From contig OZ336888.1 of assembly GCA_965287045.1 (NCBI GenBank), positions 30,628,001 through 30,692,000 on the forward strand: a DNA stretch of 64,000 nt, given 5' to 3'. The DNA comes from Carcharhinus amblyrhynchos. Its lineage: Eukaryota. The translations under genes were made by a program, and so were the position numbers. The notes beneath the pieces were generated by a model that did not search any database, was not told the DNA's origin, and was given only the letters and a program-made list of their open reading frames with translations. Below, one piece after another: positions 1 to 64,000 of this stretch (its first letter is position 1; the number at the start of each line of letters is the position of its first letter).

Positions 1-487
1 TTGGCATTCTTGAATCTGTTCTGATGACTGCAAGGTGTAGGTTTACAGAAAAATACTATTATTGAAAGCTGCTGAATCTACTAAAAGGATTTTCACTCAA
101 TTTATTGATCTACTCTACCTGCCTGATGCCAGTATGTTACAGTTCCCATTACACTCACTCCCAAATAGAAAATGGGGTGAACTTTTAAAATGATCTCCAA
201 CGTTTTACTATTTTACAGTCTTTCACTATGTAAAGAGAAATCCGTTTCCATTGCTTTTACTGAGTCCTTGCTTTAAATTGGACAGCTGGAACACTGAGGA
301 AAACTCAGGTCTCACTTGCCCAGCCAGATTTTGTGTCCAGCTCATTTTCTGGAATGTGGAAATTATGTTACAGAGATAAAGCTATTCAAACGCCAGGAAT
401 AACAATTAAGGGTGCACCACTAAAAGAAACAGGCTAATCAAAAATTGCACAAAAACAAAATCACTTAAATTCCTGAAGATATAAAGA

Positions 488-712
488 CTGGGATTTTCTG
501 CCGTCCTGACTCCCAAGCCACCACCGGTGTATTTTCCGATGAAGGAAAAGACTCGCCATTGACTGCCAGAGAGAAACTCTGCTCCCGCCAAAGTCTATGG
601 CTCATTTTATGGCTTGCCTACCATCCCGCCACTGGGGAATCTGCTGCAAAAAGGGAGTCCTTCACTTGGACCGGAGGATCGCATCAGCAGGAAGGGTCAG
701 AAAATCCTGCTC
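488..712. mobile_element. MITE-like element with short terminal inverted repeats
   Basis: gggattttctg ... cagaaaatcctg termini around a GC-richer body. Confidence 0.45.
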
Positions 713-1163
713 AAAGTGTAAGTTGCATAATTCACATTGCTACATTGCAGCCAACCATAGGCTGACAGTTACCATGCTAATCTATGTCAAAACCCCTTTG
801 TGCTATCTGGAACTCAGCTGTGTCTGGCACAGCAAATGTCTGAAGTGCTGGAAGGATTAATTTGCCAACCTGCTGAATGAGTTTGTCTTCCATTGTACTG
901 TCCTTCATGTTGTATCTATGCACTGGTTGTGAATTTCACTGATGGGAATTCAAGAGGGATGCTTGATTTAACCCAGCAAGATCATCAGTAATGAAACAGT
1001 AATTTATCCGTGTGCAAAGTGCCAGATTTGGGGATGGAAAGGAAGTATTTTCTTTTTAACAGTGGGATTTTATTTCGCATTCCTGCTGGCAGGAGACTGC
1101 AGATCACCTGTGGTAATATATTTGTTTATTCGTTAACTGGGTTAAAGTGGTCACATTTGTTAC

Positions 1164-1335
1164 CTGCTGTATTGTTGGTGTGATGACGGGAATAATCTGT
1201 TTCTGTCGCTCTGATAAGATGATGATGTCATCAATAGCCCACTGGTCATATCCCTCACCAGAATGAACAGGCTGCCACCAGCGAAACCGGGTACAGGTGG
1301 TCTTGGCAGAAGCCGGAAGCTCAAAATATACAAAT
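1164..1335 (-). CDS. RELN: Reelin exon (~26), [57 protein letters not shown]
   Basis: Hand-translated (different frame from the track ORF); tgacag acceptor, GTAAC donor; 172 bp. Confidence 0.96.
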
Positions 1336-1998
1336 CTGTCAAATGAAATGGAAATGATAAAAAAAAATTCTGTTCAGTTTAATTATTTACCAGTAAATTT
1401 CTATTCCCATGACTCTACAGGCTTAGACCACTCTCAGACAAAAGGGCAAAGAGACATCCAATTGCCAGGCTGGCCCTGTTGAACCAGATGTAGTTGAACT
1501 TTATTTTTGTTCCCTCCTGCTAGGAGTGAGTGTATATCCTTCACTTAATGCCTTCCTCCAGTGGAAAAGTCAAATTCTTTAACTCACTATGCAAGGGAGC
1601 ATTGGCCCAAAACCACACGTTGCAGCGACACAGCACCACCGTTCAGCCCACTGCCTGAAAAATGGTGGCCTGTGGGACAGGAGGGTTTTATACTAGATAA
1701 GCACCATCTCTAAAGGAGTCAGGGAAAACCAGTTCAGGAAGTGGCCACACAATCTTCAGGCTGAAGCAACAGGGCTTAATTTGCTCGGCAAAGCTGATAC
1801 GAGAGCTGGTACCAATGGCAGGATTTCAGTGTGATTAATTGGTGAGATTTCTATGACAAATCTAGCAAAAGTACTTTTGAAGGGCATCTTTGTTCTGGCT
1901 GATGCAATGGGACCCAAGGTTAACTTTAGTGAGTGTTTAATTGATTTAAGTCTAATAAACAAACCATGGAACGTATGTCCTCCCTCCCCAAGTCTTAC

Positions 1999-2204
1999 CT
2001 GGGTTGACCGTAGTCAGAAAAGTACATTTCTGAGAGCAGGTGCCAGCTTATGCCACCATTGTTGCTGTACTGCAATAAAACACCCTCCTCTCTGCTGTCA
2101 GGTGTATTACAGGAGCCGATGTTCCCTCCAATCCGAACGTAGAACTGGATAAAGTCTACCCATTGAGTGTCAAGGTCCCAGCTGACGAGTTGCCTCTTTC
2201 CATG
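1999..2204 (-). CDS. RELN: Reelin exon (~25), [68 protein letters not shown](R)
   Basis: Hand-translated; Asp-box SNNGGISW; gtctag acceptor, GTAAG donor; 206 bp. Confidence 0.96.
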
Positions 2205-4169
2205 CTAGACGAGTAAGTAAACGGAACACACCTTGAAGATTACAGTATCCGATATCCTTGTTACAGGCATAAGCATGACGGAATTATTGGGAAAATGATT
2301 TTACAAAATGTGGAGGGTGAAAAGGATTAAAGGTCTTTGCTCACATGAGAAAGAAACCAAACTGTTATTTTAGACTGAGCCCACAGGCACATTTTTTCTC
2401 TCTAGTTTCAAAGACAAAAGGTGAAATTCTTCCATTTTGAAACTAAGGATGGGATATTATGGCCTCACTTGTCCCAAAACCATAAAATCCAGGCCAAGGT
2501 CAATGGAGCTTCCCACTGTCCACCCCACGTCCGCTCCGATTCCCGTGGTGGGTGGGACAGGGCGATAGAATCCTGGCCTAAGTGCGGTGGCAGGCAGCTC
2601 TGTGGCACTTGTCCCATTGACAGGGTTCAATGCCTGGAACCTCAATAATTATGCACAAGCACTTTCCCATCCAAGACACTTGGTTGGCTGGCAGCTGATT
2701 CGCCCACCCATCATCAGTTGGCAGGTTCAAAGAACCCAGCACCATACTGAAACACAAGTTCAGTATCCTATTTTTCACTCTCTCCAACTTACCTGCCTGC
2801 ACCAGACCATGCAGAATGTCAGCAACTCAAAGGGACAAGGCTAGCAACCTCAGCCAGAAATCTGTTCCTTGATTCAACCGCCCTCTCCCTGAGCACATCA
2901 CCAGCAAGGCACCCACTCCCCATTTGGACATCTACCCACTGCATGTGTGTGCATCCCCTTCCAGTTTCCTTTGAAACCCTCCCCCCTTATCTGTGAGCTT
3001 TTTATGTAGCTTTTTTGGGGTCCAGTTCTCCTCCATTTGGTATTCCATTGATCCTCATTCACCATCTTGCTTACCTGCGTGCCACCGTGGGCCTTTGCCC
3101 TTCACTCCCCCATGTTGTCAGTCTTCCTTCCACATTGCCCTACCCCCTTGTCTTTGTTAGGCTACACCCCAACCTCATCTCTCATCACCTCTCACCCCTG
3201 AATCAAACTTTGTTGCAGTGACTGCATGAATCCTGCAGCACAGTTCTGTCTGAATAGATACTAGTGTGTGGCACCAGGGGGAAGGAAATCCCTGTGCTCC
3301 TCGAAGCAAAGCCTATACTGATCTGACTTAGTGACACAGGAGGGTCCATGGATCCAATGCTGTCCATGAAGGCCAGAGGCAGTAACTGTTCTGCCTAGCA
3401 CAGTGGTGAACAGCACATCATGAGCACTGTAGCACTATGGCAGAAAGTTGTTGCCCTCTCCCTGAAGTCTCTGGTGAACCAAGGACTTCCTTGTGAACAC
3501 CACTCATCAGCAATCAGGTTTAATGGCTGGTAATTTCACACTTGTGATCGGAAGGCCTGAACGGATGCCAATGGGCAGTTGTTTTACTGAGCATTCATGA
3601 GAGGCAAATGGCATTTGCACCACCTGCCAGGGGAAAGTGTGGCCACCATTGACCTGCCATTGGGAGAACTTGCAATGTGATTTTATGCTGGTGTGCTTCC
3701 GATTTTTGTCTCCTGCCAGATTCACACGCCTGCCCCCACCACCAAACCAGCTGCAGGCTGGGTGGGAGAATTCCACCCATGGAGTGTGGTTCCATGGGTA
3801 CATGTTCATCTCCAGCATCTCTGCCAAGTGATTATCTTTCAGTTGAAAGACTCAACAGTGGCTCCAGGTGCAAGCAACAGTTGGCAGTCAAGCTATCGTC
3901 ACTTGGATTTTTCACATCCGCACTTTACAGAAGAGGTTATATGAGAATGAAGTAATTTTCCTCTTGCTTATGCTGTAACACTCTCATTGCTGCCTGACTG
4001 AGGTCACTGATCTAAACAAACAAGTTATTGGGAATCTCGTAGTTGTTTGTTTTCATTTCTGAGTTTCAAAATCACACACAATAAGCATACATCCTCACAT
4101 CATACTAAAGCCACATATAGATCTGATAGACACTGGTTCAGGTTGTCTTGGATGAAGAAAAAACTGTAC

Positions 4170-4356
4170 CTCAGAGAAGTAGAGTGATGAACCTGAGGAA
4201 ATAACTCCACAGCCCTCCTCTGGTTTAACAATTTGTCCACCAATAATTTCCTGCCAATCATTCTTCATCACAGCCTCATTCTCAAAGTCACATGTCACTG
4301 TTGAAGGCAACATAGCCTCTGGCTTACAGGTAGATCCGTGATAACCTGAATCACAT
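4170..4356 (-). CDS. RELN: Reelin exon (~24), [25 protein letters not shown]...[15 protein letters not shown]
   Basis: ORF track 4095..4412; atcaag acceptor, GTAC donor; 187 bp. Confidence 0.95.
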
Positions 4357-4936
4357 CTTGATAGAAAGAAATGACTATTTAGGGACTGAATTGTGATTGT
4401 AGAATTCTGCACTTTGTCGATAAGCTGAATTTGAAACTAATTTAGTTTAAAGGGATATTCAAACACATGCAGTTAAGGTCATGAATGTAAATATGGGCCA
4501 CAATTCTTGTCTGTGGCTGGGATTCTCTGATCCCGCTGCTAAGAATGGAAATTTGGCTGAGCACCAGATTCTCCGTTCCTGCTGACAGCTGTGATGGGGT
4601 GTACGACATTGAGGATTCTGGCCACGGTGTTCTGGGCTACAAAGGCAATCACCTAATAAAATGGAATGAGTTAAAGACATTCGGTCCACCTATCGCATCA
4701 AAGTACAATGCACCCCATCATGGACTTTATTTTTGACATCAAGGACTAAAGAAAGTTTTGATCATTTCCAGGATCCTGTGCTCAACACTTGGAGTGAGCA
4801 CCAAATGGAGTTGCAGCATAGATCATCCATGATCAAGCTGAATGATGGAACATGTTCAAAGAGCTGAATGGTTTACTCCTGTGCCTATGTATACATGCAT
4901 CTCCTGATAAATCAATATTTCTATATTATTACATAC

Positions 4937-5074
4937 TTGCATAGTCCATTGTAACACCAGCCGTGTCCATTGCACATTTCAGGACACTGTTGACCAATAT
5001 AAATATCATCTAATGCCCATTCATCCTGAATCATATAGTAACTCTGGCTCCATCGAAAACGTGTAGCACTTGAC
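4937..5074 (-). CDS. RELN: Reelin exon (~23), [45 protein letters not shown](K)
   Basis: Hand-translated; reelin repeat motifs plus EGF start; attcag acceptor, GTATG donor; 138 bp. Confidence 0.96.
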
Positions 5075-6827
5075 CTGAATCAGTTTAAAAAAAAGATGTT
5101 AGTCTTAGGAATTTACCTTAATTAAAATGAGGACTGACTGTTTCACTAATCATTGTGACAAAAGTATGCTGGAGATTTATTGAAAGAAATGTTTATAACC
5201 CCTGAATTAGTTCAGTTGGCAAAAATATCTGAGCCGCACAGGCCAGAGGTTTCAAGATTATTAGCTAATCTCCTCCTGGGTAGTAGTTAAGGTGCCACAA
5301 TGTAGGCCTGGATCTCCTAAACTAGAGAGGGAAGAATCAGCCATAGTCGTTGATGGAAAGAGTAATGTTTGGCTGTAACAACAACGCGTTTGATAAACCT
5401 GGCAATATTCATTGGTTCAGACATAAAGAATGGCCACTTGGGTAAAGTATCAAAGGACAGCCAATTAGCAATTGTATCTCAATATGAGTCAGCACCTCCC
5501 AGAGAGGAGGGTACAAGGAAATAGTTAGGCCCAAAGCCTCATTTTTAAAATACATGGCATACAAATAACATTGTAAATGTACGTAAAGAATATTCATGTT
5601 ACTCAGTGACTCTGCTTCACAGTTATTGAAGTGGTGGTGCCAATGGAGCAGAGAAAATAATCTGTATCCTATCAGGGAACTGCGTGCAAATATCTGGCAC
5701 AATTCACAACATTAAGACTCCATTTTTAATAGTCAAGCCCAATATTATGATTGAAGAGGTTAAGCCTCAATGAATGAATCTCAAGCTATGGTGCACTGGT
5801 CGAACACAGAAGATGTTAATTTATTTTATCAATGAGCCCATGTTTGTCAAATACTGCATTTAGCATCTGAGAATTTATACCACATTGGGAGAAAACGCCA
5901 CTCTACTTTCATTATTTAGCCCATAAATCAGATTTTTGGAAGGCTGAATCTTGTCTTCCCACATGGTGCATGCTGCTCCCAAGACTACATCCCTTTCTGG
6001 AGCTCCTGTGTCACTTTCGGCATGCCTCTGTGGGCTGAACAGCAGAATATTTGGATTATTGACTTTAATGCAGCCAGGATGTGTCACACTGATGGTATGA
6101 TCTCAGACTGGTTTTGAAGGTCAACCACTTAGGAAGTTCAGATGATAATCGGTGAATGTAAGAACAAGCTCTTCCCAGTCAAGAACCAGCTAATGCAATG
6201 ACATTTTAATATTTATATTCCAAAATGCAAATGTGATAATTACACTGCGTTTGTTAAAAAAAAACTGTCCCCGACAGCTGCCTGCATCTCATCAGCAGTG
6301 CTGATATGCAAATATCTACACATAAAAACAAATTCATTTTCATAAAGCAAAATCCAATGTAATTTGTCTAAGCTGTGCTTAGTACATAATGTGATTGGAA
6401 GAAAAATGGCAAGCTCAGGGCAGCAGTTTTCATCAAATGTCCTGCAAATGCTTTATGAAATTGGTGCTAAGATTACCAAATCCCTTCTGACACACTCCGA
6501 CATGTTTAAACACCAGTGTTCTTTGCGGTTTGAATGCATTCGCCTAAATACTGAAGAACTGTGCATATTCAATCAATGTTAAACAGAAACTTGTTAATTT
6601 TTTTATGGCTATTACGGAGATTAAAAATTCATTTGAGCCGATAACAGCTGTTAAGATAATTAAAACCATAGTCACAAGTTGGGGAGGAGCCAATTAAAGC
6701 CCAGTTACCTGGAGTCTTTGATTTCACATTCTGCAGATTTATGTGATGAGACAGTTGGTGGGAAGACAATGATTCATCTTACATTTGGCCCATTCCCAAG
6801 GATTAATGCCTGCAATGATTTACTTAC

Positions 6828-6940
6828 CACGTTTTTTGTTGCAGGGACACGGTTACTCTTTTCCACTGTGAGAACTCCGAGGAATGATAAACACTGGCAG
6901 AGGTGAACTCCTGGCAACTAGGCATACTGGGAAAACATTC
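6828..6940 (-). CDS. RELN: Reelin exon (~22), [37 protein letters not shown](W)
   Basis: Hand-translated; ctgcag acceptor, GTAAG donor; 113 bp. Confidence 0.96.
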
Positions 6941-7069
6941 CTGCAGGAAAACACATCAAGCTAGAAAATAGGGTTACCAAAATTTTTAAAATTCCACATC
7001 TGCCTGTCAAAAGGCTTCAAATGTACAATTTGGGAATCAATGGATTAATGAAGATTGAGGACTGCAAAA

Positions 7070-7640
7070 GGCATTGGTGAGGCCACACCTGGATTATTGT
7101 GTGCAGTTTTGATGTCCTTATTTGAGGAAGGATGTTCTTGGCAAAGAGGGAGTACAGCGAAGTTTACCAGGCTGATTCCTGAGATGGCAGATCTGTCATA
7201 TGAGGAGAAACTAAGTCGGTTAGAACTATATTCACTGGAGTTTAGAGCGGTGAGGGGGATCTCATAGAAACTTATAAAATTCTAACAGGGTTAGACAGGG
7301 TAGATTCAGAAAGAATGTTCCCAATGGTGGGGGAATCCAGAACTAGAGGTCATAGTTTGAGGATAAGAAGTAAACCTTTTAGAACTGAGGCGAGGAGAAA
7401 TTTCTTCACACAGAAGGTGATGAAGATGTGGAATTCGCTACCACAGAAAATAGTTGAGACCAAATGTTGTCTGATTTCAAGATGAAATTAGATATAGCTC
7501 TTGGGCAGAGAGGGATATGGGAGGAAGGAGGAATCAGGATATTTATTGAATTCAATGATGAGCCATGATCAAAATGAATGGCAGAACAGGCTCGAAGAGC
7601 CAAATGGCCTAGTCCTGTTTCTACTTTCTATGTTTCTTTG
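7070..7640 (+). mobile_element. CR1 3' fragment
   Basis: FTRLIPEMADLSYEEKLSRLELYSLEFR plus 3' UTR and tttctatg tail similar to the 51-52 kb copy. Confidence 0.85.
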
Positions 7641-7987
7641 CTTCTATTGTGAGAATATCTTCTTTGAGTTAGACATATTTGAAATACCTGCAGTAGTCAC
7701 CCTAACTGGATTGCCAATGTTATTGATTCATATTCTGATAAAGTCATGGAAATGTATGAGGCCAAAACATGCTCAAAAGAATTTTCAGATTCAAAAGTCA
7801 AACAAATAGGTAGTTTTCTTCTTTCCAGATCACAATGAGGTCCTGCGACAAATGGAACTTTCAGTCAGTTATAACCAGAAAGAACAAGTGGGAGCCACTA
7901 GTTTGGGCTATGTTAATGTGGCATAGGAGGAGCTATTAGAGCAGAAATGTTAAAACAACAGAGGTGAGCAAAAGCAACCATCTATAC

Positions 7988-9203
7988 AGCTCATTAGGTT
8001 ATCTTAAAAATAAAGGAAAATAGTTAGCTTGAACAGTAAGATGTATGGCCCTAATTACGAATAGGGTAAGTTCAGTACTCTTAATAATGAACCTCACTGA
8101 AAGGGAACATTTGCAGCAGAGAAAGTTCTCTTCAAACACAGGAGTGCTGAATTTACCATTTAATAATTTCACTTTCCTCTGTATGATTTAATCTGTATAG
8201 AATTTACGTCTACACAGATGCTTGTGTGAAATGTTTGCTATGTTGAAGAATATGGTGTCTGAGTAATCCTTCAGAAAATCTCCACGGTGACAGTCCTTGG
8301 TTGAGAAGAAATGTACTGAAGAAGTTTGTGAATCCAAGTTATCTTCCCCAGGGAAAGCACTTCATTTGCACCAGTTTTAGGTGAAACTTAGGCACAAAAT
8401 AAAGTCTTTACACTATAAAGATGGTACTGATAACTGGGAAAATCAAAACCTGGATCAAACCTAAATAAAACTTCATTGATGGCTGTGAACCTGTTCAATA
8501 AAGGCCTAAGCAGGAAACTGATTAAAGTAACTTAAACGCGTTAGTTCAAATATAGTCACAGGCAGGGGCTTTATTTATTGAAAGTTCACATTTGGTGTCA
8601 TAGTGAAGATGATCTGAATGCAACTTTAAATAATGACTGCACATATTCATAACACCAAAGACAACAAAAATAAAGATTTGACGCTGACAGAAACAACATA
8701 TGTAAATTGTAAACTGCTTTCTGACATCACTAAATGTAATATATGCCCAGATGTGGCACAAGTCTCAAGATTGAACTAGCATTGAACTATAAACTAGAGT
8801 CTGAACATTCATGTCACAACACAGGATCACTTTTTATTAGCAATGAATAAAAAAATGACCAGCTGTCTGCACATATTCCCTTTCCATTTGTATAAAATTT
8901 ATCCAACAGTGCACAATTCAAAAAAAGATTGTGTCATTGATACAATCCAAACTAGACTGATTAATATGTGTAATGTTTAACATTGAGCTCATTAGGTTAT
9001 TTTAAAAATAAAGGAAAACTAGTTAGCTTGAACAGTAAGATGTATGGCCCTAATTACGGATAGGGTAAATTCAGTACTCTTAATAATGAACCTCACAGAA
9101 AGGGAACATTTGCAGCAGAGAAAGTTCTCTTCAAACACAGGAGTGCTGAATTTACCATTTAATAATTTCACTTTCCTCTGTAAGATTTAATCTGTAGAAT
9201 TTA
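7988..9203 (+). repeat. Direct repeat of ~219 bp (7988-8206 and 8986-9203)
   Basis: agctcattaggttat...atttaatctgta(ta)gaattta occurs twice about 1 kb apart with few differences. Confidence 0.92.
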
Positions 9204-9496
9204 TACAACACTACATGCAGAAAAAGGCCTTTCAGCCCATTGAGTCTGCACCTACTCTCTGAAAGTGCATCTTACCCAGGCCCACCAGAAGGGTGGTAGG
9301 TGGAAGCATTGGGGTCAAGATGTTTAATTGTACAAAATTATAAGAGACAGACTTGTTGGATTAGTGGATCTTTACCCGCCCATCATTTTTCGTACTTTTA
9401 TCTGTTCTTATAAGTTACAAGTTTCTGGCTATATCACTGTGTAAATTTAGCACTAAGCAAGTCCAAAAATCTTGTAAATCTTGCTCTCATATTTAC

Positions 9497-9689
9497 CTCC
9501 TGTACAAGGTGCCACGTTAAGCCATGGTTTGTGGAATATTCTAGTCTTATTTGGTTGTCCACGTGTAGTGTAAAAGGCTTTCCACAGCCCATCACCAGGC
9601 TGAATTGCAGCATATATGAGGCCCCGATCTGCATGGACTGGGTTTCGACATAGCGCATGCTCGAACTTGTTTTAGAATCTCCAGTGAAA
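9497..9689 (-). CDS. RELN: Reelin exon (~21), [36 protein letters not shown]...[15 protein letters not shown]
   Basis: ORF track 9434..9658 plus upstream codons; ctacag acceptor, GTAAA donor; 193 bp. Confidence 0.97.
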
Positions 9690-12600
9690 CTGTAGCAATG
9701 ACAAATAAAGAAATATTAAGTGGACATAATTGTTAAGATCAAGCCAAAGGCAGAATTCTTTAGTAAAGTAATGTGAGTGATTGGACTATGCAGTAGGTTA
9801 GTCACTGGCCTTTCACCTCGAGGCCATTGTTACAATCCAAACTAGACTGATTGATAAAAGTTTGATTATTTGCTGGTTACTCAAACCTAATTCCTGAAGG
9901 ACAGAAGCCTAAATGCATAAAGTTGTATTATTTTGAGGGTACTTGCAATCTTATTGAGAGCGACTACAAGTTAGGTGTTGCAGGAAATGTAAAATCACTG
10001 TGCTGATGCAACAGTATATGCTTTTCGAAGATTGGGGCTGAAGCATGTTATTGGGCTGAACTTTTCTTTTGATGTCTTTGATGCTCTAAATTTAAATTAC
10101 GATGTTTGTCACGTATTTGATGTAGCTTTTTGTCCCTCTTTTCCTGAAGTCATATCATCCATATGATCAATATATTTTACATGACAATCATTACTGAGTG
10201 CAAACTGGGAAGGATATACTTTGTTGATACGTTGAGGGTTGAGTAGGAACAATGTGCAACATTTTATAATTCAGGCCTCTGAAGTAACAATAACCTCTTT
10301 GGGATATCATATGTTTTTGGGGTAGACTATACTTCAGTGTGGAGAGGGTAACCCTCACAGAGCACGCAAAACTACGCTTGACTTCACTGGACTGGACATG
10401 GAACTGCAGTCAAATGGAGTGTTTATATCATACTTGAAATTTTAACAATAAAACCAAGTATCTCAAAACTGTTTCTGTATTCTTTGCAGCAAGAACAATG
10501 GTGTTTCCATTAGTCTACTGGATAGATGATTTATTCATATTTCCATGATGGAAATAATCCAAAATGGTCTTTTTGGTTGCAACAGAAATATGGTTGTTGA
10601 ATGATTCTTTGGTAAGCTGGTTAGGTCAGTTGGCCACATGGTTAATGTTGATTCTGAATGATGCCAACAGCGGGGGTCAATTCCTGTTCTGGCTGAGGTA
10701 GATTTGGAAACTGCCTCCTTCGCCCTGCCTGAAAATGGAAGGTAATAGTAAACCACCAATCACTAACAAAAGAAACGGCTCAAACTGAAGCATCAATAGA
10801 CAATGAGCCAAAGACATGTTTTTGGGCAGAGTCTAATAGGAGGGAATCATGTTTGACAGCAATCTGTTTTCTAATGCTATCACTTTGAAACAACAAATAT
10901 GACATATATGATAACTGCCCTTTCGATAGTAAAGATTACGACCTCTACGAGAAATCTGATGCCTAGCTATTAATCAAAGACATTTTCATAACCCTTTTTT
11001 GTAAAGGTGATTTCTGAGAGAACTTTGAGAATGTTAACCATTTTCTTTCTTTTGCACAAGAAAAAGCAATGAAATAGAAATACAGCCAACTCAGCGCATC
11101 TTTCAGCTTCCAAAGATAAATCCTTTCAATTTTTCTTTGTTCCAGAAGTAGTCACATATGTATCGAAATATATGTGATCATTTGTATTATTGCTACTGTA
11201 TATCCCTCTATTTTATAAACAGGATCCACATAGTTTAGTCCATTTGGGTTAAACTCTCCCAATATCCCAATGTGACAATATCACCCATCACATGAGACAT
11301 TATCCTTTGAGTTCCAACACCAGGCTATGCCACCTACGTCTGTATTATTCATGTCTTTTGTGTTCACCACTCTCACCACTGAAGAACTAAGAAGAATGAC
11401 AGTAGGCAACTCTAAACATAACCTTGCATGTTTCATAAAGAATGAAGAAAAAATCCATTTAAAACAAAATATCTCAGTTGTGAATTGTTCTAATATTTGA
11501 CTGGACCAGTTGATGACATCATTAAAACCCCTTAACTCACTTACTACCTCTGTATCATTTCCTTTCATTATCCCACATTCAACATCATCATAAAGCTATC
11601 TTCTTTTATGGATTATTGAATTTGTCTTTTGCAGGAAGAGACGATGTGATTGATGAAGTGTGCAGCCACAACGTCAAACCCTCAGCCAGAAGAGTTCCAA
11701 ACCCTAGCTGTCCCTAAATTACTCATAATGGAATGTCCTTCCTGCAAGGAGAGCATCAGGAGAACATCCTAATAAAGAATAATTTATTTCTAAGAAATCA
11801 TTTTTTGATATCCAAATTCACAGCCATCTAATGCTATAGATTTACAATTAAACAGGAAACAGAATCAGACTGACCTCCTCCAGATGACTGTTGAGGTAAA
11901 CCTTTTGGCCATTGCCTTGACATGTTACTGTGCTGGAAGTGTCTCTCTATGCAGGAGAGGCTGGGTCAACACATAAGCAAGGAATGTCCTTAGGGCCTAA
12001 ATAGAGAAGTACTCACTGTTGCTTTGTTCCTTCCAAAAGGGAATTTGGCAGGCCGTTAACTGTTGTTCCAGAGTCAACTGCAGCCCTCTTCTGGCAGGTG
12101 TGTGATAAGGGTGCAAAACTTAAGGTGTACCACCTGGATAACCCTCTGCTAACAATTCAGGGCTACAAAGTGGAGGAAAATACAGCCCGGCAGTTTCTTT
12201 ACGAACCTTTGACAAATCAATGTTTCTATCTTTCTTCGCTGGTTCATATCACCTCAGGATATGACTGGTATTATACTGATCTATCAAGTGCACATCTGCT
12301 ATTTTCAAACTCACCTATTTAAAATGATGTTGAGTTTGATCTTAAATAATTTCTTAATTCAGTCATAAGCTGAGTTCAGTGTAATTTCAAGATGAGTAAA
12401 TCATTTTAAGAAAATTATTCACAATAAAGTTTAATCTGCAAAGATGATTTTTGTTTCTGGCAGTCTCAGATAACTGTAAACTTGACTTTGTGTGAACTAT
12501 CTGCTTGCAGAAGAGCTTTGTACTGTAATTATTTTATTATGACTTTGTGGTCTAAAATAAGCCCATGATAATTTAATCATATTTGTTTAAAATTAAAATA

Positions 12601-15600
12601 ATTTATGAGCATTTTAACTGACTCCAAATTTGTGGCTTCTTATTTGGAGAAGAGAAGTGACTGATGGAAACATTACACATGATTAGACACGTTTCACTTG
12701 CTGCAGAAAATGAGATAGGGAATAGTCTGCACTGAATGATAAATCATCCAACCCAAATTCACACAATGAAGAAAACGTTGTCAATCACTCCCCCGTGACC
12801 AACAGCAACATTGCACCTAACTCATTGCTGTGGAGTTGCCAAGAGGAAACCAAATGGAAGCCCAGCTGAGATGAGCTAACATTAATTAATTTAACCACTA
12901 ATCAGTTAGATAGTGTGAATTGGTCTGGAGATTTCCCATGGGATAAAGGCTGGCAAGGGCTCTGAAGGTCACCAGCCAAATTCAACACCTCTCCACCAGC
13001 TCCGTCAGCCTCCCCATTAACCTCTTTATGTATCTGCTTTTCCTTGAGGCAATTTCTAAAAGCATAGGCTAAAAAGTTAATGTTGGCATGACATAAATTC
13101 CTCCAAGCTACAAAATCTGAAATGTTTCCTGGCTCTGTTAATTATACAGAATTTATGAAGATCATATTTCTATCTTATTGGATTTTTACAGTATGCTAAG
13201 GCAAGTTGTTACCTGAAAATTGGTAAGGCAAGTGAGTGGGAAGGGGGGGGGGGAATAGATTTTATTCAAAATTCACCCCCTTTCTATTTGGATGAATTAA
13301 AAGTCTTTGCAAAAAATCCACTGAATTGTTTTTAAGAAGTATGACTTCTCACCATTCATACTTATCTGCAGCGACTCTGAAGTCAGATTTTGAAACTCTT
13401 CTAGGAGTGGGACAGAGGTGTGCCAGTTCCTCACTGCCATCCCACCCCACAGTCAGTTTTACAGAGATGAGATGGAGGGATGGGGTGAGGGGAGCAGGCT
13501 GCTTGCCCACATGGGGATGATAGCTGACAAGACCAGTTAAAAGACCTTTGAGATCAGTTAAAGGAAACTGTCTGAGATTTTTCAGTCAGTCTCCAGGTTC
13601 TTGTAGGTGACAAAGGGTCAGTTTAGATACGTGGAAGTAAATGCTCTGTAGCAGATTAGTGGATCAGTTCTCTAAAAGTAAGTGGAAAAATCAAAAGCCC
13701 TGACTTGCTCTTCAGCAGTGTCCACTGGTCCCTTTCAAAATGACTGATAAGACCATGATAATCCTGCAAAAAGTGAGCAGCACAGCTCTACCCAGTTTAT
13801 GTCAAATTTGACATCAAGATCCTAAAAAAGGTGTGCGCCTCTGGAATATGCCAATCAGGAGCTATCATCCTCATAGGGAGTTGCCCCAATACTCTTTAGA
13901 AATCTTCAGTTACTACTTTCAGAGGAGACTGGATGCAGGCAATTCAAATTTCCAGCTCAGCAAAATAAATTGGGAATATTTGGCAAAGTTGAATGCAGAA
14001 TCATGCTCCTGATATTCTGTTGTAACAATTTAGTTCAAAATCCTGCTTAAAAGTTTCCACTCCCACAACTCACAGCCTCCTTAAGCAATGGTCAGTATCA
14101 TTATACCAGCCTGTGCGCTGGAAATCTGTTTGAAACTTCCCAACTCCATTTCATACCAGATTATTACAGCAGCCAGACGAGAAAGGAGACTTTCATTCTA
14201 ATGGACTAGCTGGACTCAATCCCAGAATCTAAAGGTGAAAAGAGAGTGCTTAAGCCAGGGGTCAACTCAAAACAGCCTTACAAGAACTCAATTCGCCAAA
14301 TACTTGTTAGCCATGATTCCTGCATACTAATAAACTGTTAGGTAGATTTCCATAAGAAGAGCTTTCAATCTGTCTTGAATTCAGAATGAAGCATAAATAG
14401 TGATCTCGTCAACAATAAAACTGGAAAAATCACAGCCAGTGTAACTTGTCAAATGAATAACACTAGAAAACCATAATCCATTTAGTTCCAACCAGCCGTT
14501 AAATCACTGAAGCATTAAATTGAGAGTAAGCTAACCAAAGTGTAACAATAGTTAAATGTGACTCATGTTTTTATAGGCGTAATGCCTGTTCAATTTATGT
14601 ATAACAGAAGAAAAGTTAGGAAATAAGAAACACTATGATATTCAAAATGATCATAATTAATGACTGGAATAGATGGACTGACTGCTTTGCATTCAATAGA
14701 TGCACTGAAATAGTTCTGTACTCACAGATGCAATAACTCATTCCACATACACTCCTGACTCAAGAAACCTGTCCCACCTTTAGCCTTTTAATGGATGGCA
14801 TGCACCCTTCCTGCTGCTCCTGAAACAAATCCTTCAGGAGAAACATTATGTAACAGCACTTAAGAGGAAATAAATTACAACTTTATTCTTCATGTCATTT
14901 TAAAATTAAATTGGTGAAACCTGGCTGCTTGATTAATTCATCATTCTTGGCTAGTTATCTTCCAAACTCTGTCCAATTCCAGTTAGCTGTGATGCATCAC
15001 TAAGCCAAATTGTGAAATTAAGGGAGGTGCCCATCTTTCCAACGCGACTTCAGTACAACTGATATTAGTTAGTTTTTGAAGCCGAAGGGAAAATGCCATT
15101 ATGTCACCAATACAGTTTTAATATTTTAATTTAAACTTTAATATAATCGAATTTCCAACAGTGTAGAAAGTACAAGATAATTAAGAAAGTCACAAATTGG
15201 CACCAAATAAACAATGATCCTTCTGAACACTGACGTTGATTAAGCAATACATGTTCTGTTGTCACTGTTCTCTGAATTTTCCCAGCCTCATGATGGCGGG
15301 TTTGCCATATTCCCGCTGCCAGGAAACTTTCTTGGGATGGGCTGGAAATCAAATCAGCTGCCTCTCTAACTCAACCTTGAATAAATTCAATGGCCCATCC
15401 TCCACTGTCTTCTGGGAAGAGAATTCCACAGAGTAATGACTGTCAGGGAAGAACGTGCATTCTCATCTCCCTCTTAAAAGGGAGACCTTATTCTTGAATA
15501 TGTTCCCATAATTCTAGCCTCTCTGCACAAGAGGATACACCTTCCTGGTATCCATTCAATCAAGTCCCCATAGGGTTTCAGTAAGATCACCTCAAATTCT

Positions 15601-16295
15601 TCACCTATGAATGCAGAACCAACGATTATTCATAAGATAAGTCCTTCGCCGCAGGAATAAGCCAAATGAACCTCCTCTGAAGCACTTCTAAAGGAATTGC
15701 ATGCTTTTTTAAATTAATGCGTGGGACACGGGCGTAGATGGCTGGCCAATATTTGTTGCCCATCCCTATTGCCCGAGGGCAGTTTGAGAGTCACATGTAG
15801 GCCAGACCAGGTAAGGATGACAGATTTCCTTTAGGATTTTCCAAACAATTGACAATGGTTTCATCATCAGCAGATTCTTAATTCCAGATATCTTTTACTA
15901 AATTCAAATTCCACCAACTGTCATGGTGAGATTTGAACCCTGGTTCCCAAAACATTAGCTGAGTTTCTGGATTAATAGTCTAGCAATTCACCAATACTCC
16001 CTAGACAACATCTACCAAACATGCAACCTCCATCGCCTAGGCAGGGCAACATATGCATGGGAATATCACTACTTGCAAGTTCCTCTCCAACCAATGGACC
16101 ATTCTGATTTGGAAATATATCCTTCACTGTCGCTGTGTCAAAATCCTGGAAATCCCTCCTTGGCAGCACCATGAGAGTACCTACACTATAGGCACTGTAG
16201 TGGTTCAAGAAGGCAGCTCGCCACTACCTTCTCAAGGGGGCAATTAGGGATGGGTAATGAAAATGCTGGCCTACCCAGCGAAGCCCACATTCCAT

Positions 16296-18140
16296 TAGAA
16301 CATAGAATATAGAACACTACAGCACAAACAGGCCCTTCAGCCCACAAGTTGTGCCGATCACATCTATACCTACCAAGCCATAGAACTATCTGTAACTCCC
16401 AATCCCATTAGATCCCATATACTCATCCAGAAGTCTTTTAAAAGACCCCAGCGAGTTCGTCTCTACCACCACTGATAGCAGTCGATTCCACTCACTCACC
16501 ACCTTCTGAGTGAAAAACTTACCCCTAACATCTCCTCTGTACTCGCACCCCAGCACCGTAAACCTGTGTTCTCTCATAGCGACCATTTCAGCCCTGGGAA
16601 ATAGCCTCCGAGAATCCACCCTATCTACTCCTCTCAATCTTTTATAAACCTCTATCAGGTTGCCTCTCAACCTTCATCTCTCCAGGGAGAAGAGCCCTAT
16701 CTTCATAAGGTATGCCTCCCAATCCAGGCAACATCCTTGTAAATCTCCTCTGCACCCTCTCAATAGCTTCCACATCCTTTCTGTAGTGAGGTGACCAGAA
16801 CTGCGCACAGTACTCCAAGTGGGGTCTGACAAGGGTCTTATAAAGTTGCAGCATTACCTCCTGACTCCTAAACTCAATCCCTTGATTAATGAAGGCCAGT
16901 ACACCATACGCCTTCTTGAACACATCCTCCACCTGCGAGGCCGATTTCAGAGTCCTATGGACCCAGACCCCAAGATCCTTCTGCTCCTCTACACTGCTAA
17001 GACTCCTACCCTTGATATTGTACTCCTGCATCCTGTTGGTCCTGCCAAAATGGACCACTACACATTTACCCGCGTTGAAGTCCATCTGCCACTTCTCCGC
17101 CCAGTCTTGCATCCTATCTATGTCACGCTGCAACTTCTGACATCCCTCCAGACTATCCACAACACCTTCATATCATCGGCGAACTTACTAACCCATCCTT
17201 CCACTTCCTCATCCGGGTCATTTATGAAAATGACAAACAGCAAGGGTCCTAGAACAGATTCCTGGGGCACTCCATTGGTGACCGACCTCCATGCAGAAAA
17301 AGACCCATCACAACCACTCTCTGCCTTCTGAAGGCAAGCCAGTTCTGGATCCACAAGGCCAAAGCTCTTTGGATCCCATGCCCTCTCACCTTCTCAAGAA
17401 GTCTTGCATGGGGGACCTTATCAAACACCTTGCTGAAGTCCATATAAACCACATCCACCACTTTTCCTTCGTCAATGTGTTCAGTCAGATTTTCAAAGAA
17501 CTCAACTAGGCTCGTAAGGCACGACCTGCCCTTGACAAAGCCGTGCTGACTATTTCTGATCATTCTAAACTTCTCTAAATGCTCATAAATCTTGTCCCTC
17601 AGAATCCTCTCCATCAACTTACCAACCACTGAGGTCAGACTCACCGGTTGGTAATTTCCCAGGCTATCCCTGTTCCCTTTCTTGAAAATAGGAACCACAT
17701 CCGCAATCCTCCAATCCTCCAGAACCTCTCCCGTCTCCATCGACGATGCAAAGATCATCGCCAGGGGCTCTGCAATCATTTCCCTCACCTCCCACAGTAA
17801 CCTGGGATACATCCCATCCAGAACTGGCGACTTATCTATCTTAATAGAATTTAAAAGTTCCAACACATCCTCTTTCTTAACATCCACATACTCAATCTTT
17901 TCAGTCTGCTGCAAACCTGTAGTACAACCTCCCAGATCACTTTTCACCGTGAATACCGAGGCAAAGTACTCATTAAGCACCTCTGCCATTTCTTCCGGTT
18001 CCACACAGACTTTTCCCCCTTCACCTTTTATAGGTCCTATCCCTTCTCATCCTTTTACTCTTCACATATTTATAGAAGGCCTCGGGATTCTCCTTAATCT
18101 TACCCGCTAAGGTCTTCTCATGACCCCTTCTGGCTCTTCT
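16296..18140 (-). mobile_element. CR1-clade LINE fragment with frameshifted ORF2/RT
   Basis: ORFs 17249..18004, 17118..17354, 16642..17160 and 16386..16670 are consecutive frames of CR1 ORF2 (QHGFVKGRSCLT, GVPQESVLGP, FADD); tagaaca-type tail at the left end. Confidence 0.93.
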
Positions 18141-19355
18141 AATTATTGAAATAATAAAAAAAATTATCTCCATTTAAACAGTTTCTATTCTTCCTGCTAA
18201 AGGGGATGAGTTATTTTTCCATGATATATTCCATCAGTCCACTCACTTAACCAATTGAAATCCCTTTTGTAGACTCACAGGCATTTTACCACTAGCAGTG
18301 TGGCTCCCAATTCCATGCGGAAGTCACCAGTTCAATGGAGGTGGTCTTCCTGTGACAGACCAGATTGGGGATGGGGGTTCTTAAGGAAATACACTAAGAA
18401 CAGAGAAACCTAATACAGCAGAGGAATTTTCCCTGTAACCCTGTCGAACTGCTGCCTGTTTATTCCTTCATTGATGTACAACCTGTTGAGGCATTCTTTC
18501 GGTCCTTGAGCTGCCTCACCAGTGCCTACCTTCTGCTGCTAAGGTTCTCTGTTTGAGTTGGCTAAATAACGAGACTGGCCACAATCCTTTATAGGTCAGT
18601 GAAAGTGGAGGTGGCCAATTAGGAGGCTGTCTCTCGGAAGATTTCTGAGTAGGTTTTGCTGCTGGCAAGTACAGAGTTGGGACCTCCATTTGGTCCCAAT
18701 ATCAGGGTCCTGAGGTCCGCAGGAAAAGCTAGATCTCTTGCCTTTAAAAGAGCAATGTTATATCATAGCAGCAGGCTATTAACACAGACAGGACTTCAAA
18801 TTCATCCTTGCTAAGCAATGGTCCTGTCTGCTTCCTGCCATTGAAAAAAAGTCATATTCCATCAAAGTCAGAACGGGGCAGCTTTTGGCATATTTGGTCT
18901 TTGCGAACAGATCAGAAATGTTCCAACACTTGTCAAGTTAAGGTTGATTCTCAATTCAAGTCACTTGGGACCAGCGGACAATTTAGCAGGTACACAAGGC
19001 CTAAATATTTCAGCAAGTTAAATAAACTCAATGAAGTCATTGGTATGCAACGGAGCTATTTACATGAAATCATTTACTTTAGTTCGATTTAATCTAATAT
19101 CAATAAAGCATGCTGTACTTGCTTTCACAATATCCTTTTTAGCCCTCATGAGACTCATTTTCTCTCTGAATGAATCTCGTTTGCTACCTGGTTATCTTCC
19201 CAAGCAGCTTTCAACAATCACTCCTTATGTCCACTGTTCATGCACATTGTCAAGTGCTCTCTTCCTGCAGGAAATTGTTATCCCATTAATACAGCTATTA
19301 TCATCTGCCTTCTTAAAAATCCTATTGTCATCACTTTGTCCACTTTAACTTCCAG

Positions 19356-19690
19356 TCATAGAATCCCTATAGTACAGAAGGAGGCTTTTCGGCCCATCGA
19401 GTCTGTACTGATCACAATCTCACCTAAGCCCTATTCCCATAACCCCACGCATTTACTCTGCTAATCCCCCTGACACTGAGGGGCAATTTAACATGACCGA
19501 TCAACCTAACCAGCACATCTTTGGAGTGTAGGAGGAAACTGGAGCACCAGGAGAAAATCCATGCAGACAAGGGGAGAATGTGCAAACTCCACTCAGACAG
19601 TGACCCAAGGCTGGAATTGATGCTGGGACTGTGGTGCTGTGAGGCAGCAGGGCTAACTACTGTGCCGCCCCAACCACTGTGCCACCGTGC
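19356..19690 (-). mobile_element. tRNA-derived SINE (HE1-like shark SINE)
   Basis: Reverse complement begins gcacggtggcacagtgg...; homologous to 23135-23478 and 63357-63655. Confidence 0.8.
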
Positions 19691-19729
19691 CATCCCGTAT
19701 AAGGAAGTTTAAAATATCATTGCAACTCG

Positions 19730-21300
19730 ACAAAAACTTGTATATATAATGCAACTTTGACACAGAATTACTTCACACAAGTTTAATCAAATAAAATTTA
19801 GCACCAAGCCACAAGGATAATGTTTGACCAAAAACTTGGTCAAAAAGATTGTTTGGTTTTAAGGAACATTTTGGAAGAGAGAGAGAGAGAGAAGCAGAGG
19901 ACGAGGAGGAGGGAGAGATTTCCAGAGTTTAGCACATAGGCAGGCGAAGGCATGACATCAATGGTGTAGTGAGAAAATCAGGAATACTCAGAAGGCCAGA
20001 CCTGAATACTGCAGAGATCTCACAGTTGGAAGAGCTGGTGGAGATTTCAGAGATGGAGAGGGACAAGACCACAGATGGATTTAAAAACAAGAATGACGAT
20101 TTTAAAATTCAGGCCAGCGGTCAGTATGACGGATGATTGATATTGGAGAGGATACGGGTAATGGAACTTAGGTTAAGCTCATACTTACTGAGGGTAAATA
20201 TGAGGTAAGTCAGGCAAGCATTGGAATAGTCAATTCTGGAGGTATTAAGGGCAGGGTTGAGGGTTCAGTGGTGGATGAGCTGAGGCAGACATGAAGATGG
20301 GTAATGTTACAGGGGTGGAACAGCAAGGCAGTCCTCATCAATCATTCTCCCATTAATACTGCTATCACCACCTGTCTTCTTAAAATAGCCTACCTTTGAC
20401 TCCTTTATTATTATGTGACTATGTCTCCTTTAACTCCCTGTAGTCTTCAATACAGTCACTTTCATGATTTTATTCTTATGCACCTCATATTCTCAAATTC
20501 TCTCTTCCTGGGTCCATATCATTATCTCAAAGATCCCACACTATCTTTTATAGATATTTCTTATCTATAAAAGGCTCTTGGTAATATAGTGGTGATCGTG
20601 GGATTAGGTTCCACATATATGCTGATAACATTCAAATCTATCACCATCCTTAATCTCTAACTGTTACCAAGATGTCTGATTGCCTATCTCTCAAGCGCTG
20701 GCTGTTCACGTCAACACTGACCAAACAGAGGCCACCTTGTTTTGCTTGTGGCAGACCTTTGCACCTCAAGCACCAATTCCAGCTTCCTCCCTTGATGCTC
20801 ATGCAGACTAAACATGTAGGCACACATACCTTGATATCCTCTGTTGAGTTGAGCTTCAATTCCAGTATCTATTGCATTGCCAAAACCACTTACGTACACC
20901 ATCAGGAACAACACTTGATTTCCACCATCAATAAACCATTCTCCACAGCTCAAACCAAGAATGTTTTCTTATCACTCTCCCCATCTTCAGCCTACACACA
21001 TTTTTAAAACATCCGACACCCTTACAGCCTTGACCTAACTCTCAGGTATCCCACAAATTAGTCCTTCACAACTTCTATTGGTTTCACTCTTCAAGCACAC
21101 TAACATCAAAATCCTCACTTTTATCCTTAAATCCTTCAGTGAATTGCTAGTAAAATTGTTTCCAGCTTTACAGTGCAGCATCGATGCTCTATTCACCTGA
21201 CTTTCATCTACTGCACATTGTTCCCTTCTCTATTCCCTAGTGACAAAGCCTGAAGCCATCTTGCACCTTGCACTTTTATACAAATTTTTTTGCCTTGTGA
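19730..21300. mobile_element. Heavily decayed L2-like LINE relics (both orientations)
   Basis: ttccacatatatgctgataacattcaaatctatc = FHIYADNIQIY (YADD-like) near 20610; purine-rich minus-strand relic at 19730-20320. Confidence 0.45.
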
Positions 21301-21789
21301 ACTCTATTCATTATCTTGCATCAATGGCTATCTTTTGTGGTGACCTATCCAAAGTTTGTAATGGTTCAAAGTTTCACGGAACCTCAGCAACATAATTGGT
21401 AAACTGTGTGTTGGAGTTTTCAGTCTTCTATTGCAATATAGAATCAACACAAACAGATATCATAAGGTGAGAACTTTTCAATTATTTCAACAAATCCACA
21501 TTGTAGTTTTTCAGGGGTAATGCCTCCAACCTTTCCATGAAAGCTAACATTAAAACAGTAAGAGTTTTTCATCCAAGGCAGATTCATATTTAATGTGATC
21601 CAAATATTTTACTTCGTCTCTCAATTTAGAATCTAACACCAAAGAGCTTTGGCAAAACAAGTATGAATGAGAAGCAATCATATCATATCATTTGACTAAT
21701 TACATTCATGTTTTCCAAACCTAAAAAAAATTCATTTAAGGTAGCATGAGAAATTGAAGAAAGTGCAATTCCTGGAGTATGCTTCCTAC

Positions 21790-22026
21790 CTGAGAGACCA
21801 GTCGTGGTTACAGTAAGGTTGGACATTTCCCAGGTAGAAGCCCAAGGACTGAGTTACATCCACAAGATTGGTGAAGTTGAGACTAATACTGTTGTACAGG
21901 ACTGAGGTCATCGTAATTTCATCAATGGCCCACACATCCTCTTGAGGCCCAGAGTGATAAGGTTGCCACCATCGGAACTGAATGCCAAACTGCTGGGCAT
22001 TGTCTGGGAGCTCCACAGAGATAATT
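21790..22026 (-). CDS. RELN: Reelin exon (~20), [26 protein letters not shown]...[14 protein letters not shown](S)
   Basis: ORF track 21786..22016; tcatag acceptor, GTAG donor; 237 bp. Confidence 0.97.
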
Positions 22027-22648
22027 CTATGACCAAAAAGAGCTTTGTGTGAAACTTCTACGCAACATAATCAACGAATCATCCCTTTGTATCTACAGTA
22101 TTTCCAACAGGTACAGAGTATGGTAAAATGTAAAGTCAAGCAATGCTCACAGGTGTTGTCCTGCAAAGAAGAATGATTTTGCAAGGTTTTAAAAACAGTG
22201 CTGTTGAGACAAGAAACTACACAGAAACATGCAGACAACATTTTGATAGACCTCATTCAATATTTATTAAAGGAACATTTTGAGATGGGGCCGTTCCTGC
22301 TCTGTAACAAAGGCAGGTAAGACTTCCAACACGAACCATAAGTTTTATAAGACAAAGCTTAGTAAGTAGTTTAGGTGAATTTCTGTCAAGAGTTATTACA
22401 TTACTGAGCAATTAAGGTGGACTTCATGTGTAAGCTACAGATCGAAAGATCAGAAATTCCAGTAACATTCACCATGAAAAGAAACCCAGAGAATGATGCA
22501 ATTTCACTTTTTGAGGTGAGATCATTTCTTACAGAGACACAAGTGCAGGTAACTTAAACTTGATTAAAATTTAGTCACGCATTTTAAGTTATTAAGGCTG
22601 TTGTCTTTTCAGGATCATATGATAACTGGCACAACAGAAACCTCCTTA

Positions 22649-23010
22649 TGGGGAGACGGTGGAGAACGCCACTAGACTTGTAATCCATAGGTCCAGACTA
22701 ATGCTTTGGGGACATAGGTTCACATGCCATAATGGCAGCTGGTGGAATTTAATTAATTTATTAATTAATAAATCTGGACTATAAAGCTGGTCTCAGTAAT
22801 GGTGAACATGAAACTATCATCGATTATCGTAAAAACCCAACTTCTTCATTAGTGTCCTCTAGGGAAGGAAATCTGCCGTCCTTACCTGTTCTGGCCGATA
22901 CACGGCTCCAGATGCACACTAATGTGGTTGACTCTTAACAGCCCTCTGTAATGGCCTAGCAGATCACTCAGTTCAAGGACAATTAGAGATAGCAATATCC
23001 CATGAAAGAA
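22649..23010 (+). mobile_element. Second SINE family copy
   Basis: Homologous to 43368-43737. Confidence 0.7.
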
Positions 23011-23134
23011 TAGAGAAAATAAGTTGCTTAAAGGAGAGTCAGCGATTAAAATTAAATAATTAAGTTTGGATGCAAATCTGGATTCTGCTGTTGGCAACAT
23101 TAATGGAAGAAAACCTAAAGCAGTTAACACTTCA

Positions 23135-23478
23135 GAATCATAGAATCCTTAGAATGCAGAAGGAGGTCATTCAGCCCATTGAGTCTACACTGACTCTCCA
23201 ACAGGGCATTTTACCCAAAGCCTTTTACCTAGGCCCTATTCGCATAATCACGCTAACCTACACATCTTGGGACACTTAATGGACAATTTAGCATGGCCAA
23301 TCCATCTAACTTGCACATTTTTGGATTATGGGAGGAAACTGGAGCACCCAAAGGAAACCCATGTAGACATGGGGAGAACATGCACACTCCACACAGATAG
23401 TCACCCAAGGATGAAATTGAATTTGGGTCCTGAGCGCTGTGAGGCAACAGTGTTAATCACTGAGTCACGTGCCACCCT
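23135..23478 (-). mobile_element. tRNA-derived SINE (HE1-like)
   Basis: Same body (gggaggaaactggagcacc...ctccacacaga) as the other copies. Confidence 0.8.
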
Positions 23479-24774
23479 TGATATCCTTTTCAATATTTTA
23501 CCACAGCATGAATCCAAAAAAATGGATCAGTGGCTTTACTGAATTCGTGAAGAGTCAGATAAATCTTCCATTTGCAAACAACACCAACAATAATTACTAG
23601 TCTTAGATATTAATTATAAACAATACCAAAGCTCGATTTCCACCCACAAACTAAAATATATTTCTGTTTGTGCAAGAAGTATTAAAAATGGAAACAAGTA
23701 GATATTGACTCCCTTTCTATTAAGTCCGCAATATAGACTGAAGTCACCAGTTTACGCAGGGTTGCAAGTCATTATACTTAGGCACTAGAGAAAGTCAAAT
23801 TTTCATCTCTACATGTTTTCCTAATTGCTAATACTAGTAATTAGTGCCAAGTCTAAATTTAGTACTTGGTATTTAGTCAAAACGTTCTTACCCAATTATG
23901 TATTAGAACAGTGCAAACCTTACAAAGTATGGAGCATTAATGAAGAATAATGTCATGTTTTTAACAACTGTCGACATATGGAACAGCAGGGAGGACATAT
24001 TATCGCAGGAAAAAATAATTCTATCTCCATGATTAGCTCCATAAATCAACAACACTGTTCCCACCCAGCTCTGCACCTGACAGGATCAGCAAGCAACTGG
24101 ATTTCTTGGCAAACTTGCTGGCCACAGCTACTGCACAGCTCTGGTGATCTTCCTATCTAAGAGTGCTTTCAATAGGCAGCATACTGAATTTCACGTCTGC
24201 TTTCAATTTACTAACAAATGTAAATCTTTAATATGAAACTAACTTCTGCCTGGTCAGCAATTTTGATTGGGCAACAATGTTACATCCAAGTTTTCTAAGA
24301 TTAAATTTCAATATAAATAAACTATTGAAAAATAAAATTAATTTAGACTGCGATCATAGGCAGCTGAAATGTCACTGAATGGCAAAAACTGTGGCAAATG
24401 GATTGTAATGTTGGCAAGTGTAGGTCATCACATTGAATCTAAAAGAAAAGAAATGTAACTAAATGGTAAAATGTTAGACAGAGTGGCGATCCAAACAGAC
24501 TTGGAGCAGCATTTGCACCCTGATGTGGGTGAGTACCGAGACAGGGCAGGAGAATTCACTCCACTGACTGGTATCTCGGGATTATCCTGTCCCTGTCATT
24601 TTTCCCGAGGTGAGATCAGCATCTAAAGGACTACTTGTCTGCAAATGGTGGGTAGGTAATTGAAGATAGTTAATTGCCTATTAAGTCTTATTATCAGAGG
24701 TCCACTGGAATTTTCCTGACATTAAGTTTAATTTGTGATTTGTTTTTGTTTAAGGCAGTATTCCTTTAAGAGGA

Positions 24775-25780
24775 ATTTGATTTGATTTGATTTATTATTG
24801 TCACATGTATTAGTATACAATGAAAAGTATTGTTTCTTGCATGCTATACAGACAAGGCATACCATTCCTAGAGAAGGAAAAGAGTGCAAAATGTAGTGTT
24901 ACAATCATTGCTAAGGTGTAGAGAAAGATCAACTTAGTGTGAGGTAAATCCATTCAGAAGTCTGATGGCAGCAGGGAAGAAACTGTTTTTGAGTCGGCTG
25001 GTATGTGACCTCAGACTCCTGTATCTATTTCTCGACAGAAGAAGGTGGAAGAGAGTATGTTCAGGGTGTGCGAGGTCCTTGATTATGCTGGCTGCTTTGC
25101 TGAGGTAGCAGGAAGTGTGGACAGAGTCAATGGATGGGAGGCTGGTTTGTATGATGGACCGGGCATTATTCATGACCCTTTGCAGTTTCTTGCGGCTGGG
25201 GCACAGCAGAAGCCATGCCAAGTTGTGATACAACCAGAAAGAATGCTTTATATGGTGCATCTGTAAAGGTTATTGAGAGTCGTAGTGGACATACCAAATT
25301 TTCTTAGTCTTCTGAGAAAGTAGATGCATTGGTGGGCTTACTTAAGTAGTGTTGTCATGGGCGGACTAGGAAAAGTTGTTGGTGATCTCGGCCATCTCTA
25401 CTTCATCCCCATTGATAAAGACAGGGGCATGTTTTCCACACTGCTTCCTGAAATTGATGACTATCTCCTTAATTTTGCTAACACTGGGGGGGGAGATTAT
25501 TGTTGCTGCACCAGTTCACCACAGTCTTTGTCTTATTTCTGTACTCCGTCTTGTCATTGACACCATGGTGTCATCAGCAAACTTGAAAATTGAGTTGGAA
25601 GGGAATTTGGCCACAGTCATTGGTGTATCAGGAGTATATTAAGGGGCTGAGGGCACAACTTTGTGGGAGACCGCTGTTGAGGATGATTGTGGAGGAGGTG
25701 TTGTTGCCTATCTTTAATGATTGCGGTCTGTGGGTTAGGAAGTTCAGGATCCTGTCACAGAGGGAGGAGTCGAGCCTTTA
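24775..25780 (-). mobile_element. Rex1/Babar-like LINE 3' fragment
   Basis: ORF 24934..25260 ends RYRSLRSHTSRLKNSFFPAAIRLLN; gatttgattt tail; FADD remnant (gtgtcatcagcaaac) near 25570. Confidence 0.65.
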
Positions 25781-27169
25781 ATTTCTTTAGTTTGTCCCTC
25801 AATTCACTTGGTGAAAATGTTCCAGCACTGGGCAGCCTTCACACTCAGTCCGGGGACCCCGACTCATCCCCTCGGAGCAAAAAAAACCCCAACTTCTGGG
25901 CCTCTTTATTCCAGATCAGATTTACGAAGCTGGGAAATGTCCCAACTCTGCTCTACTTGGAAGGGGAAATCTGGGCCCAAGACAGCAAAACATTGAGCTG
26001 AAGGGAATTTGACTCAGGAATCTTAAGTGGAAATGAGACTGATGCTGTGTTATAGAATATAAACTTTAAAACTCCTGCTCTATCTTTTGCTGCAAAAGGG
26101 CAGAAAAACAAAAACATAGCAGACAGGAAAAGGCAGCATATGTAGTTTTGTCCTCAACTCTGTTGGTTGCCTCCCTATTGATACTAAATCATCTCATGCA
26201 AGTGCACATGGAGTCATTTCTGCATATACAGATATAGTGTGGTTACATGATATATATAATACATATATACATATCTCCAACTCAGTTTTAAGTTCCAGGG
26301 AATGGTATTAACTTCCCAAAATATTGCAGTTCTTATAATTAAATCCATTGCACATTCTATTAATTCTCCCATCAGGTTGTGTTGTATGTTTCAAATTATT
26401 TGAAGGAAGCAACCATAATAAAATAAAATTACCTAAAAAATAAAATATCAAATCTGATCAAAAATTCATTAAGGTGACAGATAGTTATTTGTGGGTTAAT
26501 TGCAAATTAGCATTGAGGGATGAACTAAATGATAGCATCATGCTCCGAGTGTGTTTTATTCAGCTGGCAGTGCTGTCACCAGGACAGGTGGCACACACCA
26601 CAAAAATAGTGCACTTGGCAAAATCCTTGGGCCTTGCACAGCTGGGGAACAGTTAGCAAACCTGGTACAGCTGCCGTTCTAGTCACAATGGGCACTGCGG
26701 ACAAAGCTCAAACAGTGGAGATACTTGGCAAAGGCAAAAATCTGGCCCAGCAGGCAGTCACTGCCTGCAAAGATCCCTGTCTTGTTTGTCAACTCGAGGT
26801 TGTTCCAACTCGTCAATGACAAGTATGCATAATTAGAGATCAAAAAATGGCCAAAGGAAGATGGAGTGTAATAGGAAGCAATACTTTTTGGAATGTTTTA
26901 TAAGCTCAAGCTGAATACTTCAGGCATGTGTAATTCTGAAAATTTAAAAGGATTACAAGCAGCTTAATATGGCGAGGGCCTGAAGAATTATTTGTAAAGA
27001 ATAGTGAAATAAAATCCTGTAATCTTGGCTGGAATTTGTGATAAATAACTTTAGTTCCAATGTAACTAGGGTGACAAATTAATTAATCACACCAGTTTGA
27101 AAAAAAATGCTGATTAGCACCCAATAGTTATTGATTATTCTATGCTGAAAAAATGTAATAGATTGCTAC

Positions 27170-27585
27170 AAGATTTCAGTGTAGTTTTAAATTTGCTGTA
27201 ACAGCTGAAGATTGCCAAAGGATTACATAATTTCCCTGCTTCCCTAGATCTCATATTTCCCCCGCAGTCTGACAGTTCATCCACTAACAATGTGAATAGT
27301 GACACATCAAGAGTTCAGAGAGAAAAGAACTGAAAGTCCTGCTCCATTGAAGAGACACAAATGAGTTTGAGCCTGCAGTTTATCTGAAGTGCATATTGAT
27401 TATTTCTGTTTGGAGATTGTTTTACGATACTGATTAACTTATCTGATTACAAATTAACAAAGTAAAATATTGCACTGAGGTTTCTTTCAGTAATTTGCGG
27501 TACCATCTGAAGATTGCCAAACAATTATATAATTCCACCCCCAATGACATATTTCACCTCAGTGTGACACTATCCACCAACCACT
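27170..27585 (+). repeat. Old diverged direct repeat (~100-bp units, ~300-bp period)
   Basis: ctgaagattgccaaa...catatttc...cagt.tgaca...atccac.aac near 27205 and near 27507. Confidence 0.6.
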
Positions 27586-29044
27586 AGCTCAGTCAAGTGA
27601 GTCAGACTCAATTGGAGTCAGCTTCCAGCTTTCATGCTGTGGCAAATACTTCCATTTTATGATTTATCCAAGCTGTCGATTGAAACTAATAGCATTTACT
27701 ATAATATTCATTGTAATTAACTTAATTAATACTAATTATAGACAGTTACCTGATGGAAATTGTAGATGACTATCGCTGCCATTTGTAAAGACTATCCTTA
27801 CCATCAAAACGTCATTGGCAAAGCTCTTCAAGAGCTGTTTGTGATCATGAGCAAAAACACCCCTAACACAGTACTGCCAACAATTACACCTCTATGAGGA
27901 AGCAAAAAGTTTACAAAAAAGCATTTGTAAAATATTACACTTCCTTACAAAAGTTGTTCCCAGTTGAAAGTTGCATTGCACGCTTGCGCTTCATAAATTT
28001 CTGCTTACAGTTTTCTGCCCTGCAAATACCTCTCAAATCCTGTAATCTCAAAGTGTTAAATAAGCATCATCAGGATGATTTATGATCATTGCTAATTGTT
28101 AGGCTAACGTGACTGAGGTCTCTGTAGCTTAACCACTACAATTTGTTCCATTAACTCAAAATAATGCAGAGGTTATTTTCCTCAAAAAATACTAAAAACA
28201 TATTCAAATGTTGCTTTTGTTTCTCTCGTTTCCTCAAGGTGCACAGTCTGAGATCAAGTCCAGTCCAACTGAATTCAAAGTATTCCTGGGAACATTGTGT
28301 GTCTGAATCCAAAGGTGTTTACATGTATTGATACTTACGTACAATGAGTAATAAATAATCAAGACAATAAAATAATAATTCTATCATTTGGGAAAATGCT
28401 ATAGACAATTGTGCAGGATTCAAAATGTCAAATGTAAATAAATGGCTTTTTGGAGAATCTTGAAGAAATTATATTGTTGCCACAAAACAGCAACGTGTGG
28501 TACTCGTAAAAGTAGCATCAGTTAGAAAACGTATGTCCATTTAGGGATGGTATAATCACTGTTGATTTCAATGGGGTGGAGCCATCAAATTGATTAATTG
28601 AATCAGCAAGAATAATAACAAGCAGAACAAACGGCCTAGAAACCTTTGGTGTGGTGTAGCTAATGGTGTAAATTCGCCTCACCTGATCTTCCTGGAAAAC
28701 TTTCACTCCAAACGACAAACATGGAGTCCAACAATTTCTGATCAACAGCAGTGTTCCAATTTTATTCTGGCAGTATATTTCTTATAATGATTCCATTGTT
28801 GCCATTTACAACTCCTCCAGGCCCATATTTTGTTTCTTAACTTGACGCATTGCCACTCTTGCACCATTGTCCATTTTGTCGTATAATCTCTTTTTCCAGT
28901 TTAGTGCAGACCCCTTTGTTCTTCCCCAAGCCCTTTCCCCTGCCTCTGGCCTTGGTTCAAACCTGTAGCATCTGTAACATTTTCCAGTTCAAATGAATGG
29001 TCATTAATCTGAATGTTAACTCTTCTCTCTCCACAGAGGTTTTA

Positions 29045-29275
29045 AGTTTAAATTGATTTATTAGTGTCACAAGTAACTTTACATTATCACTGCAATGAAG
29101 TTACTGTGAAAATCCCCTAGTTGCTACACAGCAGCACCTGTCTGGGTACACTGAGAGAGAATTTAGTATAGCCAATGCACCTAACCAGCATGTCATTTGG
29201 ACTGTGGGAGGAAACCGGAGCGCCTGGAGGAAGCCCATGTTGACACGGAGAGAACATGCAGATTCCCCAGACACA
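29045..29275 (-). mobile_element. Partial SINE inserted into an old Penelope-like pLTR remnant (~28790-29310)
   Basis: Reverse complement of the 63440-63655 sequence; flanks read ...ctctccacagagg and ttgctagacttgctg...ccagca, typical of the old pLTR family. Confidence 0.6.
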
Positions 29276-30331
29276 GGTTTGCTAGACTTGCTGATTATTT
29301 CCAGCACTTGTTGCTAATATTCCAATACATTGTCCATATGGGCACTTACAATGAATGTTTTTAAGCAAATTCATCATGAATTTCAAACTAAAACTTTCAA
29401 AGTGTTGGCCTAGAGGTATTATTAATTAATGACGTTCATGTCAACATGCAAATCAAGCTCAATGACCCAATGGGGTTGACCAGGGTGAGTATGGCAGCAG
29501 TATGAGTAACCTTGGTCCAGTGTGCCACTGGTCTCACTAGCAAATACAGGAGTTAATTGAATCTTGCTGCTCCTCAAGGACATGGTGCTTCTAGACCACA
29601 TCATTGTACATTTCAAGCAATGGTCTAGTTTGCAGGATGACTTTATGACACATGAACATATCTCCATGCTACCATGCACTGAACTAATAATGGGTTGGAG
29701 GTAACATATGATAGTTTGAAATTTTTGATGAATGTTCTGTGTTAAATAATTTTAGAGGAAGTGAGCCCAGAATGTTCTTGAGAGACCGCTGACAGGTACA
29801 GGTGGGGATATTCCAAATTTTGAAGTCCTAACTCTTTTTGAAGAGGGAGTGCTCACACTGATGGAGTCCAATTCCTCCAGTAGTATAGGCGGAGACGAGA
29901 CTGAAAGATGGCCAGGGTGTAGTGAGGTGGCAAGAATCTCAGGCTGATTGAAAACGGGAGATGGCAAGTGGAGGTTTAATGGAGGTTAGGCATTCAGCCT
30001 GGTTGGTGAATATAGTTCACACATTGGAGCCCAGACAAGCTCATCATCTGAAGCTTCACCTCATTGTCCAACGGTGTGCCTGCGGAATCTAATTAGTCTT
30101 GTCAGGCAGTGAAATGGTTGATGTGCATTGTGTGATAGGGCTGATGTGGCAAGGCATTTGACACCCAATTACTCCATTAGTGATATCTCTCTGTTACAGG
30201 AGAAACCTCTTCAGTGCAAGCTGTGCCAGAACCTCCTCCCGAGGATGAGGAGGAACCTTTGCAGGGGGCAGCGTCACTTCCTTTCCAGCATCCACTGCCA
30301 TCGCAGGCACTGGCACGTCGGCATGGTAGGT

Positions 30332-30507
30332 TAGAAACATAGAATCCTACAGTGCAGAAGGAGGCCATCTGACCCATCAAGTCTGCACCAAACACAATCC
30401 CACCTAGGCTCTATCACCACAACCCCGTGCATTTACCCTAACTAGTCCCCCTGACACTAAGGGGCAATTTAGCATGGCCAATCCACATAACCTGCAAATC
30501 TTTGGAC
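30332..30507 (-). mobile_element. SINE 3' fragment (HE1-like)
   Basis: Matches 19356-19525. Confidence 0.7.
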
Positions 30508-31542
30508 CAAGAGGTTGTTAGGCTCCCAGACCAGAACCCCAAGTTATCAGCCATCCATGTAATCACATCCATCCACATGATCACAGCCAGAGTCATCAAC
30601 AGGAGCATTGCCGTGATCTCTCAATGCTTTGCAGCCCTTCTCTTCAGAAAATGACCCCCATCGTCTGGCAACCCTTCACCCTCCAGGTAATCTCACCTTT
30701 GGATAGTGAACTATGGCATGCACAGCAAACCATGACCATCGTGGACACGTGTGAGTGGAAGCACTATAATATTCCTCCAGGTTTGCCCAGGTACCGTGAT
30801 CTCATTTTCAGGAGAACTTTGTTATGACTCTGGTGCTGCTGTGGCTTTCATTATACCTCCTTTTTACTTCAGATCTGGGCACCCTCACAGGTAGCACAAG
30901 CCATCTTCGCAGTGGCTAGTCCATGTCACCTTCCAAGGAATCCAGGCTGAAAATGTCTGAAACCTGCGAGTTCTGAAGGTTGTGGGAATTATGAAGGCTG
31001 CCTGGGTACCAGGTACATGATTGCACGATCTGCCAATTATGGTTGCACACCAGCTAGATGTAGAGTGAGTGGAAGCTCTTTCTATTGATGAAATGACATG
31101 ACTGTCCAGCAGGAGCCTTTATGCAACATGGATCAATCAGTGGCTTAACTAAAGCAACTTGGAAACTTCCCTTCAATATCTTTTCAAAAATTCAAATTTA
31201 CATGAGAATCACAGGTAAAATCCCATACAAAGCAACAAATTAAAAGTAGAAATAACAGTAAAACTGGGATACCTTTCAATTTAAAAAAAATCATTCTTCG
31301 ATGTTGGCATCACTGGCTAGGCTAGCATTTTGCCCATCCCTAATTGTCCTTGAGAAGGTAGAGGTGATCTGCTTTCTTGAACTGTTGAAATCCATGTGGT
31401 ATAGATACACCTACAGTGCTTTTTTTTCCTGATTTGATACAACTGAATGGCTTGCTAGGATGGTTGAGGGTCAATTCATTAATTAAGAGTTACTTCATTG
31501 GTATTAACGCAAGTCCGAGGCAGTGATGTTTATCTTCCTTAC

Positions 31543-31704
31543 CGTGGTTCATGATAATTCTGATAAGAGTAGTGTTGCAGCAAGTTCCACGTGATCCCAT
31601 TGTCAGCAGAATAGTGCAGTAGAATCCCTTCTCCCGGTTGGTCTGGGGGCTTGCATGTGCTTAATACAGATTTGCTGCCCAAGCGAAGGGTAAACTGCAG
31701 AAAC
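31543..31704 (-). CDS. RELN: Reelin exon (~19), [53 protein letters not shown](R)
   Basis: Hand-translated; Asp-box SADNGITW; ccccag acceptor, GTAAG donor; 162 bp. Confidence 0.96.
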
Positions 31705-32530
31705 CTGGGGAATAATAAGAGTGAGGCACAGGACGTTTACTATCTTACATAAACCCATCCTTAAAAAGCCTGGACTGAAACATTGTTACACGATTAGCAA
31801 GCTGTTAACAGTGAAATTGTTCAGAAAGTCTACTGTTTCTAAATTTTGGATTTTCTTGATTGTGGAATCCTCACCATGGATTCCAAGCCCTCCCAGCCAT
31901 TCCTCAGTATATTGGAATTGAATTTACATTCAGATCAGCTATGATCTTACTTGAGCTACAAATGAGGTTTCTAGACCAAACTGAGATCTGATTTGGTGAT
32001 TTACTAAGCTATGTAACTCAATGTCACAATGGAGGTTTAACTTGCAATTATACTTTTGTCAGTCTACAACTGTTCCTAGGGTACAACTTGGTGCAACAGG
32101 AGAGTTTGAACCTATCTGATTCTAGCCAGAGTATTTGCAGAAATGGCCCTCTCTCTGCTCCCCAAGAATTGATCTTTGCCTGGCTCTCCCTTTTCACTCC
32201 TTCTTTTAACACCTGCACTGCTCCTGTGTTGTCAATCTGCTTTTCAAAATCCAGTCTTGGATGTGCTGAGATTCCCTCCAGTTAAACATTAGGAAGACCA
32301 AAGCCATCATCATTGGTTAACTTAGCATTCTCACCATAGATTCCAAACCCTCCCCTGCCATTTCCTTAGGCTGAGCCTGACTGTTCAAAACTTCAGTAAT
32401 ATTATGCAATATGCCATATCTATGCCAATTATTTTTCATGATGTGGGTATGCCGGCGTTGGACTGGCGTAAACACAGTAAAAAGTCTGACAACACCAGGT
32501 TTTAGTCCAACCTATTTATTTGATAATATT

Positions 32531-32570
32531 CTCACAAGCTTTCGAGGGGACAGCCTCTTCGTCAGGTGAA
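32531..32570 (-). ncRNA. Minimal hammerhead ribozyme motif (mirror copy, sense to reelin pre-mRNA)
   Basis: Exact reverse complement of 32738-32777. Confidence 0.75.
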
Positions 32571-32737
32571 TGGAGAGTTCTGGCCTCAGACAGAGCATAT
32601 AAAGCACAGACAGTTTAGAGATTACTGATTAAAATGCGAATCCTTACACCTAACCTGCTGTTCAAGACCTGAAGTGGCTGACAATGTCAGAACTGCTGTT
32701 CAAGACCTGAAGTGGCTGACAATGTCAGAACTCTCCA

Positions 32738-32777
32738 TTCACCTGACGAAGAGGCTGTCCCCTCGAAAGCTTGTGAG
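32738..32777 (+). ncRNA. Minimal type I hammerhead ribozyme motif (PLE-type)
   Basis: UUCAC-CUGACGA-a-GAGG cugucc CCUC-GAAA-GCUU-GUGAG: core boxes, stem I UUCAC/GUGAG, stem II GAGG/CCUC, palindromic AAGCUU in place of stem III. Confidence 0.75.
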
Positions 32778-34774
32778 AATATTATCAAATAAATAGGTTG
32801 GACTAAAACCTGGTGTTGTCAGACTTTTTACTGTAATTATTTTTCATACATACTCCCCTTATTAACCTTTACTGTTAATTATTTTTAGACTGCACAGCAT
32901 GAACACCTCTAATCTGTTCTCATAACTCATCCTCTTTTTATTTGGATCAGATTTGTGGTTCTCCTCTGTACCCTGTCTATTATATTTATATATTTTTTGT
33001 GGCATAATGATAGACATGAACACAATATTCTGAGTATGATATGATTAGTACATTTATAGGGCTGGGTATAACTTGTTCAGATACTTAACTGTGCTAATTA
33101 TGTGGGATGAGAGAAATGAAAAATGAAAAAGTTTCTAACAGGTGGGGAGCGATCCCTATGACCACTGTTCTATGTGGTTTGACTTGAATATCTCCAACTC
33201 TGGCTGGAGTTAAAATTGGGGACTGTCAGTGCCATGGGATCCCTATCTGCATATTTAAAGAAGGATTCAATGGCTACAAGTGGGTATCTTTGCCACCAGA
33301 AGAAGAAAATAATAAGTAAGTCATTTCTGGTATTTAACTGCCCACCCACCTGGTTTCTGTCATCCAAGTAAGGGTTTTTTTTATTCATTTGTGAGACATG
33401 GACATCGCTGGTTGGCCATCATTTACTGTTCATCCCTAGTTGCCCAAGGGCAGTTGAGAGTGAACCACATTGCTATGGCTCTGGAATCACATGTAGGATG
33501 GCAGATTTCCTTCCCTAAAGGACATGAGTGATCAAGATGGGTTTTTCTGACAATGGTTTCACGGTCATCAGCAGATTCTTGATTTCAGATTTTTTAAGCG
33601 CTCCCTTGATTGATATCCAAGGTTCGTAGTTTTCTTGCATTTTTTCCACTAGCATTAGCAGGAGCTCTTCAGGAGTAATTATAACATGCATATTACTGGC
33701 TTCTAAATGCCAAGGAATGTTGTACACAGCTGAGGAATGCTGTACCCACACTAACAGCAAATCCAATGCAAATATGCTTAATTTTAGTCAGAACTCTTAG
33801 AACAACTACTAGCTTGAAAATGACCAAGTCAATGACTGTCACCTTCCAAGCTCAAAGTAATTTTGCAGCTTTCAAATTTCAGGTGGTAAGAAAGGGCTAA
33901 AGTGTACTCATTACCACTGATCAGTAATTCTCCCGGCATTATGCTTGACACTAAACAGGATTCCCAGATTGTGTGGATGATGTTAGTTCAGCTGCTTCAT
34001 CTCTCATGCTCCTTTTGGCTGAAATCACTTAGCATTTATGAGATTTTGGAAATAGCCTTGCACTGGTTCCTCCTGATTCATCCCTCAGCTACTCAACAGA
34101 TTTACTCCAGTCGTATACCACATCTTGTGGCAGAAAGATCAACAGGATGCCATTTAATTATAAATTACATAATGTAGTTAGGTCAATTCATCTCAGATAA
34201 GAGGATGTCTTGCTTTAATTCAGTCTGCTCAGCTACAGAAATGTCATTGCATTTGCCATCAGTGTGTCACTCTAATTTGGAAGTAATTGGCTGCTGCCAA
34301 ATAATGTCTTTCTTGAATAATTTTGCTACCCTTATGCTATGATTCAATATTTATAACACACAACCCTTAAAATCAGGATTATTCAACTTTGTAGTCCCAG
34401 AGACACATATAGGCTATGAACCCTGCAGCTCAATCCTCAAGATAGAAACCATTCAGATCTATATGTGTTAAAATATTTATCTGCTGGTGATCGGTATTAT
34501 TTTTGAGCGCCTGGAGATTTAGAAATTGCTGATTTGTTCTCTGTTCCTATTGATGGATGAGCCACAAATATCTGATTGATTGTCACAGCAGCTTCAAATG
34601 TCTGCAGTTTAATGGGAACATCAATGTGACCTTTATATTTCAGATTTCCAGCACCCGCAGTACTTTGCTTTTATATCAATGTGATCTTTATGCATGGCCC
34701 CGAGACGGTTTACACCTATTGCTCCACAATACGTGGAACATAATGGATATCCCCATTTTAAAATTCTGATTGAA

Positions 34775-35150
34775 ACATATAGGATCCTGAGGGGATTTGA
34801 TAGGATTGATAGCGAGAGGCTATTCCACTTCTGGGAGAGACTAGAACCTAGGGACACAGTTTAAGAATAAGAAGCTTGCCATTAAAGATGGAGATGACAA
34901 GAATTTCTTTCTCTCAAAGGGTCATTAGTGTTTTGAATTTTCAATTCCCCAGAAAGTAGTAGGGGCTTGGCCATTGAAATAATTCAAGGCTGAGTTAGAC
35001 AGGTTTTTGATAGACAGTGGAAGGAATCGAGAATTATGGGTGCGGTGGGGGTCAAGTTGAAACCATAACCAGATCAATCGTGATTTTATTGAATTGCAGC
35101 GCAGGCTCAATGGCCTGAATGGCCTACTCCTGCTCCCAAGTCCTAAGTTC
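34775..35150 (+). mobile_element. Decayed CR1 3' fragment
   Basis: Similar to the CR1 3' end at 52070-52460 (gattgaaacatatagg...ggcctactcctgctcc). Confidence 0.75.
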
Positions 35151-35482
35151 CTGCGCTCAATGCTTGCGGCGTTAAAAATTGAGAGTAGACTAAACCCATT
35201 ATCTTGAGCTACTGTCTTGCGGATATGAAGCAGGATGATAAAAATTATGCAGAGTTTGCCACAATGTTAGTCTCTCAGCCGTTTGTCAATAAATAGGCAT
35301 TGCATCCCAAAGCAATTCAATGACTGAGGAGATTGATCTCTGAGAGCAATCTTTCTCCACAGAGAATTCTAAGATAGTGATCTAAACAATAATTCTCTCA
35401 GAGAATAAGTGCATAATATTTGAATGAGCACTGGTGCCATTTTTAATTCCTATTGTTTATTAAATACGTCCGTAATATTTAC

Positions 35483-35716
35483 CTGGCTAGAGTACTGTCG
35501 AGGAAAGAAGTAATGAGCTCTCGCCTTCCCTCTTTGTTAAATACTAGAGCCTTGCCGCTCGAGAGGACACCACAGCCAAAGCCAAGTTCTGCACCGCGGA
35601 TTGAGTGGAAGTTGTGGTAAGACGAGAGCCGGGAACTACTAAAACTTTCTGAAATTATGGTGGGAAATGTTTGCGAAGCCATGTCACATCCAGGCCCTGA
35701 AAATCCTGGATCACAT
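35483..35716 (-). CDS. RELN: Reelin exon (~18), [25 protein letters not shown]...[10 protein letters not shown](R)
   Basis: ORF track 35479..35748; tttcag acceptor, GTAAA donor; 234 bp. Confidence 0.97.
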
Positions 35717-36639
35717 CTGAAAGCGAATAGAAAAGCAGATAGGTTCACATCGAAAAAATATTAAAATAAAACAATAACTGGGCACAAATCTTTTACAATA
35801 TATTATTATTTAATAGAACAGTTGAACTAATTGGTGATCAAAGCATTTAATGTATTTTAATGATATTAATTATATTCATTTATTAATATTGATTGGCTAC
35901 CGACATCATTGGACTGTGATTGGCTCCTTTGAATTACTGCAGTCTTAACTTCAGGTCTTGCCAATGTCTATGGTGTTTTGCGTGGCTTCCCATCCCACTG
36001 CCAGGGAACCCACTGCCGCAGGAAGGGCTGGAAAATCCCACCCTAGCAGCCGTGCTATTAATTGATTCAGCTGTCTTAAGGTGTGAAGCTTTTAATTATG
36101 AATCACCAGAAGCAGCTTTGTGCTCTAGTCTGTAGACTAGACTAAAAGTTGTGAGAATTGATAAGGGACAGAAATATTCATTTTGTTTTGAAACACAAAC
36201 ATGAAACATTGTTGGAAAAGGTGATTTGACCTCACAGCCATGCCATTTCCTTGTGGATCTCATTTTCACATTCCTGTTTCCTCGCAGTCTTTTTTCTACA
36301 GAAACACGTAAATATAAATTCACCACAGTCCCAGATGACCATAGACTGTGATTGGTTGTGATTTAACTTCAGGATCACCACACCTCAGGTGCCAGGAAGG
36401 TTGAGAAGACAAGCCTTCATGAATAACCTCAGCTGGTACAGGAATTGAACCCACACTGTTGGCATCATTTTGTATCACTAATTGGCTGTCCAACCAACTG
36501 AGCTAAATCAGACCCCGTGTTGAGCATTTTCAGAGATCCTTTCTACAAAAAGCTGGTTAGTGCTATATAATAGGAATGGAGTTTAACTATTGCCTTGATA
36601 TTATTCAGTTCCTCTTCTAATATACCATGGTGCTTGTCT

Positions 36640-37480
36640 TCACTGCTGTTGTCCAATATGCTGACGGAATCAGTGAATTCTGATTGTAACACTTAAATCC
36701 TTTTCCTTTGAGCACCAAACACCAGGCAGGTGAAGCTGAAAGGGTCATGTAGATGAGTTGGTTGGGGACTTGTGCACTTTTTCGAACCTCTTGACTTCAG
36801 TTGTGCATGTTCATGATGAAGTCTTTCGATAGGTTAATGCCTTCCCAAATTAATCTTCTCCATTTTGATCAGTTAAACTACTGTCATAAGTTGACAAGGA
36901 TGTTTGACCTCTTCAAGGATACTTTGAGAACATCGCCGAAGCATTTTGCCTGTCCTTCTTGGAGTCTTCTGTCATGACGGAGTTCCAAGTGGAGCAGTTT
37001 CTTCAGTTGTCTGGTGTCAGACATATGAACAATAAAAATAACTCCACTGGACTGAATGTGAGCGATTTTTAAAAAATTCATTTTTATGGGATGTGGGTGT
37101 CGCTGCCAAGGCCAGCATTTATTGCTGATCCCTTGCTGTCCTTGAAAAGATGGTGGTGAGCTGACTTCTTGAATTGCTGCATTTCCTGAGATGTAGCTAC
37201 AACCACAGTGCACTTAGGGAGCGAGTTCTGGGATTAGTGCCTTGATGCTGAAAAAGTAGGCTTGGGAGAGGATGTTGTCATTAGACCACCTTTGTTGCCA
37301 CTGGATTTGGAAGATCTTGTGACAGCCACCACTAGTCAAACTTCTCCAGAGCTTTGAAGCTCCTGCTGTAGGTTGTCCAAGGCAGGTGAAGTGTGTCTTC
37401 TTCTACTGGGCATACAGCTTAGATCCTGGGCTATGGGACCCCTGCCTTCCATCATGCCTTCTGAAGTGGGAAGTCCTTTG
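36640..37480 (-). mobile_element. Decayed RTE-like LINE fragment with nested SINE piece (~37070-37230)
   Basis: RRLQEGQAKCFGDVLKVSLKRSNI resembles the RTE/BovB C-terminal motif GGQ.KR.KD.LK.SLK. Confidence 0.5.
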
Positions 37481-38970
37481 AGTGAAGACAGAGACTTATC
37501 CTCAGATGAGGCCTGGTGGATATTAGCAACTGCAGATCAGGATCTGTATTTCCAGGTTCTGGCCTAAAACATAGGCCTGCTGTCCAAATTATAATGGAAC
37601 TGTCTGAATGGGCAATACTGTTTTATTTTGGCTCCATGTTCCCATGCCAATTATGTTACATTTAATGGAAGATCATTGTTAAGTGTCGCTGTCAAGGTCA
37701 AAATTGATTGCCCACCCCTAGTTACTCTGACAAGATGACGCTGGACTTTTGCTCAGCTGCTTCAGAGATCAAAAAAGAGTGAATTACATTAATTTTGGGA
37801 CTGGAGGCCCTGACTGGGTCTGGTGAGACGGTTCCTTCCCAGTAGGACATTAGTAAACCAGTTGGGTTGATAGTGATATTATAACAGCTTCATGATCACT
37901 TTTACTGACCGTGTTTTATTTCTGGCCCAGTTCACAATAAGAGCTAAATTCTTTCCAATCAACTGCAATAAATTTGGGGATATTGCCGATAATACCTTAG
38001 GCTATTCATATTTCTCTCTCTCTATATGTATAAGAGCAATGCCTGGGGCACATCATTTGCAACCACTCTTCAGCTCAAATATTACATTGTTTAGAATCGT
38101 ACTTTACTTCCTGTTCCATCAGTATTGATCTGATGCTGGATCTCTGTACATGATTTTTGAAAACAATCAATTAACCTGATCATAAGAATTTAGAAACTCT
38201 TCAACATCAATTCATCTCGCTGGGTTGCTTTAAATTAATTTTGATATTAGGAGTTATGATCACTGACTGAAATTAGGCAGTCACTTCTCAAGTGTGTGCT
38301 GGAAGACAACTTAACTGATCGCTGTTATCAAAACTCCAGAGCTCATGAGTATTTTTCTTAACAGCGGGAGTGAGAGACAAAGTTTTCAAATTGTACGTAT
38401 TGCCATACAAAAATGAAATTGTGATGTGTTCTTTACAAACATAGCACAGAATGTATAACACAGCAAATCTTCCCTCAATCCCTCCACTGATGATACCTTG
38501 GGCAATTGTTTCCTCAAATGCTGTGCGTGGGTTTACAATTATGATGTCTTGCATCTTGATTAATTTGAAGAGCAAATCACATGGCAAATAAGTTGCCACA
38601 TACTCCTGCCACATATCCATTAGCAAGGTTAGAGCTTTGCCAGTTGTTTCCACAGTTGCTTTGCCATTTAACCTGACTTGCAGGCAGGATTGTGAAATTT
38701 TTCAAGATTAGTATTAAACTGCATCAAACAAGACGTTATCTACAGGAAGTTTATTTAAAGCCCACTGTGCTGTATTGGTAGACAGGTCCCAGTTAAATAA
38801 ACAATTCTGTTTTCTTGTGCCTGTCATATGGGTGAGAGATTGCAGTTACTGCAGCAAGGTTAATTATCAGAGGGATTAGGTCAGCAAGAATGTTTTAATT
38901 TGTTGGTGATATCTCAAAGTCATGTTTAGACTTAGATGAAATAATAGAGAATAATGAGGCTTCATCTTAC

Positions 38971-39037
38971 TTGCATCCGTTGGTGGTACATCGACCTCGA
39001 CCAGAACACAATTTGTAACAGGCAGGGCCAATGTAGA
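38971..39037 (-). CDS. RELN: Reelin exon (~17), (V)[21 protein letters not shown](K), first part of an EGF-like domain
   Basis: Hand-translated; EGF cysteine spacing; ctgcag acceptor, GTAAG donor; 67 bp. Confidence 0.95.
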
Positions 39038-40008
39038 CTGCAGAAGGAATTAAACATTCCACAGGTCAGACTATTGCAATGTTTGGAACATTAGCTTACA
39101 AATGAATAAACATACTGGTATTGGGTGAACAAGTTACACTGAGAAAAGGGTTGCCCTACTTAACTGAGATAACCAATTTTGTCCTCATACTGACTGCTTG
39201 GCTAAAATTATGAACAGGAGGGATTTATTAATTGAAATACAAACAATGATATGGTTAATGCCAATTATACCTGCCACAATCCTTTCTCAATCAAGTTTTC
39301 ACTTGTTCTTTAACCTCTAGTTTTCTCCAGTTACCATTTACCCACCGAATGGAGTCAATTAATTTGTGCTACAGTTTCACAGGCAGCCTCAGTTCTTAAC
39401 TGCTTCACACAGGTGGCCACTGTTTGAATCTGGACTGTTATCATGGGGCTGGTAGGTCATGTGCAGAGTTTAAAACCTGAGCCCAGCACTGTCCAAATCC
39501 AAAGTCCATGCACATGGGCTTCAGGCAGGGGCAGCTGGATCAGAGCCAGGATTGAGAACCATGGCCAGTTATTTCCCAGACTAGGCACACTCCAACTCTC
39601 GGACACTAAATCTCATCATACTCGTACCCTGACTACGTCTGGTTAAGAATGTGAAACATTTCTGGTATATATGGCTAAGACTCAAATGGGGGAGTGCATT
39701 TACCCTGTGAGCCACTAGGAGATGTAACTTTATTTATTTTTCAAATCATTATTTAAATAAAGCACAATACAAGTTTAAAAAAACTAATTGTAAAAAAAAT
39801 TGCTGTGACATAAAGCAGCATAAAAGTAAGACTTCAGAGTGGATTGTCTACATGAAATTAGTCATTGCTTGTAATGGAGTTTTCCAGGCAATCCAATAAA
39901 AGTCAAGGAAACAAAATGAAATGTGCAAGAGAATAAAAGATTGAACATGACTTGGTCATTTGAAATCATGCTGACTTTTTTTTATTCTAAATACATGCTG
40001 GTACTCAC

Positions 40009-40118
40009 CATTATCAATTGCCCACATATTTCCTGCGACTGGACCCATCTGGCTCCAGCGAAATCTGGTCCCAGCGGTAAGCGCAGCATATGGTAGAGGA
40101 ATGGTTATACGACTCCAC
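40009..40118 (-). CDS. RELN: Reelin exon (~16), [36 protein letters not shown]
   Basis: Hand-translated; reelin repeat TRFRW and WAIDN motifs; ttgaag acceptor, GTGAG donor; 110 bp. Confidence 0.95.
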
Positions 40119-40479
40119 CTTCAACACAGGACAACACACAAGTTATCAAATGGCAGCTTCAATATTGAAAAGTTTATCAGTTTATTCATTCAGTCACTTG
40201 CAGAGTGTGAGTCCGCCCCTATCTGACTGACTGATTGTTTTGCTTTATTGTTTGATTGTTTCCCTCTGTGATTTCTAGTTGAGTAGCCAACAGCCATCCC
40301 TCTCCCAATCCCACCCCACACCTTGCATAAACATACAGACAGCACTAACTATACCAGTGTATTCTCCTGTATGGTTCAAATGCAATATCTTTTTGTTTTG
40401 AGTGCATTCACACAAATGAACATTAAGGGAAACTGTCCATTAATTCTTCAAGACAGAAAAGTAGGATTTCACAGCAACC

Positions 40480-40632
40480 CTGCCCTGAAGAAGTCATACA
40501 GGCTCAAAACGTTAAGGGGGAGATGTTCCTCCCACTCCGTGGTGTGTTTCTCTTTCCACAGATGCTGCCAAACCTACCGTGCTTTCCCCAACATTTTCTG
40601 TTTTTATTTCAGATTTCCAAGTATTTTGCTTT
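40480..40632 (+). mobile_element. Old Penelope-like pLTR fragment
   Basis: ctgaagaagtcatacaggctcaaaacgtt followed by ccacagatgctgcc...atttcagatttcca, shared with 57780-57890. Confidence 0.55.
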
Positions 40633-40881
40633 CATAACCTTGAATTCTCTGCTGGAACTAAAAGGTCTTGGGACTAATCTCATGGGAATAAGAGGTACCC
40701 TCAAAAATATTCATGTATTCCCTTAAAAAAAGCATTGCTTTTTATAGAAAGGTTTCAAGTTGGTTGCCTTTGATAAGTTTGACTACTCAGTCTTTAAGTC
40801 ATTCTGCTTTAGAATATAAATCACTAAAAGATACAATTTTTTAAAACGGAAATAATAATGGGATAGCAGTTAGATCCTTAC

Positions 40882-41010
40882 CCACTATAGTTTTCAGAAG
40901 AATAGACGGAGCTGTGGGGATGATGTGGGCCTGAGCACAGATCAGGCAGACACTCCATGTGCAGTAGGGACCAGGAACGTCCATGATTCGTTGAAAACTC
41001 CAAGCTTATG
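40882..41010 (-). CDS. RELN: Reelin exon (~15), [42 protein letters not shown](G)
   Basis: Hand-translated, not in ORF track; BNR/Asp-box-like motif STNHGRSW; caccag acceptor, GTAAG donor; 129 bp. Confidence 0.96.
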
Positions 41011-41927
41011 CTGGTGTCACAGAAAGAATTCAAAAAAATTGATTATCACTTGTCTTCACAAAGAATGTGAATAAAATCCGAGAGGTCTTAAAAGGCTTCA
41101 GAGCAAACTAACTGAGGGCTGACACGAGTTCGGCAGAGAGCTTCTGAAAAGTCCCAAAATTCTGGAAGGGATGGGGAATTAATCCCGAAAAGGTTGAGCT
41201 GTTTTTCTGAACAGATGAAATGGCCGAAGACATCTTTTGCAGCTAGCCCTATAGATGAAGGAATAGCAGGTCACTCTGCCGCACAAAGGCACAATGGGGG
41301 TGCTGGGAGCTTCCAACTTCAGCCACACAAATGATTCTTTCCCTGAGACAGGGTCTCCAGTTTCACACTGGGTAGATGGAGGATTGCCTCATGTTCCAGG
41401 CCTGTGTGCTTGTGCAAATTTAGGCACTGTCCTAGTTTTCTGGTGACTCCCTGGATTTTCTGAACTATAATTTGTATTCATGAGGTCACTGGAGTTAAAC
41501 TGATTTGAACAGAGCAGCAGGTCACTGAAAGCACAGACTGAGTAAATTTTCAATGCCAACAGCTTCAGAAGTCTTCATTATTACACAACTAAAGAAATTA
41601 ACAATTTATCAATGAATATTTAACAGCAATGAAAAAATAGTCCCCAATGATGAAGCACAGCAGTAAAGATTCTTTATTACCTGTAGAAATGAAAAAGAAT
41701 ATTATTGCTTCAGTTGTGTGCCATTTTGAAATGGGAAATTGTTCAGGAATGATGGACAAAACTCAATCCAATGACCAGTGGATTAGACCAAACAGTTTTC
41801 TGCTCTGCAGAGCTCACAGTTACAATCAGTAACACATTTACCTTTGAACCATCAGGGGAGCTGTGTGCCATTTAAGAACTTGTGAAGCAAACTGAGAAAA
41901 CATCAAGCTAATCGACTTGTTGTTTAC

Positions 41928-42136
41928 CTGTTGCCTGGTTGATGAGACCCGCAGCCCATATTGATGGAAAACTCTGCTAAATGAGATGGTGATGGTGGCA
42001 TCACAGGTAGAATGTGGAAGAAGTCCACAGCCCACACATTCCTGTTCAGTCCTTGATGACTCTTCTGTTTCAAGCAGAACCTTGTGGCTGACGTCTGCAG
42101 TTCTGGAGCGATGGCAACTGAAACCAGGGTTGTTTT
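41928..42136 (-). CDS. RELN: Reelin exon (~14), [44 protein letters not shown]...GCGSHQPGN(S)
   Basis: ORF track 41924..42220; tttacag acceptor, GTAAA donor; 209 bp. Confidence 0.96.
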
Positions 42137-43367
42137 CTGTAAACAATAAGTTAAACACGTAGTCCTCTCTTTTAATCTTTTAATTCTGCCCATAAGTGTG
42201 CAGTGAACATTCTCATGCATCTACATACACTGAAATTAGCCAAGAATGGTCATATATCAGATGTTCAGGTATGACATAATATTAAAAATGTTGACGACTA
42301 TTGAGGACCTTGGTCCATTTCTGTTGGCACTAAAAAAACTTCTGGTTTCCTCTGACAGTCCGAATGACACGCTGGTTAGCATTGGCCATGCTAAATTCTC
42401 CCTCAGCCTATCGCCGGAGTGTGGCGACTGGGGGAATTATCACAGTCACTTCACTGCAGTGTTAATGTAAGCCTATTAGTGACACTAACAAATAAGCTTT
42501 TAAAAGAATTTCACACTTCACACCCCTCTTCAGCTCAAAGAGCCTTTTGGAAATAAGTAAACATGGGACAAAAGGGGGAACTATAACCAATCTGTCTGAG
42601 TAACTCTGCAAAGTGACTGGAGGCAAGGTGACCGGAAATTGTTTTATTTACACCAAGCAGCTAAAGAGGACTCCCAGAACTTGGCTTTATACGAATGGAA
42701 TATAATGCTCCTGCTTCTAAAGTAAAGTTGAGGGGAAGTAACAACTACAATTTGTAATTGCAACATAGCTTTAATAGAATAAAACATTCCAAGGTTAAGG
42801 TTAGGGTACTTCACAGGAGCATTTTCTAACAAAATATGACATCATGCCACATAAGATGACCTTAGGTCAGGTGACCAAAAGCTTGGTCATCTCATAACCC
42901 AAGATAGAATATGCTATCATTACTATAACTCTGCAACTTGCTCATTCAGCTGCTGACTCTGACTGATGTAGAGAAATCGTATTTATGGGCTACAGTTAAA
43001 CTAACAATGACTACATTTTTGTGATTTAGTCTCTTCATTCAGGTTGGTTCACCCAGTTGGCTGGACAGTTAGGGTGCAGTGCAGAATAAGGGCAACAACA
43101 TGGGCTTGATCCCTGTACCGACTAAGATATTTCTTGGGGCGTGCCTCTTCACCTTGCCTCAGCAATATCATTAACAACCCTCAGAGAATGAAGATGCTAC
43201 ATAGAGAGCGGTAATTCCTTCACTCGTCCTAAACAACTATTTAAAGACTGCCATATGATAAGAAAATACGTATGTATGTACACAGATAAATATCACCGAA
43301 AATTAAGTATTCTTATCACTTAACATATTGTATTTTAAGAGCATGTATCTCCTTTCTGATCTCCTTT

Positions 43368-43737
43368 GGGGAGACAGTGGCATAGTGCCATTGTCACTAA
43401 ACTAGAATCAAAAAACCCAAGATGATGCTCTGGGGACCTGGGTTTGAATCCCATTAGAGCAAATGGTGAGATTTGAATTCAGTGAAAAAAAGAATTGGAA
43501 TTAAAAGTCTAATGATGACCATGAAGCCATTGTCAATTGTCGCAAAAACCCATCTGGTTCACTAATGTCCTTTGGGAAAGAAAATCTGCCATCCTTAACC
43601 AGTCCAGCCCACATGTGACTCCAGACCACAACAATGTGGTTGACTTTCAAATGCCCTCTGAAATGGAGAGCAATTAGAGATGGGCAATAAATGCTGGGCC
43701 CAACCAGCGACGCCCACAGCCTGTAAAAGTAAATAAA
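43368..43737 (+). mobile_element. Second tRNA-derived SINE family (SacSINE1/Deu-like, tentative)
   Basis: ggggagacagtggcatagtg...gggtttgaatccca head; homologous copies at 22649-23010 (+), 48745-49148 (-), 15705-16000 (-) and 33380-33600 (-). Confidence 0.7.
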
Positions 43738-44074
43738 ACTAAATACACTTCCCACCAATTTGTTGCCTGCATGCAGAGTCCTCCTAATGCCTGTCTTCCA
43801 TGGCTGATAGAGATAGTGACAGCAGACAACTCTTTCTTCACTTTTCCACCTTCGTGGAGAAGCTGACTGCCACACCACAGTGCAGATGTGGTGGTGATTG
43901 GAAACGTAGCTGAGTAGAAGCTGGGGATTGAATCTATGCCCCATCACTTGGTCACACTACCTTTCCTGTCTTCGTCTTGATTGAGCTGGGGGAAAAACTG
44001 TTAAATGAAAGTGTTTGCATCATGGTTTGATGTGTCGGGATTTAGTTCTCCATAGATGCAACAATTCTACCTAC

Positions 44075-44187
44075 CCTAAAGGATGAAAAAGGCAACACAT
44101 CCAAAACATGCTCTTTTCTACCCTCAACCACGGCATAGAGTGTGACATCGTTTTCATGTGAATCCCCTGGATTACAGGAACCAGCCC
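44075..44187 (-). CDS. RELN: Reelin exon (~13), AGSCNPGDSHENDVTLYAVVEGRKEHVLDVLPFSSFR
   Basis: ORF track 44042..44257; tgtcag acceptor, GTAG donor; 113 bp. Confidence 0.95.
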
Positions 44188-44946
44188 CTGACAGAAAGAG
44201 ATAGAATATTATTTCTTGTGTAAACATGGCTAACCGGCAAACTATCTGATCACACAACTTCTAGGAATACAAAAGATAATCTAAACTACCCCGTATTTAG
44301 TTACATTTTTATTTGATCTGGTTCATAGACACAATTAAAATAATACTGCTCCATCAGTATAAACACAAATATTGAGGTCTGTTTGCAAAGCTACGAGCTG
44401 TCTGTCGCTGCACTGAATAAAACAGAACAGCAAGATAAGTCTAAGGAAAATCTTGCTGCACAGATGAATATTTAAAAGGGGGCTAAAGGGAGTTGGCCTC
44501 ATAATTCTGTGGCCATTCCTATGTGCTCCTAACACAGAAGGAGACACTTCCAGAAAAACTGGAGGAATAAGAAAAAGATTAATCATTATTTTGTGGTTCT
44601 TTATGGGTGCAAACTTAAGGTCCTGCCTTAAACATTCTGTCTGTTTAAACATTGCCATTAATTTCCAAAAGTGGTCTAACCATCCTATGTTAAAGGATAT
44701 GGATGTACAGCCCAATATTCAATTACACAGCAGTATAATTCAGGACCGTAACAATACATTTCACACAGCTTTACGTTATTTCATTCACGTGGTCTGAACT
44801 GGACATTCAGGATGTTTTTGTATCCGCACTTCTTCAGGCTTCCCAAAAGTGACCACAAAAATATTTTATTTCAGAACAAGTGAACATACACAGCAAACAT
44901 TTGTAATTAACCTCAGCCATGCTTCCTGTCTTTCCCCTTCACTCAC

Positions 44947-45098
44947 CCATGCTAAAGTAAAACCTGAGATTTCCATCGTTAGTAGTGTCCAGAACTGATG
45001 TGCAAACACTTCGCTCTTCATCTTTGAGGAACACAAGAGATGAGCCTGACTCGACCACACCACATTTGGTGCCAATGATAGCTCCTGATATTTCCCAG
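44947..45098 (-). CDS. RELN: Reelin exon (~12), [50 protein letters not shown](G)
   Basis: ORF track 44939..45133; ctacag acceptor, GTGAG donor; 152 bp. Confidence 0.95.
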
Positions 45099-45629
45099 CT
45101 GTAGAGAGAAAGAATGTGACAAACAGTCAACACAGCCTGTTTCTGCTTTGCACTTTAATTACAGTGGCGATAACACTTAAATCCCACTTTACTTTATAAA
45201 CATCAGCAGCAAACATAGTATTGTTTTAACCCCATTGAGGATGCTGAACTTTGAATAAAGTTGTCTATTAGGCTCACTGAAAATAATTATTAGGAATGTT
45301 AAAGTAAACACACTTCTCTTAACCCCAGGGGAAGATATGAAACATTAATCTGGGGTTTAAAGGATACAATTTGTGGAATGTGACTTTGTTAACAGCCATT
45401 TGAATGAATGAAAGAGGTATTCCTACAGAAAGTGTTTACTACAAAGTGACATTGATGATTTTCAGGAATAAATACCTGTATTAGCAAGAGAGTTTAAATG
45501 ATACAGTGAGGTAGAAAGGGATTGAGTTGATGATTCTCACTGTGAAACCAAGCACTAATTGGAGATCTGGTCAGTCCAGACGAAAAACATGCCGATTACC
45601 ACAGGGTCACGCGTTTAAACACAAGATTC

Positions 45630-45668
45630 TGCCGCTGCCGCCGCCACCGCCACCGCCACCACCCCCCG
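45630..45668. repeat. Imperfect (GCC/ACC)n microsatellite
   Basis: gccgctgccgccgccaccgcaccgccaccacccccc. Confidence 0.8.
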
Positions 45669-47349
45669 ATCTATTTAAAACCCTGACGGCAGTGGAGTCT
45701 CGGATACACAATCCGCAGTCATGGCTTGTATACTAATGCCAGACTGAGCACTGATATCAACTTTTGGCATTGAGGGGATGATGGAGGTAAACAAAACAAT
45801 CTCAAATGCCAAGCACCAGAATCAAAAATTAGAAATCTTAGGAATGCACTGTGAGTTAGTTAATGTCTAAAAGAAAAAGGCACATTTATGTTTTGGATGG
45901 GGCCATTAAACAGATACTAAGCAACAAAGAATCGGCTTTTGTATAGCATCTTTCAGGTCTTTGAATAAAATAATGCTCATTCTGACCAAACAGATTGATT
46001 TAGGCCCAATATAAAAAAAATCAAAATCCATTACCTATTTGTCAATATTGTGGAGTTTTGTTTGAAATCAACAAGAATCCATTAAAATTAATGAGATGTC
46101 ACTGGAATTAAAAGGGACTTATCTGGACAGTATTCGATGAAGACAATAAATACAAGTAACTGTGAAGAAAATCTGTAACGGGGAAGATAACTCTTTGTTG
46201 GGGGCAATAATCCTAATCTCTCTCTTCATATCTTCAATAATAATTTATTCTTACATAACACGTTTCATGCAGAAAATATCCTGAGGCTCTGCAGAGAGGG
46301 GAAGCAGTCAATAAGCAGCAATAGAAGAATTACATAAATATTTCAATATAGAAACAGGCTGTAGGCCCAACTGGACCACTTTGGTGTTTATCCTCCACAC
46401 AGCTAGTACTCCAGTGTGCTCTCACTGTTTCCATATTCTTTTATTCAATTCTCTTTCAACCACTGATTCAGTCTATTCTTAAATGCTGACATTGGCAGAT
46501 GAATTTTCAATTAACTGCAGAGGCAGGATCAAAGAATGCCAAACTGCAATTTCCCATTGGTTGGGATGTCAGTCTTTTGCTATGGCCTCAGTTTCAGGTC
46601 AGTTTCATTCCAAGATGGCTAATGAAAGATGTCGGGTGGGGGGTGATGGCTACCTGCCCGCAGGTCCATTAAAGGGTTTATTAAATCCACTCTGCTAAAG
46701 CTGACTGGAATAACGGGCCTGCTGTTAAGGCTGTAACAAGGCTGAGAGCCCTTCCACAAAGATGACTCAGTAGTAGTGGCCTCTTTGCAATTTTATCTGT
46801 TTAAAAAGTCTTAAAAGAGCACTCCACCTTGAGGTATCCTCCTTGTTCTTGCCTCCCCTACATTGCGGCTTCTACCTCTGAGGGTGCTGATGTGTTAGTG
46901 TTGGAGGGTCTCCTATTGGCTCACCCTAGCTGCTCATTAAAAATCATGTCAGACATCAGGCACTGACACAACATGGAGTCAAGACTCAGAAATACATCCA
47001 AAGTTGGTCCTGATCCATGAACAAAAGAATCAACCCCAAGTCAACGTAGCAATCACAAACTCCAGTTGTGTATTCCACAGTCTCACAACACTGGGTGTCA
47101 AAAACATAACAAGAACAAGAAGAAGCAATTGAAGGCACAGTTGAAGAATGAGATTTTGAGGAGGTTTTTTTTAATTTGACAATGTCCAAGAAGTCTGGGC
47201 TGAGACAGATGAAAGCTGTCATCAACTGGAGAGTAGAGGGAGAAGGGAATGTACAGGGGACTACAATCAGAAGGCTAGAACATAGAGCTGAACAAGATTG
47301 TGAGGTAGGATAAAGCATGAGTACAAAGTTAAGAAGGGTTAGAGGCCTC

Positions 47350-48730
47350 AAAGGGATACTGATAGGTTAAGTGAGTGGGCAAAGATTTATCAAATGAAGT
47401 ATAGTGTGGGAAGATGTGAAATTGTCCATCTTGGCAGGGAGAGTAAAAAAGAGTATTATGCAAATGGTGAGAGATTGCAGAGCTTTGAGGTGCAGAGGGA
47501 TCCAAGTGTCTTAGGGCAAATATAACAAAAGGTTAGTATGCTGGTACAGCAAATAATTAGGAAAGCTAATAGAATTTTGGTTGTTTATTGCAAGGGGAAT
47601 TAAGTATAGAAGTAGGAAGATTATGCTTCAGTTGTACAGATTAAAAGTGAGATCACATCTGCAGTACTATGCACAGCATTGGTATCTTTATTTAAGGAAT
47701 TATGTAAATGAGGTGGAAGCAGTTCAGAGAAGGTTTACCAGGCTAATGCTTGAAAATAACACCTAATAGACTAACATCTTCATTCAGCCTGAAAGCATGA
47801 TCCCAACCTTTCTGTTGTGTGTTATTTTAACTCAGCATCTTGCTCTCCTGATGTGTCCGTCCTTGACCTGCTGCGATGTTCCACTGAAGTCCAATGCAAT
47901 CTGGAGGAGCAGCAACTCATCTTCTGATTAGGCCCAGTACAGCCCTCAGGATTCAATACTGAGTTCTACAACTTTAGACTGTGACCTTTCCCCGCCATCT
48001 TAAACCCATCTTTAAATATTTCATACATTTATTGTCTCAATGCAAAAACCATCCCCTATTCCATACCAGGCCATCTGTCTCTTATTCTTAAGATTGCTAC
48101 ATCTTGTTACAATCTCTCCCAGTTACAGTATAATAACCAACACAGTTTCCCAATTTTTAGTTCTGATTAAGAGTCAAATGGATTGGAAACATAACTCTGT
48201 TTTCTCTCCCTACAGACGTTGCCAGATCTGTTGAGATTTTTCTGCATTCTTTGTTTTTGTTTCAGATTCCAGCAGCCACAGTATTCTGCAGCATATCTTG
48301 TATTATGAGTAAAGTTTGGACAAGGTAGGCTTGTAGCTTTGAAGAGTAAGGAGTGACTTGATTGAAACATCTAAGATCCTGAGAGGGCTTGACAGGGTAA
48401 CTGTGGAAAGGATATTTTCCCTTCTGGGTCACTATTTAAAAATAAGGGGTCATCAATTTAAGTCAGATTTGAGGAGAGGTTTTTCTCTCAGAGGGTCATG
48501 AGTCTTTGGAAGTCTCTTCCTCAAAAGACAATTAGAAGAAGAGTCTTTAATTTTTTTTAAGGCAAAGATACATAGATTCTTGCTAAGCAAGAGGATGAAA
48601 GATTATTGGGGTACATGAGAATGTGAAGTCTAGGTTACAATCAGGTCAGCCACAATCTTATTGAATGGCAAAGCAGACTCTAGGAGCCAAATGGCCTACT
48701 CCTGTTCCTCTAGTACATATATGTTCATAA
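47350..48730 (+). mobile_element. Decayed CR1 fragment interrupted by a Penelope-like remnant
   Basis: FIARGIKYRSRKIMLQLYR...QRRFTRL (47581..47766); CR1 sequence resumes near 48300 and runs to the 3' UTR. Confidence 0.8.
47775..48290 (+). pseudogene. Penelope-like element 3' remnant (GIY-YIG endonuclease C-terminus plus pLTR)
   Basis: One frame 47775-47984 reads HLHSA*KHDPNLSVVCYFNS...NLEEQQLIF*LGPVQPSGFN (both internal stops are TGA, consistent with CGA decay); followed by degenerate hammerhead ctgattaagagtc...ggaaacat near 48163. Confidence 0.7.
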
Positions 48731-48744
48731 GGTGGAAATTAGAA

Positions 48745-49148
48745 TCTTTTTCTTTATTCTTTCATAGGATGGGGGTATCTACGGCCAGCATTTCTTGCCC
48801 ATCCCTCATTACCCCTCTATGGTATAACTTGTTAGGCCCATTTCAGAGTGCAGTTAAGAGTCAACCACATTGCAGTGGGTCAAGAACCACATGTAGGCCT
48901 GACTGGGTAAGGATGGTGATTTCTTTTCCTAAAGCTCATTCGTGAACCAGGTGGATTTTTACAACAATCGATGATGGTTTCCTGTTCACCATTACTGAGG
49001 CCAGCTTTATATTCCAGATTTATTAATTCACTGAATTTTCAATTCCACCAGCTGCCATGGTGGGATTTGAACTCATGTTGCCAGAGCATTGGTCTGGGCC
49101 TCTGGATTACTAGTTCAATGATAATACCGCTATGCCACCATATCCCCC
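48745..49148 (-). mobile_element. Second SINE family copy
   Basis: Reverse complement homologous to 43368-43737. Confidence 0.7.
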
Positions 49149-49971
49149 AAATGAACGATAAAGTAGATGATGACTATGGTTGAAACATCAGAAAATCAAG
49201 GCTTAGCATGTCCAATTGGCTACATAGGAAGGTGACCTGCATCACTGACCATGGAGCGTGGGTCATTTGTATATATTGTACAGGAAGAGAAAAGTAACAA
49301 TAATGGAAACATCTCCTCAAAATATTATTTGTAGAACAATCATGATATCCATAATTTATTCATGCAGTTACAAATAGAAAAGAGAACATTTTTTCCCTTT
49401 AAAAATATTGCAAATACTGGAAATATGAATTTTTCCCCTATGTTACACAAAGACGTTTCACAGCTACTCAGAATAAAATTGCTGAGATCTCAAATATTAT
49501 GGACTCTTGTTGGGTTAACTGAAAATTGAACTCTCCAGGGAGGGTGTTGCATGCATATCCTTGAGCAGTCGATTGAATGCGGGTGAGGCACTGAGGATAG
49601 GTTCAGGGAATTAAATTCCCTGTGCTGTCAAGTGCTTTTTCTATAACAGCAACTGTACAGAAAATGTTTTGGGGAAACTCTGTAGCAGTGAACTGAGTGA
49701 AGATTATTTATTTTTCTAGTGCTCTGAAGAAAATAACTTTGATTAATACCATTATACGTTCAGAGGGAAACAAAGAGTTAAAATATTTTTTGCCAGTGCA
49801 GCTTTTACATCCCACTAGAAATATTTAATTCTTTCTCTCAGCAAATTTCTTTGACATCCAGCTGCACTTTAAATATGTATGTGTGGGGCTAATGCAACCC
49901 TTCTTTGAATCTCACTTATCCCCCAGATAGCTGTACACATATTCAGAATACTAGAGATAACAAGCACTTAC

Positions 49972-50117
49972 CCTGCAGGCTGACTTTCAAACTCTTCCAC
50001 CCACTGCGTTACAATGCCTTCGGTCCAAAGATCAACATCCCTGGTTGTTACAAAGTTAAAATCAGTGCCCTCAGTCCCATGGAAATACATGGAGTTACCA
50101 TCAGATTGACAGCTATG
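49972..50117 (-). CDS. RELN: Reelin exon (~11), [48 protein letters not shown](G)
   Basis: ORF track 49968..50183; ccacag acceptor, GTAAG donor; 146 bp. Confidence 0.97.
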
Positions 50118-51169
50118 CTGTGGGGAGAGAGAGAGATAGAGTGCATTACAAGGACTCAGGACACTAGTTTGTAACCACAACAAAATCTGGCTTCAACAAA
50201 GAGAATTTTGAAGAGAGTTTTTCAATTATTTATTCATTATTGCCTTAAGCATGAAGTCAAATTACAGTTAAACAACACAGCAGCTCCCCCTCAGTCAAAG
50301 TATCACCGTGATAAATAGAATATTTATTTTGATGAGTGTTTTGCAGGCTGATTATTTAAAGCAACGATAAAATGCAAATGTCTGGTTTTTATGACTACAA
50401 TTGTTTTAGCAATACTCTTTAATGCTTGATTTCAGTGATTCTAAGTTTCTCATAACTGTAGTTTCTCACTTGTGGTTTCATTCTCCGTAATCTACATTAA
50501 TCTCCATTTTTAATGGGGTTTTTTATATAGTGCTCTATCCACAAAATTATATACAGTAGTCGAACTAAAACCTAAATAAAATTACTGTTGTCTATTTGAT
50601 CTTGTACTTTAAAGTCTCTATTTATAAAATCAAAAATTTCTGCGGCCTTTCTTATGGCTTTATTCAGTTGCTTTGCACATTCAAAGAAGCCACTCTGTTT
50701 ACCCACACCCTTTGGTATCTTTCCATTGACTGTACACTTGGTTTTCTATCCAAGATATATTATCATGTATTACTCCACACTAAATTACCACTTTTGCTTT
50801 TTTTTGCTAACCTGACTATGCCCTCCTGAAGCCTCCTAAAGCCCTGATCTTTATTTGCCTAATCTCTCAATTTAGTATCTTCAACTAATTTTGATTCTGT
50901 GTTTCTAAGATCCATATCCAAATCAGTGATCTATCTTGAAAATAAACTGATCCCTGGAAATGCTACTTTTAACTCTCCTCCAATCCAAGCAAAATGCAAT
51001 ACCTCTAACTCACAAACCAACTTTCCATCCCTGCTGCCATATTTCCTCATGTCCCACATTGCTGGACTCTTGTAATAACCTTCTTGTGAGACACCCTATC
51101 GAAAGCTGATTGGAAGTTAATGATTGGAATTTTTCAGCCATTCATACCCTGTCGCTGCTGCAAATGAGA

Positions 51170-52461
51170 ATGGAAGGGAAGTCGTGTCTGACAAATTTAC
51201 TGGAGTTCTATGAGGATGTGTCTAGGGCAGTGGATAGAGGAGAGCCGGTGGATGTGGTCTTTCTGGATTTTCAGAAGGCGTTTGACAAGGTACCTCACAA
51301 GAGGTTATTGCAAAAGGTCAGGGGACATGGAGTTGGGGGTAGGGTGTTAGCGTGGATAGAGGATTGGTTGTCAAATAGGAGGCAGAGAGTGGGGGTCAAT
51401 GGGTGCTATTCGGATTGGCGGATGGTGACTAGTGGGGTGCCCCAGGGGTCGGTGCTGGGGCCTCAGCTATTTACCATTTATATAGATGATCTGGAGGAGG
51501 GAACTGAGTGCAGGGTGTCGAAATTTGCTGATGACACCAAGATTGGGGGAACGGCAAATTGTGCGGAGGGTGTGGAGAGTCTGCAGAAGGATCTAGATAG
51601 GCTGGGCGAATGGGCCAGGAAATGGCAAATGGAATTTAATGTTGGCAAGTGTGAGGTGGTCCACTTTGGTAGGAAGAATGGTAGGAAGGACTATTACTTA
51701 CGTGGCGAAAAACTGCAGCAGGCGACGGTGCAGAGGGACCTCGGGGTCCTTGTGCATGAGTCGCAAAAACCCAGCTTGCAGGTGCAGCAGGTGGTCAGGA
51801 AGGCGAATGGGATGCTGGCCTTCATAGCGAGGGGGATTGAATATAAAAGTAGGGAGGTCTTGCTGCAGCTGTATAGGGCATTGGTGAGGCCGCAGCTGGA
51901 GTACTGTGTGCAGTTTTGGGCGCCGCACCTGCGCAAGGATATTTTGGCCCTGGAGGGAGTGCAGAGGAGGTTTACTAGGCTGATACCGGAGTTGAGGGGA
52001 TTGAGCTATGAGGAGAGGCTGAATAAACTAGGCTTGTACTCGTTAGAGTTTAGAAGAATGAGGGGAGATCTCATTGAGACGTATAAGATGATGAATGGGA
52101 TGGATAGGATAGAGGTGGAGAGACTCTTCCCGCTCAAAAAAGACAGTAGGACTAGGGGGCACAGCCTCAAGATAAAGGGGAGGCGGTTTAGAACGGAGTT
52201 GAGGAGGAACTTCTTCACTCAAAGGGTGGTGAATCTCTGGAATTCTCTGCCCGTTGAAGTGGTGGAGGCTGCCTCGCTAAATATTTTTAAGAAGCGGGTT
52301 GATGGGTTTTTGATAAGAGAAGGGATTAAGGGTTATGGGGAGAGGGCGGGAAAGTGGAACTGAGCCACGACAGATCAGCCATGATCTTATTGAATGGCGG
52401 GGCAGGCTCGAAGGGCTAGATGGCCTACTCCTGCTCCTATTTCTTATGTTCTTATGTTCTT
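51170..52461 (+). mobile_element. Young 5'-truncated CR1-clade LINE with intact RT and C-terminal ORF2 frame
   Basis: ORF 51110..52363 has KSCLTNL, DFQKAFDKVPH, GVPQGSVLGP, FADD, RRNFFTQRVVNLWN with no stops; 3' UTR ends in (ttcttatg)n; possible 6-bp TSD atgaga (51164-51169 / 52462-52467). Confidence 0.95.
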
Positions 52462-53203
52462 ATGAGAGTTTGGCACTCAGCCAAATCTCTGTTCACTTCA
52501 GCGGGATCAAAGAATCCCACTGGTGTAAACAGCCAGAAGATTCTGGCCAATATTTTCCACAATAATTGTATTCCTTTCATCTACATAATTAATCACATCC
52601 TCAAAAGATGTGATTAAATTTATCAAGCATTTATCTCTAATAAATTCACATTGATTTCTAAATGACCACAAATTTAATCTCAAATTAAGTTTTGACCACA
52701 GAAGACAACTGGCCAATATTTCTACAATGACCAGAGATATCCCTCTTTCGAAGAAAGGTGCCTTACTAACCATCCTTTAGTTGCATAGTAAGGAGAACTG
52801 AAAAGTTATGATCAAAGCATCTGGCAACTCTCTTTGACTTACTTCAGCTGCCTAAGACGTATGCCATCACAATCCAGTGACATCCATCTTGAATTTGTTT
52901 ACTTTTCTCAGAATCAATTAATTTGGTAGGCCTAGGTAAGAGTCAGTGTAGACTCAATGGGCTGAAGGCCTCCTTCTCCACTGAAGGGATTCCATCTCTC
53001 TATGATTTTTCTGCAGTTTACTTCTAATAATAATAAGAATGGAACATGAACACTGGCATAGACACGTTGGGCTGAATGGTCTGTTTCTGTGCCATTTTTC
53101 TATGTAATCCAATGTAATAATTCCATATCCTACTCTGAACATTTATATTCCAACATCATTAGTAAAGCAACGTATTTATATTATGCCATACTGTCATGTT
53201 CCA

Positions 53204-53477
53204 CAAAGCTAATTAACCAAAGCTTTTTTTTAGTTATGAATGCATGGAAGGAACTGACTGAACCTACATATTAAATAAATTGTTCCTTTAACAGTTACAG
53301 CAAAATGATCCACCAACTTCCTTTGTTGTGTGATCCAATTATTAATAACACAAGACAACATGGAAGTTGGTGGATCATTTTGCTGTAACTGTTAAAGGAA
53401 CAATTTATTTAATATGTAGGTTCAGTCAGTTCCTTTCATGCATTCGTAACTAAAAAAGCTTTGGTTAATTAGCTTTG
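53204..53477. repeat. Palindrome/foldback with ~117-bp arms and 40-bp spacer
   Basis: 53204-53321 is the reverse complement of 53362-53477 with 2 substitutions and a 2-nt T-run difference. Confidence 0.95.
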
Positions 53478-56400
53478 ACAGATGCATTAAGGTAGATCTG
53501 GATTGCTCCTCTATGTCTTGCATCTGAAATTGCATCAATGGAATGGTTACATCTTGCAGTGAAATGAAAATTCCACAGCAACACATGATTTTTTTGTGGA
53601 ATAGCAGATGCAGTTGTGTCAGCCGTTGCTTTCACTCTGGAATATCTCTCTTCAATCTATACCTACCAGGGGTGTATGAATAATAGATCACTTCCGTCTG
53701 ATGACTCTTAAGAACATGTCAGGGGTGAAATGAGTTCCAGCAGACTGAATTCAATGGTGAATGAGATAATACTTAAAATGCCAATAACATAAATATATGG
53801 GTTTAGGTTTTGGCAGATGAGAAAGGGTTCGATACTACCCCACACCAATCCATCTGCCTACGTATCAGATCATAATAATTCAAACTAACTTGCACAATAA
53901 AGTAAACTAGCAAGGCCATTTTGTGATTGTGAAATTAATATTTCTAACATAATTCAGATTTAGATCAATGGCTTATAGGTGAGTTAGTGCTGAAATCGTA
54001 GCAGGAGCCTCAGAGGATGATGTTGAAATTCAACAATACTGACAGAGGTAAGAAAATGTTTGATGAACTGACTTATGACCTCAAAGTTTCAGGGGCTGTT
54101 CGCACAGGAACAGAAGCCACTGATGGAATAAATACATCTGAAAGGTTGCAAGCAAATGACAGCAGATGGAGGTCAGACTTGGCAGGTCCACAGTTGATGA
54201 TGTGAAGAAAATATTTTAGGTTTCTTTTTAACCTATTTTAAAATATTTCACCCAAGAAATATTCAAATCCTTAAGGTGTTGCAAAGAACAGGCGTGACTG
54301 ATTCCTATTGCCATAAATCAAAGAATTGGTTGAGTAAACGACTTTTTTAACTTCAAAATGGAATGATTGAGTGGAGTCCTCATAGGTACATTTAAGATAT
54401 TGCTGATATGGTGGAGACATATTAGTATATTGCTACAAAATAAGCTGTAGACAGAGACAGCATAGTATAATGACATTTAGGACAGATACTGAGAATTTCT
54501 TCTTCCTCTACAAGAAATTAACACACAGGATGGACCCCCAGGTATGAGGCAAAAAATCTTGAAATCATTTAAAAAGAGAGCTGGATGTTGCACTGGGGAC
54601 CGTAGGTTATTTCTGGATGGATAAGCCAGGGTGAGCTTAATAAGCATCCTCATCCATATCCATCTTGTGATCATGGAGACAGAAAAGGTAGAACTAAGGT
54701 CACAGGAAGAAAATAGGCAATAGAGACAGAGAGAGCTGGAAGATCAGGAGGATACATAGTAGAAAAATATTATTGCAAAATGATTAAGAAAAATAACAAA
54801 AATAACATTTTTTTTAATTTGCAGTTACCTATTTATCCTGTACACAACTAGTTAAAATGAAAGATTTGGAGACAGGGAAAAGCAGTACTGAGCAAATTGG
54901 AGGATAGAATAGATACTGAATGACAATGCTCATATACAGCAGAGGTGAAGAAGGGTAAGTATCACAGGGAGCACCAAACTAAAGAAACCAATAAAGGATG
55001 TTTTCAAAAACTGATGATAAATTGATTGATATATCCAAGACAATACAAAGAATGAGAAAAAAAAAGTAGTCTTGGTAAAATTATAAAGGGCAGAGCAGGT
55101 GGATGTGAGAAATTGAAGATGACAAAAGTGAAAGAAATGAGATTTGGAAGAAATAAATGTTGGATAACAAATGAAAAGATATAGATACAAATGATAGGAT
55201 ATCATTTCTGATTTTTATTAAAATTGCACCTGGGTGAATGGGAAGAGACATTGGTCAGATTTTGTTAGACTGACAGGAATCTTGCCTGCTGGTTGGAGAA
55301 CTGACTGCGAATCTGCATCAGTTCCATGAAGGTGCGACAATGGAATGAAGTGCTCTTCGGGCACTTAAGTGGCCATCACTGTGATTGAGTCCCAGGCTGT
55401 GGAAATCCTACTGGCCAGAGACCAGCAGCTTGTCATTGCCATCAATGCCAGTGGGAGCAGGACTGATGGTAGCTGGGGACACTGCAGTCACCTGAAATCT
55501 AGAATCATCATGGGTCTCCAAGTCAAAGATGAGTGAGGATGGAATGGGGTAATGGGTGTGATTGACAGGAAAACGTGTTGAGAGGTAGGTCAGAGCTAAG
55601 GGCAGGTTGTAGCTTTCTGCCTCACCCCGTCCCTCAATAGGTACTAATTAGGCCCGACAATGAAGAATGCCTTCAAGCCCTCACAGCCAGCAAACCTGAC
55701 AGGGAAAGTGCGCAGCCTCCACTTAACCCCTGAGCCAGCATTACAATTGCAGTCTCAGGGTTAATGGATGTCAATTGGCTCATTAATGAATCTAATTGAC
55801 ATTCTACCATCGGCAGCCAGGAAATCAGCTCCTTCTGCACTTCCACTTAATTGGGGGAGGTTTTGCCACTGCCTGAAGACTGATACTTAGATTAAATGGG
55901 CCCAGCTACCATGCTTCCCACAATGACGGGTTGTAATAAATCCAGTCCTATGGATGAGGACTTAAAAGGAACACATGCCAAAAGTCCCAGGGCAGATAGG
56001 CACTTGAGATTTCCAACAAGTGACATTTTAGTTTCTGACTGGACTTCAATCACAGGGAATGCTTCCCATTGCCACTTAAGTGCCAAGGGTGCTTAATTCC
56101 ATTGCCCTCCCTCATGGAACTGACGCAGGTTTCCTGGCAGGTGGGACCCCCATCAGCCTAACAAAATCTGGCCTTAATCTCTCACCCACTTAGCCAGAAA
56201 CAATTTTAAGAAAAGTCAGCTATGATATTCTATCATTTGTACTTGCATCTTTTATTGATTAGCCAACATTGATTTATTTCAAATTTTGTTTAATTTACTT
56301 TTGTGGTCTTTGTTTTCTCACTCGTCACAGGGATTTAAACTGGAGAAGCTGCCCTGAGTTCAGAAAGTCTGCTGAGGTCAGTGGTTTAGGTTGGACATGT

Positions 56401-57682
56401 CAACAACCTTCCTCTCTCACCCCTTGGGTTTCCAGCCTTCCTGTGAGGATGAAAAACTGGACAGATAGCTATTCAATAGAAGCAGGAGGTTTGCATTAAA
56501 AATGCTGTCTTGAATTAGTATGCAGAGTCCACTTAGACATTAACTATTCGCACCACAGTTCCTCAACATTGTGCCTAAATTCCTACTCAGCATGGGGCAG
56601 GGGTGGAGCTGATCTTTGCCTTAATATTCTCCTTTAATTAAATATATGTATTACAGTGGGCTTAATTAAACCAAACAAGCTTGAATGTGATACCAAGCAA
56701 AGATTTTGTTTCTTTTTCTTGTCCAGATGCCAGTCCTGGGGACTGAAACATTTAAACATCCAGAGACAGCTACAAATCGCCATTAGGAAGTGGTTCGATT
56801 CGGTAAAATGTAAAGTGAAGTTCCCTCTAAGAAGCCTCATTCACTGATTTGTCACAATCTTAAAGCTGATAGCTCTGTGTTCATAGTTTGATTGAATGGA
56901 ATATGGTAATTGCTTTTTTTTCAACAAGAGGTTTCCAGTTACTTGAGGATGATACACCAGTTCAGTTACATGAAATAAAGACTCAACTCTCTGGAGCTTG
57001 ACTGAAATGCTAACAAACCTAATTAACTATGTCTGATCTGTTATTTTTTAAATTCCCAAACCAGTTACAAACCCAGCTGGTGGATCAAATTTCTCAGCTT
57101 CACTGTTGAGGTACAGCACACTCAGCTGGGTTGGTTTCAATTCTAGGGCAACAAATGGGAAGATTGGTCACTCGTACATGAGGCAAAGAGACGCTGACAT
57201 TTTACATCAGGCTGCTAAGCAACGGTGATACAGCTTGGTGGATTATGGGTGGGCACTATCAGGCCAACACTAAGGTATGTCTGCAGGTGTCATGATTGTG
57301 AGGTGGGCATGATCCACCAGAGTCCCTGATCTACAGTGCAGAGTTTATCTTTGTGGGACTGTAGGTGCATCCTCCTGTTAAAAAAAAACACAAAGTTAGG
57401 CACATTTACACATCCATGCCAGCTGAAAAAGAGCTAATCCTGGCAACTCCAGCCATCCAACTCTTGGTTTGTAATCCTGTTGGTGACAACACCAAATGGA
57501 TATCTAAGAGTATTTTAAACACAGTGACGGTTTCTGTCTCCACCACACTTTTGGGCAGTGAGTTCTACACTCCCACCACACTCTGGATGAAAACTTTCCC
57601 CTCAACTACCCTTTATTCATTCAATAATTACTTTAAATCTATGCATTCTGGTTATTGACCTTCTTATTAATGGAAATGGTGC

Positions 57683-57890
57683 CAGCATCTGTGGAAAGAG
57701 AAACAGATTTAATCTTTTGAGTTATATTACACTTCTTCAGAAATGAAGTTTGAGTTCAGAGGGAGTCATACTGGACTCAAAACGTTAACTCTGTTTATCT
57801 GTCCACAGATGCTGCCAGTCCTGCTGAGCTTTTCCAACATTTCTGTTTTTATTTCAGATCTTCATTATTCACAGTATTTGCTTTTATTAC
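57683..57890. mobile_element. Old Penelope-like pLTR pair in inverted orientation
   Basis: 57683-57742 is a diverged reverse complement of 57755-57814; degenerate hammerhead remnants (ctgaagaag; ctcaaaacgtt); same family as 40480-40630 and 48160-48290. Confidence 0.6.
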
Positions 57891-58480
57891 AGTTGAGCCT
57901 AATCCAGTTAGCAACAGATGTTGTTCACACATTCACTTCCAGCTGGTGGTCACTAGATGCCAGTCAAAAACAGTGATGTCGATTAATGTTTTTCCTCCTT
58001 TCCTAATCAGGGAATGATGCAGCCAGTTTGAATGTTCCTATTACTACCCAGAGCTTGTTTTTAAATTTCTTCTTAACCAAATATGAATCCAATTCTTAAT
58101 TGTAACTATTATATCAATGGAATATTAAATGCTTTTGATTTCATTGGATCAAATCACTGGACAACCCTGTTTGCAGCAGATAACATTAATTAACCATTCA
58201 TGATTGATTTTAATATCATTAACCACACTATAAAGTATAATAAAACAGTCAATTATTAGTATTCTTATCTGCATTAAATACATGGATTTAACTTTAAAAT
58301 GTATTAGTATTAAGATTTAAACAAAACAAAAACCAGTACATTGCGGATTTAAACAATTCTGAAGACTTAAACAATCTTGCTTTAAGTTATTCTGAGTTCT
58401 ATTTATAAGATGTTATGCAGAGTGGGGAAGCAGTGAGAGTGAGGTTAAAAGAAAGTGGTTCCATTTCATGCTCTATCCCT

Positions 58481-59259
58481 GTCCATTTGCGGTTTTATCA
58501 CTGTACCATTTCACCATCCATCCTGGTAAATCCTGATTTTTTTTTACATGTCTCAACATGAGACCACCTCTCATTCTTCTAAATGGCAGAGAATATTGGT
58601 TCATTCCAATGTCTGATTTGATTTGGCTTGTTTTGATTTATTATTAACACATATATTAGTATACAGAGAAAAATACTGTTTCTTGCATGCTACACAGTAA
58701 AAAGTCTGACAACACCAGGTTTTAGTCCAACCAATTTATTTGATAATATACTCACAAGCTTTCGGGGTTAGTCCCTTCGTCAGGTGAATGGAGAGTTCTG
58801 GCCTCAGACAGAGCATATAAAGCACAGACAGTTTAGAGATTACTGATTAGAATGCGAATCCTTACACCTAACCTGCTGTTCAAGACCTGAAGTGGCTGAC
58901 AATGATCTCTAATAATACAATAAGACAATCTAATAATACAATAATAATACAATAATAATAATCTAATAAGACAATAATCTCTTGTGAGTCTATTATCAAA
59001 TAAATCGGTTGGACTAAAACCTGGTGTTGTCAGACTTTTTACTGTGTAGCATGCAAGAAACAGTATTTTTCACTGTATACTAATATATGTGTTAATAATA
59101 AATCAAAACAAGCCAAATCAAATCAGACATTGGAATGAACCAATATTCTCTGCCATTTAGAAGAATGAGAGGTGGTCTCATGTTGAGACATGTAAAAAAA
59201 AAATCAGGATTTACCAGGATGGATGGTGAAATGGTACAGTGATAAAACCGCAAATGGAC
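58481..59259. repeat. Long inverted repeat with ~278-bp arms (58481-58758 / 58981-59259)
   Basis: Arms compared by eye: about 3 substitutions and one homopolymer indel. Confidence 0.95.
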
Positions 59260-59370
59260 TAACCCCGAAAGCTTGTGAGTCTATTATCAAATAAATCGGT
59301 TGGACTAAAACCTGGTGTTGTCAGACTTTTTACTGTGTTTACGCCAGTCCAACGCCAGCATACCCACATC
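58693..59370. mobile_element. Complex Penelope-like element insertion (three pLTR pieces, filler, inverted host duplication)
   Basis: 58693-58904 near-identical to 32473-32686; plus-strand partial copies at 58981-59046 and ~59256-59370 (the last carries the tail); 10-bp TSD ttgcatgcta (58683-58692 / 59371-59380). Confidence 0.85.
58751..58788 (-). ncRNA. Minimal hammerhead ribozyme motif, sense to reelin pre-mRNA
   Basis: Reverse complement reads UUCAC-CUGACGA-a-GGG acuaac CCC-GAAA-GCUU-GUGAG. Confidence 0.75.
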
Positions 59371-60176
59371 TTGCATGCTATACAGACAAAGTATACTGTT
59401 CATAGAGAAGGAAAGGGGGAGTGCAGAAGGTAGTGTTACGGTCATAGCCAAAGTGTAGAAAAAGAGTGACTAATGTCAGCACATGGTGACAGGTAATGAT
59501 AAAAATATCCAGGGAGTAGGGAACACAAGGTTGAGCTAAAGCAATTCCCATTTCAAGGTTGTCCCATTACTTGCAAATCTAAATGACCTCACCTTCATGT
59601 CCTGAGAATGTTTCCTGTCACATGTATTATCACACAGCTAGATGCACATCAGAGACCAATATCAAAATAAATTCTTGATTTTCTCCCTAAGGCTTCACTG
59701 TTGTGATGATATTTACCGACAGCTGGGCCTCACACTTTGTCAGGATTACTGCTGTTGGATTGCAGGCATTGGGTTTGGGAGATGGCAGATTGCAAATGGC
59801 TGGTGACAGATGGAGAGGAATCTGCCCTCAACACCTTCATTTCAGAACAAGTGAACATCATAAATTTCCCAAATTAAGAAGATGTCATTCAACCCAGCCA
59901 GACGGAAGGACATATTTGATAGCCAGACGGACCAAGGCATAATTGCAATACAAATTCTGTATAGAATGGAACTAAATGTCATTTGTAAGCACGTTTAAAT
60001 TAATGTGCCCTTCCAACAGCGAAGACTTTCAATGACTCATACTTTAACAGATTAGTCATTGGGCATCACTGCTCCACAGAGGTATAAAGCTTATCAATTA
60101 GAATTAAGACATGGCAAAGAGATGAGTCTGTGCAAAACAGCAAATGATTAAGTTAAGGGAATTAATTGGAACAAAC

Positions 60177-60417
60177 CTTTACTGTCGCTCCAGGGAAAAA
60201 AAGCCAGTGGCCTGTGTCGACTGGGTCTAGGTTATCTTCCAGAAGCATCTGTTTGTGGGCAGCATTGATGATCAGTATGTTATCCAGGGCCCAACAGGCC
60301 TCATACACATCACCTGCATGGAGATCTTCTTGTTTCCATTTAAATTTGATATTTTCCCCTTTGGCGTCTTGAGGAAGATAGATTATGTGGATAACGGTGC
60401 TGGTGTTAGACGGAGCT
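60177..60417 (-). CDS. RELN: Reelin exon (~10), [22 protein letters not shown]...[17 protein letters not shown]
   Basis: ORF track 60162..60437; taacag acceptor, GT donor; 241 bp, in phase with neighbours. Confidence 0.97.
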
Positions 60418-60882
60418 CTGTTATTTAAAAAATACAAATTATTTATCTTTGTGATTTATTTCATTTTATTCTTTACCTTTTATCTTTGCAACTTACTTAC
60501 CATCACATTTCTCTTCACATAGAAAAGGGGTGATTATATATCCTTAGCTATTGCTAGAAATCTGTAAATGGTGCCAAGCAAGCAAACAGGGCAATGCAAG
60601 TATTTCCCTTCCTTACTTTCATCTCCTGCTTGTGTGCAGTATTCCATTTCGCAGCAATAAAAGTTACAAAGAATTTCCCTAGCTGAGCAAGTCAACTATA
60701 GGATCGAATTCGTAACATTTTGACCGGGGCTCACATGTTTAACCTCTGCAAGGGCACCCATATTACCCAATTTTGAAACCAAGGTACAGGGGCTAGAGTG
60801 TACTAGCAGTGCAGTATGATGACATGCTACCCACCCCCATCCCCCTTCCAGTTCCTTACCATTGATGTTCTTTACTACAAAC

Positions 60883-60979
60883 CTAATTTTCTCCAGAACA
60901 ATCCAATCAGCTGAGGTGTTCTTGCTGTAGGAGACGACAATGCCAGGATCAGTATAGCTATATCGACACGTACCAGACC
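60883..60979 (-). CDS. RELN: Reelin internal exon (~human exon 9), [32 protein letters not shown](R)
   Basis: Matches reelin N-terminal region (human [33 protein letters not shown], recalled); ttccag acceptor, GT donor; 97 bp. Confidence 0.95.
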
Positions 60980-63356
60980 CTGGAAGACAGATCAGAGGAG
61001 GAAAAAAGCGCATCAGGAAATGATCTGACAGAGGCATCAGCAACCAAAGCAGTGACCTTCCATTGCGCACGTTTGTCTTAAGCCTTTCTTTATGAAGAAA
61101 TCATTGGCTGATTTGTGGTTAAATGTAAATATGGAATTTTGTATGATTTATGTGACATGTATGATATATAGATGATAAATCACAATCCTGGCAAGTAATA
61201 TGTCACTTTTCCCAAGAGGGAAGGCTGAATAAATTTGTAGAAATATTAGGAATTGGTAATGCAAAGAGGTTCACCTGCACAAAAGTGCTTACTGACGTTT
61301 TAACAGCTTGGACACATAGTAGTTTTGCCATATCTATAAGGAGTAGTAAATAATAGTCAGGACAGAAACCTGATTTTTAATGTATGGATAGAAAACCATA
61401 ATATGTATCTCTTGCTCTATCAGATGCAACACCTCGTCAGCACCAGTGATCTCTTACTACAGTGTTGTTCAGCTGCAATCAGTACACACATTGTACAAAG
61501 AATTACAACAACATGAGTTAATCAGAAGCAGTGTTTGACTAACTGAACCATCTCATTGCATTCATTGTGGCCTATAAACGATCCATAAATTTTATCAATC
61601 CATTGTAACAAAATTGCTGCAGGCTGGAAGTTAAGAACTATTGATCTGTTGACTATGAATGGAGTCCATGACTACAATTGTATTGTATTTTTTCCCTCTC
61701 AAAATCTTTTTTGTTCCATATTTAATAGAATTTTCTATTCCTCGGGTGGTTCTTTCACACCACGCAATCATCCACAACAAAACAGACAAGTAGAAAATCC
61801 CATCTCTGTCATTCCAATGTAGTTTTTAGGTGAGGTTTCAAGTATGGTCCAGAGTGACCCACTTGCTGATTCTCCCTCCAACTCTGTGGGGAACCACAAT
61901 GGCTTGACCTGCTGTTTCTCCACAGTTTCACAATCTCAATCCCCTGCAAATGCCACAATTTATTCCTCTCTCTCTTTTTATTTTGTCCCATTCTCAGCTG
62001 TTGTCATTGAGCCCCTGCCTCCCCATGCCCAAGCCAGGACAGTATCATGGCCAGCAAGTTGTGGAGGTTTCCACAGCCACCCTCAAACATTCCTCTTCTA
62101 TCATCTTTTAATACAAAATGCAATTTAAGTAAGGACATTTGGATGCTGCCTCCTCTCACCCAGTTCACCCTAACTGAGCAGTTTGCTTTCATGCAGTGCT
62201 CCACTTAGCTCCCTAGCTGGGAACTGACAGCAATTATGAATCAGAAAATCACCTGCCCAGATGAACGCAGGCAGCTGAGACTAGAGTAATCCACTGAGAA
62301 TTTTTTTTATCAATACACTGCACTGGTTTTTTTAAAACCAGTCTCATTTTAAACAAGGTGCGACCGGTACTTGCTGCTAACCTTTCAGCAGGTAGAAATA
62401 TTAAAGCTAGAACAAAAGATATTTTGCTCAGTAATTTAATCCAGCTAGGATGATTGCTCTCTGATTAACTTGCTTGATAGATTGACTGGCTGTAATTCCT
62501 ATTAATATTGAGTGATGGTGTCCTGAAGGTCTAATTGAACACACATTCACTCACCACAGCTTCCTGACAGGAGCTGATTTCTGCCTGATTTATCTTACTT
62601 TACATGTTGACAAACACTTCCAAACTACAAGGCAGTTTTGTTTTTTCAAAAAGTACTCTTCCAATAAATCTCTCTGCTCTCTTTTAAATAAGGTTCCAGA
62701 GAGCAAAATGTTTTAATAGTGTAGTGATGGTTCAGACACACTTTCTAAAACACAATACAAAAAAAAATCTGGACTGAGGTACAATAACCTTACCAAAAAG
62801 AATAGAATGTTTTTGCACTGTACTCCATTACAACATTCACATTTTCCCTTCATTAGTTGTATGAGTAGATAATGGAGCAGTGAGGTGAATCTGTGCTTTC
62901 TCAGATCTTTCTTTGATTGCACTTCACTGTCTAATTGAGGACCTGACATTTGAAGGTATGATCACTGTTGCATGAACAATATTTTAATTTTAGGTATGAA
63001 ATTTCTATATTCTTTCTTAGACACTGAGTTCTGTTTCACTGTGTGTAGCGATGCATATCGACAGGAAGAGATAGGTTCTTCCAGTTAACAGGGGGACAAG
63101 TAGCAAGTACTTTAATTGATATTCATCATTTTTTGATCACAAGTGCCAGAAGGGACTGATGAGTGATGGCTACATTACATCCTCAAAGGAAATGGCAGTT
63201 GTCCCCTAGACCTCTCTAATATAGCTCCTTGTAGTCTGCTGAAGAGGAACCACCCTCTTGATCAGAGAATACTGCAGCGAAGCTTCAGGTCTGAACAGAA
63301 AGTAGGGACTGAATTTTCATTTGTGGGTCCAGATCCCACTGTCAGGAGGAATGGGG

Positions 63357-63655
63357 AGGGCACGGTGGCACAGTGATTAGCACTGCTGCCTCAAAGCGCC
63401 AAGGACCCAGATTCAATTCCCAGCTTGGGTCACTGTCTGTGTGGAATTTGCACATTCTCCCCATGTCTGCATGGGTTTCCTTTGGGTGCTCCGATTTCCT
63501 CCCACAGTCCAAAGATGTGCATGTTAGGTGAATTGGCCATGCCAAATTTCCCTCAGGGTTCCCAAACAGGCGCCAGAGTGTGGTGACTAGAGGATTTTCA
63601 CAGTAACTTCATTGTAGTGTTAATGTAAGACCAATTGTGACTCACAAGTAAATAA
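63357..63655 (+). mobile_element. tRNA-derived SINE (HE1-like head)
   Basis: gggcacggtggcacagtgattagcactgctgcctca...gattcaattcc gives A-box and B-box-like motifs; tail shared with 29045-29275 and 42370-42500. Confidence 0.8.
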
Positions 63656-64000
63656 AAAGTACAGGTCAGGAACCCACACATGCCAGTGTTAGCTCCCAGA
63701 GGCTGTTATTTGAGGAAGCAGCCACAGCAGTGGATAAGCTCCCAGAAGCTCAAGATCCATCATTTAATGGGGAAATAGGAGACCACAGCTTGCAGGCCTA
63801 CCAGCCAGTTGCCCCTCTGCTGTCAAGTGAAAATGTGGCCCGAGAAAATGGAGTGAAACTAATTTTAAAAAGTCAGACTTAAAGAATCAACATAAAAGGT
63901 TAACAATTTGTAAAACCATTCCAAGTAAATTGGATTAAAATATATTTGGTGAGTTGCCCTAGCGATAAAGCAATCAGGAGAAGAAGAGCACTCCATTCAT

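Follow-up and report, generated by a model that had tools for sequence, protein, structure and literature searches.

Two insertions in the window, a stretch of 64,000 nucleotides from Carcharhinus amblyrhynchos, are very probably 3' ends, inverted and truncated on their 5' side, of a 3.0-kb Penelope-like element (PLE) with an endonuclease (EN+). This assessment covers the explanation as a whole, in which both target strands were cut and primed and the two copies took different hammerhead stem II alleles from different sources. A first-pass annotation had proposed a recently active Penelope-like family carrying minimal hammerheads, whose ORF-less copies came from a master elsewhere. That proposal holds. 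A tblastn search with the element's protein was empty across the whole window, and intact masters, the full-length copies with reverse transcriptase (RT) and GIY-YIG domains that the annotation had suggested looking for, were found in linked loci outside it. The features of the first insertion, copy A, are as follows.

32427–32439: left target-site duplication, 13 bp, same bases as 32835–32847
32440–32690, minus strand: long arm, PLE 3' end (3' UTR/pseudo-LTR) with the 34-nt tail terminal
32530–32571, minus strand: minimal type I hammerhead motif of the long arm, from sequence and fold (core 32565–32559, stem II 32557–32544, predicted cut 32536/32535)
32655–32730, plus strand: inversion junction, a 38-bp tandem duplication (repeat family at 100% identity)
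32726–32834, plus strand: short inverted arm without tail, complementary to 32474–32582 at 109/109 positions
32737–32778, plus strand: minimal type I hammerhead motif of the short arm, from sequence and fold (CUGACGA 32743–32749, extra A 32750, stem II 32751–32764, GAAA 32765–32768, predicted cut 32772/32773)
32835–32847: right target-site duplication, equal to the left one

The second insertion, copy B, is more elaborate.

58681–58692: target-site duplication, 12 bp, matches 59369–59380
58693–58904, minus strand: main arm, PLE 3' end without tail, 98.1% identical to loci L085 and L089
58750–58789, minus strand: minimal hammerhead motif, from sequence and fold (core 58783–58777, stem II 58775–58764, predicted cut 58756/58755)
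58905–58980: inversion junction, AT-rich with short reiterated motifs, probably filler
58981–59259: inverted copy of 58481–58758 (279 columns, 98.6%)
59256–59370, plus strand: tail-bearing arm that stops within stem II, a half hammerhead without CUGACGA
59369–59380: other target-site duplication, matches 58681–58692

Copy A thus contains two hammerheads, one in each of its identical inverted arms, of which the annotation had named one. The half hammerhead, the filler and the inverted copy of its own end and flank had likewise gone undescribed in copy B. The inverted segment comprises 67 nt of element end and approximately 211 nt that belong to the target duplication and the host flank, and a 4-nt microhomology lies at 59256–59259. 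Two of the 12 bp of the copy B duplication are common to the element end at the other side. The target itself lies inside an older dispersed repeat, an uninterrupted version of which is present at 24775–24911.

The two insertions are near identical, as had been reported, with 9 differences in 214 columns (32472–32685 against 58692–58903). Stem II accounts for six of these in its 14 columns; the other 200 columns hold three. The GAGG-cugucc-CCUC stem of copy A was correctly placed at 32751–32764 on the plus strand, and it is the minus-strand hammerhead (stem II 32557–32544) that is collinear with copy B. For copy B the minus-strand sequence GGG-acuaac-CCC was right and its end, 58764 rather than 58763, was one base off. 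To say that stem II differs completely was an overstatement: the edit distance is 6. Pairs 1 and 3 (G-C) are common to both copies, pair 2 is A-U in A and G-C in B, and pair 4 is missing in B, so that the comparison holds a single double change. CUGACGA, GAAA and AAGCUU are indeed invariant between the window copies. Across the family AAGCUU is not: the 52 copies found through their ORFs have U or A as cut-site base and in no case G, with a UA cut site in 18. Stem I, also described as invariant, is 5 bp long in copy A and 6 bp in copy B, with an A-C mismatch in 11 of the same 52 copies.

The parent element is well represented in the genome. An intact 893-aa frame with RT and GIY-YIG domains, starting at an ATG after the pseudo-LTR, is present at 10 of 140 fetched loci, and the long arm of copy A is identical at 254 of 255 bases to one of these (L087). 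In a profile search, ORF pieces adjoining the motif match RVT_1 and GIY-YIG, the latter scoring 22.6 and 21.3 bits where the cutoff is 22.6. By inspection, the endonuclease has the CCHH residues, with two cysteines in residues 793–811 and histidines at 822 and 838. The linker between RT and endonuclease carries C-X4-C-xx-C at residue 755, which agrees with the CX2-5CxxC of Neptune/Nematis-type elements; it is this linker, rather than a tree with named references, that would place the element, at the level of type and not of exact clade. EN+ PLEs of this type, as far as described in the excerpted text of Craig et al. 2021 (PMC8557442), likewise have a single ORF with RT, this linker, a C-terminal GIY-YIG domain and cysteines between its motifs. 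They also share partial tandems, an inverted 5'-truncated copy and a 30–40-bp tail often at one end only. Partial tandems are seen here as eight same-strand hammerhead pairs spaced 3,014–3,026 bp. Divergence is 0.47% at second codon positions and 2.6% at fourfold-degenerate ones, and intact ORFs are approximately 99% alike. The hammerhead motif has at least 19,378 exact matches in the genome against none for the reversed pattern, and is therefore not a product of chance; a DNA search with a 246-base arm returned nothing, by a method that passes over very common words. The family is young, very abundant and PLE-type, its hammerhead is of an already known kind, and it may already stand in the Repbase or Dfam catalogues.

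Insertion structure follows a regular pattern. Target duplications of at least 8 bp bound 58 of 81 inverted hammerhead pairs, with 13–15 bp in 48 of these, and in 57 of the 58 the 34-nt tail is on exactly one arm. The one-arm tail known from PMC8557442 is thereby quantified. Both window insertions, each bounded by a 12–13-bp duplication, conform to this inverted-truncated pattern. The annotation had called the copies non-autonomous or truncated; they are truncation products of the 3-kb autonomous element. That they instead form a separate non-autonomous family, retrozyme or SINE-like and mobilised in trans, is highly improbable. Short ORF-less copies do far outnumber full ones, with depth climbing toward the 3' end, and non-LTR retrozymes (10.64898/2026.07.22.740005) are similarly short, non-coding, equipped with a type I hammerhead and derived from PLE pseudo-LTRs. 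However, arm spacing is continuous from approximately 20 bp to 5.5 kb with no fixed 5' boundary, and the match of copy A to the end of an intact element is nearly perfect. Retrozymes, as defined in the part of that work available, are units repeated head to tail in tandem, with a complete hammerhead in every unit, whereas the window copies are dispersed inverted stubs without tandem units.

For truncated ends of the autonomous element, the structure of the insertions and their target duplications are observed, as are the intact ORFs, the alleles present in many copies, the kept pairing and the mosaic haplotypes; a route of integration can be proposed. The RT-endonuclease likely cuts both target strands 12–15 bp apart, and cDNA would be primed from each cut, with one primer starting from the end of the tail and a second approximately 34 nt upstream. 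The two short cDNAs would then be joined at microhomologies. Poseidon of Anolis carolinensis (PAc), as described in the excerpted text of Frangieh et al. 2024 (PMC11167929), is alike in having two RT start sites that bound the tail, with cutting and extension of both strands in vitro, and in having its hammerhead at the junction of pseudo-LTR and ORF. PAc belongs to the Penelope/Poseidon clade and holds hammerhead and tail within the ORF start, whereas the shark element has both of them upstream, its tail stopping at the ATG. Unlike those of PAc, targets of the shark family show no AT bias (56% AT).

The motif has the hallmarks of minimal hammerheads, namely CUGANGA and GAAA boxes, an extra base between 9 and 10.1, G10.1-C11.1 and a palindromic helix III. 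Such hammerheads are known from metazoan PLE pseudo-LTRs (Cervera and De la Pena 2014, PMC4209133), where the excerpted text gives the same type I core, extra base, G10.1-C11.1 pair and palindromic 15.2–16.2. Also shared are thousands of solo copies, opposite-strand pairs 100–700 bp apart and covarying families; helix II is 3–5 bp in the shark family against 7–8 bp in S. mansoni. Against Rfam RF00163 (Hammerhead_1) the copy A motif scored 13.3 bits (E 1.6 on 141 bases), short of the gathering score of 34, and a scan of the whole window gave no hammerhead match. The same scan listed MIR7504, SNORD46 and RT-17, all below their gathering scores and outside the insertions. An energy model puts the active dimer conformer 4–5 kcal/mol above the cofold minimum. 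We infer that the motif is a predicted self-cleaving hammerhead, which in full-length tandem transcripts may be weak, dimeric or protein-assisted. Function of this sort would fix the core and the stem pairing and leave loop II free. Transcripts of copies A and B are predicted to form long hairpins in which the motif is buried, and both copies are most likely inert. The structural selection that had been proposed would therefore have acted, if at all, on source elements and not on these two copies.

Stem II is the most variable 14-nt window of the element (0.28 against a median of 0.008). Among the 52 ORF-found copies stem-loop II differs by 27–30%, against 2.6% at fourfold-degenerate sites, with pairing kept. 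The family contains some ten paired alleles; those of the window are shared by 15 and 11 independent loci among those fetched, and the different stems of A and B are probably alleles inherited from different source elements. The covariation that the annotation had suggested testing is present, with double changes at 3 of 4 stem II pairs and 93.7% of cells paired in 20 hand-picked motifs, a test with few independent events. In stem I of the same motifs there is no double change, and 2 of 6 pairs change on one side. Genome-wide, pair 10.2-11.2 is A-U 8,769 times, A-C 178 and G-U 207, leaving 10,224 by subtraction, against an expectation of approximately 4,800 per mixed class. Since the G-U wobble and the A-C mismatch are equally rare, this table reflects descent from few haplotypes and not thousands of tests.

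Mapped on the ORF tree, stem II labels are clustered and need 11 changes, against 35.0 when shuffled (0/200 shuffles as low); the tree is poorly resolved, with 4 of 46 inner branches starred. Stem-loop II is also strongly mosaic. Four-gamete conflicts affect 11 of 15 pairs within the motif against 36 of 120 upstream, and two of the eight tandem pairs hold clearly different alleles in one element, for instance L031, whose stems are A-type and B-like. Such a reshuffling of stem II would result from template switching between RNAs that carry different alleles; recurrent mutation or later gene conversion could also produce the mosaicism. Of the 58 duplication-bounded pairs, 46 have one and the same stem II on both arms of the insertion. 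The 12 differing pairs include four from one event in duplicated DNA, three single private changes, and L108 and L044, whose alleles are found at only one or two loci. L004, L027 and L115 fit two source haplotypes, with a duplication of merely 10 bp at L027 and a one-base difference at L115. A short-patch exchange at L004, considered because its arms share upstream variants, was dropped, as the variants are present at 8 and 23 sites among those fetched.

Template switching, RT errors and diversifying selection are the candidate causes of the excess at stem II. The hairpin could be a mutational hot spot of the RT, where slippage in G/C runs and quasi-palindrome correction make paired changes and the hammerhead is little selected. 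Several allele steps are 1–2-nt indels in C runs, families with the stem I A-C mismatch beside the cut (32 of 217 sites) have amplified, including the intact L086, and the PAc hammerhead is dispensable for insertion in vitro in the excerpted account of PMC11167929. Against a hot spot, the core boxes of the 52 ORF-found copies change in 1–3 copies only, mostly at CpG, whereas stem II, the cut-site base and the outer end of stem I vary as shared alleles; the agreement between arms and the double changes at three different pairs also count against it, and we regard it as rather doubtful. Somewhat less likely still is diversifying selection on stem-loop II among source elements, with pairing kept for ribozyme function, for instance through escape from host small-RNA or protein recognition or choice of RNA partners. 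Beyond the rank of stem II among all 14-nt windows, it draws on approximately 11 steps between shared alleles in 12–14 nt with no private non-CpG change, whereas the 392 fourfold and UTR sites have 23 shared changes and 41 private ones (Fisher p = 6e-5); the 11 is a hand tally of non-independent steps. Most private changes arose as DNA mutations after insertion, so the same pattern would be given by RT-specific errors or by recombination, and we rejected the comparison as proof of positive selection.

The two stubs are ordinary and their class is established; the family is a test bed. Within one young lineage it has closely alike intact ORFs, stem II in about ten paired forms, cut sites of the UU and the UA type, and thousands of insertions in which a tail on one arm is almost a strict rule. 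PMC4209133 calls extreme within-genome hammerhead variability unexplained and, in its excerpted text, names no shark family and gives no rate against silent sites; a literature search on stem II rates found no paper, and searches for an already described shark family turned up a mollusc paper and a whale shark preprint. That question and the integration steps of PMC11167929, as far as excerpted, can both be addressed here. We tentatively suggest, as a speculative reading, that stem-loop II may be a dedicated variable module: a dimeric RT-endonuclease particle would handle two RNAs, prime from both strands and switch templates at the hairpin, and paired alleles would be created and shuffled at ten times the silent rate, possibly selected for novelty. 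If true, this would explain PLE hammerhead hypervariability without RNA-to-RNA replication.

The window carries two ORF-less insertions of a Penelope-like element (PLE), each with a predicted minimal hammerhead. Their inverted halves are termed arms, and the 34-nt terminal stretch of the element is termed the tail.

Anatomy of the two PLE insertions (window coordinates)
32440-32834: copy A; minus-strand tail-bearing arm and inverted tail-less arm, 109/109 identical; 38-bp duplication at the inversion junction; bounded by an exact 13-bp target duplication
58693-59370: copy B; tail-less arm with the whole motif, AT-rich filler, inverted 279-bp copy and tail-bearing arm; bounded by a 12-bp duplication located inside an older repeat

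The copies differ at 9 of 214 aligned columns, which bears out the near-identity reported in the first-pass annotation; the insertions it described are real but larger than it drew them, once arms and junctions are included. Six of the nine differences lie within stem II (GAGG-cugucc-CCUC in copy A, GGG-acuaac-CCC in copy B). This stem had been called wholly different, but two G-C pairs are common to both copies; one pair is A-U in A and G-C in B, and the fourth is present in A only. The inverted 279-bp segment of copy B duplicates its own element end plus flank, and the tail-bearing arm is truncated inside stem II. Copy A matches the end of an intact-ORF locus (L087) at 254/255 positions, and the main arm of copy B is 98.1% identical to loci L085 and L089. 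As previously stated for both copies, no piece of PLE coding sequence was found within the 64-kb window. An AATAAA hexamer lies at 32788-32793 (+), 15 nt past the predicted cut in copy A.

Other repeats are also present. An almost perfect inverted repeat of 96 bp, its arms 40 bp apart (53226-53457), has no match to the PLE, and an imperfect 68-bp hairpin (57680-57817; weak Rfam MIR7504 score, 44.5 of 83 bits) is probably another fold-back repeat. A 192-bp direct repeat (8006-8197 and 9005-9196) is 95% identical at a distance of 999 bp. Older dispersed families, which we take to resemble LINE 3' ends and SINEs, occur at 7062-7635, 19368-19669, 23150-23468, 34767-35150, 47632-48722, 51869-52451 and 63364-63641.

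A tight hammerhead pattern matches the 2.92-Gb genome exactly at 19,378 places, a lower bound because only motifs whose position 7 is C and whose cut site is UU qualify; the reversed control pattern matches nowhere. Eight same-strand pairs 3,014-3,026 bp apart enclose an ORF matching RVT_1 and GIY-YIG. A protein search, in which 70 of 67,789 candidates were scored, gave 68 without a stop inside the match. The full-length copies with an RT plus GIY-YIG ORF anticipated earlier do exist, with an 893-aa frame in 10 of 140 fetched loci; the nearest named homologues are shark proteins (80-91% identity). Because the arm spacing of inverted pairs varies continuously between about 20 bp and 5.5 kb, the window stubs are, on sequence grounds, truncation products of a longer PLE, which upholds the truncated half of the earlier reading (non-autonomous or truncated).

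Target duplications of at least 8 bp bound 58 of the 81 inverted pairs examined (13-15 bp in 48; one mismatch permitted from 12 bp upward). The tail is on exactly one arm in 57 of these 58, five of which repeat the same event in duplicated DNA. A tail on one of the inverted pseudo-LTRs (pLTRs) is likewise described in PMC3846280 and PMC8557442. In PMC11167929, two RT start sites bound the tail, and both strands are cut and extended by a predicted dimer. Insertion would thus involve a staggered target cut, then twin priming with one strand from each RT start site, after which the two cDNA strands would be joined at microhomology. The filler and the flank captured in copy B, like the duplication at copy A's junction, are compatible with such repair, short of proving it. 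At L032, L073 and L094 (also L019 and L111), insertions that differ in their stem II allele are bounded by identical or almost identical target duplications of 13-14 bp, which suggests repeated independent insertion at one host-repeat site. One inverted insertion is present four times in duplicated DNA (L038, L039, L040 and L136; C1 5.34-5.52 Mb), with differences between its arms at position 7, within stem II and at two sites downstream.

Ten stem II sequences were seen at least eight times each among 217 distinct motif sites, and all 43 types there can form at least three pairs, many of the sites having been collected with a pattern in which the first pair is fixed. The two types in the window are found again at 15 and 11 independent loci. 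A protein-found set, chosen against this pattern bias, comprised 54 loci and 56 spans, giving 52 rows after same-name rows were collapsed. Across these rows, mean pairwise difference reaches 27-30% in stem-loop II, higher than in any other window of the element, compared with 2.6% at fourfold sites, 1.5% in the 3' UTR and 1.1% in the ORF, where it is low because the loci were chosen as hits nearest one query. Alleles cluster on the weakly resolved ORF tree, which needs 11 changes against 35.0 when the labels are shuffled, and two alleles are forced onto both main clades. Shared-to-private changes stand at about 11:0 in stem II vs 23:41 at comparison sites, an excess for which selection, RT errors and recombination could each account. 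Four-gamete conflicts number 11/15 inside the 30-nt motif vs 36/120 upstream, and at L031 and L081 the two pLTRs of a single element carry different alleles. The full-length two-allele element at L031 (200-350 and 4953-5200) sits in a ~32-bp tandem repeat. Contigs from four differently coded organisms, which show presence only, all drop in depth at stem II, and loose contig ends there show alleles known here, including that of copy B in run X4. Quasi-palindrome correction can generate paired changes. A mechanism treating stem-loop II as a variable module is the more interesting alternative, and we consider it rather unlikely.

Within stem II, pair 10.2-11.2 is genome-wide A-U in 8,769 cases, A-C in 178, G-U in 207 and, by subtraction, otherwise composed in 10,224, a table that reflects few events because copies share descent. 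Both mixed classes fall far below the about 4,800 expected each, the G-U wobble being as rare as the A-C mismatch. The covariation proposed in the first-pass annotation was recovered in 20 hand-picked, related motifs as double changes at three of four pairs; the score was reached by 0/500 shuffles and slid controls were lower, although relatedness may inflate it.

Other observations argue against a tightly constrained motif. A hammerhead is blocked by G at the cut site. The base found there is A in 18/52 rows and in 6 of the 9 intact elements (~3.0-kb copies with the full frame) whose 3' motif is readable, and therefore the kept palindrome is AGCU only, not the AAGCUU once thought invariant. 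Nor is stem I invariant: an A-C mismatch adjoins the cut in 11/52 rows, one of them that of the intact element L086. In energy models the active dimer lies 4-5 kcal/mol above the best cofold, whole transcripts of copies A and B are predicted to fold to hairpins of about -250 kcal/mol with the core paired, and the Rfam type I hammerhead model gives 13.3 bits vs 34 required. PMC4209133 reports low activity for dimers and none for monomers, and PMC11167929 describes protein-assisted cleavage as dispensable for insertion in vitro.

By every sequence feature tested, the shark element is an endonuclease-bearing (EN+) PLE with a predicted minimal hammerhead. Membership of RF00163 (13.3 of 34 bits) and retrozyme identity for the window copies were both rejected. 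The class is already known: PMC4209133 reports families with covariation, pairs on opposite strands and extreme variability among PLE hammerheads. A search of the main texts of open-access papers found neither a description of the shark family nor a stem II rate. Second codon positions differ by 0.47% vs the fourfold-site value, indicating purifying selection on the ORF. Because frames are intact, copies near-identical and the ORF under such selection, this PLE family appears to have been recently active.
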